Origin: an uncultured Chthonomonadaceae bacterium
Lineage (GTDB): Bacteria > Armatimonadota > Chthonomonadetes > Chthonomonadales > Chthonomonadaceae
Reading direction: 5' to 3'
Length of the DNA stretch: 64,000 bases
NCBI GenBank assembly: GCA_963817895.1
Contig: CAWFQB010000002.1
Location: forward strand, 416,001 to 480,000
This document shows positions 1-64,000 of this stretch, one piece after another. The position numbers and the translations under genes were made by a program. Below the pieces are notes generated by a model. The model had not been told where the DNA came from and ran no database searches. It saw nothing but the letters and a program-made list of their open reading frames with translations. Numbering within the stretch: position 1 is the stretch's first letter; each line of letters opens with the position of its first letter.

Positions 1-78
1 CCCAGTGGCTTTCTGGACTTATTTCGGTAAATCGGTTATGGGAGTGTGGAAGCGAAAAGGATAGCAGAGGACAGGCGC

Positions 79-1056
79 ATGATTTCTATTATTTTACCGG
101 TGTACAATGCCGGGCGATTTCTTGACGCGACCCTGCAAATGGCGCTGGCGCAGACCTGCGCGGATTGGGAACTGATTGCGGTAGACGATGGCTCGACCGA
201 CGAAACGCCCATCCTGCTGCAAGCGTTCGCGCGGCAGGATAGGCGTATTCGCGTGGTGACGCAGGCCAATGGCGGGTGCGCGTCGGCACGGAATACAGGC
301 GTGAACCACATTGCCGCGAATGCGGAATACGTAATATTTTTAGACCACGATGATTTGTGGGAACCGGACGCGCTGGAAACACTGCTGCGTGTGGCGCCGC
401 GCCCGTCCCGAAGCGGTTGCTGTTATGGGACAGGTAGCCGAACTTCCCGATACAGAGGCGGATAAAGTGTTCCTTACGTTGCAGCGCAAAGCCGCTTTGC
501 CGCGTGAACAGGCGGCTGGCGAAGAATCCGCCCCGCCGTTAATATCTGTCCCTGTCACCTTTGCGGATAACGCGATTGTGTGCTGCGCCGGCACAATGGG
601 ACAGGTCTTGATTCGGCGCGACGCGCTGGCTCAGACGGGGCCGCTGAATGTAAAATGTGTTCCCTGTGACGATTGGGAACTCTATTTGCGGCTCGGACTG
701 CTCGGCGTAATGGCGAAGACAGAACGGAATGTCATCTGGTGGCGTTCCCATGCGTCCAATACCTCTAAGAACCATCAGCGTATGTACAACGCCGAAATGC
801 GGGTTCGACAGTGCCTCTTAGCGCGCGCGGACCTGACGCCGGAACAACGCCGTCAGGTAAGAGATGGGTTTCAAGTCGGCAAAAAACGCCTTGCCGCGCA
901 GCAGTGCGGCTACGCATGGGAATTCGGCGCCAACTACAGTTCGGCAAAGCCTTCCGGCAATTGCGCTACGCGCTGCGCAATTACGCCCGCTCGTTTCAGA
1001 ACCCGCCTTTGCCCTCCGTTGCCGTGCCGTCCCTGCCCTCGAACTCTCTCTCCTGA
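79..1056 (+). CDS. GT2 family glycosyltransferase (frameshifted near ~400 and ~915)
   Basis: MISIILPVYN...VDDGSTD...N.G...ARN.G...FLDHDD; continues in ORF 350..1261 (DDWELYLR) and ORF 811..1056. Confidence 0.85.
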
Positions 1057-1058
1057 AA

Positions 1059-1158
1059 GTAGCCCTCAACCCGGGCGTCCACTTGTGGACATACCCCTTC
1101 TCCCACAAAATGTATTTCCAAAGCGAAGCAGAAATACGGAACATGGGGGAAGGGGAGT
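1059..1158. repeat. ~100-bp structured dispersed repeat, copy 1
   Basis: Near-identical reverse-complement copy at 58961-59060; internal hairpins GTCCAC-TT-GTGGAC and CCCCTTCTCCCA...TGGGGGAAGGGG. Confidence 0.9.
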
Positions 1159-1188
1159 CACTTGTTTTCATGCGCTAAGGCGAACGGA

Positions 1189-1395
1189 GTTCATGGAAGT
1201 TCCCCTGAAACCGGCAAAACCATTGGCAGTGGCCGTATGGAAAAAGGCGTGGATCAGGTGATCGGCATCCGCCAAAAAGACAACGGCATGAGTTGGAGCA
1301 AAGCTGGCAGTTACGCGCCGGGGATGCTCACCGCCGCCTGCGCCAACGGCTACTGGAACCAACTCTGGAACTCCGTCGAAATGATAACAGCGTAG
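1189..1395 (+). pseudogene. C-terminal transposase remnant (ISKra4/ISLre2, UPF0236-like)
   Basis: IGSGRMEKGVDQVIGIRQKDNGMSWSKAG...NGYW resembles the IGSG.vE....v..R.K..GM.W motif; no N-terminal part. Confidence 0.6.
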
Positions 1396-1485
1396 CAACG
1401 AGATTTGGACAGCAACAATTCATTCCGTTGCGCTCGAATGGGTTCATTCCGTTGTATTAGAAACTCGGACGCTCGGTGGATTTAG

Positions 1486-3021
1486 TTAAATGCGTTGCCG
1501 CACATACCCAAATAATTGATCAATCGGGATACGAATCTGCTCCATTGTGTCGCGGTCGCGCAGGGTGACGGTATCTTTGAGAGACGTGTCGCCGTCCTTG
1601 CCCCTGCCGATGGTGTCGAAATCCACGGTGACGCAGAAGGGCGTTCCCACCTCGTCCTGACGGCGGTACAGCTTGCCGATACCGGCGGAATCGTCATAGA
1701 CCGCCCGCATTTCGCCGGTCGCTTGCAGGCTGTTCTTGATGCGTTTGGCGGTTGCCACAATGTCCGGCTCGTTCTTTTTGAGGGGAAGCACGGCTACTTT
1801 GATGGGCGCGAGCGCGGGGGGGAGGCGCAAAACGGTTCGGGTTTCGCCGTTTTCCAATGTCTCTTCCGCGTATGCTTCGCACAGCGCGGCGAGACAACCT
1901 CTGTCCACGCCCGCAGCGGGTTCCACGACATACGGTATGATGTGCTTGTTGTTGGGCTGATCGAAATACGTCAGTTTTTCCGTCGAGTGTTCGTTTTTCA
2001 TCACGCGCTTTGTCGTGTTTTCGGACGCGCCGAGATTGGCCTGATCCCGCGAGTGCGAAACCAAATCCCAATCCGTGCGGTTGGCGATGCCTTCCAGTTC
2101 GTCGAAACCAAGCGAGGGGAAATTGTACAGAATGTCAACCGTGCGAGCGGAATAGTGCGACAGTTTTTCCTTCGGATGTTCAAGCAACTTGAGGTTTTCG
2201 CGCTTCAGGCCGATGACATTCACCCACCAATCAACATGGTCTTGAATCCAATCGTCATGCACAGTTGGCGCGTCACCCGGCTGCACGAAATACTCGATCT
2301 CCATCTGTTCCAGTTCCCGAACCCGGAAAATGAAATTGCGGGGCGTGATCTCGTTGCGGAACGATTTGCCGATTTGCGCGATACCGAACGGCAGTTTACG
2401 GTTCGTGGAATCCAGCACGTTTTTGAAGTTAACGAACATGCCCTGCGCGGTTTCGGGGCGCAGGTACGCGAAACTCTCCTCATCGGCAACCGGCCCGACC
2501 TGCGTTTTGAACATCAGATTGAAGGCGCGGGGTTCCGTCCAATCCCCCGGCTTGTTATCGAGAGGGTCAATTACTTTGGCGGAAAGCATGACTTCACGGG
2601 CGCGGGCGGGATCGGCAAGCAGGGGCGTCACCAAATCTTCCGAATCGTCCGTAGCCTCGACGCCAATGGCCTGCGCAATTGCCGCCAGCACTTCCGGCTT
2701 CTGGTCGCGCAGTAAGTGATCGAAGCGATACCGCTTTTTTGTGGTCTTGTTGTCAATCAGCGGATCGGTAAACGTCACCTCATGCCCGGAGTAGCGCCAC
2801 ACGTATTTGTTCATCAGAATGGCGGTTTCGATGCCCTCCATGTCGTCGCGCTCATACACGTTATGCCGCCACCACAGGCGTTTGAGGTTGTTTTTGAGTT
2901 CCACGCCGAGCGGCCCGTAATCGAATGTTCCCTGCAAGCCGCCATAAATCTCACTGCCGGCAAAGATAAACCCCCGGCGCTTGCACAGGGAAACGATCTG
3001 CTCCATATTGTCTGCGGCCAT
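1486..3021 (-). CDS. glyQS: Glycine--tRNA ligase (alpha2 type)
   Basis: [43 protein letters not shown], anticodon domain [14 protein letters not shown]. Confidence 0.97.
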
Positions 3022-3037
3022 GGTATGCTCCTTCGGA

Positions 3038-3249
3038 TAGGTTGTTAGTTGTTAGTTGTTAGGTTGTTAGTTGTTAGGTTGTTAGTTGTTAGGTTGTTAG
3101 TTGTTAGGTTGTCAGGATGGAAACGCGCTTGTTCTTGACTTGACAGAGCGCGGTTCGGGAAAGTTCTTTGTTGTACCCGAAAACAGGCAGTAAAGAAAAC
3201 CTGCCTTAAAGTAGTTCTCCGCCTGTTTCACCTAACAACTAACAACCTA
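3038..3249. repeat. Paired inverted tandem repeats, family A (GTTAGTT/GTTAGGTT)
   Basis: Long left arm 3038-3116, complementary right arm 3230-3249. Confidence 0.9.
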
Positions 3250-3258
3250 CTCCCTCCC

Positions 3259-3636
3259 CTACGCATCCCCTTCATCCGCCCCCTGACTTCCAAACAGCGC
3301 GTCGCCCGTATCCTGGTCAGGGCGGCTGTGCAGGGCGAACAGGGGCAAGAGTTGATGCAGCAGTTGGATAAGGCCGTTGATGTCGCGGATAAAAACGTGA
3401 TGCGGAAAGCGCACCAGATTAACAACGGCGGCGTACTGAAACGCGGCAGCGGCTCCCGGTTTGGCCTCGTACACTTTCACGTACACATCGGGATACTGCC
3501 CCCATACCTGCTCCTGATCGGCGTAGCCCTGCTGCGCCATGTAATCGCTCCACTCCAACTGGTCCCGAACCGCTTCCGCAAACGGCGCAAACTGCCCGTT
3601 CTCAAACACGTAGGTATCAAAATTCTCGCCTGCCAT
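3259..3636 (-). CDS. Hypothetical protein
   Basis: 125-aa ORF from MAGENF with GGAG RBS; protein-like composition. Confidence 0.65.
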   Translation of the reverse strand: MAGENFDTYVFENGQFAPFAEAVRDQLEWSDYMAQQGYADQEQVWGQYPDVYVKVYEAKPGAAAAFQYAAVVNLVRFPHHVFIRDINGLIQLLHQLLPLFALHSRPDQDTGDALFGSQGADEGDA

Positions 3637-3748
3637 AATGCTGCTCCTTTGTGTAATATCGTTCTTCAAGCAACGCGCAAACGCGGAAAAGGTTCCGAAG
3701 AAGGGGTATACTTCTTGACACGAACACCGCTTTTCGAGGAGAAATTCA

Positions 3749-4243
3749 GTGATAGCGCCACCATTGGTCGGAGTCATTATGGGGTCGAAGTCGGATTGGG
3801 AAACCATGCAGCATACGACGGATACGCTGAACAAATTGGGCGTGCCGTTTGAAACCCGCGTAGTATCGGCGCATCGGACGCCCGATTTGCTGTTTGAATA
3901 CGCGAGTCAGGCGGAGGGGCGCGGATTGGAAGTAATTATCGCGGGCGCGGGCGGCGCGGCGCATCTTCCCGGCATGGCAGCGGCGAAAACAACTCTCCCC
4001 GTCTTAGGTGTCCCCGTGCAGTCCAAAGCCCTCAACGGCATGGACTCGCTGCTGTCCATCGCGCAGATGCCTGCGGGTATTCCGGTCGGCACACTCGCCA
4101 TTGGCCGCGCCGGGGCCATTAACGCCGCCCTGCTGGCGACCGCCATCCTCGCCAACAAATACGAACCGTTCCGCGTTGCCCTGCGCGAGTACCGCGAACA
4201 GCAAACACAAACCGTACTCGCCTCTCCCAACCCGGAGGAATAG
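3749..4243 (+). CDS. purE: N5-CAIR mutase
   Basis: [38 protein letters not shown]. Confidence 0.97.
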
Positions 4244-4253
4244 TAGGAGAAAC

Positions 4254-4417
4254 TCACCACAGAGGCACAGAGACACAGAGGTTTCACAGAGAGAAGATGC
4301 GAGAGACAATAACCACAAGTTTGGCTGCCTCGTAGCAAATCCTGATCATTCTGTCTATTCTCCTCTTATTTCTTATCTTCTCTGTGAAACCTCTGTGTCT
4401 CTGTGCCTCTGTGGTGA
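4254..4417. repeat. Paired inverted repeat, family G (CACAGAG units)
   Basis: 39-bp perfect inverted repeat 4254-4292 / 4379-4417 between purE and purK. Confidence 0.95.
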
Positions 4418-4434
4418 AGGATTCAAGGAATATT

Positions 4435-5523
4435 ATGAAAATCGGTATACTGGGTGGGGGGCAGTTGGCGCGGATGCTGTGTCTGGCGGGGCTTCCGTTG
4501 GGATTGGAGTTTCGGGTTTTGGATCCGTCACCCCAATCTTGCGCGGCGGCGGTTGCGGAACATATTGTCGCGGATTATGAGGATACAGACGCGCTGGAGC
4601 GGTTTGTGGCGGGCGTGGATGTGGTCACGTATGAGTTTGAGAATGTGCCGCAGATGTCGGCGGCGTGGCTGGAAAAGCGCGTGTCTGTGTTTCCACCGCC
4701 TGTAGCTTTGGAAAAATCGCAGGACAGGCTTGTTGAAAAGACGTTCTTGCAGGGTTTGGACATTCCGACCGCGCCTTTTGTAGCCGTGAGCAGTCAGGAA
4801 GAACTGGACGCGGCACTGGCAAAAATTGGCTTGCCTGCCGTGCTGAAAACGCGGCGCATGGGATACGACGGCAAAGGGCAGTTTGTACTGCGGACGCAGG
4901 AGGATGCCGACAACGCCTGGCGGGAGTTGAGTGGGCAGGAATTGATTCTGGAAGGGTTTGTGCGGTTCGATAGAGAACTATCCATTCTAGCGGTACGGGG
5001 CAGAGCGGGCGAAACGGCCTTTTATCCACTGGTAGAAAACCATCACCGGGAGGGGATACTGCGCCTGTCGCTGTGTCCCGCGCCGAATTCTACAAGTGCA
5101 TTGCAGGCACAGGGGGAAACTTACGCCCGCAACGTATTGGAAACCTTGAACTATGTCGGCGTCCTTGCGATAGAGTTTTTTGAATTCGGCGGCACATTGG
5201 TCGCCAACGAAATGGCTCCCCGCGTTCACAATTCCGGGCATTGGACGATTGAGGGCGCGGAGTACAGCCAGTTTGAAAACCATGTTCGGGCGGTTGCCGG
5301 ACTGCCGCTCGGTTCCACGTCCCTGAATGGCGTTTCCGCCATGCTCAACATCATCGGCGACCTACCCGACACGCGCAAAATACTGGAAACGGAACACGCG
5401 CATCTGCACCTGTACGGCAAATCCCCCCGCGCAGGCCGTAAAATTGGGCATGTCACGATTCGTGAGCAGAATTTGGAAGATCGAAATAATAAAGTTGCAG
5501 CCTTGCGTGAGTTGGGACTGTAA
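4435..5523 (+). CDS. purK: N5-CAIR synthase
   Basis: GILGGGQLARM, TYEFENV, GYDGKGQ, NEMAPRVHNSGH, RKIGH. Confidence 0.97.
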   Translation: MKIGILGGGQLARMLCLAGLPLGLEFRVLDPSPQSCAAAVAEHIVADYEDTDALERFVAGVDVVTYEFENVPQMSAAWLEKRVSVFPPPVALEKSQDRLVEKTFLQGLDIPTAPFVAVSSQEELDAALAKIGLPAVLKTRRMGYDGKGQFVLRTQEDADNAWRELSGQELILEGFVRFDRELSILAVRGRAGETAFYPLVENHHREGILRLSLCPAPNSTSALQAQGETYARNVLETLNYVGVLAIEFFEFGGTLVANEMAPRVHNSGHWTIEGAEYSQFENHVRAVAGLPLGSTSLNGVSAMLNIIGDLPDTRKILETEHAHLHLYGKSPRAGRKIGHVTIREQNLEDRNNKVAALRELGL

Positions 5524-5575
5524 GGACAATATCCTCTCGTATGCGCCGGGGAGTTTATTCCACGGAGATTGATTT

Positions 5576-6355
5576 ATGAAAACATGGGTTCCGCGTTACG
5601 AACAAATCGCGCATTTGTCGCCGGATGAGAAGGTTCGCGCCTACATACGCGGCGAGAGAGTATTAAACAATACCTTGCTGGGGCTATGTGGCTGGATATG
5701 CCTGCTTGGGGTGGCGGAGGGAGCGGGAATTTATAATCTTCATGGGTGGCTCAATCATGCGTTTACCAGTGTTCCCTGCTTAATCGGCCTGTATCTGGCG
5801 ATTATCAACGCTTCGGCGCTACACGAAATAGAGGCGGGAATACGCCGCGAACATTGGCATTCTCCATACGCCTTTTCCGCTCTAGTGGAGTTTGCGAGCA
5901 TTGGCAAGGGGCGCAAAGATAAGAGCAGCCGCATGTGGGGCTTAAATAACCTGACAAAAGTATTACCCCTGCTTACAGAAGATCAGTATGCCCTGCTTTC
6001 CCCAAAGCAAAAAAGCCGCTTCTACGCGCTGATAACGGTGGAGGCTACCCCGGATTTTCTGATGGCGGCTATTGAAACGTTGGGGTGCTTTGCGGATGTG
6101 GAAGCCCTGCCGACGGTTCGCAAAGTGGCGGAGGCGGCGGCTTTCACACCGCAACAAAGAGAAGTGCGGCAGCGGGCGCAAGAGTGCGTGGCGTTTCTGG
6201 AAGCGCGTGTGCAGGAGAAGACGCTGGAACAATCCCTGTTGCGCGGTTCGGCAGCCAATGCTGATGCTTCCCATATTCTGTTGCGGGCCGCTGCGGGACA
6301 GGAGACTTCGGAAACGGAACGACAAGAGTTGCTGCGAGCCAATGTTCAACAATGA
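5576..6355 (+). CDS. Membrane protein with HEAT-like helices and C-terminal triple LLR motif
   Basis: Two N-terminal hydrophobic segments, AAIETLG..ADVEALPTV, tail LLRGS..ILLRAA..LLRA; paralog at 48535-49350. Confidence 0.7.
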   Translation: MKTWVPRYEQIAHLSPDEKVRAYIRGERVLNNTLLGLCGWICLLGVAEGAGIYNLHGWLNHAFTSVPCLIGLYLAIINASALHEIEAGIRREHWHSPYAFSALVEFASIGKGRKDKSSRMWGLNNLTKVLPLLTEDQYALLSPKQKSRFYALITVEATPDFLMAAIETLGCFADVEALPTVRKVAEAAAFTPQQREVRQRAQECVAFLEARVQEKTLEQSLLRGSAANADASHILLRAAAGQETSETERQELLRANVQQ

Positions 6356-6492
6356 TTGTCTTGAACCATGATTAGGCATGATTTTGATGATTGACATGAT
6401 GCTGCGCAGTTCACGCTTCCGCCCGCCGTATATTCTCACTCCTTGAAATCATGTTAATCAGCCTAATCATGCCTAATCATGGTTCAAGACAA
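6356..6492. repeat. Paired inverted repeat, family H (ATGATT units, TTGTCTTGAAC end)
   Basis: 28-bp perfect arms 6356-6383 / 6465-6492, extending inward with mismatches. Confidence 0.9.
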
Positions 6493-6526
6493 CAAAGAAC
6501 TTAGAACGAAAGGCAAGACAAAGATA

Positions 6527-8174
6527 ATGCGTTTTGGAAAGTTGGGCGTTTGCGCGTTGCTGTCCCTGGCCGTTGTATCGGGCGTGATGGCGGACAAGGC
6601 GAAAACGGCGAAGAAGACGAATGACATAAAACAGGTCAGTGTGACGAACAGAGTGGTCGCGCAGGGGGATACGGTTCCTGCCGTCAGCCGGGAGTTTCGG
6701 GGCGTGTGGGTGGCGACGGTAGAAAACATTGACTGGCCCACCAAGCGCGGGTTGTCTACCGAAAAGCAGAAAGCCGAACTGGTCGCCATTATGGACAAGG
6801 CGGCGCAACTGCATCTGAACGCGATTGTGTTTCAGGTGCGGCCTACGTGCGACGCGCTGTACGATTCGCAACTGGAACCCTGGTCGGAATACATCACGGG
6901 AACGCAGGGCAAAGCGCCCGATCCCTATTATGACCCGCTCACGTTCGCCATTGACGAGGCGCACAAGCGCGGCATGGAACTTCACGCCTGGATCAACCCC
7001 TATCGCGCCAAACATCCCTCCTCCAAATCTACCGCGCCCAACCACATCAGCAAAACGCAGCCTGCTATTGTGCGCAAATACGGGACGCACCTGTGGCTCG
7101 ATCCGGGCGAACCGGACACGCAGGAGTGGTCGCGCAATGTGATTATGGACATCGTGAAACGGTACGACGTGGACGGTATCCACGTAGACGATTACTTTTA
7201 TCCGTACCGCGAAAACGACAAGAACAAGAAAGGAAATTCCGTTTCCCGACGACGCCAGTTATAAGAAGTATACAAACGGGGGCGGAACGCTCAGTCGAGA
7301 CGATTGGCGGCGCGAAAACGTCAACCAGTTTATCCAGAAGGTGTACAGCAGCGTGAAGGCGGAAAAGCCCTGGGTCAAGGTGGGCATCAGTCCGTTCGGC
7401 ATTTATCGTCCCGGCTATCCCGCGCAAATCAAGGGTTTCGACGCCTATCAGGAAATCTATTGCGACTCGCAAAAGTGGCTGCGCGAAGGCTGGTGCGATT
7501 ATCTCGCGCCGCAACTCTACTGGCCGATTGCGCAGACGCCGCAAAGTTACCCGGTTCTGCTGAAATGGTGGACGGAACAGAACGTCAAGGGGCGGCATAT
7601 CTGGGCGGGCAACTATACCAGCCGGGTGGCGGACGGCGGCGCGAAGTCGTACAGCGTGGAGGAAGTTGTCAATCAGGTGCAGGCTACCCGCAATCAGCCG
7701 GGCGCGACGGGCAACGTCCATTTCAGCATGGAAGTTTTGATGCACGACCGCAAGGGACTGGATGAGCGATTGCTGCAAACGGTGTACCAGTCGCCCGCGC
7801 TGATTCCCGCGTCGCCCTGGTTGAGCAGCAAACAGCCCGGTCAGCCCCTGACGCTGATACAGATTGACCCGAATACCAACGACGTGAAACTGGCGTGGAG
7901 CGCGCCGCAAGGGGATACTCCGGCGCAATGGGTGGTGCAGACGCGGCAGGCGGGAACGTGGAAAACGCAGATTTTACCCGGCAAGCAGGGCGGCGCAACC
8001 ATCAATTCCAGCGGCCACGCGCTGAACGTGGACATGGTAGCCCTGTCTCTCGTAGACCGCTACGGCAATCAGGGCAAGCCGTTCGTATTTGAACTCAAGC
8101 CCTCGGCGGCGAATGGAACTACGGTGAGCGTTGACCTCACCCCCGGCCCCTCTCCTGGCCGCGCAACGCGCTAG
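6527..8174 (+). CDS. GHL10 (YddW/DigH-like) glycoside hydrolase, frameshift ~7232
   Basis: Signal peptide; EFRGVWVATV.NIDWP, ELHAWINPYR, DGIHVDDYFYPY, GISPFGI, DYLAPQLYW. Confidence 0.88.
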
Positions 8175-8359
8175 GAGAGGGGAGGCTGTAAACAAATATC
8201 CTGTTGCAGTGTCTAAGCGTTTGACTCACTGATGTACACACGTTATACACCTTCGTTACATGAGTAACTCTCTTCCTTAACTGGCAAAATAAACAATGAA
8301 CTGCCTCCCCTCTCCTAGCGCGTTGCGCGGCCAGGAGAGGGGCCGGGGGTGAGGTCAAC
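8130..8359. repeat. 57-bp perfect inverted repeat, family I (CCCCTCTCC...GGAGAGGGG)
   Basis: 8130-8186 is the exact reverse complement of 8303-8359; AT-rich 116-bp spacer. Confidence 0.95.
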
Positions 8360-8361
8360 CA

Positions 8362-9134
8362 GTGAGCAGCAAAGCAAAAATCATTTTCATAGTAGCGTCT
8401 ACCCTGCTATGGCTGCTTTATAGCGTGTACCCCGTAAAGGCACAGCAACACGCCTTAGCCGAAACAACGGAAGTGTACGGCAAATCCGTTCAGGGCAGGC
8501 CGCTTACGGCGTACATTCTTGGCGATGGCGAGAATGTCACCTGCATTTTCGGCGCGTTTCATGGCAACGAGCGCGGCACGGTGGGCGTGGCAGAGAAATT
8601 GCGGGCGTATCTGAAAACACATGCGGCGGACATTGGAAAACTGCCGCGTGATTCTCGTGCCCTGCGCCAACCCGGACGGCTGGAACGCCAACACGCGGAC
8701 AAACGCGCATGGCGTGGACTTGAACCGCAATTTCCCGTTTCACTGGCAGGCGAAGGCGGCATCAAAGCATACCAATCCCGGCCCGCAACCCCGCTTCCGA
8801 ACCGGAAACGCAGGCAATCATGCGGCTGTTGGCGAAATACAAGCCATTGAAAGTCATCAGCCTCCATTCGCCCCTGCATGAACTGGTGTGGACAGGCGAC
8901 AGCGGTTTGCGCATGGCACAACTTATGCGCAACAGGAACCATTACAAAGTTGCGGAAACAACCGGCTACCCAACTCCGGGCAGTTTCGGCAACTATTGCG
9001 GCAAGCAGTTGAACATCGGCATCGTCACGCTGGAACTGCCCTCCCAAAGCGCAGACGCCGCCTGGAAAGCAAATCAAACCGCGCTGCTGGCGGCTATCCA
9101 CTTTGATGTGAGCGTAGACAAACCCGCGCATTAA
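8362..9134 (+). CDS. mpaA: M14 zinc carboxypeptidase / murein peptide amidase A-like, two frameshifts
   Basis: [46 protein letters not shown]. Confidence 0.75.
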
Positions 9135-9207
9135 CTTTTCGCGTTATTTCGTGTTTTTCGCGGTTTATTTTAGAATTTTTACACCAACGAGGGAGTTGAA
9201 GAAACAC

Positions 9208-10939
<1,732 letters not shown>

Positions 10940-11134
10940 AATCATGCGAATCCGTGGCAAACCGCGAAACACGCGAAGCAAACGAAAAGGACGAACCAGT
11001 TCCGGAGAAAGGTTCAAGGCGCGAATCGCGGAAGCGAAACTCGAGGGGAACGAACAGGCGTAACTGCGCGTCTGTAACGAGGCAAGCCGCCTCGTCGGCG
11101 ATAGCCTCTCATCCCCATTCAGGAGCGTATCTCT

Positions 11135-12554
11135 ATGCGTCAAACCCACTACTCTTCGACAACTAACCCGGCATATTGCGGGCGCATTCGCCTGCCTTGA
11201 CCGCGCTGCTGTTCCTTGCCGGATGCGGCGGCGGCAACATCAGCGGGGGCGGAACCCCCGCCGTCACGCAGACCATCGGCAGCGGGGGCGGCGGCAGTCA
11301 TCAACGGCAACGCCACGCTCACGATCGGTTCCAGCACCAGCACGACGGACTCAACCACCGCGCTGTACTCGGTGCAGCAGACCAATTCCTACCCGGCAGA
11401 TGCCCGCGTCGTGTCCGGCACAGCCTATCAACTTCACCAGTTCCGCCGCCACGCTCACGTCAACCGCCGCGCATTTCCATTCGCTACAATGGCGGCGCGT
11501 TGCCGAAAGGGGCGCAGGAGAGCAGTCTGCAATTGTATCAGGTCGTGAGCGGGGCCTGGACGCTGGTGAGCGACAGTACCCTCGACATCAACAACAAAGT
11601 GGTATCGGGCACGGCAACCACGCTGGGCGTGTACGCGGTTCTGGCTTCCACGATTGTCGCGACCAGCACGGGCGGCACGGGCAGCACTCGCGCCACCGGA
11701 CTGCTGTTTCTTGTCCAACAGCGGATCGTCGAACGCCGGAACGCTGTACGCTACCAGCTGTGGGCAGTTCCTACCGCATTGCCCATCACCACAACGGGCG
11801 GGCAGGGCAGCGAAATCATCGGACACGCCTCCCTTTCGCCGGACGTGAAAAGTCTGGTCTACGATACGCAATCCACAACTGGCAATCTGCTTGTTGTCGC
11901 GACAGGCCGACGGCAGCAGCATAAAGCCGATTGTCACGGGCGGCTTGCAGCCCAGCAATCAGCCGGCAGTACCCCGAACGCCCTCCTACAGCTCGGACGG
12001 CAGTAAACCATCGTGTTCATTTACAATCTGACCGGCAGCGACCAGATTTACACCGTCAAGCCGGATGGAACCGGACTGACGCAGATCACGAAAAACTTCA
12101 CGGGTTCTAACGTGAGCAATCCCGCGTTCACAAAATCGGGCAAATTCGTTTCACCTCGACCTCTACCGCCACCAGTACCACGACACAGTACAACCTGGTA
12201 AACACGGATGGAACCAGCCTGACCACGACAACCACCTTCGGCCCGACCGTTCTGCCCTGGTACACCTACAGCCCGGACGGCAGCAAAATCGTGTATGTGG
12301 CGCAGTCCAACAATAAATACGACGTATTCACGATAAACGCGGACGGCTCCAGCCCGACGCAGATTACGAAACTGGCCGCTCCCTCCATTGATACAGCCCG
12401 GTTCAGCGCGGACGGAACGCAGATTATTTTCAGCGCCACTACAACCGGCAATGCCATCAACAGCCTGTACACGATCAAAACCGATGGAACCGGCCAGCAG
12501 GCCCTGACCACGCCCGTCACCGGAAACAACCTTACCCTTCTGGACGCCCACTAA
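11135..12554 (+). CDS. Lipoprotein with TolB-like beta-propeller, several frameshifts
   Basis: AGGAG RBS, lipobox LFLAGC then GGG; repeated SPDG/SADG..I.F and IYT...DGTG..QIT motifs spread over frames. Confidence 0.7.
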
Positions 12555-12659
12555 TCCAGTTCATTTCCAACTCCTTCAGCGCGTCAAAGGTGAACAGCTT
12601 TATCTCGGCTCGAAAATATTGGAACTGGCGCATGTGCAAATTGCTGTGCGAGATGCGAG

Positions 12660-12688
12660 TTGCCTTTCTCGCCTACATCTGGTAAAAT
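12660..12688 (+). promoter_or_regulatory. Putative sigma-70 promoter
   Basis: TTGCCT-17 nt-TAAAAT with a TG upstream of the -10. Confidence 0.45.
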
Positions 12689-12734
12689 TTGCCTGATACT
12701 CATGTGGATACTGTTTATTCTGGAGGGCTTCACC

Positions 12735-12959
12735 GTGGAAAAATTGAATTTGCCGCCATCACACCCGGAGGTTCATAAGCGTGTTATAGAGCGCATACAA
12801 TAGATGTCGCCGGAAGAACTGCTTGCAATATGGGAATATCGGGAACCAGGGATTCCTGAAACCGATATGAACGGGGATTTGGCTGCCTGGTACCGCGAAG
12901 AGCGTGAAGAGCGCGAACGCCGCGAATCCAAAAGTCTGCCGCCTGACGCTCATGCTTGA
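12735..12959 (+). pseudogene. Small hypothetical protein with in-frame TAG at 12801
   Basis: GGAGG RBS, GTG start; MEKLNLPPSHPEVHKRVIERIQ*MSPEELLAIWEYRE... Confidence 0.5.
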
Positions 12960-12971
12960 GGAGAGTTTATT

Positions 12972-13322
12972 TTGCAGTTACTGGGGATACGAGCGATGGT
13001 GATGGTGCAGGATATTGACCGCGCTCTGCGTTTTTATCGCGACGTTCTGGCGTTTACGGTCGAGTCCGAACAGGAAGACATTGTGCTGTTCGCGGAGGGG
13101 GTTGGACTGCAACTGGCTGCCGAAGTCTCGCCCGATGTGCGCTTCGATCCCAACGCCGTATCCCTCGCCCTGTTCGTCGAAGATGTCCATGCCACCTTCG
13201 CCGAACTGACTTCTAAAGGCGCGGCCTTCTTCCTGCCGCCCACCAGCGAGGGCGGCTACACCTTCGCCATGTTCCGCGACACGGAGAACAACCTGCTGCA
13301 ATTGATGCAAATTCAGGATTGA
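12972..13322 (+). CDS. VOC/glyoxalase family protein
   Basis: VQDIDRALRFYRDVL...VEDV...FRDTENNLLQL. Confidence 0.88.
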   Translation: MQLLGIRAMVMVQDIDRALRFYRDVLAFTVESEQEDIVLFAEGVGLQLAAEVSPDVRFDPNAVSLALFVEDVHATFAELTSKGAAFFLPPTSEGGYTFAMFRDTENNLLQLMQIQD

Positions 13323-13448
13323 ACCACCAAGAAAAAAGAACGCCAAGAAAAAAGAAGAAGAGAGGAGAAGAGGCTATGTCCTTTGTTACTCTCCCAATAC
13401 CTTTCTTGCATTTGTATTCTTGGTGTTCTTTGCGTCTTGGTGGTTCAA
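13319..13448. repeat. Paired inverted repeat, family J (ACCACCAAG)
   Basis: TTGAACCACCAAGA ... TCTTGGTGGTTCAA between convergent genes. Confidence 0.8.
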
Positions 13449-13470
13449 TCTCCTCTTTTTCCTCCGTGGT

Positions 13471-14258
13471 TTATTGTGTTTCCTCTGTATTGGCGTTTGA
13501 GCGGGTGACGAGGACGAGGACGAGGATGGTCAGCAGAGTAAGGACGCCGAACATCACGCCCGGACCGCCGATGTGGGGGCCGAAGTCGTTGAGCAGGAAG
13601 TCCATGCGGTCAATGAGCAGGGCGAGGCGGGCCATGATGGTGGAGCCGAAGATCGCGCCGAAGGTGAACATCAGCAGCCAGCGTCCGAGTTTCGCGGAGC
13701 CTTTCAGAACCGGATGCTTCTGCTCGAACGAGAAGAAGAAGTAACTCAACACGCACAGCAGAATGAACATGAACAGCAGATTGTTGATGGCGTCCGCGAC
13801 GGTTAAGGCTTTGAGGGCGGGATGGCCGGCGCGTGCGGCAACGGCAGGATGCGGAATGAGCGGCTTGAACGATGTGGCGATTTGCGGCCAGGTGTCGTTG
13901 ACAAACGCTTTGAACGCCTGCCCGGACGCGACGCCCAGGAAGAAGCCGACGACAAGCCGCGCAATCCAGTTGTGCTTGCGCGAAAAAACGAAATAGTACA
14001 TCAGTCCGGGCATGAGCGCGAAGATGTACCACCACTGCCCCTTGTCGTGCATCGGCTGCCACCACTTTACCAGCAGCACATCCGTCCAGGAGAGCGCGAT
14101 CATGTAGCCGGTCGCGAGTCCGAGAAACAGATGCTCGAACAGGCGGTACAGGCGGTTCTCTTTGTACAGAACCGAGTACAGGCCAGCGTACAGATAGCGC
14201 CGAACCAGGCGGTCAGCGTGGAAACATGAGCGGCAAGCCAGGGCGAAAACCAGGTCAT
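13471..14258 (-). CDS. Uncharacterised polytopic membrane protein (frameshift ~14183)
   Basis: MTWFSPW...; LYSVLYKENRLYRLFEHLFLG, SYFFFS, FGAIFGSTIMAR; about 7 hydrophobic segments. Confidence 0.75.
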
Positions 14259-14274
14259 ACAGACAAACCTCAGT

Positions 14275-14398
14275 ATTCGGTGTTGGGTGTTCGGTATTAG
14301 GTGTTCGGGTGTAGGTTATTTTTACGCCCTGAACCTTATTTCGATGTTGCAGGTACTCCGGTACTCGACATTCGCGTTTATTCGCGTTCATTCGCGGC
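14275..14398. repeat. Two unpaired repeat arms (GGTGTTC family D; ATTCGCG family M)
   Basis: TTCGGTGTTGGGTGTTCGG 14275-14310; ATTCGCGTTTATTCGCGTTCATTCGCGG 14370-14398. Confidence 0.75.
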
Positions 14399-14408
14399 TA
14401 AAACCACT

Positions 14409-15254
14409 TTAACGGGTGTAGCCGATTTGTCGGGCGCGTTGTCGGCGTTCCAGCAGCATGGCGACGTTGCCGAGCGCGATAAAGGTGATAATGAGCAGGT
14501 GCGCCAGTGACGACGAGTTACTGGCCCGCGACGCCTTGCCGAACACGCCGAGCAGTTGTTCGTACTCGTTGCCGCCCTTCAAGCCGTTGAGCATCCCCAC
14601 AATCTGCTTGCTGTCCACATAATTGTACGCTTCGGGAGCCATGACTGCCGTGAGCGCGACGGCCATCGGCACATCCGCCGGCCCCTGCATGAACTGAATG
14701 TAGATGTTGAACGTGTTGGTTCCGGTTATTTCCAGCAGAAACGCCACGTCATGCCCACTGTTGATGCCTTTCATGACGGGCAGGGTTTCAATGGGAATTC
14801 CTCGAAAGTCCGCGCCGATGGAGGCGGGAATATTGCGAACAAACGCCTGCAAGAAGTTCTGCTGATCGGTTTTGTAGCCGAAATTGCACCAGTCAATGCC
14901 TTCCCGATAGCCGTACTCTGTTTGCAGGCGCTCGGCAATCGTTTGTCCCAGCGTCGCGCCCTGCGGACTGGAAAACGCCAGCATCGCGAATCGCAGTTTG
15001 CGCTTCATCAGATGCCGCATCAGGGCTTCCGTTTGCGCCCCGTTTTCGCCCCGCGTTCCCGCAGACCAGTCTATGCCCAACAGCACGAAACTTCCGGGTG
15101 GCAGCGATTCGATTTTGTCGTACAGCGCCTGTGTTTCGGGCGAAATCGGAACCGGTATCCGCGTTTTCAGGAAGAACGGCGCGCACACCGCCAGCAGCAG
15201 CAGCGCGTACAAAAACCGCCGGTCCACTTCTTGTAAGAAACGTAGTAGGTTCAT
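14409..15254 (-). CDS. Uncharacterised membrane protein (TM - soluble domain - TM)
   Basis: 281-aa ORF; DRRFLY, YGYREGIDWCNFGY, GMLNGLKGGNEYE. Confidence 0.8.
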   Translation of the reverse strand: MNLLRFLQEVDRRFLYALLLLAVCAPFFLKTRIPVPISPETQALYDKIESLPPGSFVLLGIDWSAGTRGENGAQTEALMRHLMKRKLRFAMLAFSSPQGATLGQTIAERLQTEYGYREGIDWCNFGYKTDQQNFLQAFVRNIPASIGADFRGIPIETLPVMKGINSGHDVAFLLEITGTNTFNIYIQFMQGPADVPMAVALTAVMAPEAYNYVDSKQIVGMLNGLKGGNEYEQLLGVFGKASRASNSSSLAHLLIITFIALGNVAMLLERRQRARQIGYTR

Positions 15255-15257
15255 GTG

Positions 15258-16103
15258 CTATCCGTTATTATCGAAATAACTGCCCCGTTCCAGTCCGAGC
15301 CAGATGCGCAGGGCGACGGCAAGGCCGCCGATGCCAAGCCCGAAGGCGATGGCGCGGCTCGCGGGGGCGTTGGCTTTGGTTAAAATCCAGTCGCGAATGA
15401 TTTCAAGGCGCAGGTTGTGCATCCAGCCCATTGCGCCGGTATTGGTGGCGGGCAGGGATTGGGTGAGCCAGGTTCCCACCGCAATTTGGCCGAGCATGAC
15501 GAGGGTTGCCGTGATGAGCAGCAGGGTTGCTTCGACGGAGCGAACCCGGAACGCGCGATAGGCGGCGGATACGATGTAAAACGCGACAATGGAAAACATC
15601 GTGGCGTCCATAGTTTGGTAGCCGCCGTCAAAAAACAGCGTGTTCAGATTCTTGTTAATGGCGTTAGGATGGGCTTTGCGCAGAATGCCGACAGTCAGCA
15701 TCAGGATCAGTCCGAGAAAAAACGCCGCGCTATTGAAGGCATTCGAGCCGCCTTTGGAAACCCGCTTGCCGTGTACCTGCGCCAGATTGATGACGCCCAA
15801 CCCCACCGCAAATGCCGCCACGATGCTCGCCACATTCCCAAACGGCACGACATACGGCGTCAGAAAGTTGCCGACGGCTTTGGGCGATTGCGCGGTAGGC
15901 ATGGGATGCGTGGGCCAGAAGAATTCCAATGCCCAGTACAGCCCGCCCAAAAACGTCGCGCCCTGAATCACGAATCGGCGCAGGTTCTGCGGAACCAGTG
16001 TCAGCAGGCCGAAAAACACGCCTGATGCGACAAGCGCGCCTACGATGTAGACGTACCAGAGAGCGCCGTGTACCGGATGGAAAAGGCTGGACAGCAAAAG
16101 CAT
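15258..16103 (-). CDS. Uncharacterised polytopic membrane protein
   Basis: TMFSIVAFYIVSAAYRAFRVRS.EA, LRIWLGLER; AAGGA RBS. Confidence 0.8.
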   Translation of the reverse strand: MLLLSSLFHPVHGALWYVYIVGALVASGVFFGLLTLVPQNLRRFVIQGATFLGGLYWALEFFWPTHPMPTAQSPKAVGNFLTPYVVPFGNVASIVAAFAVGLGVINLAQVHGKRVSKGGSNAFNSAAFFLGLILMLTVGILRKAHPNAINKNLNTLFFDGGYQTMDATMFSIVAFYIVSAAYRAFRVRSVEATLLLITATLVMLGQIAVGTWLTQSLPATNTGAMGWMHNLRLEIIRDWILTKANAPASRAIAFGLGIGGLAVALRIWLGLERGSYFDNNG

Positions 16104-16122
16104 TGTTCCTTTTAGGAGAGGC

Positions 16123-16905
16123 TCATTTTGCCAGAAATTCAATAAATTTTGGCGCAAGCGCGGGCGCAAGGGACGCGAGGGCGCTGCCGATGACGACAAG
16201 CGCGATAACGATGCCCTTGCAAATGTCCTGCCCGACAAGGCTGCCCAGTAAAGTAGGTTCGCGGGACAAATACGCGCTTGCCGCGTAAAACTCGTCGCCG
16301 ATAATCACGTAATCGCAGGCGGCAATAAAAAACGGAATCTGTGTCGTCGTGGGCGTTCCCGCCACCTGAATCGCCCCTGCCTGCTGCCCGGTTTCCGCAA
16401 AAATCAGGGCTTCGGCATAAAAGTAACCAAATAGAAAACTGGCCGCTACCTGTTCGCGCCAGATGATACCCGACACGGCGGCGGCAAAGGCGAACTGCTG
16501 ATTGGACAGGAACCGCACATCATTGGGGTTGTACAGGTCGCTTCGGCCCTCCGCGGTATAGGCGTTCTGAACCATCTCCTGCGCGATAGGCAACGTGGTC
16601 GACTGATAAACCGGCACGATGGCGCGGGTTCCGAACTTGGCGGACGAGCGTATGACATAATTGATAATGGACAGCGCTTGCAGCGTGTCAATGTCCGTGC
16701 CGCTTGTCGTCGCTCGCCCCAGCCCGTTGCAGCACAGCATGGGCCGTCCCATCTCCGTTGCCCGTCCTATCGCCTCGTCAATCGCCGTCAGCCCCTGAAT
16801 CCGCCGAATAAAGAGCGGACGCTTGCGAGCCGTCAAAATCATCACCACGATAATCAGGCTGAACAGCGGTACGAAAAACCGCACAGCGGTATTGGCGTGT
16901 TCCAT
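16123..16905 (-). CDS. DUF6754-like membrane protein
   Basis: IRRIQGLTAIDEAIGRATEMGRP, QIPFFIAACDYVIIGDEFYAASAYLS (family name recalled, unverified). Confidence 0.75.
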   Translation of the reverse strand: MEHANTAVRFFVPLFSLIIVVMILTARKRPLFIRRIQGLTAIDEAIGRATEMGRPMLCCNGLGRATTSGTDIDTLQALSIINYVIRSSAKFGTRAIVPVYQSTTLPIAQEMVQNAYTAEGRSDLYNPNDVRFLSNQQFAFAAAVSGIIWREQVAASFLFGYFYAEALIFAETGQQAGAIQVAGTPTTTQIPFFIAACDYVIIGDEFYAASAYLSREPTLLGSLVGQDICKGIVIALVVIGSALASLAPALAPKFIEFLAK

Positions 16906-16914
16906 GAGCGCTCC

Positions 16915-17042
16915 AGGTAGATGGGTAGATGGTAGATAGGTAGGCGGTAGAACAATCCTCTTCCTGCTTCTATAGTTTGCGCAAAGTGAGGATTAGAGGG
17001 CATTTGCTACTGTCTACCTATCTACCATCTACCCATCTACCT
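16915..17042. repeat. Paired inverted tandem repeats, family B (GGTAGAT)
   Basis: Arms 16915-16950 / 17007-17042; outer 29 bp perfect. Confidence 0.92.
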
Positions 17043-17313
17043 CCTCTATCTTCCGAATCAACAACTCGATATTGTCGCGGGATTCGAGCAGGCGGGCGTA
17101 CTGCTGCACATTTTTCGGGCCGAACAGGGGCGCGAGAAAGCCGGAACTCAGCAACAACCCCTGCCCGGTCAGAAACGCCAGCGGCTTGTGCATTTCCAGA
17201 AATAGGATCGCGGGCGTTTGCAGCTTTCGCGCCCCGACCTGCCGCGCCAGATGGTCAATCAGGGCGTCGCGCTGCGCATCCGTAAGTTCCGCGTCCCAAT
17301 CAAATGCCGTCAT
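17029..17313 (-). CDS. Small hypothetical protein
   Basis: PAILFLEMHKPLAFL..Q; ATGA overlap with upstream gene. Confidence 0.75.
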   Translation of the reverse strand: MTAFDWDAELTDAQRDALIDHLARQVGARKLQTPAILFLEMHKPLAFLTGQGLLLSSGFLAPLFGPKNVQQYARLLESRDNIELLIRKIEEVDG

Positions 17314-17927
17314 GTCTGCGAATTCTCCACACATAAGGTTTCCGGGGTTGCGGTTGGAATAGCGCAGGTGTTCGCGGGTTCCTTTTCAGCCATTAGCAGA
17401 GTATTCTCCGGTAAGACATGTGGCGCACAGCGCGCAATCATGGCGCGGAGGGAAGATTTGTCGCCGGGTTGTCCTTCGGGCGCGAAGCGCAACAGGACGC
17501 CGCGAAACGCATCCAGACGGGACGGTTCAGCCAGCGAAGTCAGCAGCAGCGCTTTATGTCCTATCTGGCAGCGGCGCACATCTTTCCAGGGCAACTGTAT
17601 GCGCGACGTAAGCGCCTCCTGATAAATGGCTTCTTCTGTCAATCGGTACGTGACGGGAAACAGATACTCGCTGACGCTTCCAGTCAACAACAGGGCGGAA
17701 GCAAAGACGGGAAGCAGCGTTCCAAATATCAGCCATACGCAAACCGCGCCCATTCCCGTTACCAACAGCAGGATTGGCAGGCGTTTCGGTTCGCGCGCCA
17801 GCAAATGGACGCGCCAGCATACAGGCGTAACCGGAGGTTGCGCCTGCTGTGTTGACGCTTCGGGACTGAATGGTAAACAGAGTTCTTCTGTCAAGGGCGG
17901 GACAATCTTTGCTGACAATGGCAGCAC
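17310..17927 (-). CDS. Hypothetical membrane protein (2 TM + possible PH-like domain)
   Basis: YLFPVTYRLTEE, LPWKDV, SRLDAFRGVLLRF; GAGG RBS. Confidence 0.7.
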   Translation of the reverse strand: MLPLSAKIVPPLTEELCLPFSPEASTQQAQPPVTPVCWRVHLLAREPKRLPILLLVTGMGAVCVWLIFGTLLPVFASALLLTGSVSEYLFPVTYRLTEEAIYQEALTSRIQLPWKDVRRCQIGHKALLLTSLAEPSRLDAFRGVLLRFAPEGQPGDKSSLRAMIARCAPHVLPENTLLMAEKEPANTCAIPTATPETLCVENSQT

Positions 17928-17953
17928 AAACCAAGCCTCAAGATTAAAGGTGT

Positions 17954-17982
17954 ATTATAGCCGTTTGGCAATCGCCTGTCAA
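17954..17982 (-). promoter_or_regulatory. Perfect consensus sigma-70 promoter
   Basis: Minus strand TTGACA-17 nt-TATAAT. Confidence 0.85.
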
Positions 17983-18089
17983 CGCTTTTATCTCATCCTT
18001 AATGAGGATATACGAGGCAGAGGAACCGCAGGGAGTCAGCATAAAATGCTCCTGGAATGAATCTTCTGCAAGTTTTCACTTGAAATCGG

Positions 18090-18118
18090 TTGACAGCGGC
18101 ACAGGTTTCTGGTACACT
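18090..18118 (+). promoter_or_regulatory. Sigma-70 promoter of infC operon
   Basis: TTGACA-17 nt-TACACT. Confidence 0.8.
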
Positions 18119-18231
18119 ATTCTTTGTCTGGCAGCACTTGCTTCCATCAGGCTCCCATTTCGGGACTTTTATCGTCGGAAGCCGCGCGTGAACTGGTCAC
18201 GTTGCGCTGTGAGTTGCCGGAGGGGTGATCC

Positions 18232-18762
18232 ATCAACAAAGACTTTCGTGTTAATGAACAAATTTTGCGGATGCTGAACGGCGTCCGTGTGCGCGACGTT
18301 CGCCTGATTGATGAAGAGGGTCAGCCCCTCGGCATCCTGAACGTCCGCGATGCTCTCGCGCTGGCCGTTGAAAAAGGGCTGGACCTGATTGAGGTGGCCC
18401 CCGCCGCCCAGCCGCCCGTCTGCAAAATCGGAGATTACGGCAAAATCCGGTACGAGCAGGGCAAGCGTGAGCGCGAACAGCATAAAAAACAGAAGCAGCA
18501 GGAAATCAAAGGTATCAAAATGCGGCCCGTAACCGCTGAACACGATTTTCAGGTGCGGCTGAGACACACGCAAAAGTTCTTAGAAGAGGGCGACAAGGTC
18601 AAAGTCACCATTCAGTTCAAGGCGCGCGAGATTACCCACCCGGAAATCGCCCGCAAACTGATGGATAAAATGGTCGAGTCGGTGGGCGACAAGGCGATTA
18701 TCGAAAAACCGCCGTCCATCGAAGGCCGTATGATGACCATGATTCTCAGCCCCAAACCCTGA
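18232..18762 (+). CDS. infC: Translation initiation factor IF-3 (ATC start)
   Basis: RVNEQI, VRLIDEEG, PPVCKI.DYGK, GDKVKV; GGAGG RBS before ATC, in-frame TGA just upstream. Confidence 0.95.
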   Translation: MNKDFRVNEQILRMLNGVRVRDVRLIDEEGQPLGILNVRDALALAVEKGLDLIEVAPAAQPPVCKIGDYGKIRYEQGKREREQHKKQKQQEIKGIKMRPVTAEHDFQVRLRHTQKFLEEGDKVKVTIQFKAREITHPEIARKLMDKMVESVGDKAIIEKPPSIEGRMMTMILSPKP

Positions 18763-18813
18763 TACCGGTTTCTGTCTTGTCGGCCTGTCCGCAAGCGGGC
18801 GCGAACGTCGTTC

Positions 18814-18839
18814 CGAAGCCGGGTCATGTCCCGGCTTCG
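18814..18839 (+). other. Perfect 10-bp hairpin between infC and rpmI
   Basis: CGAAGCCGGG-TCATGT-CCCGGCTTCG followed by T-rich sequence. Confidence 0.5.
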
Positions 18840-18938
18840 TTGCTGTCTGTTCTGCGTGTTTCTTTAATTGTGTCTGTTGGCTATCCTATCTTGCTTGCGC
18901 CGTCGGGGTTTGCCCGGTTGCGCAGAAGGTTCTTACGC

Positions 18939-19145
18939 ATGAAAACCAAAATGAAAACGCGCAAAACAGCGGCCAAGCGGTTTACCAAAACCGGAACCGG
19001 CAAACTGATGCGCGGTAAAACCGGCCTCAACCACCTTATGCGCAAAAAAGATGGCGCGCGCCGCCGCACCCTGCTCGCCGATGGCGAACTGTTCAAAGGC
19101 GACAAAAAGCGCGTCCTGCGCATGTTAGGACAAGGACTCGATTAG
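18939..19145 (+). CDS. rpmI: 50S ribosomal protein L35
   Basis: KMKTRKTAAKRFTKTGTGK; synteny with infC and rplT. Confidence 0.95.
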   Translation: MKTKMKTRKTAAKRFTKTGTGKLMRGKTGLNHLMRKKDGARRRTLLADGELFKGDKKRVLRMLGQGLD

Positions 19146-19258
19146 GGAGTAGGGGGTAGGGAGTAGGGAGTAGGAAATGCGCTCATCTTGATTTGCACAT
19201 TCCAATTAAATCAGGCTTGAGTGTTTTCCTACTCCCTACTCCCTACCCCCTACTCCCT
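19144..19258. repeat. Paired inverted tandem repeats, family E (GGGAGTA)
   Basis: 34-bp perfect arms 19144-19177 / 19225-19258. Confidence 0.95.
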
Positions 19259-19282
19259 TCTGATACGGAAGGAGCGTTCCCT

Positions 19283-19663
19283 ATGCCGCGCGTGAAACGT
19301 GGCACGATGACCCATAAGCGCCACAAGAAAGTGCTGGAAACCGCCAAAGGCAACTTCGGCGGCAAGCGCAATCTGTTTAAGACGGCGCACGAGCAGATGC
19401 TCAAATCAGGCAACTATGCGTACCGTGACCGCCGCAACAAAAAGCGCGAGTTCCGGGCGCTGTGGATTGTCCGTATCAGCGCTGCCTGCCGCGCGCAGGG
19501 TATGCAATACTGCCGCTTTATTGAAGGCATGACCAAAGCCGGCATTGAACTGGACCGCAAAGTTCTGGCCGAAATGGCTGTCAGCGATCCCGATACGTTT
19601 ACGCAGCTCGTCGCGCAGGCGACGAGCGCCCTCAAAACGGCGGGAAGCCCGGCAACGGCGTAA
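19283..19663 (+). CDS. rplT: 50S ribosomal protein L20
   Basis: MPRVKRG, YAYRDRRNKKREFRALWIVRI, LDRKVLAEMA. Confidence 0.97.
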   Translation: MPRVKRGTMTHKRHKKVLETAKGNFGGKRNLFKTAHEQMLKSGNYAYRDRRNKKREFRALWIVRISAACRAQGMQYCRFIEGMTKAGIELDRKVLAEMAVSDPDTFTQLVAQATSALKTAGSPATA

Positions 19664-19664
19664 T

Positions 19665-19890
19665 CGGTGTTGGGTGTTGGGTATCAGGTGACAGGGAACA
19701 ATCCTGTCTTAATCTGATGCGTGGCACTGAACTCTGGTCATTGTGAAAATTCAAACGCCCTTCAATGCTCTCCCGCAATTTTTGCAAGAGGCATTGAAGG
19801 GCGTTTTGGCGTTTGGAATGTCGGTGTTCGGTGTTCGGAAGGCGATTGTTCAATAAGCGCATTTCCCGAACACCAAATACCGAACACCAA
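19665..19890. repeat. Family D repeats (GGTGTTC)
   Basis: Arms at 19665-19690 and 19822-19838; complementary arm 19866-19890. Confidence 0.8.
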
Positions 19891-19904
19891 TGGGGAAGTT
19901 GGTT

Positions 19905-20921
19905 ATGTCAAACACCATTCCTGTACAAAATAGCGGAGCGTTTGAAAGCGTGGAGCAGCTTGCGCAGGAGGCGCGGGACGCGCTACAACAGGCGGGCAGC
20001 ACACAGGATTTGAGCGCGATTGAGACGCGCTATCTGGGACGCAAAGGCAGCCTGAACGAACTGCGCAAAGCCATTGGCGGCTTGCCCAGAGAGGACCGTC
20101 CCGCTTTCGGCGCGAAAATCAATGAGGCGGTAGAAGCATTGACAGCCCTGATAGCGTCGCGTCAGGCGGTCTTTTCCGAACAGGAACTTCACGCCCGCCT
20201 GCAAACCGAAACCATTGATGTCACCCTGCCCGGACGCCAGGGGGCGCAGGGGCGGCTGCATCCGCTCACGCAAACGGCAGGACGTATCAAGCAGGCGTTG
20301 ACGGGCATGGGCTTCGAGTTCGTGGACGGGCCGGAACTGGAAGAGTACCGGTACAACTTCGCCGCCCTTAACTACCCGGAAGACCATCCCGCAATGGATG
20401 AGCAAAACTCGTTCTTTGTCACCGACTCGCGCCTGTTGCGGACGCAGACGACGGCCTTGCAGGGGCGCATCATGGCGGACCGCCGCCCGCCTTTTCGCAT
20501 TGCGACATTAGGCCGTTGCTTCCGCTATGAGGCCGTTGACGCCACGCACCACCACACGTTTCATCAGATAGACGTATTCATGGTGGACGAGAAAATCTCC
20601 ATGTCGGACTTGAAAGGGACGCTCGGCTCATTTGCCCGCCAGATGTTCGGCCCGCAAACCCTGGTGCGCTTTCGCCCCGACTTTTTCCCGTTCGTGGAAC
20701 CCGGCGTGGACTATTCCATCTCGTGGCGCGGCAGATGGCTGGAATTAGGCGGCGCAGGCTTAATCCATCCCAATATCCTACAGGCGCACGGCATCAACAC
20801 GGAAAAATACAGCGGCTTTGCGTTCGGGCTTGGCGTGGAGCGCGTCCACATGATTCAAACCGGCGTGGACGATCTGCGCCTGTATCTGGAAAATGATTTG
20901 CGGTTTTTGAAGCAGTTTTAG
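19905..20921 (+). CDS. pheS: Phenylalanine--tRNA ligase alpha subunit
   Basis: DVTLPG, HPA.D, LLRTQT, FRPDFFPFVEP, GFAFGLGVER. Confidence 0.97.
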   Translation: MSNTIPVQNSGAFESVEQLAQEARDALQQAGSTQDLSAIETRYLGRKGSLNELRKAIGGLPREDRPAFGAKINEAVEALTALIASRQAVFSEQELHARLQTETIDVTLPGRQGAQGRLHPLTQTAGRIKQALTGMGFEFVDGPELEEYRYNFAALNYPEDHPAMDEQNSFFVTDSRLLRTQTTALQGRIMADRRPPFRIATLGRCFRYEAVDATHHHTFHQIDVFMVDEKISMSDLKGTLGSFARQMFGPQTLVRFRPDFFPFVEPGVDYSISWRGRWLELGGAGLIHPNILQAHGINTEKYSGFAFGLGVERVHMIQTGVDDLRLYLENDLRFLKQF

Positions 20922-20924
20922 AGG

Positions 20925-21022
20925 AGGTAGATAGGTAGATGGGTAGATGGGTAGAAATGCCTGCTACTCTTCTCGTAGCGCGATTTTTGAAGAAGGTGGA
21001 GAGTTTTTCTACCTATCTACCT
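20925..21022. repeat. Paired inverted tandem repeats, family B
   Basis: GGTAGATAGGTAGATGGG... / CTACCTATCTACCT between pheS and pheT. Confidence 0.88.
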
Positions 21023-21039
21023 CCTAAAAGGATTTCCCC

Positions 21040-23145
21040 ATGCGTATCCCTTTGAAATGGTTACAGCAGTATGTGAATGTGCAGGCGAGCGGGCAGGAAG
21101 TCGGCGTGAAACTGACGATGGGCGGGCTGGAAGTGGAAGGCATCGAGGAGTCCGCGCTTGGCCCCGTATTGGATGTGTATGTCACGCCGAACCGGGGCGA
21201 TTGCCTGTCCCTGCTCGGCGTGGCGCGTGAAGTGTCCGCGCTGTACGGCCTGCCTTTGACGCTGCCCACGCCGCCTCATTCGGAAAAGGGTGGTGATGTG
21301 GCGGGGCAAACATCGGTTACAATTGAGGACGCGGATTTATGCCCCCGGTACGCGGCGCGGATTGTACGGGGCGTGAAGATTGGCGACTCCCCGGCATGGA
21401 TGCAGGCGCGATTGGAAGCGGCGGGACAGCGGCCTATCAACAACATTGTGGACGTGACCAATTATGTCATGCTGGAATTGGGCCAGCCGCTTCATGCTTT
21501 CGACCTGCACAAACTGGCGGGTAAGCGGATTGTGGTACGGCGGGCGCGGGATGGCGAAACCATTACCACGCTTGACGGCGAAGCGCGAACGCTTTCCACA
21601 AATACGCTTGTGATTGCCGATGCCGAAAAACCCGTTGCGGTTGCGGGTGTAATGGGGGGCGCAGACTCGGAAGTGGACGCGAACAGCGTGGATATTCTGA
21701 TTGAATCCGCGCATTTTGATCCGCTTGCCATTCGGCGCGCGTCCCGGCTGCTGAAACTGCGCACGGAAGCCTCGTACCGTTTCGAGCGCGTGGTGGATAT
21801 AGAGGGCGTTCAACGGGCGGTAGACCGCGCCTGCGAACTACTGGCCGACATGGGACAAACGGGAGTGGTTCCGGGCATCATAGATGTGTATCCGCAGCCA
21901 TATAAAGCGCGTCATCTGAATCTGCGCGTGTCGCGTGCGGCGGAACTGCTCGGCATGAACATCACGACGGATGTGGCAACGGATTGCCTGACGCGATTGG
22001 GCTTTACGGTCGGGCCGCGCGTGGATAGCGACACGCTGAACGTTCAGGTTCCCTCGTTCCGGCCCGATGTTACGCTGGAAGAGGATTTGATTGAGGAGGT
22101 CGGGCGTATCTACGGGTATGAGAACATTCCCGAAACCCTGCCGCGCGGCTTTACCACGCAGGGCGGCGACAGCCCGGACGGTTTATTCATAGACCGTATC
22201 AAGCACATTCTGGCGTCTGCGGGCTTGCAGGAGGTCGTGACGCACAGCCTGACCGCGCCCGCGTTCTTCAACTCGCCCGACGACGCTTCGCGCCGCGTGT
22301 CCGTGCGCAACGCGCTGTCTGCGGAAGTGGGCGGACTGCGCCGTTCGCTATTGCCCACCCTGCTGGACGTAGCAAAGCACAACGCCGCCTATCAGCAGGC
22401 GAACATGGCTCTGTTTGAAGTCGGGCGCGTGTGGCAGATGCAGGCGGTTCCGGCTGAGGATGGCGGTTCTGGCGAACCTGTGCCTACGGAGTACATCGCG
22501 GTCGGCGGCTTGCTTGTCGGCTCACTGGAACCGGGCGAATGGCACAACCGGGGCAAAGGCGCAAGCGCGGACTTTTATACCATCAGGGGCATTGTCGAGC
22601 GGCTGACGGCAAATCTTGGAATGGCAAACGTAACTTTTGCGCCATTGGGCGAGAAAGCCGCTGCCCTGCCCCTCCTGCACCCCGGACGCGGCGCCCTCGT
22701 GATGCGCAACGAGAGTCAGGTGATTGGAATGGTGGGAGAACTGCATCCACGCGCGGCGCAGCAGGCCGATTTGCGCGACAAAATCTATGTGTTCGAACTC
22801 AGCTACGATGCGCTGAAACAGGAGGGCGACACGCCCTCCGCCGCGTACCACGCCCTGCCGCGCTTCCCGGCTGTCACGCGCGATCTGGCCCCGCGTCTGG
22901 CTGCCGCAATCCCGTACAGACAGGTTCAGGCGGCAGTGGAAAGCGTCACCGCGCCCCTGCTCGAATCCATGCGCCTGACCGACGTATTCGAGGGTTCACC
23001 CGTGCCGGAAGACCAGAAAAGCCTGACGCTTTCGTTCACCTTCCGCGCGCCCGACCGAACGCTCAACGAACCCGAAGTCACCGCAGCGCTGCTGGAACTG
23101 CGTAACGCGCTGGAAACACACTGCGCGGCAACCTTTGTAGGATAA
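21040..23145 (+). CDS. pheT: Phenylalanine--tRNA ligase beta subunit (lacks B2 OB-fold)
   Basis: TPNRGDCLS, NNIVDVTNYV, EDLIEEVGRIYGY, C-terminal FDX-ACB domain. Confidence 0.96.
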   Translation: MRIPLKWLQQYVNVQASGQEVGVKLTMGGLEVEGIEESALGPVLDVYVTPNRGDCLSLLGVAREVSALYGLPLTLPTPPHSEKGGDVAGQTSVTIEDADLCPRYAARIVRGVKIGDSPAWMQARLEAAGQRPINNIVDVTNYVMLELGQPLHAFDLHKLAGKRIVVRRARDGETITTLDGEARTLSTNTLVIADAEKPVAVAGVMGGADSEVDANSVDILIESAHFDPLAIRRASRLLKLRTEASYRFERVVDIEGVQRAVDRACELLADMGQTGVVPGIIDVYPQPYKARHLNLRVSRAAELLGMNITTDVATDCLTRLGFTVGPRVDSDTLNVQVPSFRPDVTLEEDLIEEVGRIYGYENIPETLPRGFTTQGGDSPDGLFIDRIKHILASAGLQEVVTHSLTAPAFFNSPDDASRRVSVRNALSAEVGGLRRSLLPTLLDVAKHNAAYQQANMALFEVGRVWQMQAVPAEDGGSGEPVPTEYIAVGGLLVGSLEPGEWHNRGKGASADFYTIRGIVERLTANLGMANVTFAPLGEKAAALPLLHPGRGALVMRNESQVIGMVGELHPRAAQQADLRDKIYVFELSYDALKQEGDTPSAAYHALPRFPAVTRDLAPRLAAAIPYRQVQAAVESVTAPLLESMRLTDVFEGSPVPEDQKSLTLSFTFRAPDRTLNEPEVTAALLELRNALETHCAATFVG

Positions 23146-23156
23146 GAGGAGATTGT

Positions 23157-24266
23157 ATGAAAGTAGGTATTATAGGTTTGCCGCAGTCCGGCAAGACCAG
23201 TTTGTATAACGCCCTCACGCGCTCACAGGTGGAGTTGAACCGCTTTGGCGCAACCGAAGTCAATGTCGGCGTGATCGCCGTACCCGATCCGCGCTTTGAT
23301 TACGCGGTAGAGCAGTGTGAGCCGAAGAAAATCACGCCCGCCGTAATCGAGTTTACCGAAGGCGGGGCGCGAGTGGAGCGGGACGAGAACCGGGGGCAGG
23401 GCGCGCGGGATAAATTCGGCACGGACTTTTTCGCCAGTGTGCGCAACATGGACGCGCTTGTTCTTGTGGCGCGCGCGTTTACGGACAGCGCGGTTACGCT
23501 TCCGTCCGGCGGCGTCAACCCCCGGCGCGAGGCCGAGCAGATTTTAGAGGAACTGCTGCTGGCCGATTTGGGCGTAGTAGAGAACCGGCTGGAAAAATTG
23601 GAAAAGGCCAAGCTGCAAAAGCGGCAAACGCCCGGAGAGGCCGTCGAGCATCAGGTGATGATTCGGATCAAAAATCATCTGGAAAGCCTGGAACCTATCC
23701 GCACGTTGGAACTCACGGAAGATGAAAAACGCTCGTTGCGCGGCTACATGTTCGTGTCCGGCAAACCCCTGATACTGGTTGCCAATGTGGGCGAGGACGA
23801 GGTTGGCGAGGATACGCCCGTCAGTGTTTTGCCTGCATCCGCGTACGCGCAGGAGCAGGGCTTGCTTCTCGTCACGCTGTGCGCCAAAGTGGAGATGGAA
23901 GTGGCGCAAATGGAGCCTGCCGAAGAGCGCGAGTTTCTGGAAGCGATGGGCATTGCCGAAGCCGCCCGCGACCGCCTGATTCGCGTCGCGTATGCCGCGC
24001 TCGGCCTGATGAGCTTCTTCACGGTTGGCGAAGACGAAGTGCGGGCTTGGACAATCACCAAAGGCACGAACGCGGTGGGAGCGGCGGAAAAGATACATAG
24101 CGATCTGGCGCGCGGCTTCATTCGCGCCGAAGTGATGGCGTTTGAGGATTTCCGCAGCGCGGCAGGCTGTTGGGATGAAGCAAGGGCGGCAGGCAAAATG
24201 CGACTGGAGGGCAAAGAGTACCTCATAAAAGACGGCGATATAATGCACGTTCGGTTTAAGGTATAA
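23157..24266 (+). CDS. ychF: YchF-family ATPase
   Basis: GIIGLPQSGKTS, VPDPR, FFTVGEDEVRAW, IHSDLARGFIRAEV, EGKEYLIKDGD. Confidence 0.88.
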   Translation: MKVGIIGLPQSGKTSLYNALTRSQVELNRFGATEVNVGVIAVPDPRFDYAVEQCEPKKITPAVIEFTEGGARVERDENRGQGARDKFGTDFFASVRNMDALVLVARAFTDSAVTLPSGGVNPRREAEQILEELLLADLGVVENRLEKLEKAKLQKRQTPGEAVEHQVMIRIKNHLESLEPIRTLELTEDEKRSLRGYMFVSGKPLILVANVGEDEVGEDTPVSVLPASAYAQEQGLLLVTLCAKVEMEVAQMEPAEEREFLEAMGIAEAARDRLIRVAYAALGLMSFFTVGEDEVRAWTITKGTNAVGAAEKIHSDLARGFIRAEVMAFEDFRSAAGCWDEARAAGKMRLEGKEYLIKDGDIMHVRFKV

Positions 24267-24710
24267 GGGTTTTAAGGTTCTATGGTTTTAGGTTCCAGTG
24301 ACTGGATTAAACGGTGCAGGAGTTTGCTGATTGATTCCGTTTGTTGGAGGAGTGGCTGGATTTGTTCTGCTGTTGCCAGTTGTATATCAGGGCAGAGCAG
24401 CAGGAACGTTTCAAGTTCCCGCAAACTGCCCTGTGCTATACGAAGGAACTGCTGGTAATCTTTCCGTGTTCCGCGCCCGCTTCCCTCAGCAATATTGGCG
24501 GGTACGGCTGTTGCCGCCCGCCGCATCTGGCTTGTGAGGCCATAGAGTTCTTCTTTGGGAAACATCCGCGTCAGGAAATAACACGCTTTCGCCAGTTGCA
24601 TTGCCTGCTGCCAAACGAGCAAATCACGATAAGAACGTATCTCCTCCTATGCCATTACCAACCCCTTCCTATTCCCTTAAAACCCTAAAACCATAGAACT
24701 CTAAAACCCT
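24266..24710. mobile_element. Family F inverted repeat arms enclosing a four-helix-bundle gene
   Basis: AGGGTTTTAAGGTTCTATGGTTTTAGGTT 24266-24294 / AACCCTAAAACCATAGAACTCTAAAACCCT 24681-24710. Confidence 0.7.
24272..24655 (-). CDS. Four helix bundle protein (23S rRNA IVP family); TAG at codon 3 from the ATG, alternative TTG at 24622
   Basis: SYRDLLVWQ, FPKEELYGLTSQMRRAA..VPANIAEG.GR, FLRIAQGSLRELET. Confidence 0.9.
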
Positions 24711-26481
24711 ACCTCTGACCGGGAGGACGAGACGGATGGGGCGGGGCTTCGGGCTGGCCGGGAATGGTTCCGTGCAGGACGGGGCCGATGTGCTGCCATA
24801 AACCCGCGATGAAGTTGCGCATCTGCTCGCGCTGCGCTTCATCGGTTCCCGGCGCCTCCTGACACACGCGCACGAAGTACGAGGGCTGGCCGCCGTCCCC
24901 GAAGAAGGTCTGCCAGATCAGGGCGTTGCGTATCTGTGTCGTGGATTGCAGCACCTTGCCCTGCACCACATAGCAGAACATCATCTCCGTTTGTTCCGGG
25001 CGGCCCGTCTGCTTGAAGTGGGACTCCTGAACGGAAATTGTTTCCGCAGGCGTTTTCAGGGGAATGGGTCCCTGATCCAGAATCACGGCGTCGCTGCCCA
25101 ACGCGCAGTTGTGTGGGTCATGGAACACCTTGCGCCCGGTTCCCGCCGTCATAAACAGTTGGATATGGGAGCCGTCCGTCCCCACATAATCGCGGTTGAC
25201 GACGCGCAGGGGACTGAGCATTTCCAGCTGCGCTTCCGGCAGCGTATCCGTCTCTTCCAGCGGATTGTCTTTCGTGGTATACGTGACGCTGTTGTAGGCG
25301 AACGTTTTGGGAACCTGGAAAGTGGCAATGGGCGCTTTCTGCGTGGGTACGCTGCTGCGCAGGGCCGCATACGTGACCAGCGAAACCAGCAATATAACGT
25401 CCAGAGCGACCGCCTGCGGCAGCGTTTTGCGCAATTGCCCCGTCGTGGGACGCCACGCGAGGAGTTCCTGCCACCATTCCGGGGCGGGCGGAGTTTCCGG
25501 CCCCTGTGCGTCCTTCGCGGCTTTGGCGGCTTCTCGGTCCCTCTGTTCCATCTCGTCCGTCAGGGGTACGCCCAGAAACCGTTCGCACTTTAACACGCGG
25601 GCAAAGTTGAACAGAAACGTGAAGGCGAGAATCAACACGATAAAGCCGCTGTAATCGTGGAAAAACTGCGCGGAACTTGTGCTGAACAACTCGCCCACAA
25701 CGCCGATAAGCGCGATACGCAGGCCGTTGATAAGCAGACTGAGGGGCGCGGTCATCAGAAACAGCGTCCAGCGTTTCCACGCGGGCGCTTCCACGAGGTA
25801 CGCGAAGGCGGCGGAAAAGGTGAGCAGCGACAGCAGCGTTTTGAAGCCGCTGCACGGCAGCTCGACCGCCATGCGATAGTGTTCCATGTGAATCTGCGTA
25901 CCCTCCTGCATGGAGGTCAGGCCGATATAATTCATCATCCAGGTGGCAATCTGCGCCGATTTCATCTGAATGGGAAACGCGATGCCGTTAATCAACTGGT
26001 CGGGAACCAGCGGCATCATCATCGTGACGAACAGCAGGGGAAACAGCAGCAGCCGCGTTTTGGGCGTTCCCAGGAACAGCAGGCTGCCGCCCACCAGCAG
26101 AAAGATGAACGACATTGACTGCACGGTGGGAATATCCGAGTGCAGCGCAAGCAGCAGCAACAGCAGGCCCGGAACAATCAGGGCCAGGCCTGTCCAGGAG
26201 GGCTGCCGCCGCACATGCTGCAAACGATCCCGGCTGCGCCATAGCATAACGGCCACGAAAAAAGGCACAAAGGCCGCATGAGCGTAAAAACTGCCCGGCG
26301 CTTTCCACTCGTAGTACCAGATCAGAAAGGTGTTGGAATACAACACCAACGCCAGAACGAGCGCGGCCACGTAGGGCAGGCCATACATCAGGCGCTTCCG
26401 GTCGGAACCGGGAAGCGCCTGCGACTCATCCACATCGGATTCCAGCGTGTTTTTGGAAGCGCGGCTATCGAGAATATCCAT
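24709..26481 (-). CDS. Exosortase fused to EpsI-like domain
   Basis: About 8 TM segments with catalytic C (PCSG), R (NGLRI), H (FHD); C-terminal FHDPHNC. Confidence 0.9.
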   Translation of the reverse strand: MDILDSRASKNTLESDVDESQALPGSDRKRLMYGLPYVAALVLALVLYSNTFLIWYYEWKAPGSFYAHAAFVPFFVAVMLWRSRDRLQHVRRQPSWTGLALIVPGLLLLLLALHSDIPTVQSMSFIFLLVGGSLLFLGTPKTRLLLFPLLFVTMMMPLVPDQLINGIAFPIQMKSAQIATWMMNYIGLTSMQEGTQIHMEHYRMAVELPCSGFKTLLSLLTFSAAFAYLVEAPAWKRWTLFLMTAPLSLLINGLRIALIGVVGELFSTSSAQFFHDYSGFIVLILAFTFLFNFARVLKCERFLGVPLTDEMEQRDREAAKAAKDAQGPETPPAPEWWQELLAWRPTTGQLRKTLPQAVALDVILLVSLVTYAALRSSVPTQKAPIATFQVPKTFAYNSVTYTTKDNPLEETDTLPEAQLEMLSPLRVVNRDYVGTDGSHIQLFMTAGTGRKVFHDPHNCALGSDAVILDQGPIPLKTPAETISVQESHFKQTGRPEQTEMMFCYVVQGKVLQSTTQIRNALIWQTFFGDGGQPSYFVRVCQEAPGTDEAQREQMRNFIAGLWQHIGPVLHGTIPGQPEAPPHPSRPPGQR

Positions 26482-26516
26482 CGGGTGTTACTTTCAATCA
26501 GAAAACGCAGTCTGTT

Positions 26517-27473
26517 CTAATGGTTCTTTTTGCCTAAGAACTGGTTGATAATCGCCTTGTCGTTGGGGTCTTCGCTCTTGAAGTTGCTGCCATCGCCCCA
26601 CACTTTGTTCAGATACTCCAATGGCGGTTTGGCTCGTTTGCCCGCGACGACCTCACGTATTTTTTCATGCGTTTTCTTATCATTCAGGTCGGCTTTGCTG
26701 CCCGGCGTGATGTCATCAATCATGCGAATAACCAACTTTTGCGCGCCCGCCTTTGAAAACACGTCCGGCGGAAATACCTGCACCTGTCCCTTTTTCATGG
26801 CGAAAATCTGCGCGTTCTGCTGAGTTCCAAACGGCTGAACGAAGGTGAACACTTGACCGGGTATATGGGATTGCGCCTGATTGTCGTCGCCCACGAACCG
26901 GACAGACGTGGGAAAGTTGGTCTGAATCAGCGTGGGGCTGACATCCTTCTCCATCAGTTCTTTGACCTTGTCAATGTCGCTGATATTGTACACCAGCGCC
27001 AGTCGGGTATGCGCTTTGGCGGGCGTGTCGAACGCCGGCGGCTGCGCGTTGTATTCCTCTTTGATCTGGTCATCGGAAACGGCAATGTCCGCTGTGCGCA
27101 GGCGAATGTCTTCCATCTGCTGCTTGATACGCGCCTTGTACTCCGGTTCCATCCAGGGCTGCGCGGCGAGTTCCTGCGCGAACTGAAGATTGAGTTCGCG
27201 CATCTGGTTGAACGCTTCGTCCACCTCTTTGGTGTCCGGGGCCAGATTGCGCTTTGCCGCCTCATCATCGAGCATGTAGCGCTGAATCATGCTGAATTTG
27301 ACCGCCGGGCCGCTGTTTTGCGTCATATAATCGTACACATCCTGCTGCGTGATAGCATGAGTGCCGTAAGACATGACCACGCGCCGGTTACGAAAGCGCT
27401 GGTACATAAAAGCGTTTGCCGCCAGAGAAATCAGCAGCAGCACGACGAGAATTAAACGAACCGCATTACGCAT
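26517..27473 (-). CDS. SurA/PrsA-like foldase (EpsD-like)
   Basis: N-terminal TM, ITQQD, EAAKRNL, VSDDQIKEEY; adjacent to exosortase. Confidence 0.6.
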   Translation of the reverse strand: MRNAVRLILVVLLLISLAANAFMYQRFRNRRVVMSYGTHAITQQDVYDYMTQNSGPAVKFSMIQRYMLDDEAAKRNLAPDTKEVDEAFNQMRELNLQFAQELAAQPWMEPEYKARIKQQMEDIRLRTADIAVSDDQIKEEYNAQPPAFDTPAKAHTRLALVYNISDIDKVKELMEKDVSPTLIQTNFPTSVRFVGDDNQAQSHIPGQVFTFVQPFGTQQNAQIFAMKKGQVQVFPPDVFSKAGAQKLVIRMIDDITPGSKADLNDKKTHEKIREVVAGKRAKPPLEYLNKVWGDGSNFKSEDPNDKAIINQFLGKKNH

Positions 27474-27542
27474 AAGATCATACTCCCCTGCTTGCCGCGA
27501 CATCCGTGTCGGCTGTAACCCGGCGGGCAGGCTGTTGAAAGA

Positions 27543-28643
27543 TTACTGAACGGATATTGCCATCACGCCGCGCTCAACGCGCCGCGCGTGCAGATTTCGA
27601 ATCACGGCAGCGATACGCGCTACCCAGTGTTCCAGGGACAAAGACGTTTCCATATCGCGCCGCGCCTGATCGCCCATGCGCTGCGCCTCTTCCGGGCTGT
27701 CCAGCAGGCGCGTAATGGCCTTTCGCCAGCCGTCCACATCGCCCGGAGCGACATACAGGCCGTTTTCGCCCTGCCGGATAGCGTCTTTTTGACCCGTTGT
27801 GCTGGTGGTGATAATGGCTTTGCCCATTGCCATGCCCTCCAGTATCGTGGTAATGCCCGCCTGAAAATCGTTCTCATACAGCGGCACGACCACAAATCTC
27901 GAGTCGGCGTACAATCGCCGCAGCTCGTTGTACTCGTAGCGTTTGGCCGTCACATTGGGCGGCAGAACACGCTCTTCTGTCTCGTTACGGTGCTTGCTCC
28001 ACGGACTTGCCGCCGCCAGCCGCACTTCCACATCCAACCCCTCTACCGCCGCCAGCAGCGTGGGATAATCCCGCCATTCCAGGCCCGCGCTGCAAATCAG
28101 GCGCGGAGGCGCGTCGGTTTCGGCAGGCAGGGGGCGATAAAACTTAGCGTCGGCGTGAAACGGAATCAAATGCAGCCGGGATTCGGGAATATTCAACTGA
28201 ACCCGCGCAAAATCGTATTGAGTCGCCGCGTACACAAAAATCGCGTCCATCTGCGCCTGCAAACTTCGCAGCAGCAGGCGCTTCTTGCCCGTAGACACCT
28301 TATGCCCGATGAGAACATGACCGGGACGCCGCTCGCCGTGCCGTTTCAACAGCAGGGAAAGGGGTATCCCGACATTTTCCCCGTTTGAATAGATAATATC
28401 ATATTTCTGCCGCTGCGCGTAGCCCAATGCGGCAAGGGCGGCATCCTTGCCCGCGCGCTGCGCCAGCCGTACCAGAAGTGGATTCGACTGCGCTTCCAGC
28501 GCGGCATAGTCCAGCAAATCCGCGTTCAGTTCCGCCTGCAGCGCATAATAGTCCATCTGCGGGTGCGCGTCCCCTCGGACGGCATCGGCAATCCCCTGTT
28601 TGGCGACGCTCGGCACGAGCATCAAGACGCGAGGCGAAGTCAA
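27543..28643 (-). CDS. GT4 glycosyltransferase
   Basis: RDYPTLL, GITTILEGMAMGKAII, GENGLYV.PGD. Confidence 0.9.
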   Translation of the reverse strand: MTSPRVLMLVPSVAKQGIADAVRGDAHPQMDYYALQAELNADLLDYAALEAQSNPLLVRLAQRAGKDAALAALGYAQRQKYDIIYSNGENVGIPLSLLLKRHGERRPGHVLIGHKVSTGKKRLLLRSLQAQMDAIFVYAATQYDFARVQLNIPESRLHLIPFHADAKFYRPLPAETDAPPRLICSAGLEWRDYPTLLAAVEGLDVEVRLAAASPWSKHRNETEERVLPPNVTAKRYEYNELRRLYADSRFVVVPLYENDFQAGITTILEGMAMGKAIITTSTTGQKDAIRQGENGLYVAPGDVDGWRKAITRLLDSPEEAQRMGDQARRDMETSLSLEHWVARIAAVIRNLHARRVERGVMAISVQ

Positions 28644-28656
28644 AATAGTTACTCCA

Positions 28657-28771
28657 GAGTGAGAGCGGAGAGTGAGAGTACATGTGTATTTTCTCTCACT
28701 CTCACTCTCCACTCTTCACTTTTGCCCACTCTCAGTTTGTCTTTCTCTCACTCTCACTCTTCACTCTCACT
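28657..28771. repeat. Paired inverted tandem repeats, family K (GAGAGT)
   Basis: GAGTGAGAG arm 28657-28680; CTCTCACT arms 28693-28771. Confidence 0.85.
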
Positions 28772-29865
28772 TCTTTCAACAGAGTCAAAATCGCGTTATA
28801 ATTGCGGCAGGCGTCGAAACGAGTTTCCGCCAGTTCGCGGGACGCGCGGGACATTGCTATGCGCCGGGGTTCGTCGGCAAGCAATGTTCGTACCGCTGTG
28901 GTAATCGCGCCCGCGTCGCCGGGCGCGATGATGAGGCCGTTGACATCGGCTTCCACCTCCTCGCGCAAGGCTCCGACATTCGTGGTGACAATCGGCAATC
29001 CCGCCGCCATCGCCTCCATCACGGCTATGGGCAGGCAATCGCCCTTTGTCGGAAACACGAACACATCGGCCTGCGCGTACAATCCGCATAGTTCATGGCT
29101 GTTGGCTGTCAATCCCTGATGAACCCGGATACCCTCCACGCCGGATAATTCCCGCGCGGCTTTCGGGTCTTTCGTGACAATATCGAGAACGCAATCCGAG
29201 CGTAAATTATGATGGAACGCTTCTATCAGTTCCGGGCCGCCCTTGCGCGCGAAATCGCCGCCGACAAACAACAATCGCAGCGGCTTTCCCGTTTCGCGTG
29301 GGGGACGCTCCTGCCCGAATGTCCATTTCGCCATGTCCACGCCGGGAGGAATCACGGTTACTTTGCCCGCTTCCACGCCATAATCGTTGACAAGCGAGTC
29401 TTTTGCCCACTGACACCACGTAGTCAGCGCGGTGGCGGTATGGAACGAGCGCCGATTCCATTCATATTTACGGCGTTCCAGCCAGGAATCGTTACCCCCC
29501 GCGTCGCCATATTCCGCTCCAACCGTATCATAATTCAGGGGCGTGGCATCCAGGGAGATCACAGCGGGTATGCGCCGCATCCAGTCGAGCGCGAATAACG
29601 TGGTTGTTTGGGTGTGGAAGAATAGAGCTTCAAAGGGTTGCGCGGGGTTTGCCGCTTTCAGGGCAGCGCGGGCGCGCAGGCTGGACTTTAATGACCAGTT
29701 GCCTCGTATTCCCGGCAAGCGTTCCCAGACATCCGGCGCGTGGGGAACAATCGGCAGCCATGTCGGGGCTAAGGCAGCATCCTGATCCGCCCAGTACGCC
29801 AGATTCTGGTGGTGCGTCACATGTCCGAGCGCCTGCTCCATGATAAATGCAATCGGAGTCGGCAT
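28732..29865 (-). CDS. GT4 glycosyltransferase
   Basis: LLFVGGDFARKGG, EAMAAGLPIV. Confidence 0.92.
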   Translation of the reverse strand: MPTPIAFIMEQALGHVTHHQNLAYWADQDAALAPTWLPIVPHAPDVWERLPGIRGNWSLKSSLRARAALKAANPAQPFEALFFHTQTTTLFALDWMRRIPAVISLDATPLNYDTVGAEYGDAGGNDSWLERRKYEWNRRSFHTATALTTWCQWAKDSLVNDYGVEAGKVTVIPPGVDMAKWTFGQERPPRETGKPLRLLFVGGDFARKGGPELIEAFHHNLRSDCVLDIVTKDPKAARELSGVEGIRVHQGLTANSHELCGLYAQADVFVFPTKGDCLPIAVMEAMAAGLPIVTTNVGALREEVEADVNGLIIAPGDAGAITTAVRTLLADEPRRIAMSRASRELAETRFDACRNYNAILTLLKEVRVKSESERKTN

Positions 29866-29869
29866 AATG

Positions 29870-31126
29870 TTACTCTTGCGCCGCAGGGGTAGCTGTCGCG
29901 GGACTCAGGCTGCGCTGCTTTTCCTGTACCACGCGCAGGTGGAACTGCTCCATCGTCTGCACAATAGAAGCCCAACTGTAATGGTCTTCCACAAGCGCGC
30001 GGCCCGCCGTTCCCAACCTTTGCGCCAGTTCCCGGTCATTCATCAGGCGAACCACAGCCTGCGCGAACGCCTGCGGGTCGTCCTCTATCAGCAGGTGTTC
30101 CCCGTCCCGCGCGTCAATACCCTCGCAGCCCACGCTGGTGGAAACCATCGGCTTGCCCATCGCCAGCCCCTCCAGCACTTTCAGGCGCGTGCCGCTGCCC
30201 ATGCGCAGGGGAACCACAAAAACGCTCGATTTCTCAATATAGGGGCGCACATCCGGCACTTCATCCGTGACAATGACATTCGGGCCGGCAAGCCGAACCA
30301 CCTCTTCGGGCGGCCCCATGCCGACAATCGAAAACACGGTTTCGGGGCGCGCGTTGACGATATGTGGCAGCACTTCCCTGACAAAGAACAGAACCGCATC
30401 CGTGTTGGGACGGTAACTGATTAACCCAGTAAACACCAGACTGTTCGTGTCCACGACTGCGGAAGAGGGCTGAAAATACTCGATATCCACGCCATTAGGC
30501 GCGACGTGCGCGGCCTTGCGGGGCATTTGCGCGTTCACAATCTGCTGTTCGCGCTCGGACGTGAAAATGCACGCATCCGATTTTTGCCAGCAGTCCTGCT
30601 CTTCGCGCTTGAATTTCGTATACTCCAGCCAGTTATATATACGGCGCAGGAGCGAACGCTCCGTCTGATACATGCGATACAGCAGTTCATATTCCAGATT
30701 ATGCTCGTCCACGATCAAAACCGGGCGGGTTCCATAAGGATAGGAGCCTAACTGACTGGATTCGATCTGCACAATATCGAAATTTTCGGTTGCCAGCAGT
30801 TCCGCAAGCAGATTCTGCATGGCGGGAGTGCGCAAACTGCCCGATGAGAACGAGCGGGGAGAAACAAGCGAAGCTAACTGCGCAGCCCGCTTGTCGGACT
30901 GTCGGTTGAGCGGGGCGGGAACCGTATGCACCGCATGGCAGATTTTTTGCAGTTCGGCAACCTTCGCCTCTTCGCCCGGATGCGCGTAGCAAAGCAGCGA
31001 CACCTCATGCGTATGCGAAAGGTGTTTGAGAAACTGATACACGCGGATTCCAAAGCCCCAGTTGGGGGGATAAGGAATGGAGGGCGTTACCACTAAGATG
31101 CGCTGACATATCGCCATGTTCGTCAA
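29870..31126 (-). CDS. GT4 glycosyltransferase (type seen in exosortase loci)
   Basis: PYPPNWG..IR, PNGVD, VVPLRMGSGTRLKVLE. Confidence 0.92.
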   Translation of the reverse strand: MTNMAICQRILVVTPSIPYPPNWGFGIRVYQFLKHLSHTHEVSLLCYAHPGEEAKVAELQKICHAVHTVPAPLNRQSDKRAAQLASLVSPRSFSSGSLRTPAMQNLLAELLATENFDIVQIESSQLGSYPYGTRPVLIVDEHNLEYELLYRMYQTERSLLRRIYNWLEYTKFKREEQDCWQKSDACIFTSEREQQIVNAQMPRKAAHVAPNGVDIEYFQPSSAVVDTNSLVFTGLISYRPNTDAVLFFVREVLPHIVNARPETVFSIVGMGPPEEVVRLAGPNVIVTDEVPDVRPYIEKSSVFVVPLRMGSGTRLKVLEGLAMGKPMVSTSVGCEGIDARDGEHLLIEDDPQAFAQAVVRLMNDRELAQRLGTAGRALVEDHYSWASIVQTMEQFHLRVVQEKQRSLSPATATPAAQE

Positions 31127-31221
31127 AAAGTCTGTCTGTGAAATCTATTCGCCTTCAGTGGCAGAATATAAAAATGGTTGTGTTATTCTAGCACAGATAC
31201 CCGCCTGCTGCCAACAGGAAG

Positions 31222-31326
31222 AAGATACGAGATACGAGAGAGTAGTTCGCTGTTTTTATCTGACACTGCGGATATAATTTGTTCAAGACGCGCCACTCGT
31301 ATCTTCTATCTCGTATCTCGTATCTT
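31222..31326. repeat. Paired inverted tandem repeats, family C (GAGATAC)
   Basis: AGATACGAGATACGAG / CTCGTATCTCGTATCT. Confidence 0.88.
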
Positions 31327-32551
31327 AACTTCGCTGCGTGTTCATAAAGGGCCGTTCGCAGAGCAGATAAAATAAATAGGAAACGATAACGATGATCGGC
31401 AGGCCGACAAAGATGAGAAACACGTAGCCCGCCACGCCCTCGATGCCATGCGGCTGCATCACAAAGCGCAGCAGAAACACGATAATCGGCACGTGAATCA
31501 GGTACAGGCTGTACGAAAACGATCCGGCCCACGCGAGGGGACGCCAGGAACAGACGCGATGCGCAAGACTTCGCGGCGCAATAGACGCGGTAATCAGCAG
31601 GCAGGCCGCCATGATGCCCCCCGGCAAATCATAAAAAGGGTACTGCTCGATGGCGCGCTGCCAGCCCAGGGCATACGCGAGGCAGGCAATAATAACCGCG
31701 CAAATCGCGGCGGTAACGCCAAACGGGAAACGCTCGCGAAATCGCTGCAACTGCGGCTCCGGGGCAAACGCGACGGAAGCGGCAGCCATACCGAGCGTAA
31801 ACAATCCCACGTACTGCACGGACATGTGCCCAAACCGCGTGTCCCGCAGCGCGTAACACAGCGCGTAGCCCACTCCCAGGGTTCCCAAGGTAGCCGCCGT
31901 ATTGCCGAAACGCCGCAGGGCGAACAGCAGCAGGGGGAACAGAAAGTAGATTTGAAATTCCGTCGCGATAGACCAGTAAACGTAGCTGATGCGTCCGGCT
32001 CCATAAACGTTTTGCAGCAACAGTAGATGGCTGATGAAGTCCGAGGGGCGCACCGTCATGGCCGAGTCGAAGTGACTGCCGCCCGGAGTCCGAAAAACGA
32101 CATAGATAAAAAACAGCGTGAACACCAGGGAAAAGTAGTAGGGCGGCAGAATACGCCGGAAGCGCCGCATAAAGAAACGCCGCACCCCACCTTTAAGCTG
32201 TCCATTATTTTTCACCACCGGCAGCATCAGGCAAAAGCCGGAAATTACGATAAACACGCTCACTGACAGATGGCCGAATATCAACAGATAAGAGAGAAAA
32301 CTGTATTGCGCGGGCGGAACCCCTCTGTCAACCCACAGTTCCAGATAAAAATGGTTGAATACGACGACCAGAGCAGCCAGGGCGCGCAACCCCTCCACAA
32401 ATACAAGATAGGGCTTTCGATCCTCCTTGCGTTCTTCAGTTTTACGTTCTTCAGTTAACTGCGAAGCGGCATTTATAATGCTGCCGCTGCCATACGCGCC
32501 TGCAATCTCCAGCGGGGGAGCCGTCAGCGCGCCACTTCCTGCTATTTCCAT
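31325..32551 (-). CDS. Acyltransferase family 3 (OafA-like)
   Basis: EGLRALAA, FIVISGF, RRFRRILPPY, WSIATEFQIY, SYSLYLIH, ERPF. Confidence 0.93.
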   Translation of the reverse strand: MEIAGSGALTAPPLEIAGAYGSGSIINAASQLTEERKTEERKEDRKPYLVFVEGLRALAALVVVFNHFYLELWVDRGVPPAQYSFLSYLLIFGHLSVSVFIVISGFCLMLPVVKNNGQLKGGVRRFFMRRFRRILPPYYFSLVFTLFFIYVVFRTPGGSHFDSAMTVRPSDFISHLLLLQNVYGAGRISYVYWSIATEFQIYFLFPLLLFALRRFGNTAATLGTLGVGYALCYALRDTRFGHMSVQYVGLFTLGMAAASVAFAPEPQLQRFRERFPFGVTAAICAVIIACLAYALGWQRAIEQYPFYDLPGGIMAACLLITASIAPRSLAHRVCSWRPLAWAGSFSYSLYLIHVPIIVFLLRFVMQPHGIEGVAGYVFLIFVGLPIIVIVSYLFYLLCERPFMNTQRS

Positions 32552-32574
32552 GCGTCTGCCTCTATTTAGGTGTT

Positions 32575-34155
32575 TTAATCTATGTCCAGCAATATCCCAT
32601 CCGCCTCAGTTTTAGAGGGCGGAACGGTGTTCAGTTGATCCTGAATGGATTTTACATTGGACAAGATACCGACGAGAAGCCCCAGAGCTACGGTCTGTCG
32701 GCAAACCGTCAGCATCAGATCATATTTGCCGTAGATGTACAGCATGATAATGAACATAATGGGCAACAGGCCGACCGTCAGCAGTTCCGGGTCTTTTATC
32801 TCCTTGAGGATATGTATGCCCTTGATGATGACAGCGGCCATCAGCATCCAGAAGCAGAAAAAGCCGAGATTTCCCGTTCGCATCCAGAGCCACAGAATGC
32901 TGTTGTGAGGGATGTATTTCAGAAAATCCGTCGTCAATTCAACCAGGTAGATTGGCTGGTAAAAGGGCTGTCCAAAACCAATGCCGATCCACGGACTGGT
33001 ATCGCGGGTTGCCTTCAGGTCAAAGTTTTCCGCATAACGGTACGCATCTGAGGAAGCGTCGCGCGAGTTCGGCTCACTCTGAGACCGAATAGCGCGCGCG
33101 GGCAGCGCCCACGCGCCCTGTCCGTTCCAGGCGGCAGCGATGTACGGTACTCCGATAATGGCCAGAAGAACCGCCAGTTTCGCGATCTGCGCGCGGCGGG
33201 ATTTGACGATGGAGCCGAGAATTGGCATCAAGGGCAAAAACGCGATCATAAACGCGCCGATGCCCGCGCGGCGCTGATTGCCCAGCAACGCTATGGCTGT
33301 GGCGGGAACCGATAGCAGCGCCACCCATCTCAGCCGCGCCTCGGCGCGCGTGGCGACGGTCAGCAAGGCAATAAAAAGCGTCAGGTTCAAAACCAGACTC
33401 TGGTCGTGACTCATAAAACCTGCGGGTGTGACCTCTCCCGACGCGAAAAACCCTTCCAGCGCCAGCAATCCCTGAATGCCCAGGCTGACCGTTAATACCC
33501 ATAGCAGCGCTTTGACATGTTCTTTGGTGCGTATCAGGTTGACGGCCAGGATGTATACCAGCAGCATCTGCGCCTGCGCGCGCACCTCATACAGCGCGAT
33601 TGTGCTGTCGCCGTGTTTGAGGTTGCCGCGAACAAAGCCCATAAACACCACAAGCCCGTACAGCATAATGTTCCAGAAGAACACGCCCTTTTCAAAGCGT
33701 TCCTCGCGGCCCGTCACCATGCGGATGATCCACGCCAGAAAGGTGACGATCATGATGCCTTCCGCCGGACTGATAATCAGCATCTTAAAGGCGTAGGTAT
33801 TCGCGAACGCCTCCCCGATGGAACTGCCATTCAGCCAGAACGGAATATTTTCCGACAGCACATGCGCGGAGTGGTTGATTTGTATCCCCGGAAACATGGC
33901 GACGCCGATAAGCAGCAGATGTATTCCAACGCGCGGATTGCGCCATATCGCGACGGGAACCGCCATGCAGACCAGCATCACCAGCCCGGAACCAATGACG
34001 AACGTGGTTCTATCCTCGTTGGTGGATCGCATCACGGTCAGCATCACGCCGAACACCAGAGCGAGGATGAGAACCATAAAGCCCATCACCAGCCGGCGGC
34101 GATTGGTCTGCGCCTGTTTTAGATTTTGCAGGGAAGGAAATTGTGTATCCAGCAT
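32575..34155 (-). CDS. O-antigen ligase / Wzy-like polymerase
   Basis: More than 10 TM segments; PWIGIGFG, PHNSILWLW..G..G. Confidence 0.85.
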   Translation of the reverse strand: MLDTQFPSLQNLKQAQTNRRRLVMGFMVLILALVFGVMLTVMRSTNEDRTTFVIGSGLVMLVCMAVPVAIWRNPRVGIHLLLIGVAMFPGIQINHSAHVLSENIPFWLNGSSIGEAFANTYAFKMLIISPAEGIMIVTFLAWIIRMVTGREERFEKGVFFWNIMLYGLVVFMGFVRGNLKHGDSTIALYEVRAQAQMLLVYILAVNLIRTKEHVKALLWVLTVSLGIQGLLALEGFFASGEVTPAGFMSHDQSLVLNLTLFIALLTVATRAEARLRWVALLSVPATAIALLGNQRRAGIGAFMIAFLPLMPILGSIVKSRRAQIAKLAVLLAIIGVPYIAAAWNGQGAWALPARAIRSQSEPNSRDASSDAYRYAENFDLKATRDTSPWIGIGFGQPFYQPIYLVELTTDFLKYIPHNSILWLWMRTGNLGFFCFWMLMAAVIIKGIHILKEIKDPELLTVGLLPIMFIIMLYIYGKYDLMLTVCRQTVALGLLVGILSNVKSIQDQLNTVPPSKTEADGILLDID

Positions 34156-34171
34156 TAAAAATATCTCACAA

Positions 34172-34266
34172 TCGGTGTTCGGTGTTCGGCTAAAAACCCT
34201 CCGGACAGAAATTAGTTTTGCGCTTCTGTATCTTCCGAACACCGAATACCAAACACCGAACACCGT
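34172..34266. repeat. Paired inverted tandem repeats, family D
   Basis: TCGGTGTTCGGTGTTCGG / CCGAACACCGAATACCAAACACCGAACACCG. Confidence 0.88.
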
Positions 34267-34273
34267 ATTCCCG

Positions 34274-34408
34274 TCAACCCTTGAGCCAGTTGAAAATGAT
34301 GATGGCGGCAACCAGAAGGCTGACGCCGGCCCAACCGCGCCAGGAGAGTTTCCGGGTCATCAGCCCGATGGCAACGAAAACATATAAAAGCTGATAGTCG
34401 AATTTCAT
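34274..34408 (-). CDS. 44-aa small membrane peptide
   Basis: MKFDYQLLYVFVAIGLMTRKLSWRGWAGVSLLVAAIIIFNWLKG; start overlaps GH44 stop. Confidence 0.6.
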   Translation of the reverse strand: MKFDYQLLYVFVAIGLMTRKLSWRGWAGVSLLVAAIIIFNWLKG

Positions 34409-36045
34409 AACGATGACCTTGAAGGCAGCCGCAGCAGAGTCAGAGATTCCGCAGGCAGCAGCAGCCGCGCCGCGCCCTCCCGCGTAGTAGTATCGGGATA
34501 TTGTACGATACTTTTCAGGCTTGCGCCAGAGTAACTCCATATTTGGGCGCGGCGAGTCCCCGCAAGGCCGCGCATCCGTACCGCCACCTGCCTCGCTTTG
34601 CCTTTGTTAATTAGCATCAGGGTCTTGTCTCCCGTTTGCGCGTCATTTGCCGCGTAGCAGGAAACCACATCGGGCGCGTCCGAGCGGGCGGGCAGGGCAA
34701 TATTGCCCAGGCCGTTGCCTTTGCCGTCCGCGTTGCGGTACATTTTGAAAGCGAAAAAGGCGGGCGAACCGGGTGGCGGCGCGGTCCAGTAGCAGGCCAT
34801 GTCCACCTGTTCGCGCCCCAGTATGCCCAGAACTTCCCCCACTGCCAGCCCACCGTTTAACGTTGTTTCCGCGCCCCAGTTCCATTCGGTAAGCGCGAGG
34901 CGTGTGCCGGGATAATACTGTTGTATCCACTGATGCAGGCGCGGCAGCAATTGGACGGGCGCGTTAATCCACGACTCATCCGCGTACCCGGCATCCCATA
35001 ATCCCCGCGCGCTGCGCAGGCGCAGGGCGTTGGTTTCCGCGTCCGTCTTGCCCGCATACACGCCTGCCGCCTGCGGGTAAAAATGAACGTCCAGAACGTC
35101 CAGCGTCCGCCTGCCGGTTTGCCGGTCATGCCGCGCCGTCTGCTGCAAAAACCAGGGTATGAACGCCTGATTGCCATGCGCGCGACGGTCCGCATGGGCC
35201 GCGTAACTGTCCGTTCCCCGGTCGCGGGGGGAATAAAAATAGCCCGTCCATCCCCAGGACACTGGCCCGGTGATTTGCGCGGTCGGGTCTACGTCCTTCA
35301 CGGCGTCTGCCATATCCAAAAATTGCCGCAGCAACTCGTCGTAATCGGGCTGAACCGGGTGCATGTCGGTATGGGTGACATCCCACAAATCCGGCTCATT
35401 GTCCATCGCGTAGAAGCGGACGCCGCCTTCCGCCGCCCTTCCGAACGTTCGCTTCAAGCGCGCCAACCACTCATCCTGATACACCATCTCATCCTTGAGG
35501 TCGGGCGGATCGGCAAATGGGCGCGGCTTGCGCGGCAGGGAGCGGAGGGAAACCTGTGTTCTGTTTTCGGTCGGATCGTAGCCCGCAATGGCTTCCGAAC
35601 CCGGCGCTATGGGCACTCCCCCGGATGGCGGCACGTTCAGAGAAGCGTGGCGCGGGTCGCTGTCGCGAGCCACCCAGCCCATTGTGGGTATGGTCAGCAG
35701 AAACTCCGCTCCCTGCGTTCGCGCCGCGCGAATAGCATTATCCGCGCTGCCGGAGGGCGAATGGTTTGTGATGCCGTAGTTGCCGTTGGCGAACTTCCAG
35801 TCCCGCGCCGCGTTCCAGCTGTTGCCCTGTTCCCAGTTATAGCGCGTACTCGGATTGCCGCCCCAGCGCGCAAGCGGAACCTGCAATTGTCGAAAGTGTT
35901 CCGGCGCGGGCAACGCCATGCCGTAAATCAGCGGGCTGATCGGCCCAATCGGATGCGCCGTATCCACGACAATGCCGATTTCTTGAGCCTCCGTAATTTT
36001 CGCGGGAACGGGCGGTCTGCCCGCCACAACCGCCAGAACTCCCAA
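34405..36045 (-). CDS. Glycoside hydrolase family 44
   Basis: RWGGN..TRYNWE, DNEPDLW..TH, LDVHFYPQ, TEWNWG. Confidence 0.85.
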   Translation of the reverse strand: MGVLAVVAGRPPVPAKITEAQEIGIVVDTAHPIGPISPLIYGMALPAPEHFRQLQVPLARWGGNPSTRYNWEQGNSWNAARDWKFANGNYGITNHSPSGSADNAIRAARTQGAEFLLTIPTMGWVARDSDPRHASLNVPPSGGVPIAPGSEAIAGYDPTENRTQVSLRSLPRKPRPFADPPDLKDEMVYQDEWLARLKRTFGRAAEGGVRFYAMDNEPDLWDVTHTDMHPVQPDYDELLRQFLDMADAVKDVDPTAQITGPVSWGWTGYFYSPRDRGTDSYAAHADRRAHGNQAFIPWFLQQTARHDRQTGRRTLDVLDVHFYPQAAGVYAGKTDAETNALRLRSARGLWDAGYADESWINAPVQLLPRLHQWIQQYYPGTRLALTEWNWGAETTLNGGLAVGEVLGILGREQVDMACYWTAPPPGSPAFFAFKMYRNADGKGNGLGNIALPARSDAPDVVSCYAANDAQTGDKTLMLINKGKARQVAVRMRGLAGTRRAQIWSYSGASLKSIVQYPDTTTREGAARLLLPAESLTLLRLPSRSSL

Positions 36046-36121
36046 CAGGCCACACGCCCCAATTATAGATTTTCGATTTTCGATTGCCGATTCCCCTGTT
36101 TAAGCTGCCGGGGTTGAGGGC

Positions 36122-37271
36122 TTATGTCAGCGCAGCGTCTTTGATGGCGGCAGAAGTGGAAACGGGCATGGAAATCGCTGCCAGCGCTTCCTCCACTGTG
36201 GAGTAAAAATTCAAAGCCTCATCGCCATGCGCGGCGCGAAGCGTCTGCAGCACCCGCGCGTTTGCCCCGGCCAGGCACACTTCACATCCGGTATGCGCGG
36301 CGCGGCGCGGCAGGTTGAGCAGCGCGCCGACAATGGCCGCGTCAATCCCGCTCACTGCCGTTAAATCCAGAACCAGATGCGCGGGCAAATTCAGGATGCG
36401 CTCACAGCGCGCGTTAAGTTCCGGCTGTTGCCCCGCGTCCAATTCACCCTGGGCGCACAGCACAATACTCTCTTCGGCGCGGGATTCCGTCCACAGCGCA
36501 GGCTTGCCCGTTTGTTTCGCGCGGCTCACGCGCCATTGAACAACAAAACGGCTTCCAAACTGCCCCACATCCCGCGTATACCGCTTCCATAACCGCTTCG
36601 GCTCCTGCGACAGACGGAATACCCATTCCAGTCCCGTTTTTTGCATCCACCGGGGCGCGCGCGTTATTTGCCCCGCAATGAAATCGAAGGTTCCCCCCAC
36701 GCCGATACAAACGGGGACATTTCGCAGCGCCTCGCGGTTGCGGTGTATCCACTTTTCCTGCTTGGGATTGCCAAAGGCAACCAGCAGGATGTCGGGGCGG
36801 GCATCTTCAATGTCGCGCAGCAGAGGCCCATTGTCCATGCTTTCCAGAGGCTGCGCAGGCGGGGAGACGCAACCCACGATTTGCAAATTGGGGTGCGTTC
36901 TCAGTAGATTCGCTTTTGCCTGCTGCGCCACTTCCGGCTTCGCGCCGAGCATGTAAATGCGATAACCTTTTTCCGCTGAAAGCGCGGCCAGCGCAGGCAC
37001 AATGTCCGCGCCTGTGACGCGCTCCGGCAGAGGCATGCCCAGGCGCGCGCGACGCCCATACCAGCGGCATACCATCCGGCATAACCAGATCGGAGTAGCG
37101 CAAAATGTGACGCAACTCCGCATCCGACTCCGCGTTGATGACAAAATCCGCGTTTGCCGTTGCCACCTGATGAAAGCTCTGTGCCCGGATGAACTCTTCC
37201 AGACGCGCCATCACGCCCGACATATCCAGAACATCCACGGGAGTATTGAGTATACAGACGAGTTGACGCAT
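36122..37271 (-). CDS. WecB/TagA/CpsF glycosyltransferase with C-terminal STAS domain (frameshift ~37050)
   Basis: TANAD, PDGMP, ERVTGAD, GNPKQE, RAP.WMQ..GLEW; GELD..LDL..VSGID. Confidence 0.88.
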
Positions 37272-37281
37272 TGTGAAATCC

Positions 37282-37402
37282 AGATACGAGATATGAGATA
37301 CGTGATACGAGTAGAAGAACTAACCAGATTGATCGCATCTGCCATACAGCGCGCCCATTCATCAGTGAGGCACTCGTATCTCGTATCTCATATCTCGTAT
37401 CT
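37282..37402. repeat. Paired inverted tandem repeats, family C
   Basis: 31-bp arms with one mismatch, 37282-37312 / 37372-37402. Confidence 0.92.
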
Positions 37403-38889
37403 ACTTACTTAACTCATGCCGCTCAGTGCGTTTCCATCCGCCGGCGGAACGGCTTGCCGCCATGACGACGTACACACTCAGTTTCCATACGATATAAAAG
37501 GGCGCCCGCAGCAGGGAAAATACGACGCGGGCGGGCATCCGGGCGATCCACATGCCCAACAAAAGATAACCGGCTTGCAGCAGTAGAACCAGACCCCATA
37601 AACTCGCCGCGAATAGAGCCACGCGCCAATGCAGAATTGCGCCTGCCAGCGCACACAAACCGCCAAGCAGCACGGGAACGGCAAACATTTCGGCGAACGG
37701 CGGCACGATCAATTCTATGGCGCGGTCACGCAGCAGGCGATTGCGGGTACGCAGACTTTCGCGCAGCAGGGCGGGAGCGACCGTAAACAACAGGCGATAG
37801 CGCCCGCCCTCCCACCGCTGACGCTGACTCGACGCCTGCGCGCCCGTCGTGGGCATTTGCGCCCACACGCAGGCTTCGGGCGTAAAGGCGATGCGATAAC
37901 CGACGCGGCACAGGCGCAGGGCGTATTCGATGTCTTCGGTAATGGACTCGCCGGACCAGGGGACGCGCTCGACTACTTCGCGCGCAAAGCACATGCCGTT
38001 CCCTTTAAGACCGTCTGAAAGGCGCAGGTGTTCCCGTCCCAGGGGCTTCACCACATGCGCCAGAGCCAGAGCGCAGCTCATCAGGCGCGTTCGCCAGCTT
38101 TCGTCCGTATTCAGCACGTCGTAACGCGCCTGTACCGCCCGATTGCCCGCGCTTAATTCGTTCGCGAACACGCGCAGCAGATTGGGGGACACGAACGTAT
38201 CGGCATCCAGAATCACCACAGCGTCGAATTGCCGGGCGCGTTCCCAGGCGGCCAAATTTTCAGCGTCGCCCTTTTCCTCTTCGGAAGTGGGAAGCAATCG
38301 CGTCGTTGGTTTTGGAACGGTTTCAGAATTCGTGTTTTGCCCTGCCGCCAATTGGGAATACGGTTGGAAGGCCGCGCCTGACTGCATCAGCCAGTTAAGA
38401 GTATCTTCCAGCGCGTAGCCTTTGCCGATACGTTCGGTGTCGAAGCGCTCTAACGCCAACGCGCCGGATTGCCGCGCGATGCGGGCGGTTGCATCCGTAC
38501 AGTTATCGGCGATAACCACAACCGAAACCGCGTCCTGCGGATAATCCAGATGGCGCAGGCCGTTCAGCGCCGCGCCGAGCAGCAGTTCCTCGTTGTGCGC
38601 CGGCAGCAAAATAACAAAGCGCGGTGTTGCGGAAACCGATTGGCCCGCCGCTTCGATCCCGGCGCATTTCTGTCCGCGTGACTGACGGTGAAGCCAGGTC
38701 GGGACGCGGCAACGTGACCACGCGCTGCCTGCCGGGAAGGGCATGAAGCAGCAGACGCCACAGATACAGCGCGCAGGCGGCGAAAAACAGCCAGGGCAGC
38801 GCTATCAGCGCGACAAAAACGATCTCTCCCGGCGAAGCGAAAGTACCCAAAATCTCGACCTCATCAACCGCTAAACGCTTGATACGCAA
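37401..38889 (-). CDS. GT2 glycosyltransferase, processive-like (frameshift ~38700)
   Basis: PAHNEE, ADNCTD, DAD, TED, QRQRW motifs. Confidence 0.88.
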
Positions 38890-38918
38890 CGCTTAACGCC
38901 CGACTCGCAACTCTGGTG

Positions 38919-39647
38919 TCAGGAGAAGAACTTTTGCAGCAGCTTCGGCATGGCGGTTTCCGTGCCGTTGAGTACCACGCCCAACACGCGCTCGTTGCCG
39001 ATGGCTTCCATAGCCCGCTGCACGATTTCGCGGGGCGTCACGCCTGCCGCCACGACCATGACAATGCCATCCACGATGGAAGCCAGAACGCGCGTATCCG
39101 CGACGGGCAGGACCGGGGCCATATCCAGAACGATGAACTCGTTCATAATGCGCAACGCGCTCATCACTTCCTGTAGACGCGGGGAACGCGCCAGTCGGTA
39201 GGGATTGGCGGCGGCGCGGCCTGCGGGAACGATAGTAAAGTTGTCCAGTTCGGTCTTCTGAATTACATTGGTAAGGTCGTCTTCGCCGCCCTCCAGAATG
39301 TCCACCAGGCCGGAGCAGGGCGGCAGGTTCAGGCGGGTCTGCAAATCCCAGTTGCGCAGGTTGGCGTCCACCAGAGCCACGCGCTGCGCCGAGTTCTGGG
39401 CAATCGTGCCGGCGAGGTTCATGGCGACGGTTGTTTTGCCTTCGCCATATACCGCGCTGGTCACACCCACCACAAAGCAGCGGGAGGGGCTGGACGCGCG
39501 CTCCAGATCGGCATGCAGGCGCGCGTACTCTTCCGGGATCGCCAGAACGCCGGTCCCGTTTTGATTCCCGTTGGAGCCGTTCCCATTGGCGGAATGGCCC
39601 AGGCGGGACAGAGCGGATCCGCCCCGCGGTAAAGTCTCATTTGACAT
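38919..39647 (-). CDS. CpsD/CapB family tyrosine autokinase
   Basis: VTSA..GEGKTT, LVDANLR, VLDMAP, LGVVLN. Confidence 0.88.
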   Translation of the reverse strand: MSNETLPRGGSALSRLGHSANGNGSNGNQNGTGVLAIPEEYARLHADLERASSPSRCFVVGVTSAVYGEGKTTVAMNLAGTIAQNSAQRVALVDANLRNWDLQTRLNLPPCSGLVDILEGGEDDLTNVIQKTELDNFTIVPAGRAAANPYRLARSPRLQEVMSALRIMNEFIVLDMAPVLPVADTRVLASIVDGIVMVVAAGVTPREIVQRAMEAIGNERVLGVVLNGTETAMPKLLQKFFS

Positions 39648-39781
39648 ACTTCAATTCGTCCTTTTCAGATAACGCTTCCGCTTCCGGCGCTGCCCTCCGG
39701 CAGTGCGCAGGTTTATAAATCTGTCTGTGACGCGCCGCGCATGATAGCGTCGTCACCGCTCCGAGCGAAAGTCGGGAGAAC

Positions 39782-39878
39782 AGGTTGTTAGGTTGTTAGG
39801 TTGTTCGTTATTAAGTTTCCTGATGCGCGTATGTTCTTGCTAACCTAACAACCTAACAACTAACAACTAACAACCTAC
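39782..39878. repeat. Paired inverted tandem repeats, family A
   Basis: AGGTTGTTAGGTTGTT / AACCTAACAACTAACAACTAACAACCTA. Confidence 0.9.
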
Positions 39879-41369
39879 CCCGATAGGCCGGGGCGATTGT
39901 TGTCGCCGCGCGCCAGTTGCTTGCGGGCGGCTTTCTTCGTGTGATCCATGCGCGGCAGGACGGCGAGGACGGGCTTACCCAGATATTTTTCCACTTCCGT
40001 CGGCGTGCGCAGCGAATGATCCATAGATTCCGACAGCAAGGAGAAACAGAACGCGATCAGCAGGCCGAGCAACGGGCCGGCAGCCAGCATCGTGGCGCCG
40101 CGCGAGCCGCCCTTTTCCGGTTCCGCTTCCGGGTCCAGAACCGTCTGCATCTCTTTGGCTTTCAGTTTCTCTTCGCGAATTTCGTTCAGGCGCGCGCCCT
40201 CCAGGTCGCCGCGCAGACTGGCATGAAGACCCGCGTACAGGCCCATATCCTCGGTCATGTACTTAAACTTCAGCGCTTCTTCCGGCGCGACGCGCGCTTT
40301 CACGTCTACGGCGTCCCGGGCGGCGAGTGAGGATTGCAGCGTGGATTGCAGGTTGGCAATCGCCAGGTCCTGATCTGTAAGCTGCGTTTTCAGAGATGTA
40401 TATTGCGGGTTGTTGTTGACGCGAATTTGAACCGCCGGACCTTTTTTAGGCGTGGCGGCGGCCTTCGACAGCTCCTCCACTTTAGCGATAGACTTGTCGT
40501 AGTCTTCCTGAGCCGCCTTTACAAGCGGGTGCATATCCGTGTGGTTCAGTTTCAGCGCGTTCAGCTTCTTTTCGGCGTCATCGCGCGCCTGCACCGCGTT
40601 GCCATATTCGGGGGACGCGCCCGGTCCCAGATAGGTATACTGATCGTCAATGGTCGGCTTGGTTGCCTGCAAAGCGGAAGCGATAAAGTTGCGCTGTTTT
40701 TGCGCGCCATCCAGTTGGCTTTGCAGCCGCTTCACTTCTCTGTCCTGCTGCACCCACTCCTGATTGGCGGTTTCGAAGCTTTGCGCCGGATCATGAAGCG
40801 TTTGCAGCTCATACGCTTTAACCTTCTTATCCAGATCGCGCTGCTTGTTGCGGTACTCGTCCACCAGATCGGACAGCAATTGTTTGCGCGTGGTCGTCAG
40901 GATAGTCTCCTGATCCAGAACGTTGCGGGCGTATTCGCTGTAGAACGCTTTGACAATGCGCCGCGCAGTCCTGATCTTCCCAGTGGCAGGTGATTTCCAG
41001 CAGGCTGCCGCCGTCGGAACTGTAGGAGAGCGCGCCGCTCACTTTTTTGCAGAACTCCGCGAACTCGAACTCGTTTTTGCCGGTTGCCAGCGGGCGCATG
41101 GCCTGCTTGATGAAGTTGGGGTTGCGCACCAGCGCGTTCAAAACATCGAGTTTGAACTTGATCGTGCCGCGCTCCGTATCCTCCTGCGCTCCCACCACCT
41201 GCGAACCGGTGAGGATGACCAGCATACGCGCATTGTAGGACTTGGCGCGAAACAGGTAGAACCCTGTGGTCGCGATGGAAGCGAGAATAATCGAGATGAT
41301 AAAGAGCCGTTTCGAACGGAACACCAATTCTACATAGTTGAACAGGGGCGAAGAGCCATATACGCGCAT
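39875..41369 (-). CDS. Polysaccharide chain-length determinant (GumC/Wzc-N type), frameshift ~40950
   Basis: N- and C-terminal TM, coiled coil, TDMHP.V, DHSLRTPTEVE..LG.PVLAVLP; GGAGG RBS. Confidence 0.85.
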
Positions 41370-41572
41370 TCCAGTACCTCCAGCGACAAACAGCGCCAAA
41401 ACCGGCAGAGTGAAACCAGGTTGAAATCGAAATTGAAATCCGAGTCTGCGGCGCAAGTGGACGCGAAACATCGGGAGACTGCGATGAGGAGAAGAGGTTT
41501 GCAGCGAAGCGGACGTATGCGCGTAAAAGCGCATCACAAAAACAGTCCTGCGCAAGCCTGTAATTCTTATAT

Positions 41573-41588
41573 TGCAAGAATCGTGCCA
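41573..41588 (-). promoter_or_regulatory. Sigma-54 (-24/-12) promoter of EPS/exosortase operon
   Basis: Minus strand TGGCACGATTCTTGCA matches TGGCAC-N5-TTGCA. Confidence 0.8.
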
Positions 41589-42147
41589 ACTTGCGCGCCG
41601 CGCCTGACTCTTCTAAAAATTATTCCTCATTGAGTTTACCAGTAAATGTTCGGGATTGCGCATTTTCTTACTTTCGCCACTCCCTTCAGGCCCGTTCATC
41701 CCGCTGCCGCCCTGTTTCCGCGCGTTTCTCTCGCCTCCGTTTCCCGCGAAACCGAAAATTCAGGAAAAGAATACTCAGATTGAATGGCGCGAACGTCAGG
41801 TATTGTCGGATGAAAACGGAGACAGGTATAGAGTGGCGGCAAAGGAATCTCGCGTTCAGGAACCATCCTGCCGCGCTGCCCCGTAGAAACCCGTACAATG
41901 CGGCGGCAATTCACCGGGCGGAACAACCGTTGCGAAAATGTAAGAATCTGCGCGAACACCGCACACAATTAAGCAAGCGCATTTTGAGTTTTGGTGTCGC
42001 CAAAATCAGCGTTTGCTGCGTCTAGTACGTGTACAGTGTCCGTTTCTGGTTCCCGTCCCACCCTTTGCAAGGCCTGGAATCACAAACCCGGTAATTATTT
42101 TGCGAATAGCTGCGAACATGGCGTGTTTGCAGTCGGCAGGAGCGCGC

Positions 42148-43344
42148 GTGGAAAACAATCGTCCCCCTATTTCGGAAGAACCAGACCCGCCGGACGCAGA
42201 CGCGGAAGCGGCTGTCGGAACTGGAACCCCTGCCGTTCCCCATCGTCAGCGTCCTGATGCTTCTGATTATCACGGCCCTGTTTCTGGTGATGTGAAGATG
42301 GGACAGGGAGATGTTCGGCGCGTGGCGTACTTGTTTGGCGACAAGGAGAACGATCTTATCCGCGCAGGACAATGGTGGCGGCTGATCACGCCTGTTTTCC
42401 TGCATGGCGGCTGGGAGCATCTGCTTGCCAACAGCCTGACGCTGGCGCTGCTTGGTATGCCGATGGAGCGCATTTACGGGTCGCGCAAATTCTTTCTGAT
42501 TTATATGCTGGCGGGAATTGCGGGCAATGTGAGCAGTTACCTGTTTTCCCCCGCCACATCGCTTGGCGCGTCGGGCGCGTTGTACGGACTGATGGGCGCG
42601 GGGCTGGTGTTTCCGTTGCGTTTCAAGCGTTTCATTGATCCGCGCGCCCGTAAAGCGTTCCTGACCCAACTGGTGTGGGCTGCCGGCATCAATCTGAGCC
42701 TGAACTTCTGGCCGAACACGGGCCTGCATCTGGACAAATTCGCGCATATCGGCGGAATGATTGGCGGGGGATTGGCGGCGTTGATATGGATGCCGGATGT
42801 ACTGGAAGAGGAACCGGCTCTCCCCTCTCAGCCGCTCGTTCTCTGGAGCGCGGTCGGGGTGATGCTGTTTACGGTGGGCATGGCTGGCTGGCTGCAATGG
42901 CAATCCGCGCAAAACACGAAACGGAGCGTCGCGCCCTATTACACGCTGAACCCGGAGGACCCCTGGTGGGGGTTACAGATTCCGGCGGGTTGGATACCCC
43001 GCGATACGGTCGGGCAGGAGGGGGTTGCATGGCAGGGACCGGATCATGCCACTCTGCAAATTCTGGACAATCAGGACGACCCTCAAATGTTGCAGGAGAC
43101 AGACGACGACCTGAAAACGCGCAAAGCGCAGAGGACGCCCTGTGCTGTGGACGGCAAGGACGGCATAAAGGCCGTCTACACAAACAACGATACTACAGTA
43201 GAACTGCACCGCATTGTTACGGACGGGCGCACCATCAACATCCTGCTGACCTGCCCCACCTCCGCCTGGCCGCGCGTACAGCCGACCTTTGAAGCCGTAA
43301 TTGCCGGCATACGTTTTATTCACGCGCCGAGGTTAGGGAAGTAG
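42148..43344 (+). CDS. Rhomboid protease with C-terminal soluble domain
   Basis: WWRLIT..FLH, HLLAN, GASG, AHIGG; first TM appears in another frame (~42240-42295). Confidence 0.88.
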   Translation: MENNRPPISEEPDPPDADAEAAVGTGTPAVPHRQRPDASDYHGPVSGDVKMGQGDVRRVAYLFGDKENDLIRAGQWWRLITPVFLHGGWEHLLANSLTLALLGMPMERIYGSRKFFLIYMLAGIAGNVSSYLFSPATSLGASGALYGLMGAGLVFPLRFKRFIDPRARKAFLTQLVWAAGINLSLNFWPNTGLHLDKFAHIGGMIGGGLAALIWMPDVLEEEPALPSQPLVLWSAVGVMLFTVGMAGWLQWQSAQNTKRSVAPYYTLNPEDPWWGLQIPAGWIPRDTVGQEGVAWQGPDHATLQILDNQDDPQMLQETDDDLKTRKAQRTPCAVDGKDGIKAVYTNNDTTVELHRIVTDGRTINILLTCPTSAWPRVQPTFEAVIAGIRFIHAPRLGK

Positions 43345-43430
43345 GTTGTTAGTTGTTAGTTCGATAGAACTAGCTAATTTTGCCAACTTAATAGACCTAT
43401 TTGCCTAACAACTAACAACCTAACAACCTA
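43342..43430. repeat. Paired inverted tandem repeats, family A
   Basis: Arms 43342-43361 / 43404-43430, each containing the stop codon of a convergent gene. Confidence 0.88.
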
Positions 43431-44210
43431 CTTCCTTTCTATCGGCACAATGATCTCTTGTTGAGCCACTTTGTTGTCGTTCGCGGTCCAGAAGGAGAGC
43501 GCGACATGGACGTTCGGCCCGGCAATGCCATGCGGCAGGGGCAGGCGCAGCGTTGTGGTTCCGGCAGCGTCGAAGTGACCGGTGGCGTAGGTTGTTGTAT
43601 TCGAGTCGTGGGGCGCGTTGTCGGCGGCCAGTTCGGCATGGTAGGTAAGCGGTTCCAGCATAGCGGCCTTTACCGCATCGGCCTGCATGGAGACAACAAG
43701 CGTCCCGCTCGCCGGAGGCAGTCGCCGTCCATTCGCTATGGGTGGCGGTAATGGGTGGCAGCGTCAGGTTTTCGGCAGGCTGTGACTGCAAATGCAGAAC
43801 GCGCGCAATCAGGCCAAACGGCCCCAGCGCGGCCCGTTGGCTTTGTACCACCTCGAGGCTGCTCAGAGCAAGAACAAGCGCGGTGGCGGCGTAGGCCAGG
43901 GTTCGGGGCCGGAATAGCGTCGCGCAGATTGTCCAGACTCCACCCCGCGCTCCTGACCGGGGGCGCGGAATCTGGCGTGTTCCGCTTCCAAGTGCGCTTC
44001 CAGAGCGTGCATAATCCCGGCATGAAGGCGGGCCGGCGGTTCTACATAGGCGACTTGATCCAGTTGTGTCCAGACGAGTCGCAACGCGACCATCTCTTCG
44101 CGGCAGGCGGGACAGGCCGCCAGATGGTTATCCACGCTGACCGTCATGGCCGGGTCCAGCGCGCGTTCGATGTAGTCCGAAAAAAATTCGTTTGCCTGTT
44201 GACAGTGCAT
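43428..44210 (-). CDS. Anti-sigma factor (zf-HC2), frameshifted
   Basis: MHC...S.YI...HLAACPAC; directly downstream of ECF sigma factor. Confidence 0.75.
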
Positions 44211-44223
44211 GGCGGTTCCTGAG

Positions 44224-44325
44224 AGTTGTTAGGTTGTTAGGTTGTTAGTTGTTACGTCTTTAGGTTTACATGTGAAACTACTTCTGAGAACCTGATAACC
44301 TAACAACTAACAACCTAACAACCTA
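44224..44325. repeat. Paired inverted tandem repeats, family A
   Basis: Arms 44224-44254 / 44297-44325. Confidence 0.9.
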
Positions 44326-44359
44326 CCGAATGATTGCCTTTGGTTTGACGACACCCTTT

Positions 44360-44939
44360 TTAGAATAGTTCCTTCAGGGGCGTAAGTTTTTCGCGCAGGG
44401 TCAGGCGGGCGCGGTTCAGCCGGGATTTCACGGTTCCAATCGGCAGGGCCAGCACGTCGGCGATCTCCTCGTAGGAGAGTCCCTCCGTGTGGTACAGCAC
44501 AATCATGGCGCGTTGGTAGTCGGGCAGGGTATCAATGGCGGTTTGGAGCATATCGCGGCGCTCATGGGCTTCGGCAAGCAGAGCGGGCGTTGGGGAGGGG
44601 TCTTCCACCTGGCGGGCAACGCTGTTTTCTTCCAGTTCAATGTACTCTTCGAGCGAAAGATGCTGTTTGTTGCGCGAACGCTTGCGGCGATCCAGATAGA
44701 CATTCGTGACGATGCGAAACAGCCACGTTGAGAAATTCGAGTTCGCCGCGAAACAGCTTCAACGCCTGAAACACGCGAATAAACGCATCCACGCTGATGT
44801 CATTGGCCTCGTCGTAGTGACCGCTCAGGCGATAAGCCAGATTGTACACCCGCTTTTCGTAGCCCTGTATGAGCATATCGAAGGCGCGGCGGTCGCCCTG
44901 TTTGCACTTTTCAATTAAGAGTCGTTCGGTGTTGTCCAT
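44360..44939 (-). CDS. ECF sigma-70 factor (frameshift ~44740)
   Basis: GDRRAF, FSTWLFRI in the shifted frame, LSYEEIA..L..PIGTVKSRLNRAR. Confidence 0.92.
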
Positions 44940-44943
44940 GAGT

Positions 44944-45024
44944 TAGATACTAGATACGAGATATGAGATACGAGGGCTTGATGCTGAACACTTGTCCTTT
45001 CTCGTATCTCGTATCTCGTATCTC
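44944..45024. repeat. Paired inverted tandem repeats, family C
   Basis: AGATACGAGATATGAGATACGAG / CTCGTATCTCGTATCTCA. Confidence 0.88.
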
Positions 45025-45532
45025 ATCCCTTATTTCCCAGTTCGCGCAGCAGGCGTTCCTCTTCCTGAGAGAGCGTGTGGCTGGGACGGCCATCCTGAAT
45101 GGCTTTGGCGTAAACGCGGATGTCCATGCGGCTGTATACGCTGGTCAGTACCAGGCCGTCACCCTGCGCGTTCAGCAGGGCGAGGGAAAAACTCTGTTCG
45201 CCGCCCACGTCCTCGAAAGCGTCGTAGCGGAGCAGGTGAACGCGCTGCAAGCATCCGGGCATTTGCGCCTGTAGGGTGGCGAGGGCCTGTTCCAGCGCGG
45301 TCATGCGGCGTTCCGTTTGTTCCACTTTGTCCAGGTGCGCGTTCAGCGTTTGTTCCAGATTATGGCCTTCCCCGCCGCGAACAAGAGCATTGAGCCGCAG
45401 CGTAAGCCGTCGCAGGCGCACTGCGCTCGCAATCCAGGCGCACAGCAGGAACGCGACAAGCGCGGTCAGCGTCAGTAGTAACAGGGCGGCGTTGTCGCCG
45501 CGCAGCAAATCGCCGCGTACAATATCAGGCAC
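45023..45532 (-). CDS. DUF4446 family protein
   Basis: N-terminal TM; RYDAFEDVGGEQSFSLALL, YAK.I..G....LS.EE. Confidence 0.85.
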   Translation of the reverse strand: MPDIVRGDLLRGDNAALLLLTLTALVAFLLCAWIASAVRLRRLTLRLNALVRGGEGHNLEQTLNAHLDKVEQTERRMTALEQALATLQAQMPGCLQRVHLLRYDAFEDVGGEQSFSLALLNAQGDGLVLTSVYSRMDIRVYAKAIQDGRPSHTLSQEEERLLRELGNKG

Positions 45533-45544
45533 GAAGTAACCTCA

Positions 45545-45649
45545 CGAGATAGGAGATAGGAGATACGAGATACGAGGGCAATGCGTCCATTGAACCGGAC
45601 GTTCTTTAATGCCTCCTATCTCCTATCTCGTATCTTCTATCTCCTATCT
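45545..45649. repeat. Paired inverted tandem repeats, family C
   Basis: GAGATAGGAGATAGGAGATACGAG / CTCCTATCTCCTATCTCGTATC. Confidence 0.88.
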
Positions 45650-45664
45650 TAAAAGGAAGCCGCT

Positions 45665-46207
45665 ATGTCTCGTTCCGTTCGTCGCCAGGTAGCGTTTGTC
45701 GCTGTGTTTCTCATCGTCGTGCTGGCCTTTGTGACCATGTTTCGCATGGCGGTGGTGCGCGGCAATTCGATGGAGCCTACGTATGTCAACGGCCAACTCG
45801 CGCTGGTGCGGCGGCGCAACGGGTTCAGCCAACCCCTGCGCCACAACGATGTGATTCTGGTGCGCCAGAAGCGGGATGTGATTATCAAGCGCGTGTACCG
45901 TCTGGAGGGCGAAGAGATGACGGACACCTACCCCTATCCGGTAAGTGGAATGCGCGAAGATCTGAAGGACTATTACGAGCAGCAGCCGGTGATGCGCGTA
46001 CTCGGCGGGCCACCCACCCATTACTTTGTTCCGAAAGGGTATCTGGTGGTGCTGGGCGACAATCAGCGCGTGTCGGAAGACAGCCGCGCCTTCGGCCCCG
46101 TTCCCCTGCGCGATGTTCTGGGCGTTGTCGTCAACAGCCCGCCCCCGCCCTACGCCGGGGAAGCGCTACAGTCCCCATTTGCGGGACAGAGCGGACGAAG
46201 GTTTTAG
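45665..46207 (+). CDS. lepB: Signal peptidase I
   Basis: GNSMEPT, IKRV, LGDN..SEDSRAFGPV. Confidence 0.9.
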   Translation: MSRSVRRQVAFVAVFLIVVLAFVTMFRMAVVRGNSMEPTYVNGQLALVRRRNGFSQPLRHNDVILVRQKRDVIIKRVYRLEGEEMTDTYPYPVSGMREDLKDYYEQQPVMRVLGGPPTHYFVPKGYLVVLGDNQRVSEDSRAFGPVPLRDVLGVVVNSPPPPYAGEALQSPFAGQSGRRF

Positions 46208-46308
46208 GGTTTCAGGGTTTTAGGGTTCTATGTGTCAGGCATAAGAGACATTCTCAATATTCGACACCCATTCCCTAAAACCATAGAACCCTAAAACCCT
46301 GAAACCCT
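46199..46308. repeat. Paired inverted repeats, family F (empty version)
   Basis: 27-bp perfect arms 46206-46232 / 46282-46308 with the GTTCTATG variant. Confidence 0.92.
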
Positions 46309-46361
46309 CTCCCTCTCATTGTAGCACTTGCCGTCCCGCTTGTAAATACCGGATTGAAGCC

Positions 46362-46892
46362 ATGAGCAATACTGTACCCGACTTTCCCACTGTTTTATGG
46401 GGTGAAGCCCGCGCGACCTTTGTTCCTATCGGGTCTTTACTGCCTGACGGAAACATTGCAGCGGCTCTGGTATTCGCGTTTGAGGCGGGGCAATTCGCGC
46501 TTGCGGATATTGCGGGGCGCGGGTGGTGCATCCCCGGCGGCAGGCTGGAAGCGGGCGAAACCCCGGAACAGGCGGCGCGGCGGGAAACGTGGGAAGAGAT
46601 CGGCGCGACGCTCGGCCTGCTGCGTCCGCTCGGCCATTGCGTTCTGTTCGATCCCCTGCCCGCCTCGGATGCTTCGCCGCTTGCTCATGCTGAAGAACTT
46701 CCCACCCGCCTGATTGCCATGTACCTTGCCGATGTGCTGACGCGCGCCGAAATCCCGTCCGGCAGCGAATTGCAGGGTGTCCGTCTTGTGCCTTATGAAG
46801 ACCTGCCCGCGTGTTACTTTACGTGGGACGCGCTGATGGAAGCAATGTTCGCTTACGCAAGGGAAAAGGAAAAAGGAGAAAGGAGAAAGTAA
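46362..46892 (+). CDS. NUDIX hydrolase
   Basis: Nudix box GGRLEAGETPEQAARRETWEEIG. Confidence 0.92.
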   Translation: MSNTVPDFPTVLWGEARATFVPIGSLLPDGNIAAALVFAFEAGQFALADIAGRGWCIPGGRLEAGETPEQAARRETWEEIGATLGLLRPLGHCVLFDPLPASDASPLAHAEELPTRLIAMYLADVLTRAEIPSGSELQGVRLVPYEDLPACYFTWDALMEAMFAYAREKEKGERRK

Positions 46893-46933
46893 CGGCAACG
46901 ACGCTTTTGCCTTTCTCCTTTTTCCTTTTTCCT
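46860..46933. repeat. Paired inverted tandem repeats, family L (GGAAAAA/GGAGAAA)
   Basis: GGAAAAGGAAAAAGGAGAAAGG / CCTTTCTCCTTTTTCCTTTTTCC. Confidence 0.8.
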
Positions 46934-47698
46934 CACTGATGCGCTGCCCATAACGCCGCATTGTACAGCACCGTTTGCACATTCTTGTCGAAATACGTCG
47001 GGTAGGTTTCGTGGCCGGGGCGGAAGTAGAACACGCGGCCCGCGCCTTCGCCCTCGCCGACGCCTTTGCCCGGCCCCGATGTAAAGCCTTCCGTTTTGCC
47101 CCGCCCGACTGTCCAGCAGATGCCGCAGGGGAAATATTCGCCGCCGGTGGGAAAGTAGGATTGAAAGACGAGGCATTGAGGCGGCGGAACGTCGAAGGGC
47201 GCGCCGTACATCTCCTCTCAGGGACAGCACAAAATCGGATACGCCTTTCGCAATCGGATGATGGGGGGCGCAAACGGTGATTTCTTCCACATCGGCGGGC
47301 GTTTCCTCGCGCCAGCCGCCCTTGAGATGGCCGGGACAGCCCAATACGGCCTGCAAGGTTTTGGAATAGTGCGCGGAGTGGAGGGCCACAAAGCCCATGC
47401 CGCGCTCATGAACGTGCCAGTACACGCGCATCATGGTATCGTCGCTGACTTCCCGGTGACGGGCATGTCCCCACCAGAACAGCACGTCCGTTTGATGCAA
47501 AACGTCGTCGCGGCAGCCCTGTTCCGGATCATCGAGATTGGCGGCAGTGGCGATGATTTTGCCGTTTCCCATCGCGTTCAAGCCACTCGCAATCGCGCCG
47601 TTGATGCTGTCGGGGTACAGCGATTTGGGCGCGTGCGTGGGCGCTTCATCCCACACCAGTACGCGAATCGGCTTTGTTGCAGTTGTATCGTCTGTCAT
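46933..47698 (-). CDS. ThuA domain protein (frameshift ~47215)
   Basis: IRVLVWDE, DVLFWWGH..H, LHSAHYSK, MYG.PF, FYFRPGHETYP. Confidence 0.9.
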
Positions 47699-47868
47699 TG
47701 GTTTCCCTCTCCTTTGCAATCAAATTGGCGTTGTTTCTGAACTGCTGCAAGGTTGCGCATAAGCAGGCGAAAACCCTGCTTTCTGCGACATGAAATGTGT
47801 AAAGAGTTGTGGCAGCTACCACAATATGACGGCCTGCAAGCGTGGTAAAATAGGATAGGAGGAAATCC

Positions 47869-48141
47869 ATGAAACCAGAATACTATGCTGAAGATGAAGT
47901 GCAGCGGCGTGGGCGGGAACTGTATGAATGCAGTATTCGCGCTCAGGTAGAAACGGAAGCGAACATCGGCAAAATTGTTTCCATAGATATTGAAACAGGC
48001 GATTACGAGATAGATGCAGACTTGCTTGCGGCAGGGGATCGTCTGCTGGCGCGACACCCGGATGCCGCCATTTGGGGGGAACGCATCGGCTATGACGCTG
48101 TTTATGCGGTTGGCGGTGCGCGAACCCGGACAACGCTATGA
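47869..48141 (+). CDS. Small hypothetical protein, partner of aspartic protease
   Basis: RGRELYE..IR..VE...IGKIVSIDIETGDYEI; AGGAGG RBS; ATGA overlap with next gene. Confidence 0.8.
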   Translation: MKPEYYAEDEVQRRGRELYECSIRAQVETEANIGKIVSIDIETGDYEIDADLLAAGDRLLARHPDAAIWGERIGYDAVYAVGGARTRTTL

Positions 48142-48506
48142 TGCAAGGCTACGTCGTTGGTTCGCGGGCATGTTTGCCGGTGGTGATTTCATCGCCTATT
48201 CTGTCGGATGTACGCATCGTATTCGCCATTGATACAGGTTTTGAAGGGGCTTTGACCCTGCCCCTTGCAACAATTATAGCGCTTGGCCTGCCGAAGCAAC
48301 AGGAAATATCCGCCAAATTAGCGGATGGCAGCCTGACAAAAGTAGGCGTGTATCGAGGAAGCATTTTCTGGCACGGCGTAACAGTGAACCTTGCTGTTCT
48401 TGCTATGGATAGCGACCCTCTTCTCGGAACCTCTTTGTTGGACGGCAATCTCCTGTTTATTGATTGGGCAGATCAGGGCGAAGTTCGCATTGAACAGCGT
48501 CCGTAG
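48138..48506 (+). CDS. Clan AA aspartic protease (AF_0612-like)
   Basis: IDTGFEG.L.LP, LADG, PLLG..LL. Confidence 0.88.
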   Translation: MMQGYVVGSRACLPVVISSPILSDVRIVFAIDTGFEGALTLPLATIIALGLPKQQEISAKLADGSLTKVGVYRGSIFWHGVTVNLAVLAMDSDPLLGTSLLDGNLLFIDWADQGEVRIEQRP

Positions 48507-48534
48507 CGTCGAATAAGGTAAGCAACTTCCTGCC

Positions 48535-49350
48535 TTACTCACCGGGGCGCAGGAGTTGTTCGGCGGGTGTGGTGTCGGACGCGGCTTGGGCGGGACGCAA
48601 CAGAATATCCGGGCGCGTGGCGGCGGGTTCGCTGGCCCGTAACAGGGTTTCCGCCTGCTGAAACCGCCCCGTGTTGCTTTCAAGATACAGCAGACACTCC
48701 TGCGCGGCAAGCGCGATGCCCTCCTTCCATTTCGCGGGGTACATCTTTTCATGCAGGCGACGGACGGCGGGAATGGCAGATGCATCTCCAACCTGTTCCA
48801 ATGCCTTTAAGCAGGCGAGCGTCAATTCTTTGTCATGATTGGGATGCTTCAACGGCAGCAATAATGCGGCTTTATCCTCTTTACTCCACAGTGGCGCATG
48901 GTCAGCGCGGATTTGCGGCAACAGGCGTTTGATCGCTCCACGTAAACCTTTTACTCCTACGTGTTCTTGAGCAAACTCCAGGCGCAACATTGGCGCGATA
49001 AAACGAACATCATTCACTTCAGATAATAACTCGCTAACGCGCCTGCCTGCCAAATTGTACTTTTTGGTGTAAATACCTTGTGCCATAGAGGAGATAATTG
49101 TCGTCAGAACTATCTGTAAGAAAGACCCAACGCCCTGATTGGGCAGATGCAGTAGGGCTGCCAACGCACACCCCAACATAAAAATTGCGATGTATACGGC
49201 CCATCCTCGCCGGAAACGCTTTCGTCTATTACGGCTTTCCAGAAGGACGAGTTGCAGCAGGTCGTCGGGCGGCAGGGCGCGGGCGTCGCGCAGGGCGGCG
49301 TCACGAATGGCGGGATCGCGGCTGTTGAGTTGGTTGAGAAGTTGCTGCAA
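48535..49350 (-). CDS. HEAT-repeat membrane protein with triple LLR tail
   Basis: AGGAGG RBS + TTG; LKALEQVGDASAIPAV; LLRAS..ILLRPA..LLRP. Confidence 0.75.
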   Translation of the reverse strand: MQQLLNQLNSRDPAIRDAALRDARALPPDDLLQLVLLESRNRRKRFRRGWAVYIAIFMLGCALAALLHLPNQGVGSFLQIVLTTIISSMAQGIYTKKYNLAGRRVSELLSEVNDVRFIAPMLRLEFAQEHVGVKGLRGAIKRLLPQIRADHAPLWSKEDKAALLLPLKHPNHDKELTLACLKALEQVGDASAIPAVRRLHEKMYPAKWKEGIALAAQECLLYLESNTGRFQQAETLLRASEPAATRPDILLRPAQAASDTTPAEQLLRPGE

Positions 49351-49374
49351 AGATGCGCCTCCTTTTGTCTTGAA

Positions 49375-49541
49375 CCGGCATATAAAATGCCGGGTATTAG
49401 GCCTACGGCCAATTGTCCTGTAGCAGTCCCATTCTGTCATTGAACATACCATTTTGAGTACATATCGCATAGTTTTCTAGAACCTTTTGTTCACCAGACG
49501 ATTGGCCGCAGGCCTAACTACCCGGCATTTTATATGCCGGG
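49375..49541. repeat. Inverted pair of REP-like palindromes
   Basis: CCGGCATATAAAATGCCGGGTATTAGGCCTACGGCCAAT and its near complement at 49501-49541. Confidence 0.85.
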
Positions 49542-49555
49542 TATCCTCAAATGCG

Positions 49556-52212
49556 CTACCGTCCCGCCAATCTTGCTCCCACCGTAGAACCGGGGTACGG
49601 CGTTTGGGAACCTTTGACGGCTTTCCATAAGACGCGATTCAATTCGTCCGGGTCGCAACGGTCGTAGGCGGAAAAGTCCAGTTTCGGCGCAGTTTTGGTA
49701 GAAGCGGTTTTGGCGGGCGTAGCGCGGGCGTTGAGGGCGGCAAGATCGGTACGCGGTTCCAGAACCCGGAACGGCGTCAGATCGGCGCGGTCGCTGAAAC
49801 TGCTGAATAGCGGGGTCGCGCCCGCGTCGTACTGCGTCATGGGCGGCAGGCCGAGCAGCAGTTCCATGCTGCGCAGAAAAGACGACGTGGTGTAAAACGT
49901 GTGGTCTACGGAACGCCGCTTGATGTACGGGCTGACGACAAGCCCAACGGTTCGGTGCGCGTCTACATGGTCCGGGCCGGCCTGCGCGTCGTCCTCAATC
50001 ACGAAAATCGCCGTTTTGGGCCAGAAGTGGGAGTGGCTGACCGCATCCACGATTTTGCCCAATGCGTAATCGTTGGAAGCGACAGCGGCCCAGGGCGTCG
50101 GCTGTCCGGGCGTCAGGCCAACCGTGTGGTCTTCGCCCAGCGACATCACCATGTAGTTGGGCCAGTCGCCGTTTTGTTCCGCCTGCTTCAACTCCTCGAT
50201 GAACGCATCCGCCCGCTGATAATCGCGGCGTTTGCCCTGCCGGGCGGCCAGTTCCCACGCCAGGCTGATGTGTCCGCGCAGGGCGGGCGAGGCCGAGGTG
50301 GCGACGGGCGCGGTTTCCGTATTGGAGGTGAAACTGGTAAACTCGCCGTATGTGCGGTACGTCAGGCCGTGTTTGGCGCAGTTGTCCCACAGATAGCCGC
50401 CGGGTGACGCGGATACCGCTTCGTTTCCGGGCGCGTCCCCGCGTGACGGCGTGGCGTAGTTGCCGGGATACACTTTCTCCGTCCAGTCCGTGCAAAAGGC
50501 CGCGTTGCACCACTGATGCCCGTCTTCCGACACTTCGCCGTTGCAGTACAGGTTGTCCAGCAGAACGAACTGCCGCGCAAGGGCGTGATGGTTGGGCGTG
50601 ACCGTTTCGCCGAACAGGGTTAAATTGGGGTCGCCGTTGCCGCTCTTGATGTCGCCGAACATCTGGTCATAGGTGCGGTTCTCCTTGATGATGTACAGGA
50701 TGTGTTCAATCGGCGATTTATGGCCTACGGAGGACGGAATAACGCTGTGCGCCGGTTTCTCCGCCGTTTGCAGTTAAATAATCGTCGCGATACGGGCAGC
50801 CGGCAATGACCTGTGACGTATACTGCGCCAGTTGTTTGTCGTCCGGCATGTCAATGATGGAAACCGCGCCTTCCAGCGTGGAACAGATGTAATCGAAGGT
50901 GACAACCTGATCGTGATTGGGGCCGTAGGATTGTGTCGGGCCGTTGTTGTAAATGGTCAGGCCCACTCCGCCACCCGACCGGGGAAAGTTCGGCTTGCTG
51001 CGCAGTCCTTTGCCCGCGCCCACAAACAGTTTTTTGCCGTCTTTGGAAACCGCAACCGCAGTGGGATACCAGCCGGTCGGAATAAAGCCGACAACCCGCG
51101 ATTCTTCTGGATGGCTCACGTCAATCACGGCCACGTCGTTGTTGTCCGCGTTGGTCACGAACAGGCGTTTGCCGTCCGGGGCAAGCGCGAGGGCGTTGGG
51201 CGTGCTGCCGGTGGGGGATTTGGGAAACAGACTGGTACGAATGGTTTCCTGAATGGCGTTTGTGGCCGTGTTGACGACGCTCACCGTATTGCTGCCGCGA
51301 ATTCGCCACCCACAGCCGTTTGCCGTCCGTATCGAACAGCAGCGCAACTGGCTGCTGCCCAACCGCAATATCCCCAACTTTCGCCAGCGTGGAAGTCTCG
51401 AATACGGACACGGACGCGCTGCCCTGATTGGTCACGTACAGGCGTTTGTGGTCGGGCGAAAGGGCAACGGCGTTGGGATGGTCGCCCGTTTTCGCGGTTG
51501 CTTTCGCTCTGCCCGTTTGCGGATCCAGCGCAAAGCAGCGTGTCCCGCTGATTGTTCAGCACATAGAGCGCGCCGTCGTCCGGGTTGACCGCGATGCCCG
51601 CGATCCAGGCGTTGGCCTTCGCTGTTTTGGGCCGGATATACGGCGCTTCCCGCCCGATTAGATTGCCGACCGGCAGGGGTTCTTTGCGGATCAAATCGCC
51701 GCCCCGCGCGTTCCAGCCGAACCGCCACAGCAGCCCGCGCCCGCCGCCCGACACGTACAAGTCGGGCAGGCTGTCACCTCGGCCCGTTGCGCCTGCCGCG
51801 CCATTCGTGGAAGTCGCAGCAGCCGTTGAGCCGAAGCGGGAACTGGCCCGAACGCCATGCCTTCCCACGTTTGATCCAGCGTTTGCGTGGTCTGTACCTG
51901 CTCGTTGTTGGCGTCAATGGCGAGAATCTGGCAGGGCGCGTAACCCGCCGTGCTGACCAGCAGCCAGTTGCCGTCCGGCGACAGGCGCATATCAAGGGGC
52001 ATATCTCCCGTTGCGATTTGCCGCCCCGCCGGCTGCAGAACCCACCCGCTCGGCAGCAGAACGCCCTCTTTCGCGACATGCGGCGTATCGGTTCGCGCCC
52101 GCGCCGTTGCCGCCATCTCTCGCGCTTTTTCCGCTGAGTATGACCGGACAGCCCACCATGTCAATGGCGCGGTACATGCCAGTAATGCTGATGCAGTGAT
52201 TTTGAGTCTCAT
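49556..52212 (-). CDS. YVTN beta-propeller + phosphoesterase protein, multiple frameshifts
   Basis: LLPSGW.L.PAG.Q, NADNNDVAV, GFIPTGWYP, IIKENRTYD, EDDAQAGPDHVDAHR. Confidence 0.88.
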
Positions 52213-52224
52213 TTTTCTTTCCGT

Positions 52225-52246
52225 TACCCGGCATTTTATATGCCGG
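52225..52246. repeat. REP-like palindrome
   Basis: TACCCGGCATTTTATATGCCGG, identical to 49519-49540. Confidence 0.85.
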
Positions 52247-52374
52247 ATGCTGTAGACGCTTGTTCCCGATTCTGTTGTTGAGGATAATTCGACGCCACAG
52301 GCAGGAATTCCCGCCATGCAGGTACAATGGAGAGAGAAATCTATATCCAATCTCCGTAAAGGAACCAACAACCT

Positions 52375-52677
52375 ATGGTAGAGCATATTGTGCTGTTTCG
52401 CTGGAACGCCGACGCCACGCCCGACGCCATTGAAAGCGCCCTGACCGAACTCCGCGCCCTGAAAACCAAAATACCCGGCATTCTCGACCTGACCTGCGGC
52501 GCAAACTTCACTGACCGGGGCAAAGACTTCACGCATGGCCTGATCGTCCGCTTCACGGACAAAGCCGCGCTTGAAGCTTATGGCCCGCATCCCGAACACC
52601 AGCGCGTCGTGCAGAACTTCATCAATCCCATCCGCGCCGACATTCTCGCTCTCGACTACGAGGCATATCCCGTGTAA
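52375..52677 (+). CDS. Dabb (stress-responsive A/B barrel) protein
   Basis: MVEHIVLF, IPGI, FTHGL, Y..HPEH, LDY. Confidence 0.92.
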   Translation: MVEHIVLFRWNADATPDAIESALTELRALKTKIPGILDLTCGANFTDRGKDFTHGLIVRFTDKAALEAYGPHPEHQRVVQNFINPIRADILALDYEAYPV

Positions 52678-52683
52678 TTCGCT

Positions 52684-53826
52684 ATGAAAATTCTTTACCG
52701 CTATATGTGGGGCGAGATGTTCGTGCCGTTTCTGATCGGGCTGGCCGGCGTCGTGATGATGCTGACCGGCTCGGTGCTGTACAACAACGCCGACACGTTT
52801 CTGCAAAACCAGATTCCGATATGGGAAGTGGTCCGGCTCGCGCTGTATTTCGTGCCGTTCCTCATCAACATGACGATGCCCGTCGGCATGGCGATGGCCG
52901 CGTCGCTTGCCGTCAGCCGCATGGCCCGCGACTCGGAAATCACGGTTTTGCGCGCGTCCGGGGCCAGTCTGGTTCGCATCTTCATGCCGATTTTCGTGAC
53001 GGGCGCGATCGTCAGCGTGGCGGATTTTTACTGGGGCGAGTACGTGGTTCCCGCCGCGTTCACGCGCTTCAGCGCCATTATGAACGACCTGCCCATGCAC
53101 CTTAAATCGTTCACGCCGCCGAGCGGGGAGTACATCGTTTCGCCCGACCAAAGCTACGTGATCGGCGTTCGCAATATGGTTCCGAAGCCGGGATACATTG
53201 AACTGCGCGGTGTTCACATTGATTCGGGCTTCCGTTCCTTGAACGCGGCGGAAGCGCAGCCGTTCGTGCTATCGGCGGACAAGGGGCGTTACCAATCGGG
53301 CGACTGGATACTGGAAGACGCGCAAATTTATACGTACAGCGTAAAGGATTCGCGCGCCTGGTCGCGGGGCAGCGCGCATCGCGTCACCAAACACATCAAC
53401 GTAGACCCGCAATCCTTTTCCAGCAACTTTGTCTTGCAGTTGCCGATGGGCAAGATGGCGGGCAGTTCCACCAAAACGTTTGCCCAGTTAGGCGAGGAGA
53501 TACGCGCCAACCGCCGTATCGGAAGCGTGGATGTGTCGGCGGAACTGGACTATCACTTCAAGCTCTCCGTGCCGTTTTCGTGCATGGTCATGGCCCTGTG
53601 CTGTCCGCCAATGGCGCTGCGCTTCGCGAAGGGCGGCGGCTTCATGGGAACCCTGCTGTCTATCTGCCTGGTCTTCGTCTACTGGAACACGATGCTGCTC
53701 GCCCGCATGTTAGGTACCCCCACTCCGGGCAGCCCCCACGCCCTCGTCCCCCCTCACATCGCCGCCTGGTCACAAAACGTTCTATTCGTCGTTCTGGGTA
53801 TTATCGTGTTGAAGAAGAGTGAGTAG
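52684..53826 (+). CDS. LptF/LptG family permease
   Basis: KILYRY, RMARDSEITVLRASG.S, K..VPFSC, AAW..N; 3+3 TM layout. Confidence 0.9.
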   Translation: MKILYRYMWGEMFVPFLIGLAGVVMMLTGSVLYNNADTFLQNQIPIWEVVRLALYFVPFLINMTMPVGMAMAASLAVSRMARDSEITVLRASGASLVRIFMPIFVTGAIVSVADFYWGEYVVPAAFTRFSAIMNDLPMHLKSFTPPSGEYIVSPDQSYVIGVRNMVPKPGYIELRGVHIDSGFRSLNAAEAQPFVLSADKGRYQSGDWILEDAQIYTYSVKDSRAWSRGSAHRVTKHINVDPQSFSSNFVLQLPMGKMAGSSTKTFAQLGEEIRANRRIGSVDVSAELDYHFKLSVPFSCMVMALCCPPMALRFAKGGGFMGTLLSICLVFVYWNTMLLARMLGTPTPGSPHALVPPHIAAWSQNVLFVVLGIIVLKKSE

Positions 53827-53832
53827 GAAGGG

Positions 53833-53984
53833 AGGTAGATAGGTAGATGGTAGATAGGTAGTCGGTAGCTGATGATTACAACATTGCTTTATCACGGGCA
53901 GCATGATAGCACAAACCACTGTAGAAGCGATCAAGATGACAGCGCTTTTCTACCTATCTACCATCTACTTTTCTACCCATCTAC
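53833..53984. repeat. Paired inverted tandem repeats, family B
   Basis: GGTAGATAGGTAGATGGTAGATAGGTAG / CTACCTATCTACCATCTAC. Confidence 0.88.
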
Positions 53985-54144
53985 TTTTTTTATGGTAAAC
54001 CTTCCGGTTGTTGTGGAATAACGTAGTTGTAACCGTAAAAAAGCGCCGGAGCCGGAAAAATCAACGGCATGCGCGACGGATACAAGAACGTAAATTACCG
54101 AACAACGCCCTCTTAATAATAAGAGTGATAAGGAACCACAACAA

Positions 54145-54381
54145 ATGAATAGCCAGGCCTCACATACGTCCGAAGCCGTGCGTTTGACCAAGCGCGAATT
54201 AGAAATTTTAGCATTGATTGTGGAAGGACACTCCAGCAAGCAGGTGGCGGATATGCTGTTTGTCAGCAAGCGCACGGTGGACTTTCACCTGGATAATATC
54301 TATGAGAAACTGCATGTGACCAACCGGATGCAGGCCATGCAGCGCGCCAGCCGCCTCGGATTGTTGCAGTTCGCCGCGTAA
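54145..54381 (+). CDS. Stand-alone LuxR/GerE-type HTH regulator
   Basis: LTKRELEIL.L..EG.SSKQVA..LFVSKRTVDFHL.NIYEKL. Confidence 0.92.
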   Translation: MNSQASHTSEAVRLTKRELEILALIVEGHSSKQVADMLFVSKRTVDFHLDNIYEKLHVTNRMQAMQRASRLGLLQFAA

Positions 54382-54436
54382 CGCAATATAACGTTCGCTA
54401 CAGTTAGTGCTAAAGTGAATAGTATAGTGAATTATT

Positions 54437-54478
54437 ACAGGCCGTTCGCCGCTTTTTCAAAAGCGGCGAACGGCCTGT
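54437..54478. terminator. Long hairpin, probable bidirectional terminator
   Basis: ACAGGCCGTTCGCCGCTTT...AAAGCGGCGAACGGCCTGT between convergent genes. Confidence 0.7.
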
Positions 54479-54492
54479 TTACATGTTATGGA

Positions 54493-55170
54493 TTATTCTT
54501 CTGTGAGCGCGAGCAACTGCTCCACGAATTTCGCCTGTTCCGTACCCTCTTTGCCTTTGAGCCACTCTTCAAAAAGCCGGCGGCTTTCCACCCGCAGAAT
54601 GTCGCCGATGATTTGCGGATTGGCGCTTTCCGGACTTTGGGGCGGGCGGACGCGCTGTGTGCCGTTGTCGGCGGGCGCTTTCATTCCGAACAGCACGAGG
54701 GCGACGCCCGCTTCCATCGCCGCGCCCAGACACATCACGCACGGCTCCAGAGTGGATACCAGAATTACGTCTTTACTGTCGAGCGGAATCGCGGGTTCCC
54801 CCCTGCCATTGCCCGCCGCGCTTTGAAAGGCCATGATTTCGGCATGTGCGATCTTGCTTTGCAGGCCGTTCATCCGATTGTGTCCCCGCGCCACAATCTC
54901 GACTTCGTGATACTCTTCGTTTTGCGCTTCCGGTTCCTGCGCTTTGGAGTTTTGTTCTTGCTGCTCTTGACCCGCCTCCGCATTTTCTGTATTTTGCCGG
55001 TTGATTGCATTGCTGACCGGGCGGGCGATGATGCAGCCGATGGGCGCTTCCCCCTCCGCCACGCCCCGTATCGCCTCTGCCAGCGCTTCGCGCATCAAGT
55101 ATTCCTGCTGCTGCCGGGTCAGACGGGGCGCGCTTGCTCTGGGCTTTTCTTCCTCTGGTTCCATTGCCAT
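54493..55170 (-). CDS. Nucleoside deaminase (TadA-like)
   Basis: GEAPIG, HAE, TLEPCVMC; low-complexity insertion. Confidence 0.88.
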   Translation of the reverse strand: MAMEPEEEKPRASAPRLTRQQQEYLMREALAEAIRGVAEGEAPIGCIIARPVSNAINRQNTENAEAGQEQQEQNSKAQEPEAQNEEYHEVEIVARGHNRMNGLQSKIAHAEIMAFQSAAGNGRGEPAIPLDSKDVILVSTLEPCVMCLGAAMEAGVALVLFGMKAPADNGTQRVRPPQSPESANPQIIGDILRVESRRLFEEWLKGKEGTEQAKFVEQLLALTEE

Positions 55171-55172
55171 GC

Positions 55173-56290
55173 CTATTTGCCCCCTGCCGGATGGTAGCCC
55201 GCTTTGAGGGCGTCTTTTTCGGGCATGTATTTGCCCTCTTTGGTTTTGCCGTAGTATTGTGTGCCGGGTTTCCAGTACGCGCCGCTGCGCGTGTTCACCC
55301 ATACCTGATTTTTCGTGCCGCTGATTGGCGTTCCAAAACTGCCCCCGGTCACGTCGAAACTGCCGCGCTTCACCTTGCGGCTGTGTCGTGCCGCGCCAAA
55401 ACCGGCAACGCCCGTAAAAGAGCTTCCCGCCGCGCCCGCATCGCGTTTCTGGCGCAAAGCCTGCGCGGTTGCGGATGGCAGCGCGGTGAAAAAATGCAGA
55501 CTTGTCGCCTGCTCCAATTCTCCGGCGGTGACAATGTAGCGGCTCCACATTTGTTTGGAAACGGTATTGACGTTAGGCATTTTCACGGCGATGACGCGCG
55601 TTTGCGAGGTGATACGCCCTTTATCATTGCCTGTCTTGTCGGGAATGACCACAACCACTTTCCAGCCGAAATCGGGAACCGCGATCCCCACTTTGCCAAT
55701 CGTCTGATGCGTCGGCGCAGAAAACCCGTGTCCGCATACGATATACAACTCGTTGCCCTTTTTCGTCAGATCGCGGCAATACGTTTCCAATTGTTCCCAC
55801 GGGCCGGCGTTCAGTGCCGTGCGCCTGCGGCGTCATGTTGGTCATCAGGAACACGGCGTCGTTGTTCTGCGCGCGTGTCGCTGCGGTCAGCGGACGGGCA
55901 ATTGTGGCCCCGGTCATAGCCGCTGTTCGTATAATCTCCGGGCGTGACAACCGTAAAGCCGGACGGCAGGGACGTGTCAGGCACAAACTGCCCCCGACCC
56001 GTGGAACCCACATCCCCGGCATTGAGATGCCACGCCACCCAGTTGGGAAACCGGAGCGTGTTGTTGTAGGAGAGCGCGTACTGCGGGCGTTGAATCAGAA
56101 AGTGATCGCGGTTGGAAGGCGAAGCGGAGGCGGAATCCGGCAGTCCCAACAGCGGCTGCGCCGGTGTCACGTAATCCGCGCCCGCGAACGAACCCGCTCC
56201 CAACCCCAACGCCAGCATCAATCCGGCAGCAGGCAGAACACGCCGCAGTGAACCCTGCAAAAACGAACGTCGCAACATCATACGCTTCAT
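55173..56290 (-). CDS. Secreted DNA/RNA non-specific endonuclease (NucA-like), frameshift ~55820
   Basis: RRSFL Tat-like signal; PNWVAW.L, YDRGHNCPSADR, MTNMTPQ. Confidence 0.9.
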
Positions 56291-56311
56291 AGGTCACTCC
56301 CAAAGAAAATG

Positions 56312-56412
56312 TTGTCTTGAACCCTGATTTTTCATGATAGGGATGATTACCATAATGAAGACCGGTCTAATCCTGTTAATCCCTTAATCCTGTAAATCCG
56401 GGTTCAAAACAA
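56312..56412. repeat. Paired inverted repeat, family H
   Basis: TTGTCTTGAACCCTGATT... / AATCC units...GGTTCAAAACAA. Confidence 0.8.
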
Positions 56413-56426
56413 TCTGTAGACAAACA

Positions 56427-57239
56427 TTACGAGGCGGCTCCGGCGTACCAGTCCAGCATCGTATCGGGCTGCATCCTCGCGCCCGTGTATTGCAGGAACA
56501 ACGCTTCCCACGAAAGCCCCTGTGCCGCCGCTTCCGCCTGAAATTCCGCAACGGTTCCTTCGCGCTGAATACGCCCCTCGCGCAGTATGGCGATGCGGTC
56601 ATATAAACGCGCGGCCATTTCCAGCAGATGCGACGTGAAGAAAACCGTCACGCCCTGTTGTGTGGTAAGGCGTTTCAGTAATCCGCAAAGGGTATGGGTG
56701 GAAGCCGCGTCTACTCCGTTGAAGGGTTCATCCAGAAATAAGACGCGGGGCGCGTGAATCAGGGCGGCGGCGAAGGCGGTCTTTTTCTGCATACCGAGCG
56801 AGTATTCGTGTATGGGACGCCGCGCCGAATTCGTCAGTTCCAGGCGTTCCAACAGATCGGCGGCGCGGCGACGCGCTTCCCCGCCGCTCAATCCGTGCAT
56901 CTGCCCCGCAAATTCCAGAAATTCCTGCCCCGTCAGCCGCTCGTAAAGCGCGACATCTTCAGAAACCACCCCGATATGACGCCGAACTCCGATGGGGTTG
57001 CGAATCACGTCTACGCCCGCCACCCGAATCTCGCCCCGCGTGGGCGGCGCGAACCCGCACAACGCCCGAATCGCGGTAGATTTACCCGCGCCGTTTTGCC
57101 CCAGGAACCCGAAGAACTCGCCGGGGCGCAGTTGCAGTTCCAGACCATCCAGAACCACGCGCTGCCCGTACGTATGCGTGACCTGCCGCGCTGATACGCT
57201 GAGTTCGTCCATTGTTATGTTCATAGTGATATTCACCAT
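56427..57239 (-). CDS. ABC transporter ATP-binding protein
   Basis: GQNGAGKST, YSLGM, LFLDEP, TSH. Confidence 0.93.
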   Translation of the reverse strand: MVNITMNITMDELSVSARQVTHTYGQRVVLDGLELQLRPGEFFGFLGQNGAGKSTAIRALCGFAPPTRGEIRVAGVDVIRNPIGVRRHIGVVSEDVALYERLTGQEFLEFAGQMHGLSGGEARRRAADLLERLELTNSARRPIHEYSLGMQKKTAFAAALIHAPRVLFLDEPFNGVDAASTHTLCGLLKRLTTQQGVTVFFTSHLLEMAARLYDRIAILREGRIQREGTVAEFQAEAAAQGLSWEALFLQYTGARMQPDTMLDWYAGAAS

Positions 57240-57252
57240 TGTTATTGAGAAT

Positions 57253-58935
57253 TCATTCCCCAAAACCGTCCAACGCGGCAATTATTTTATACTCGCGTTT
57301 CGCCAGCAGAACGCTCGTTCCGTACACGGACAGCCCAGTCAATCCTGCCACGTAACTGATCGCGCCCATCACGCCAACCCATTCAAAGGGTTGTTCAAAG
57401 GAAAGCAACCGGCCAACGGGAACAAGCAGCAGAACGGCAAGGCATCCGACAGCAATGTAACCTGCGGAAAGCGCTTCGGGCGGCTCTATGCCTTTGCGCT
57501 TGCCGGATGGCGCAATGGCGAAGGGGCGCAGAATGGAAACTACATTTCCGAGCGACATGAGAACCATCAAAATCAGCGGCAGCCACAGCATAAAGCGGGG
57601 AATGTGGCCCGGAAACCCCGCTACCACGCACAATCCGGCAATGGCAGGGCTATCCAGACAAAGGAGGAGCAGCAACAGCGCGACATTTTTGCCGAACAGC
57701 AGCGTTCGGCGCGGAACGGAAAAGCCGAACAGCAGCGCGCCTGTTCCGGCCTCATTGCCGAAGCGGTTGCACAGCAATTGCATCTGCCACAATACGTTGT
57801 ACAGCAACGCGCCCACGCCGAGAAACTCTTTCACGTTGTACACGGGGTTGCGGCTCATGTCCGGCGACAAAAACGCGAACACGCACAGCAGCAGGACACT
57901 GGCGGGTTTGCGCAGGCGCAAATAGTTGTGGGGCGCGCGCAGCAGCAATCGCCATTCGGTCACTACAACGTACAACCATTGTGAGCGTATTCCGGCACGG
58001 GATTGCGATCTGGTCTGTATTTCGAGACTTCGTTGTTGGCGCAGGGGTTCTGCCTGCGCTTTCCGTCATAGAAGCATTTGCCCCACGTAATGCCAGCAAT
58101 GCGCCGCTTCCGGTTAAACCGAGACAAACAATTAGCTGGCTCAACGCCCCGGCCAGTCCGCCCGCATCCGCGTTGCGCGTACAGGTTACGGCGTGAGCGG
58201 CCATAGTGGAGGGCAGAAGCGGGGCAAACAGGGTTGGGGACACAGACGGCGCAGCCAATGGCGTAAGCCGAACTTCTGATACTGTCGCGCTGGTCAGGGA
58301 CGCGAACGCGGGCGGCATCCCCACGCACAGGCCAAGCAGCAGGAACACGGTCAAGGCGGGAATATCCGCCCATCGCCGCAGCCGACGCGCCCCCCAACTT
58401 CCAAAATAGATCAGGCGGCGCGCCAGCAGGCCGGTTTGAATACGCAAAGCAGTCCAAACGCGACCATAACAACGCTTGCCTGCGCCCATTGCCCACCGGC
58501 AAGCAGGCGCGCGACGAGTGGCAGGGTGAGCAGCAGGGCCAGAACAGGGCCGGAATATCCACCAATCCAGCCAGAATTTCTGAGGCCAGTATTTGAAGCG
58601 GGCGCAGGGCAAAGGGGCGCAGAACCGCAGACGGCGGCGCGTAATTCAGCAGCGACACAACGCCGGGAAGCAATAGCGCCGACAACCACAACGCCTGCAT
58701 CAGCAGCCACGCCTGCCGCAACGCCGCTTCCGCCTCGCCAATGGGCAGGAGTGTCCATTGCGCGGCCAGCACGGTTGCCGCGTCCCAACGCCGCCAATGC
58801 CAGCGCGATTGCCATGAGCAGCGTCCACAGCACGGGCGTCGGCGACTGCGCGAACTGGTTGCGGGCCGCCTGAAAGCGCAGGCGCAGCAGAACCCCAACC
58901 GGCTTCCAGAACAACATGCTTATTCTCATTTTCAC
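57253..58935 (-). CDS. ABC-2 type permease, multiple frameshifts
   Basis: Hydrophobic ORF pieces; EWRLLLR, NRFG.E, LL.GKN; upstream of ATPase. Confidence 0.7.
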
Positions 58936-58960
58936 AAGTTATACCATTGTATATCAGGGT

Positions 58961-59060
58961 ACTCCCCTTCCCCCAGGTTGCGCATTTCTGCTTCGCTTTG
59001 AAATGCGCTTTTGTGGAGAAGGGGTATGTCCACAAGTGGACGCCATCCATTGAGGACTAC
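58961..59060. repeat. ~100-bp structured dispersed repeat, copy 2
   Basis: Reverse complement of 1059-1158 with substitutions. Confidence 0.9.
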
Positions 59061-59188
59061 TCTTCGCAAAGCGGGCGTGTAATACCTCGCTTACGGAACC
59101 TATCGAACCTGCGTTTCAAAAAACACAAGATGCTCAACCCCAATAAGAGTTGAGCATCTTGTGTTTGGTAGCGGTTGAAGAGAATGAA

Positions 59189-60085
59189 CTATTGCTTCCA
59201 GCCGCCGCCGACTTCTGTACCCGTAGTCATCGGCTGCTGTATGCTGCCGCCCGTATCCGGGTGGGGTTCGGCGTCCATCAGGGATTTGTGCGTCACTTTC
59301 GCCATCATGTGTTCGGTCAGGCCGGGGAACAGGTTGTGCATCATGGTGAAGCCGGGACCGCCCGCGCCTCCGACAGCAACCTCGTCTTTGGGATCGCTGA
59401 CAAGGCTTACAAGCGCGTCTATCACCTGTTCCGGCTCGTAAACCGGTGGAATGGGAACCACCTGATGGCCGGTATAGTCCGCCGCGTGTTCAAAGAACGG
59501 CGTGTCCATCGAAGTGGGAAACACGGTGCAAACGCGGATGTTTTCGATCTTGTTCACATCGAGTTCCTGCCGCAGTGCCGCGCTCAGGCCGACAACGCCA
59601 TGCTTGGCGGCGGCATACGAGGCGAAGTAGGGCGCGGGAACTTTGCCGATGACGGATGCGACGTTGATAAGAGTTCCGCTCCCCTGCGCATAGAATTGCC
59701 GCATGGCGAAGTAGCTGCCGTAGATTGTGCCGAGCAGGTCGGTTTCAATCACCTGCACATGCTTGTCGAGCGGAACCTCCTCAAAGCGCCCAATCGCGCC
59801 CCCGCCCGCGTCGTTGATCCACACATCAATGCGCCCGAACGTGGAAAGCGCGGTCTGCGCCAGTTGCTCCACATCCGCCTGCTTGCTGACATCGGTTGGC
59901 GCGGCAATCGCCCGCCCGCCCTGCGCCTCGCACTGCCGCGCCAGTTCTTCCAGCAGGTTGTCGCGCCGGGCCGCCAGTACCAGATGCGCGCCCTTGCCCG
60001 CCAACTGCAACGCGGTTCCCTTGCCGAACCCGCTGGACGCGCCCGTAATCACAACTACCTTGCCGTTTACATCGTTATGTGCCAT
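59189..60085 (-). CDS. SDR family oxidoreductase
   Basis: TGASSGFG, INDAG, YAAAK. Confidence 0.94.
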   Translation of the reverse strand: MAHNDVNGKVVVITGASSGFGKGTALQLAGKGAHLVLAARRDNLLEELARQCEAQGGRAIAAPTDVSKQADVEQLAQTALSTFGRIDVWINDAGGGAIGRFEEVPLDKHVQVIETDLLGTIYGSYFAMRQFYAQGSGTLINVASVIGKVPAPYFASYAAAKHGVVGLSAALRQELDVNKIENIRVCTVFPTSMDTPFFEHAADYTGHQVVPIPPVYEPEQVIDALVSLVSDPKDEVAVGGAGGPGFTMMHNLFPGLTEHMMAKVTHKSLMDAEPHPDTGGSIQQPMTTGTEVGGGWKQ

Positions 60086-60233
60086 GATGCTTACTTGTGT
60101 CTCCCTGTCTTGCCATCTGCCGTTTACACGCTGCCGCGCCTGCCGCTTTGGGAACAATGGCGCGTAAACTTCCTTCTTGTTTACAACGGGCGTGGCGCAA
60201 AGTTCCTGTGAAACGTCAGAAAGGGGCAGATAT

Positions 60234-60785
60234 ATGCCATTCGATTACGCTCTAGATTTCCACACAACCGACTTCCGCGCGCACCCGGAACTGTATCGCA
60301 TAGGCAGGGGCGAACAGGGCGTGTTGTCGGTGCAGCCATATAAAGCGGAGATACTGCCCTACTGGCGGTTTGCGACGGTTGAAGCGGCGCAGGCGTCGGC
60401 GGAGAAGATATACGCGCTGTTCGAGGAATACAAAGAGAAAGAGGATTTTGTGGGCATGGACATGGCGCGCAAGTTTTTGCAGATGGGCTATACCCGCGCC
60501 CGCCGCTATGCCAATCATCCGAGCGGGCGCAAATACGAACATAAGGCTGAGGGTTCCGACTCAGCGCGGCAGGAAATGGATTCGCCCGCCGCTCCCGTTC
60601 TGCGCCCGCCCCATTCAGCAGAGCATCCTCACGCGGACGAGGAAGTTTTGCCACAGGCGGCGGATTGGGCGACGAGTGAAAAGGCGCAGGCCGCGCGGAT
60701 ATTCTACGGCTACTATGAGCAAGCCAAAGACGACCCCGAATACGTCCGGCTCAAGCAGCGCCATATCGAACTATATGGCAAATAG
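60234..60785 (+). CDS. DUF4385 family protein
   Basis: YRIGRGEQGVL..PYK..ILP.WRF, DFVGMDMARKFLQMGYTRARRYANH. Confidence 0.9.
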   Translation: MPFDYALDFHTTDFRAHPELYRIGRGEQGVLSVQPYKAEILPYWRFATVEAAQASAEKIYALFEEYKEKEDFVGMDMARKFLQMGYTRARRYANHPSGRKYEHKAEGSDSARQEMDSPAAPVLRPPHSAEHPHADEEVLPQAADWATSEKAQAARIFYGYYEQAKDDPEYVRLKQRHIELYGK

Positions 60786-60861
60786 AATGGCAGTTAGCAA
60801 TGTGGATGGACGGGGCTACGGTCTTAAATTTTGAGGCGGCAATGGGTATATCGGAGCGGCG

Positions 60862-61290
60862 TTACTCGCCTGCGGGCGTGTTGTCGAGCCAGCGTCCGAT
60901 GATGCGGGCAAGGCCCTGCGGCTGCGGGCGAAAACCGAGTTTGTCATAAAATGCCAGCGTGTCGTCATCGGATTGCAGATACACATGCTGTCCCGGCAAG
61001 TCGTTCAACAGCAGGGTAATCATCTGCGCGGCAATCCCCCGTCTGCGGTACGCGCTTTGTGTCCATACATCCACAAGATAGGCGTTGCACACGCCATCCG
61101 ACAGAACCCGCGCCTTGCCGATAATGCGCCCCTCCGCCCACGCGAAGCAAAAACTGTGGCTGTTGGCGAAGGATTGGCGCAACTGCTCCCCGCTGCGTCC
61201 GTTGTCAAAATGGTCGGCGCGCAGGTCGGCTTTCAGGGTATCCCAATCAACGCTGTCCAATGCGCGCGTGTAAATGATTTCAGGTTCCAT
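60862..61290 (-). CDS. GNAT acetyltransferase
   Basis: ARVLSDG, DVW....RRRGIA, FYDKLGF. Confidence 0.9.
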   Translation of the reverse strand: MEPEIIYTRALDSVDWDTLKADLRADHFDNGRSGEQLRQSFANSHSFCFAWAEGRIIGKARVLSDGVCNAYLVDVWTQSAYRRRGIAAQMITLLLNDLPGQHVYLQSDDDTLAFYDKLGFRPQPQGLARIIGRWLDNTPAGE

Positions 61291-61622
61291 TGGCGGCAGA
61301 CTTCCTCAAAAGAAACCAGCGCGACACCGGCGTCCATGTCCGTCAGCGCCTGTTCTACAACCGTGATGCAGTCTTCGGCTTCCTCTCAGGGACTCTCGAA
61401 AAATTAAATTGTTCCACTTCGAGTCCGTGCAATGAATTGCGCGGCTGTGATAACAAAGTCCGCCTGCGCGGACTGGAACAGTTATTTTCGTGAAAGTCCC
61501 TTAGCGCCATTGTAACGACTTAGCAATCGCATCGCGATGAATTGACTGCGTTCCTCTTCCGGCAACGCAACAAACCGCGAGGCCACTTCATCCGGCAAAT
61601 CAATGGTGACTGTTAAACTCAT
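61290..61622 (-). pseudogene. Antitoxin-like small gene split by a MITE
   Basis: MSLTVTIDLPDE... upstream and ...EQALTDMDAGVALVSFEEV downstream of the 61389-61500 insert. Confidence 0.6.
61389..61500. mobile_element. 112-bp MITE-like element
   Basis: Terminal inverted repeats GGGACT(C/T)TC, flanks TCA/TTA, internal AGTCCGCCTGCGCGGACT palindrome. Confidence 0.65.
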
Positions 61623-61723
61623 GCTTCCTCTCCTGCAACAGACGAAAAGGGGAGCGCAGATAACTATGCGCCCCTTTATTATACACTGAAAGGCATTGCC
61701 TCAAACAGAAATAACAATGGGAA

Positions 61724-61805
61724 CGTGGGGTTCTGCTTGCTGAACCCTCTGTGTACAAGGGCGCAACCGTGTACAAAGCAAGGCGCAGCAAGCAGCGCCC
61801 CTACG
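61724..61805. repeat. REP doublet (GTAG/GTGG type)
   Basis: CGTGGGGTTCTGCTTGCTGAACCCT ... AGGCGCAGCAAGCAGCGCCCCTACG. Confidence 0.75.
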
Positions 61806-61831
61806 TAAACGTTCACTTTGACCGTGTATTA

Positions 61832-61935
61832 GGGACTCACATACGCCTCTATGCCTTCAGTCCGCGAAGGCGGACTTCGTTACCGGGCGTCCACCCGCAG
61901 GGAAGAACACAGCCGCGCAATAAATTGCGCGGCTG
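61832..61935. repeat. Relative of the 61389-61500 element
   Basis: GGGACT..CAGTCCGCGAAGGCGGACTTCGTTA..CACAGCCGCGCAATAAATTGCGCGG. Confidence 0.7.
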
Positions 61936-62057
61936 CTTGCTGTCAACTACTTGCCACCGGGAGAGGCTGGCTAGCCCTTTTCTGCTTGTTCCCACGCCGT
62001 CTGTAGCGTATAATAGGAGAGCCACTGCAACAGACTCCAGAAAGCCATTTTTGATTC

Positions 62058-64000
62058 ATGCCGATAACGTCCCGCGCCGGCAAAAACTCCGGCGCGAAAA
62101 CCGAAAACAGTAAGACCGAGGAAGCCCGAAAGCAGCGTCGGCGTCAGCTTGAACCCGATTGCGACACGCTGGCGGAGTTTTTCGGGCCGACCGGTCCGCT
62201 TGCCCGCGAACTGCCCAATTACGAGGCCCGCATCGAGCAGATTCAGGTGGCGGAAGCCATTGAAGAGGCTATGCGGGAGGGCAAGCCCTGCCTGACGGAA
62301 GCCAGCACGGGCGTTGGCAAGTCCCTTGCGTACCTCGTTCCGGCTGTGCGGGCGGCGTTGGACGGCAAAGTGACGGTTATCAGCACCCATACCATCAGCC
62401 TTCAAAACCAACTGATTGAGAAAGATATTCCCCTCGTGTTGCGCATGTTTCCCAACGCAGAGGAGAACGTGCAGGCGACGCAGATGAAGGGGCGGGGCAA
62501 TTTCCTGTGCTTGCAGGATTTGGACAGCGCCCGTTCGGATTTGTTCGCGGCTGCCGACCCGCTGTTTCGCAAACTGGATACGTGGGCGCGGCGCAGTGAC
62601 ATTACGGGCGATGTGGCTGACTTGCCGTTCACGTATCCGCACTGGGGCGAAGTGGCGAGCAACATGGATACGTGCCGGGGGCAGGAGTGCCAGTTTTACG
62701 ACTCGTGCTTTTACTATCGGATGCGGCAGGCCGCGTATGGCAGCAAAATCATCGTCGTCAATCACGCCCTGTTCTTTTCCGACCTGCTGTTGCGGCGGGG
62801 CGATCCGAACGCGGGGATTATTCCCGATTACGATTACGTGGTTTTCGATGAGGCGCACCATCTGGAAGACGTTGCCACCAAAACCTTCGGCATCGAGTTC
62901 GGTTCGCGCCGTCTGGTCAATCTCATGGAGCGTATCAAGCACGTCAAGGGGCTGGATATTGACCGCAGCCGCCTGCAAATGCTGGAAGATATGAACGCCA
63001 GCCTGTTCGTGCCGTTTTTGCAGGCGGGGCGCAACGAGTTCGTGTTTGAGGACGTGCTGCATGACGAAAACCGCGCCCACGTCGAGAACTGGACAACCCA
63101 AACCTGCAACAGCATCGGGGAACTGCAAAACGATATTCTCAAAGTGGCGAAGGACGACGAGAACCTGCGCGACCGACTGGAAGGCATGGCGCGTTTGTGC
63201 GGGCGGGCGCGCGAAGAGCTGTCACAACTCTTTTTTCAGCAGGACGAGAACGCCATACGCTGGGCCGATATTTCGCTCATGGGCAAGGGCGACAAAAAAG
63301 AACCCCGCGTCACGCTGCACTTGACGCCCGTTTCCATCGCCAAAGTGCTGGAAGAGCATTTGTGGAACAGTGAACGCCTGCATAACAAAGGCGGCAGTAT
63401 TATCATGGTGTCGGCCACGCTCGCCAATTCCGGCACGTTCAGCTATGTGCGGCAGCGATTGGGCGTGCCGAGCGACGCGATTGAGCGCATTGTCGGCAGT
63501 CCGTTCAACTTCAAGCAACAGGCACTGCTGTATGTGCCGGGACATTTGCCCGCGCCCGCCCCGACCGGCGCGTACATGGATAAGATGATAGCCGAGATTG
63601 AGCGCATCCTGAAATTGACGGGCGGACGGGCGTTTCTGTTGTTTACCAGTCGGGCGGTGCTGAACGCGGTTTATGACCGTTTGAATGGCAGGCTGCCGTT
63701 CCCGCTGTTCAAGCAGGGCGACTTGCCGCCGGGTAAACTCATCGAAGCGTTCAAAGCCAGCGGCAACGGCTGTCTGCTTGGCGCGAAAACGTTTTGGGAG
63801 GGGGTGGATGTGCAGGGCGAGTCGCTGTCATGCGTGATAATTGATCGCCTGCCGTTCGCGGTTCCCGATTCACCTGTCACCAAAGCCCGCGTCAGCGTGA
63901 TTGAAAAGGCGGGCGGCAACTCGTTCCGCGATTATTCCATTCCGCAGGCGCAAATCAGTTTAAAGCAGGGTTTCGGACGGCTGATACGAACCCGCAATGA
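62058..64000 (+). CDS. dinG: DinG/YoaA family helicase (frameshift ~62150; truncated by window end)
   Basis: EASTGVGKSLAYL, KGRGNFLC, VVNHAL, DEAH, SATL, FWEGVD, QGFGRLIR. Confidence 0.92.
   Translation, partial: MPITSRAGKNSGAKTENSKTEEARKQRRRQLEPDCDTLAEFFGPTGPLARELPNYEARIEQIQVAEAIEEAMREGKPCLTEASTGVGKSLAYLVPAVRAALDGKVTVISTHTISLQNQLIEKDIPLVLRMFPNAEENVQATQMKGRGNFLCLQDLDSARSDLFAAADPLFRKLDTWARRSDITGDVADLPFTYPHWGEVASNMDTCRGQECQFYDSCFYYRMRQAAYGSKIIVVNHALFFSDLLLRRGDPNAGIIPDYDYVVFDEAHHLEDVATKTFGIEFGSRRLVNLMERIKHVKGLDIDRSRLQMLEDMNASLFVPFLQAGRNEFVFEDVLHDENRAHVENWTTQTCNSIGELQNDILKVAKDDENLRDRLEGMARLCGRAREELSQLFFQQDENAIRWADISLMGKGDKKEPRVTLHLTPVSIAKVLEEHLWNSERLHNKGGSIIMVSATLANSGTFSYVRQRLGVPSDAIERIVGSPFNFKQQALLYVPGHLPAPAPTGAYMDKMIAEIERILKLTGGRAFLLFTSRAVLNAVYDRLNGRLPFPLFKQGDLPPGKLIEAFKASGNGCLLGAKTFWEGVDVQGESLSCVIIDRLPFAVPDSPVTKARVSVIEKAGGNSFRDYSIPQAQISLKQGFGRLIRTRN

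Follow-up and report, generated by a model that had tools for sequence, protein, structure and literature searches.

Hairpins of paired inverted tandem repeats in gene junctions of a Chthonomonadaceae genome: probable relatives of rRNA intervening sequences

Many gene junctions of the 64,000-nt window analysed here (positions 416,001 to 480,000 of contig CAWFQB010000002.1, assembly GCA_963817895.1) hold hairpins of paired inverted tandem-repeat arms, and we consider it probable that these belong to a genome-wide set of palindromic selfish insertion elements of the intervening sequence (IVS) type, presumably excised by RNase III. They can be linked to the IVSs of rRNA because the 23S and 16S rRNA genes of this genome carry such hairpins and full copies carry an S23p/IVP gene. 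In the plan that we propose, two inverted arrays of about four tandem units each would enclose a variable loop, which in a full copy would hold one small gene and in most copies none; units of 7-8 nt would accompany a pentameric four-helix-bundle S23p/IVP protein, and units of about 9 nt a GxxExxY (PDDEXK_3) nuclease-fold protein. No publication uniting this class of elements was found in the literature.

The earlier note had listed about 23 intergenic sites with arms mostly of 6-9-nt tandem units. The inverted repeat was recovered at 23/23 sites and arms of such units at 21/23, the deviating ones being site J, in which a 16-nt unit is repeated twice, and site I, whose 57-nt arms are not tandem but each repeat a REP-like palindrome that is dispersed in the genome (204 blastn rows, about 100 copies). 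The features of the window, with their counterparts in the congener G002, are as follows.

3038..3255: element A, between the proS start (3021, minus strand) and the stop of the upstream gene; left array GTTGTTA/AGGTTGTT at 3039-3112, loop of about 117 nt, right arm 3230-3255
4254..4417: element G, purE/purK junction; arms 39 nt long, built from CACAGAGG units and 100% complementary, of a type that elsewhere brackets GxxExxY/PDDEXK_3 genes
6356..6492: element H; 45-nt arms of ~9-nt units (CATGATT..), nearly unchanged in G002, loop included
8130..8359: site I, a separate class, an inverted doublet of the REP-like 57-nt palindrome; absent from the orthologous G002 junction
13317..13450: element J; arms of CACCAAGAAAAAAGAA repeated twice, similar to those of the PDDEXK_3 cassette G000:C3:444684
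16915..17042: element B; 36-nt arms AGGTAGAT(G); GGTAGAC arms in G002, inner loop end conserved
19144..19258: element E, rpmI/rplT junction, starting at the rpmI stop TAG; 34-nt AGGGAGT arms, 100% complementary
19664..19890: rplT-pheS spacer; unpaired G-rich array (19664-19682) past the rplT stop and a classical hairpin (19753-19806)
19821-19890: element D, in the same spacer, directly upstream of the pheS start; TCGGTGT / CCGAACA arms
20922..21025: element B, pheS/pheT junction; AGGTAGAT arms; AGTAGTC arms in G002, inner loop ends conserved
24266..24710: full cassette; GGTTTTAG arms (24266-24292 and 24684-24710) flanking a gene; fills the gap between the stop codons of convergent ychF and exosortase
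24272..24628 (-): S23p / 23S_rRNA_IVP four-helix-bundle gene in the cassette loop, matched by Pfam over 24314-24628 and with an uncertain start codon (TTG at 24622)
28656..28771: element K; weaker AGAGTG / CTCTCA arms of 6-7-nt units; AGGTTTC arms in G002
31222..31326: element C; AGATACG arms; AGATAAG in G002, a one-base change in every unit of both arms
34172..34265: element D; TCGGTGT / CCGAACA arms
37282..37402: element C; 31-nt AGATACG arms, 97% complementary; AGTAGTC arms in G002
39782..39877: element A; AGGTTGTT arms; AGGCATT in G002
43342..43430: element A; GTTGTTA arms that begin at a rhomboid gene's stop codon
44225..44325: element A; AGGTTGTT arms, first base 3 nt past a stop codon
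44945..45024: element C; AGATACG arms, occupying the entire gap from the DUF4446 stop to a sigma-factor start
45544..45649: element C, divergent DUF4446 / signal-peptidase gap; absent from the orthologous G002 junction
46200..46308: element F, gene-less; GGTTTTAG arms, with a variant unit, GGTTCTATG, that is also present in the arms of the cassette at 24266
46859..46933: element L; AAGGAAA / CTTTTTC arms, 14-nt loop
53833..53988: element B; AGGTAGAT arms, downstream of the lptF/G stop
56312..56412: element H; ~9-nt units, right arm TAATCCTGT, the unit being that of the arms of the PDDEXK_3 cassette G000:C1:43821-44329

Application of TRF to the window gave 88 rows, with units complementary across both sides of each listed site, and 66 pairs were detected as inverted repeats, most of the listed sites being among the 25 longest shown. 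Ten window sites folded into almost uninterrupted stems, with minimum free energies of -32 to -163 kcal/mol. The plain spacers of about 15-120 bp described earlier do not extend to the site at 24266, where the 391-nt "spacer" contains a gene, while the reported location within conserved operons was confirmed by Pfam gene context for the junctions purE (3749-4243) / purK (4384-5523), rpmI-rplT, and pheS (19890-20921) / pheT (21040-23145).

Within the 7.48-Mb genome, from about 450 (strict filter) to about 630 (looser filter) hairpins of this type were found, and the single architecture built from many unrelated motifs, as first seen in the window, is represented by 85 consensus units across the 450 strict elements. 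Arms are paired far above the expectation for independent microsatellites: among all merged tandem arrays (n=5270), 1268 had an inverted and 75 a direct partner (ungapped score of at least 14, distance of at most 400 nt), and among the long ones (at least 28 nt, period 6-9) the corresponding numbers were 702/1461 and 19/1461, a 37-fold excess. The arms are uniform in length (3-5 units in 565/595 paired 7-mer arrays), and in 437/450 strict elements the 5' arm is C-poor and G-rich, the G-rich strand running 5'->3' toward the element centre from both sides; this polarity is not accounted for by the IVS model. Variant units are mirrored exactly between the two arms (e.g., 34 nt, 100%), and a TAGG core occurs in 44% of arms vs 19% of shuffles. 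The loops gave only 126 matching pairs among 373, most copies with the same unit having unrelated loops. Folding of 442 elements yielded medians of -51.8 kcal/mol and 38 bp, with -0.53 kcal/mol per nt vs -0.20 in shuffles. The host, a soil-type bacterium of the Armatimonadota, encodes RNase III.

The link to rRNA IVSs, which supersedes the earlier statement that no named element matches, comes from cargo genes and rRNA copies. Both PF05635 (S23p/IVP) genes of the genome, one of them in the window, are bracketed by arms, as are 20/23 strong IVP loci of this genome and its relatives, the period being 7 or 8 in each of the 20. In a set of IVP loci drawn from many phyla, 50/80 were bracketed, the 5' arm being G-rich in 50/50 and the period 7-8 in 44/50. 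Arms also bracket 4/4 PF13366 (GxxExxY, PDDEXK_3) genes of the genome and 20/26 such loci in relatives (period 9 in 14/20). Unit length follows the cargo, being 7-8 nt with S23p and about 9 nt with the nuclease. We know of no activity of S23p. In the 23S rRNA, the loop of helix 45 contains a gene-less insert of about 90 nt whose arms consist of TAGGGAT units, and in both 16S rRNA copies a helix loop near model position 211 contains a gene-less one of 100 nt whose arms consist of AGATATT units. Gene-less copies and cassette arms have variant units or strings of at least 21 nt in common. The gene-less copies are putative derivatives of the full ones; the small number of cargo genes (two IVP and four nuclease genes, compared with hundreds of hairpins and 85 units) and the mostly unrelated loops weigh against this part of the model.

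The position of the elements relative to genes is regular. The arm starts at a median of 2 nt past a stop codon, and the spacer left after subtracting the element is 28 nt between co-directional and 0 nt between convergent genes; the latter junctions are spanned from stop to stop, whereas element-free ones measure 139 nt. Divergent (promoter) spacers are avoided, which, together with the hugging of stop codons, suggests constraints of transcription and translation. No SD-like motif was found in the arm adjoining a downstream start (0/437). In agreement with the earlier note, the elements are not simply terminators, as the arm is followed, on each side, by a T4 tract in 7-8% of cases vs 15-18% in short-loop inverted repeats.

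Comparison with relatives revealed both persistence and turnover. At the alignable junctions of this genome (G000) and G002, the hairpin is present in both at 15/18, and these 15 comprise 3 with identical units, 2 with units one base apart and 10 with different ones; such positional conservation could equally be read as a sign of host function. The presence/absence polymorphism sought in relatives was found at the pheS-pheT junction, with a hairpin in 6/54 loci and none in 48/54, and in samples of 16 genomes 14 contained no hairpins. In the relative G023, a single 126-nt element is present in about 40 copies (80-90% identity), and the IVP cassette of that genome has the same arms. No hairpin population was detected in 6/8 other IVP-carrying relatives (22-100-kb samples), and therefore the IVP gene alone does not predict proliferation.

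According to the proposed model, the elements would reside in transcribed spacers, from the upstream stop codon (or just past it) to shortly before the next ribosome-binding site, and also in apical loops of rRNA helices. Presumably co-transcribed with host genes, they would fold into perfect stems of 25-35 bp, which RNase III may cut as in rRNA IVSs; such excision would make them nearly harmless and allow long persistence at a junction. Sequence turnover would proceed by concerted evolution, the units of an arm being homogenised by slippage and the complementarity of arms maintained by arm-to-arm correction at the DNA level (template switching or gene conversion), while shared "families" may arise from occasional copying bursts or inter-locus conversion.

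The hairpins might instead benefit the host as signals under selection, placed between cistrons or at 3' ends and serving in processing, stabilisation or insulation (as RNase III sites, as barriers to exonucleases or in place of terminators), a possibility that we regard as real but doubtful. Structure alone would then matter, and the sequence would therefore drift freely, with which the hairpins kept in G002 despite differing units, the narrow arm length, the convergent junctions spanned completely and the lack of SD-like motifs are consistent; moreover, the ychF/exosortase cassette lies at the position that in congener G001 is occupied by a classical bidirectional terminator hairpin. However, G:U-compatible stem mismatches are not enriched in the sense transcript (94 vs 107 in the antisense, p = 0.40, 267 elements), and this lack of a wobble bias towards the sense strand suggests that pairing is maintained at the DNA level and argues against selection on mRNA structure as its keeper. 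The hairpins are also missing in most relatives, are accompanied by a T tract, on one side or the other, in only 14% of cases, and occur as the same elements in rRNA helices and with selfish-looking cargo genes. The absence of a strand-specific RNA signature would suit a function or by-product at the DNA level, i.e., cruciform- or hairpin-forming sites for a DNA-binding or repair system, or repair footprints, in which each of the two 3' ends at a break would receive G-rich repeats in telomere-like orientation. The polarity, the TAGG enrichment and the correspondence of unit length and cargo protein point the same way, but the exact mirroring of variant units would not result from independent addition to two ends, the cargo nuclease is the sole candidate enzyme, and divergent spacers are avoided and stop codons hugged; we hold this explanation to be improbable.

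Even less probable are conventional MITE/REP-type elements mobilised by a sequence-specific transposase, such as a RAYT / IS200-IS605 Y1 enzyme. Three Y1_Tnp genes are encoded in the genome, site I represents such a REP-like family, and the near-identical copies in G023 share one unit family; nevertheless, the 85 different units have no terminal sequence in common, aligned copies showed no target-site duplications, the loops of most same-unit copies are unrelated, and the genes travelling between arms are not transposases. Chance pairing of independent microsatellites, or assembly artefacts, for which only the roughly half of long arrays with no detected partner could be cited, was refuted by the excess of inverted partners and by the recurrence of the architecture at orthologous junctions in independent assemblies of relatives, and is also contradicted by the mirrored variant units; its probability is negligible. 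The interpretation of the earlier note is partly supported, and IVS-type insertion remains our preferred explanation.

REP, BIME and REPIN sequences with RAYT transposases are extragenic palindromes that abound where neighbouring genes are convergent or co-directional, each REP family having one conserved sequence recognised by its cognate Y1 transposase. Site I at 8130 resembles a REPIN doublet; in the other elements, unlike in REPs, the sequence is free and only architecture, polarity and unit length are kept. The STRRs, short tandemly repeated repetitive heptamers of filamentous cyanobacteria, were invoked earlier but do not suit the taxon, the host being a Chthonomonadaceae (Armatimonadota) MAG and not a cyanobacterium. 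TAACTGA direct repeats are described from Beggiatoaceae and cyanobacteria, with 169 direct vs 1 inverted set in a Beggiatoa genome (MacGregor 2015, PMC4679880). Both are similar to our elements in having intergenic 7-nt tandem units near start codons, also within ribosomal-protein operons; they are, however, described as direct arrays, whereas a complementary second arm defines the elements of this armatimonadotal host.

Closer in arrangement are the paired convergent GGGAATC heptamer repeats of Xanthomonas campestris and X. axonopodis, reported as intergenic arrays of mostly about 4 units, with 70-75 convergent pairs per genome, rarest between divergent genes, and with the repeat type conserved between species and the length variable (Rehm et al. 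2015, PMC4692102). The polarity is the same (G-rich strand on plus first, then on minus), but that account concerns one G-quadruplex-prone unit, read as G4 DNA and with no IVS or cargo link described, while the elements found here have many units, most lacking G runs.

The IVSs of bacterial 23S/16S rRNA genes, with or without an S23p ORF, are described from Salmonella, Leptospira, Coxiella and Alphaproteobacteria, and their stems as RNase III substrates (Warrier et al. 2016, PMC4990558). As in these IVSs, complementary ends form a long stem around a variable loop; the window elements differ in lying between protein-coding genes, in their number (hundreds, mostly gene-less, with at least 85 units), and in a second cargo, the GxxExxY nuclease, their excision by RNase III being presumed. 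In Coxiella, the 5' stem arm is reported to consist of 2-3 strain-variable tandem heptamers, with the S23p ORF in the loop (PMC4990558), and the cassette at 24266-24710 follows the same plan, as do, with their tandem-heptamer arms, the helix-45 and 16S inserts of this genome.

According to the earlier note, 23 sites of the window (lettered A to L by motif family) hold two inverted arms of short tandem units around a loop, hereafter called elements, or cassettes when the loop carries a gene. This pairing was confirmed with Tandem Repeats Finder (88 rows for the window), as at nearly all of these sites the unit of the left arm is matched by its reverse complement on the right. An inverted-repeat scan of the window gave 66 pairs with stem complementarity of 86–100%, the longest of which included the following:

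4254/4379, inverted-repeat pair, 39 nt, 100%
19144/19225, inverted-repeat pair, 34 nt, 100%
16915/17007, 37282/37372 and 46206/46282, three further inverted-repeat pairs

MFE folds of ten window sites contained near-continuous stems, and the Rfam gathering scan of the window returned no hits. The statement that the arms consist of 6–9-nt tandem units holds for 21 of the 23 sites and fails for site J, with a 16-nt unit present twice, and for site I (8130-8359), which lies outside this class: there, two copies of a REP-like 57-nt palindrome form an inverted doublet, and blastn gave 204 rows for this palindrome across the genome, equivalent to about 100 dispersed copies. The operons named previously (purE-purK, rpmI-rplT, pheS-pheT) were reproduced with Pfam, which also showed infC ahead of rpmI-rplT, a long cluster of glycosyltransferase/exosortase genes and others.

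The density of repeat-armed hairpins in the window (~21 per 64 kb) is roughly fourfold that of the genome as a whole (about 630 in 7.48 Mb), and many of them fall in the exopolysaccharide/glycosyltransferase cluster at 24.7-40.9 kb. Families A and C appear clustered in the window, but this does not reflect a general trend of local spread, since neighbors up to 2 kb apart share a unit in 9% of cases versus 7.1% expected from random pairs. Two genes of the window are split, i.e., a GHL10 glycosyl hydrolase (ORFs 6479-7264 and 7341-8174) and an ECF-type sigma factor, whose regions 4 and 2 lie at 44360-44608 and 44637-44939, respectively; both are either pseudogenes or results of long-read assembly indel errors. 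Moreover, the rplT-pheS leader contains a classical hairpin (19753-19806; counterpart at 2836-2890 of the extracted locus L051) followed by a T-rich run, whose pairing is kept despite a mid-stem change between the two genomes (CAATGC/GCATTG versus TACTTGCTC/GAGCAAGTG), and which is likely a terminator or attenuator upstream of pheS.

Within the whole assembly (G000; 7.48 Mb, 14 contigs, 57% G+C), of which the window is C2:416001-480000, arms are paired above chance: an inverted partner within 400 nt was found for 1268 of 5270 merged tandem arrays, compared with 75 for a direct partner, and among the 1461 arrays with period 6–9 and a length of ≥28 nt the respective numbers were 702 and 19. A purpose-written inverted-repeat finder identified 1103 non-overlapping repeats genome-wide, 450 of them with clearly periodic arms (period 7 in 297, period 8 in 122), 85 different arm units, a median arm of 27 nt and a median loop of 51 nt. 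This strict filter drops mixed 7/8-nt arms (only 13 window sites pass it), and therefore the true number of elements is nearer to the array-based ~630. For 442 elements folded by MFE, the median values were −51.8 kcal/mol and 38 bp.

The arms are strongly polarized. G exceeds C in the 5' arm of 437 of the 450 elements (11 are reversed and 2 equal), while non-periodic inverted repeats are evenly split (296 versus 301); as an inverted repeat is identical on both strands, the G-rich arm comes first whichever strand is read. The composition of the 5' arms is 39% G, 32% A, 23% T and 6% C. Partnerless arrays follow the same orientation, the sense strand being G-rich in 144 versus 24 of those within 30 nt of a stop codon and C-rich in 75 versus 12 of those within 30 nt of a start. 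Arm length is also constrained, since 3, 4, 5 and at least 6 units were counted in 102, 315, 148 and 14, respectively, of the 595 paired 7-mer arrays. A TAGG core is present in 44% of arms versus 19% of shuffles. A stop-codon barrier was considered as the cause of the C-poor arms; compared with shuffles, TAG is overrepresented and both TGA and TAA are underrepresented, which argues against general selection for stop codons. The 5' arm is TAG-rich, and in the 3' arm Shine-Dalgarno-like words are absent (0/437) and start codons scarce (11%), thus the polarity would make insertion between a stop codon and a ribosome-binding site tolerable. Such tolerance as an explanation is counted against by the inserts in rRNA genes (described below), which share the G-rich-5' polarity.

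Placement was assessed with a rough gene caller written for this analysis. It revealed that 417 of the 450 elements are intergenic and that 329 of these lie between co-directional, 59 between convergent and 29 between divergent genes (all spacers of ≥60 nt: 3342, 677 and 842, respectively). The median distance from the stop codon to the start of the arm is 2 nt, and that from the end of the arm to the next start codon is 23 nt; after subtraction of the element, 28 nt of spacer remain at co-directional and 0 nt at convergent junctions, compared with 119 and 139 nt at element-free ones. The view that elements are not simply terminators was upheld, as a TTTT within 12 nt of an arm is found on the right side of 7% and on the other strand of 8% of the 450 elements, compared with 15% and 18%, respectively, of 157 short-loop inverted repeats.

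Orthologous junctions were then compared. The nearest PheS relatives are all Chthonomonadaceae/Armatimonadota MAGs, and the presence/absence polymorphism foreseen in the earlier note was found in them: a tandem-arm hairpin occupies the pheS-pheT junction in 6 of 54, with a unit particular to each and gaps of 128-205 nt, and in many hairpin-free junctions the gap is just 14-84 nt. In the closest genome compared (the congener G002, coding DNA ~82% identical), the flanking sequences allowed alignment of 18 of the 23 window sites, and at 15 of these 18 junctions G000 and G002 alike bear a tandem-arm hairpin. Its unit is unchanged at three (G, H, D), differs by one base throughout both arms at two (GGTAGAT versus GGTAGAC; AGATACG versus AGATAAG) and is different at ten; at sites 39782 and 46200, hairpins with other units were recognized in G002 upon realignment. 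At pheS-pheT and 16915 the inner ends of the loop are kept and the units differ, which indicates orthologous elements in which both arms changed together. G002 lacks the 24266 cassette, the element 45544 at a divergent junction and the REP-like doublet of site I, all three of which are present in G000. At the ychF/exosortase junction of another congener, G001, the spacer measures 87 nt and contains a bidirectional terminator hairpin of the classical type. In G002 (L318 2174-3077, contig G002:C24) the same junction is 905 nt long, without repeat arms, and holds a terminator-like hairpin as well as two overlapping small ORFs of 110 and 121 aa. A metagenome scan with the DUF4446 protein gave no close relative (best match 65% aa).

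As for the maintenance of arm pairing, 267 co-directional elements were examined for mismatches between arms, of which 94 would permit G:U pairing in the sense and 107 in the antisense RNA (p = 0.40). The lack of a sense-strand excess is unlike selection on an mRNA hairpin and fits DNA-level correction between arms, which would keep them paired. Among G000 copies sharing a unit the loops are mostly unrelated (126 matching pairs among 373 loops), thus families may spread largely through conversion of arms. Dispersal of entire elements is exemplified by the relative G023, in which one 126-nt element with the arms of that genome's IVP cassette (see below) has ~40 copies of 80-90% identity. G000 itself has about ten copies of a composite element (arm, four AGATACG units, linker, inverted arm), the outer arms of which vary:

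G000:C4:367317-367428, composite element
G000:C11:69823-69928, composite element
G000:C14:478850-478953, composite element
G000:C1:913708-913812, composite element
about seven more copies elsewhere

Their loop, i.e., an unpaired AGATACG x4 array with a AGAAGGAGAGAATT linker, is conserved and the outer arms differ (units AAGGATG, AGGGAAA, AAGGGAT); several copies are far from any gene called by the rough caller.

Two kinds of cargo gene are associated with the arms. The first encodes the four-helix-bundle protein S23p (IVP; PF05635), and exactly two such genes exist in G000, both between inverted arms. The second of these has AGGTAGAT arms on both sides, and the one in the window is as follows:

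24272-24628, minus strand, S23p/IVP gene (PF05635 at 24314-24628, 131 bits; TIGR02436, 127 bits; PDB 2GSC, E = 2.8e-22)

Its arms (site F; 24266-24292 and 24684-24710) consist of GGTTTTAG, and the odd unit GGTTCTATG is common to this cassette and the gene-less element F at 46200. The match of the protein to the DGR Avd model was weak. Considering the own genome and 40 relatives, inverted arms surround 20 of 23 strong IVP loci, all with period 7 or 8 and 19 of the 20 with a G-rich 5' arm. A cross-phylum set of 80 loci, gathered with a 6-sequence IVP protein alignment and including two archaeal MAGs, contained 50 with arms scoring at least 16; the 5' side is G-rich in all 50, and the period is 7 in 39 and 8 in five. 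Heptamer-armed IVP cassettes of cyanobacteria come from Fischerella, Microcystis, Calothrix and Nodularia. The pheS-pheT hairpin has the unit of an IVP cassette of the same genome in all three genomes checked (G000, G002 and G023), an anecdotal match. Strict elements occur in samples of the IVP-positive G002 and G023 and in none of six other IVP-positive and eight IVP-negative genomes, a comparison of few and related genomes. In the relative G030 (G030:C3:264478-266382; L094, L342), PDDEXK_3 and IVP genes lie ~1.2 kb apart on one strand, and its AT-rich IVP arms are the sole ones with reversed G/C skew.

The second cargo is the nuclease-fold protein GxxExxY (PDDEXK_3; PF13366), all four G000 genes of which lie between arms with 9-10-nt units; one GxxExxY protein is encoded at G000:C6:254500-254850. 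Arms surround 20 of 26 PF13366 loci of relatives, 14 of these 20 having period 9, and G001 lacks IVP and has five PDDEXK_3 genes. The same arm type is found in window elements G, H and J. Long-range arm pairs (250-4000 nt) were screened for gene cassettes, and in most of the 45 candidates an element's left arm had been matched to the right arm of a same-unit neighbor. Of seven loop ORFs scanned, one was PDDEXK_3 and the other six (a Fic fragment, DUF503, an MFS fragment, a weak YukD and two without a family) resemble ordinary genes flanked by separate elements.

Gene-less copies are also present in both rRNAs of G000. The 23S gene has a ~90-nt insert with TAGGGAT arms between model positions 1218 and 1219 (helix-45 loop), and both 16S genes (each 1704 nt) have a 100-nt insert with AGATATT arms that replaces a 5-nt helix loop near model position 211:

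L124 476-563 (G000:C4:153475-153562), insert in the first 16S gene
L125 about 4474-4562, insert in the second 16S gene

No 23S gene lies within 5 kb of the 16S gene in rRNA operon 1. Helix 45 is named as the classical site of rRNA intervening sequences (IVSs) in PMC4990558, which for the Coxiella IVS describes a 28-bp stem, a 5' arm of 2–3 strain-variable tandem heptamers, S23p in the loop and an RNase III cut in mid-stem. By analogy, elements would be co-transcribed with host genes and then excised by RNase III, the gene for which is present in the genome (PF14622, 112 bits).

All these forms, i.e., two kinds of cassettes, hundreds of gene-less hairpins in housekeeping operons and copies in both rRNAs, coexist in one genome. 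What is new here are quantitative rules for any mechanism, namely the polarity (437/450), 3–5 units per arm and the cargo-tied unit length, further the abutment on stop codons and positional persistence with unit turnover. The hairpins bear on operon mRNA processing, gene calling near stops and starts, and short-read assembly, and cultivable carriers (rhizobia such as Rhizobium leguminosarum and Mesorhizobium sangaii, cyanobacteria such as Fischerella sp. PCC 9431) make the question testable. We know of no explanation for the heptamer repeats of cyanobacteria and Xanthomonas. Likewise, the origin of rRNA IVSs and the role of the S23p ORF have been open since about 1990, according to PMC4990558. 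A joint reading, which we consider rather improbable, would be that rRNA IVSs, STRR-type arrays, Xanthomonas pairs and operon-spacer hairpins form one cross-phylum superfamily of hairpin cassettes, in which two alternative cargo proteins, the S23p pentamer (7–8-nt units, ~4–5 per arm) and the GxxExxY nuclease (~9-nt units), would act on arm DNA, determine unit length, TAGG core and the polarity with the G-rich strand inwards, and drive both arm rewriting and the entry of elements into hairpin loops (tips of rRNA helices, loops of terminators).

Among known classes, MITEs have terminal inverted repeats of one conserved sequence and a target-site duplication and derive from an IS with a transposase, and this class was rejected considering the 85 units, cargo genes other than transposases and the absence of a visible duplication at the borders of 11 aligned copies. 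REP/REPIN-RAYT systems have one conserved palindrome per family and a cognate Y1 (RAYT) gene, unlike the tandem-arm elements, the sequences of which vary. Site I, with its ~100 copies, is plausibly such a REP/REPIN-type element. Its doublet spans a 110-nt spacer, and its palindrome (~55 nt) recurs at G000:C2:351356, C2:61961, C14:516210 and many more positions. Three Y1_Tnp genes (IS200/IS605 or RAYT-like) exist in the genome. Intrinsic (Rho-independent) terminators combine a short-loop G+C-rich hairpin with a T tract, and the elements, with a median loop of 51 nt, differ from them.

The comparison with STRRs, the heptamer arrays of filamentous cyanobacteria, did not hold as drawn in the earlier note, as the host is one of the Chthonomonadaceae and no cyanobacterium, and the arrays are paired. 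The likeness lies in period 7 as the commonest (297/450), and in light of the heptamer-armed IVP cassettes of cyanobacteria, STRRs may be a subset of the same hairpin class. There is partial precedent for each piece, i.e., rRNA IVSs, the convergent GGGAATC pairs of Xanthomonas (PMC4692102), 70-75 of which occur per genome, and TAACTGA heptamers in direct orientation (PMC4679880). In the openly available main texts searched, no paper was found to connect hairpins with repeat arms in intergenic DNA with cassettes of S23p or GxxExxY, and searches there for GxxExxY, PDDEXK_3 or TIGR04256 gave nothing on repeat-armed hairpins. The elements had been left without a named counterpart; no unifying paper was found, but they are now tied to rRNA IVSs through the S23p cassette and the rRNA copies. 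Like IVSs, they form a long near-perfect stem from complementary ends (medians of 27 nt per arm and 38 bp per fold); the two G000 inserts lie in rRNA helix loops, the 23 window sites being outside rRNA, and the S23p ORF found in the loop of full-length IVSs is present in the window cassette at 24266-24710.

Follow-up and report, generated by a model that had tools for sequence, protein, structure and literature searches.

A four-helix-bundle gene cassette and the tandem-repeat hairpins that share its arm build at gene junctions of a Chthonomonadaceae genome

Introduction

A small gene of the four-helix-bundle family PF05635 stands between ychF (23157..24266, plus strand) and an exosortase gene (24709..26481, minus strand), enclosed by inverted arms of a flavour, F, that also occurs as hairpins with no gene between them. 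This raises the question of what kind of unit the arms and gene form, and whether the gene-less hairpins descend from it. No function has been assigned to the PF05635 family since its discovery in rRNA intervening sequences (IVSs), and the paired heptamer repeats of bacteria are likewise unexplained. The genus offers a clean natural experiment, since the number of such genes in its three congeners is 2, 3, and 0, and hundreds of hairpins can be traced site by site. Throughout, the window is the whole stretch of 64,000 nt that was analysed, G000 is the assembly under study (81% complete), and G001 (97% complete) and G002 are its congeners. An earlier note on this DNA had put the locus forward as an undescribed system. 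The gene and the hairpins are each already in print; what stands is the connection between them, as no published link was found in the literature searched (main texts).

Anatomy of the cassette

We find that the unit spans 24266-24710 (445 bp), with arms of 8-nt units around exactly one PF05635 gene. The left arm (24266..24292, F-flavour units) is the 3′ arm on the sense strand of the cassette gene and the right arm (24684..24710) is the 5′, G-rich arm; each is 27 nt long, they are complementary at 25/27 positions (93%), and they enclose 391 nt. Both arms abut stop codons, as the earlier note had seen: the left arm begins on the final base of the ychF stop (TAA, 24264-24266), and the right arm, which ends at 24710, overlaps the stop codon of the exosortase gene (24709-24711, CTA on the plus strand). 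Both flanking genes lie outside the unit, with the exosortase gene upstream of and co-directional with the cassette gene. The four-helix-bundle ORF also ends within the left arm, which supplies its final 7 codons and its stop.

The pairing of the arms is far above background, with an arm score of 21, where the 99th percentile across 300 randomly chosen places is 11. The window contains GGTTCTATG 3 times (0.20 expected; 0/100 shuffles reach 3), and GGGTTTTAGGG, at ≤1 mismatch, occurs 10 times (0.91 expected), with all 10 occurrences inside the 24266-24710 and 46206-46308 loci. In the predicted RNA fold of the cassette the arm stem closes the MFE and the centroid structures alike, at -182.9 kcal/mol (z -5.9; 0/100 shuffles equally good). 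A pattern scan of 24150-24850 found neither a sigma-70-like promoter nor an intrinsic terminator, an Rfam scan of 23000-26000 returned no family and a single chance sub-threshold hit, and no target-site duplication is evident at the cassette ends (24266/24710).

As it stands, the ORF (24272..24622, minus strand) has a TTG start and encodes 116 aa. It matches PF05635 with an E of 1.9e-37 and 128.2 bits (cut-off 33.8), TIGR02436 at 127.4 (cut-off 24), and NF008911 at 157.6 (cut-off 137), and its closest solved structure is PDB 2gsc (E 2.8e-22). The frame from the family's usual start is not intact: the ancestral N-terminal segment (24623..24655, minus strand) has the normal ATG at 24655-24653 and an in-frame TAG at codon 3 (24649-24647), after which stand the codons of IRSYRD, a conserved stretch. 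In 48/80 homologues the W of the VWQ motif is at residue index 12-14, and the same index is found here when counted from the ATG at 24655-24653. We interpret the TAG as a nonsense mutation of recent origin, a truncation of the N-terminus, or an assembly variant, and this copy of the gene may therefore be inactive. The protein has neither a nuclease nor a transposase fold, and the PF05635 four-helix bundle has no known catalysis.

A second F-flavour arm pair, at 46206..46308, was described in the earlier note as bracketing about 50 bp, and its perfect 27-nt arms (46206-46232 and 46282-46308, 100% complementary) do enclose a unique loop of 49 nt. Weaker pairing extends outward to 46189/46317, and the imperfect outer unit contains the TAG that ends the upstream ORF (~46203-46205), 1 nt ahead of where the perfect arm starts. 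The same junction has a GATGAAT-type hairpin in G002 and no hairpin in G001.

Arms and gene come and go together

All four-helix-bundle genes in the three congeners have arms (5/5; 2/2 in G000 and 3/3 in G002), as do 9/12 loci in other relatives. Among distant homologues from many phyla, 75/79 loci have an arm score of at least 13, with a 95th percentile of 10 in the null. Copies with GGCAGTA arms occur in many Mesorhizobium genomes. The nearest homologues of the cassette protein share ≤66% identity with it, and all have arms of non-F flavours. The earlier note had asked whether paired arms surround every four-helix-bundle, GxxExxY, and DUF559 gene, and inverted arms in G000 enclose 2/2, 4/4, and 2/3 of these, respectively, leaving no four-helix-bundle gene without them. 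The second four-helix-bundle gene of G000 (C1:1459284-1459607) is intact and has GGTAGATG arms. To its further question, whether the arms follow the protein type, the small numbers available answer that arm style goes with gene family: the arm period is 8 for both four-helix-bundle genes and 9, 10, and 9 for three of the four GxxExxY pairs, the fourth GxxExxY pair looks non-periodic by eye, and the DUF559 arms are non-periodic and 32 and 49 nt long. The boundaries of the DUF559 unit, as drawn from two copies, are muddled by nested repeats.

The congeners bear out the claim that the unit was inserted at a gene junction. Neither G001 nor G002 has a cassette between ychF and the exosortase gene: in G001 the junction measures ~60 nt and contains a plain hairpin, and in G002 it measures ~900 nt and contains a PemK toxin pair. 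Reciprocally, the site of one G002 cassette is ~20 nt in G000, with arms and gene both absent. No two of the four-helix-bundle genes (2 in G000, 3 in G002, none in G001) share a junction, and one G002 cassette may be bordered by a short CCTC(C)AG repeat (a single case).

We considered whether the gene alone moves, having inserted into the loop of an F hairpin already in place. On this view the arms belong to the host, and filled and empty loci are alternative states of a single type of locus. Only G000 and G002 have the F flavour (21 and 40 matches, respectively, and 0 in 29 other relatives), and the cassette flavours of these two genomes, GGTAGATG, GGAGAAAA, and CAGTAGT, are also common there as gene-less flavours, as such a history would have it. 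The sister species also bears a gene-less hairpin of another flavour at 3/5 cassette sites (binomial P 0.03 on a 15% base rate). However, the sister hairpin at those three sites differs in its unit and even in its period, a fourth cassette site lacks arms and gene together in the sister, and arms accompany the gene in genomes where no gene-less hairpins were found. We therefore regard movement of the gene alone as unlikely.

Gene-less hairpins are long-resident members of a genome-wide population

The arms of the cassette share their build with a genome-wide population of old, stop-codon-abutting tandem-repeat hairpins of the Xanthomonas type. We observe at least 433 periodic hairpins in G000, with a period of 7 in 266 and of 8 in 128, and the commonest flavours are GATACGA (54), GGGAGTA (44), and GGTTGTTA (32). 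The 5′ arm is the G-richer one in 414/429 periodic hairpins, on either strand, compared with a split of 260 to 243 in a comparison set of non-periodic inverted repeats. Stop codon and arm are a median of 2 nt apart; 136/223 arms lie within -4 to +6 of the stop codon, and 49/223 overlap it. Based on our own crude gene caller, 209 hairpin junctions comprise 165 tandem, 29 convergent, and 15 divergent gene pairs. Elsewhere in the window, the inverted repeat at 61425-61932 contains no convincing ORF and matches no Rfam family.

Two simple purposes for the hairpins do not readily generalize. The F flavour contains GGG, but the commonest flavour, GATACGA, has no GG and many other flavours have no G runs, which makes a quadruplex reading doubtful for many of the hairpins. 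By inspection, neither GATACGA nor GGAGAAAA, which are among the commonest units, contains a stop triplet, and supplying stop codons therefore cannot be the general purpose of the G-rich arm.

The gene-less F hairpins belong to this population as sister members and are not deletion copies of the cassette. Most loops resemble no other loop (273/329), and 368 loops of 60-700 nt contain no remnant of a cargo gene at E up to 1; the empty hairpins are therefore not derivatives of the cassette. Copying of the loops from elsewhere in the genome fares no better, as only 57/329 have a non-self match, mostly to nested repeats. Of 27 comparable hairpin junctions, 20 are also occupied by a hairpin in G002, usually of another flavour, so that the gene-less hairpins must be old. 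At these co-occupied junctions the repeat units of the two genomes are more alike than in random pairings, with 9/20 differing at ≤2 positions versus 3.9 expected (permutation P 0.003). Loop homology reaches p<0.05 in 1/15 co-occupied pairs, in a test that has little power, as neutral sites are close to saturated over the G000-G002 distance, and one further loop pair has 11 nt in common (p 0.0005), although this stretch resembles the G002 arm unit.

These observations do not support the inference of the earlier note that the empty pairs derive from the cassette, as decayed or non-autonomous forms. That view casts the cassette as a master: its protein would bind the repeat of its own arms and would spread or maintain gene-less dependants, in the manner of REPIN/RAYT or Ssn/SRM systems. 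It accords with the F units, including the GGTTCTAT variant, which the filled cassette has in common with at least 10 clean hairpins that lack a gene, and with the density of 7/8-nt hairpins, which is high in the gene-bearing G000 (11 per 64 kb) and G002 (10 per 80 kb) and falls to 1 per 80 kb in G001, which has no gene. PMC11893778 also provides a precedent, as it describes nucleases whose small genes are flanked by the very dispersed hairpin repeat that is their substrate. Nevertheless, in five relatives whose PF05635 gene scores above the cut-off, the 100 kb sampled from each contain 0 such hairpins; eight further relatives have 0 per 100 kb with or without the gene, and the gene is therefore not sufficient for hairpins. 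The three commonest flavours have no gene-bearing copy in the assembly, and G002, with its 40 F matches, has no F-armed gene, as its three genes wear other flavours. Most hairpins are older than the G000-G002 split, their loops are unique where REPINs are conserved, and the fold of the protein is not that of a nuclease or transposase. Altogether, we judge a master with dependants to be quite improbable.

Most improbable of all is that no unit exists and that an ordinary small gene lies by chance between two terminator-like repeats: inverted repeats are common at convergent gene ends, but the arm score exceeds that of random places, 24150-24850 holds no intrinsic-terminator pattern, and the same packaging surrounds 75/79 homologues in many phyla.

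The pairing of the arms was also examined for traces of selection at the RNA level. On the sense strand of 165 co-directional junctions, arm mismatches comprise 58 G-U, 63 A-C, and 49 transversion-type pairs, and in 75 cassettes the corresponding numbers are 28, 37, and 48. Neither set has an excess of G-U, which argues against arms kept paired by selection on RNA pairing alone.

A proposed mechanism

We favour, with some but not strong confidence, the reading that the cassette is an IVS-type unit acquired after the split from the congeners, of which the gene-less F hairpins are not deletion copies, and we propose a set of RNA and DNA steps to go with it. It is odd that the F flavour is limited to G000 and G002 if arms travel with the gene.

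At the RNA level, the cassette would be transcribed as a 3′ extension of the exosortase mRNA, and its arms would pair as a 27-bp stem that, by analogy with 23S rRNA IVSs, RNase III could cut. Such a cut would free the cassette RNA, and the host message would then end in a hairpin. This outcome would account for tolerance of the insert in operon spacers and rRNA helices alike. Points against the overall reading are the lack of a G-U excess, the TAG at codon 3, and the lack of a sigma-70-like promoter or intrinsic terminator in 24150-24850.

At the DNA level, the complementarity of the arms is probably maintained by a strand-symmetric process and not by RNA selection alone; slippage within the arrays combined with template-switch correction between the arms could be such a process. 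The five sites compared further suggest that cassettes may settle by preference at junctions that already bear a hairpin.

Any mechanism has to respect several constraints. Arms and gene travel together, gene-less hairpins are long-lived with arm co-evolving with arm, the pairing of the hairpins looks maintained in DNA, and their handedness is fixed, with the G-rich arm 5′ on both strands.

A bolder reading, which we offer as a speculation that is unlikely to be right, generalizes this proposal. IVS-type cassettes would form a general class of mobile genes whose targets are the tips of hairpins, whether of DNA or RNA. A single mechanism would serve two kinds of landing site, namely rRNA helices and the operon-junction hairpins built of tandem repeats, and the Avd-like protein would act as a nucleic-acid-binding partner that, together with a host polymerase or nuclease, installs or renews the G-first tandem-repeat arms. 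The doubt applies to these three statements as one whole. If true, they would join the function of S23p/PF05635, the origin of rRNA IVSs, and the excess of heptamer repeats in bacteria.

Comparison with known systems

Several known systems pair a small gene with repeats. REPIN/RAYT systems (PMC3116915, PMC3337134) likewise have many gene-less inverted-repeat hairpins and a rare gene flanked by the same repeats. However, a REPIN is conserved in its entirety, whereas here the arms alone are shared and the loops are unique (273/329), and the RAYT is a tyrosine (Y1) transposase whereas the cargo here is PF05635; we do not place the cassette among them. In Ssn systems (PMC11893778), a small gene is flanked on both sides by a dispersed hairpin repeat (NTS/SRM) which the protein is reported to bind, but the cargo is a GIY-YIG ssDNA nuclease. 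This parallel suits the GxxExxY and DUF559 cassettes of G000 better than the four-helix-bundle one.

The accessory protein Avd of diversity-generating retroelements (DGRs) has a four-helix-bundle fold homologous to PF05635, according to PMC10053308. The cassette protein is not itself an Avd: it scores 20 bits against the Avd equivalog NF033474 (cut-off 80), and its neighbours are ychF and the exosortase gene, with no adjacent reverse transcriptase.

The hairpins find their closest counterpart in the G-rich heptamer repeats described by Rehm et al. 2015 (PMC4692102), GGGAATC in Xanthomonas and GGGGAYT in Nostoc, with 70-75 convergent pairs, which that paper treats as quadruplex-forming simple repeats. 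As described there for Xanthomonas, the repeats are tandem 7-nt units (7 or 8 here) with the G-rich strand first on either strand; they lie at or across stop codons, most often where the neighbouring genes are co-oriented and seldom where they diverge (7-8% in that paper, 7% here), and the same junctions are occupied in sister species by repeats of different sequence and length. The hairpins here differ in coming in dozens of flavours, many without G runs. The searched text of PMC4692102 has 0 mentions of xcc0516 or S23, and so draws no link there to the four-helix-bundle gene.

The cassette itself most resembles the 23S rRNA IVSs with an S23p ORF that occur in Coxiella burnetii, Leptospira, and others. 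What the earlier note had stated of the family, namely that it is encoded in IVSs, that RNase III excises their stems, and that it is related to Avd, holds in the accounts of PMC4990558 and PMC10053308. As reported in PMC4990558, the Coxiella IVS is 428-444 nt long (445 here), has a terminal stem of 28 bp within which RNase III cuts (27 bp here), and has tandem GACAGAT heptamers at its 5′ end. Both share a PF05635 cargo, short tandem repeats at the 5′ end, and an ORF that is sometimes decaying. Unlike these IVSs, the cassette sits between ychF and the exosortase gene and not in an rRNA helix, its excision is predicted by analogy, and its arms belong to a genome-wide population of hairpins.

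Anatomy of the four-helix-bundle cassette

The ychF gene (23157-24266, plus strand) and the exosortase gene (24709-26481, minus strand) converge, and the 445 bp that span and separate their stop codons are filled by a single cassette. Two inverted arms of 27 nt (24266-24292 and 24684-24710), complementary at 25 of 27 positions and with 391 nt between them, enclose a sole ORF, the four-helix-bundle gene (24272-24622, minus strand). This gene lies downstream of the exosortase gene, is co-directional with it, and has its last 7 codons and stop within the left arm. The arms are built of tandem 8-nt units (GGGTTTTA, GGTTCTAT and variants), a repeat flavour that we call F. In the window, two diagnostic F words are far more frequent than chance and are restricted to this locus (24266-24710) and to a gene-less hairpin at 46206-46308, whose arms (46206-46232 and 46282-46308) are perfect over 27 nt and enclose 49 nt. 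The arms that the earlier note had described around one four-helix-bundle gene, with a second pair nearly empty, are thus both in place. When folded as RNA, the cassette is closed by its arms as a stem (-182.9 kcal/mol, z -5.9), and the gene-less F pair gives -57.1 kcal/mol (z -7.1). At 46150-46206, the gene upstream of the gene-less pair stops at a TAG that lies in an imperfect outer unit of the arm, right ahead of the perfect stretch. Compared with the two same-genus genomes, G002 and G001, the protein has a C-terminal tail of different length and sequence, so that the hairpin has reshaped its end.

The cassette protein matches the PF05635, TIGR02436 and NF008911 four-helix-bundle profiles, and among solved structures Xanthomonas XCC0516 (PDB 2gsc, E 2.8e-22) is closest to it. 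It scores 20 bits with the DGR Avd model, below the cut-off of 80, and is therefore a relative of Avd rather than an Avd (PMC10053308). Read upstream in frame, the gene gives M-A-stop-E-E-I-R-S-Y-R-D-L-L-V-W-Q. Because 48 of 80 homologue loci place the W at index 12-14 from their start and the IRSYRD stretch is conserved, the normal start is the ATG at 24655-24653. Its third codon is an in-frame TAG (24649-24647, minus strand), and the IRSYRD codons beyond are intact, so that this break, or variant of the assembly, is recent. Either this copy has lately been broken or it has lost its N-terminal part (starting now at TTG 24622), unless the TAG reflects a variant of the assembly or the population. 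A sequence scan of the unit found neither a sigma-70-like promoter nor an intrinsic terminator.

Arms and gene occur together at variable junctions

The source genome (7.48 Mb, 14 contigs, 81% complete; window at C2:416001-480000) was compared with G002 and G001, whose YchF proteins are 90% and 82% identical to its own. In G001 the ychF-exosortase junction spans ~60 nt, including a plain GC-rich hairpin; in G002 it is ~900 nt and holds a PemK/MazF-like toxin gene and a small upstream ORF, with TAATGCC heptamers abutting the exosortase stop. In this stretch of G002 (locus L002, 2771-3383), the toxin gene matches at E 4e-31, and the upstream ORF is weakly HicB-like, below cut-off. Small inserts have a hot spot at this junction. 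PF05635 genes number two in the source genome, three in G002 and none in G001 (97% complete). All five lie at different junctions within periodic inverted arms, of flavours GGGTTTTA, GGTAGATG, CAGTAGT, GGAGAAAA and a GGGAACA/GGTTACAG mix. Where G002 has its three cassettes, the source genome shows, at one site each, ~20 nt with neither arms nor gene, a GATACGA hairpin that lacks a gene but shares the outer boundaries of the cassette, and a gene-less hairpin built of 9-nt units, its arms abutting both stop codons as the cassette's do. Reciprocally, the second cassette site of the source genome is occupied in G002 by a gene-less hairpin with units of 9-10 nt. Anatomy and comparison with congeners support the view, put forward in the earlier note, of an IVS-like unit (rRNA intervening sequence) inserted at an mRNA junction.

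The association extends well beyond the genus. A PF05635 match above cut-off was found in 14 of 31 related genomes, with arms present at 9 of the 12 loci examined. Among the 80 best homologues, which are at most 66% identical to the cassette protein and whose hosts include Alphaproteobacteria, Planctomycetota, Cyanobacteria, Armatimonadota, Chloroflexota, Acidobacteriota and others, 75 of the 79 testable loci have an arm score of at least 13 (null 95th percentile 10, maximum 18). The earlier note also asked whether GxxExxY and DUF559 genes share this arrangement. In the source genome, inverted arms surround both four-helix-bundle genes, 4/4 GxxExxY (PF13366) genes and 2/3 DUF559 (PF04480) genes, the arms of the latter two families, whose genes all lie outside the window, scoring 29-46 (null 99th percentile 11 at 300 random places); the remaining DUF559 gene, a weak match (E 1.3e-10), has no inverted arms. 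Arm style differs by gene family, although the numbers are small: 8-nt units for both four-helix-bundle genes, 9-, 10- and 9-nt units in three of the four GxxExxY pairs (the fourth, unmeasured, looks non-periodic), and non-periodic arms of 32 and 49 nt for DUF559. The two DUF559 genes (C1:437875-438543 and C5:310650-311246) share ~81% DNA identity over 601 nt spanning gene, right arm and adjoining repeats, and extra arm copies adjoin both, so that a recent duplication of the whole cassette is likely.

Gene-less hairpins form a genome-wide population

With a minimum arm length of 18 nt, the source genome has 1075 non-overlapping inverted repeats, 433 of them with periodic arms (period 7, 266; period 8, 128; period 9, 19; period 10, 16). 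Loops are 20-100 nt in 334 of these 433, and arm flavours run to dozens. Flavour F has at least 10 clean gene-less pairs, GGTTCTAT being one of its normal variants. The empty pairs had been taken as non-autonomous or decayed derivatives of the cassette, a reading that the data do not support: 273 of 329 loops are unlike any other loop, 272 of 329 match nothing else in the genome, and none of 368 loops of 60-700 nt contains a cargo-gene remnant, which argues that the hairpins are neither copies of a master element nor recognisable deletion derivatives.

Two other inverted repeats were noticed in the window. A hairpin at 8130-8359 has 57-nt non-periodic arms of the ACCTCACCCC...AGGAGAGGGG type, which recur in the genome (e.g. 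C1:472097, C6:338776) as a separate repeat family. Another repeat, at 61425-61932, has 25-nt arms 458 nt apart and holds no convincing ORF or Rfam family.

Positions were taken from in-house ORF and codon-usage gene calls for 371 period-7/8 hairpins with loops <200 nt. Both neighbours were called within 300 nt for 209; the other 162 were excluded (134 lay too distant from any called gene, 27 within one, 1 at a contig edge). Tandem, convergent and divergent junctions hold 165, 29 and 15 of the 209 (genome-wide gaps of 60-700 nt: 2211, 527 and 579). Arms begin a median of 2 nt downstream of the stop codon, within -4 to +6 in 136 of 223 cases and overlapping the stop in 49 of 223, and end a median of 19 nt upstream of the following start codon.

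Handedness is also fixed: in 414 of 429 periodic hairpins (19144-19258, 37282-37402 and 45547-45649 are examples in the window) it is the 5′ arm that is rich in G, with only 5.8% C. The remaining 15 either have 9/10-nt flavours or are false long-range pairs. Among inverted repeats without periodicity there is no such bias (260 vs 243). The same G-first order is observed in 73/75 homologue cassettes and 20/20 G002 hairpins. Since an inverted repeat reads identically from both strands, its 5′ arm is G-rich on either, and handedness is a property of the hairpin rather than of gene orientation.

Arm history and upkeep

An 18-nt F word (at most 1 mismatch) occurs 21 times in the source genome and 40 times in G002, and is absent from G001 and 28 other relatives. 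Period-7/8 hairpins number 11 per 64 kb in the window, 10 per 80 kb in the G002 sample, 1 per 80 kb in the G001 sample and 0 per 100 kb in each of eight further relatives, five of which carry a PF05635 gene. Of 35 source-genome hairpins tested over four regions, 27 were comparable with G002 (flank not found for 7, not collinear for 1), and G002 has a periodic hairpin at 20 of these junctions and none at 7 (binomial P 2e-9, 20% base rate). At the 20 co-occupied junctions, units are identical at 1, differ at one position at 2, at two positions at 6 and at 3-4 positions at 7, and are of different period at 4. Units differing at no more than two positions thus make up 9 same-junction pairs, vs 3.9 expected from shuffled pairs (permutation P 0.003), so that many hairpins are older than the split between the two species. 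Both arms have changed together since, e.g. GATACGA in one species vs GATAAGA or GATATAA in the other, and other hairpins were replaced. Loop likeness reached p<0.05 at 1 of 15 co-occupied junctions, in a test with little power at this divergence. The loop in 39784-39860 has an 11-nt word in common with the hairpin that G002 carries at this junction (p 0.0005). In G002 the word is similar to a unit of the arms there, and in the source-genome loop it may be the trace of an older arm that has come to lie inside the loop through nested arm renewal.

Selection for RNA pairing is expected to leave more G-U than A-C mismatches on the transcribed strand. We observed no such excess, either in arms at the 165 co-directional junctions (58 G-U, 63 A-C, 49 transversion-type) or in 75 cassettes read on the gene's sense strand (28, 37 and 48), so the arms look as if made or corrected as exact DNA complements that then decay at random. 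This says only that the arms are not shaped by RNA selection alone, and it is compatible with a role for RNA. Slippage in repeat arrays and template-switch correction of nearby inverted repeats are DNA mechanisms; acting within arrays and between neighbouring arms, they could generate exact complementary arms. Any model must accommodate arms and gene that travel together, arm-with-arm co-evolution kept at the DNA level, and a fixed G-first handedness.

Comparison with known systems

The TAACTGA repeats of Beggiatoaceae differ, being direct repeats upstream of start codons (PMC4679880), and REPIN/RAYT and Ssn/SRM are functional analogies. In CPR bacteria, PF05635 ORFs have also been reported within insertions in 16S and 23S rRNA (bioRxiv 10.1101/2024.02.27.582315). 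Among main texts, we found no link between PF05635 genes outside rRNA and these hairpins. The gene-less hairpins correspond to the GGGAATC heptamer arrays of Xanthomonas (Rehm et al. 2015, PMC4692102), which include 70-75 convergent plus/minus pairs, lie near or over stop codons, mostly between co-oriented genes (7-8% divergent), are transcribed, and vary in sequence between two species while occupying the same junctions; the text searched contains neither "xcc0516" nor "S23". The Coxiella IVS (Warrier et al. 2016, PMC4990558) is 428-444 nt long, with a 28-bp terminal stem cut mid-stem by RNase III and a decaying ORF; ahead of the S23p start it has three tandem GACAGAT heptamers, the number of which varies. 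By analogy, cassette RNA may likewise be processed by RNase III. The Coxiella IVS and the cassette are the same object except for the host site.
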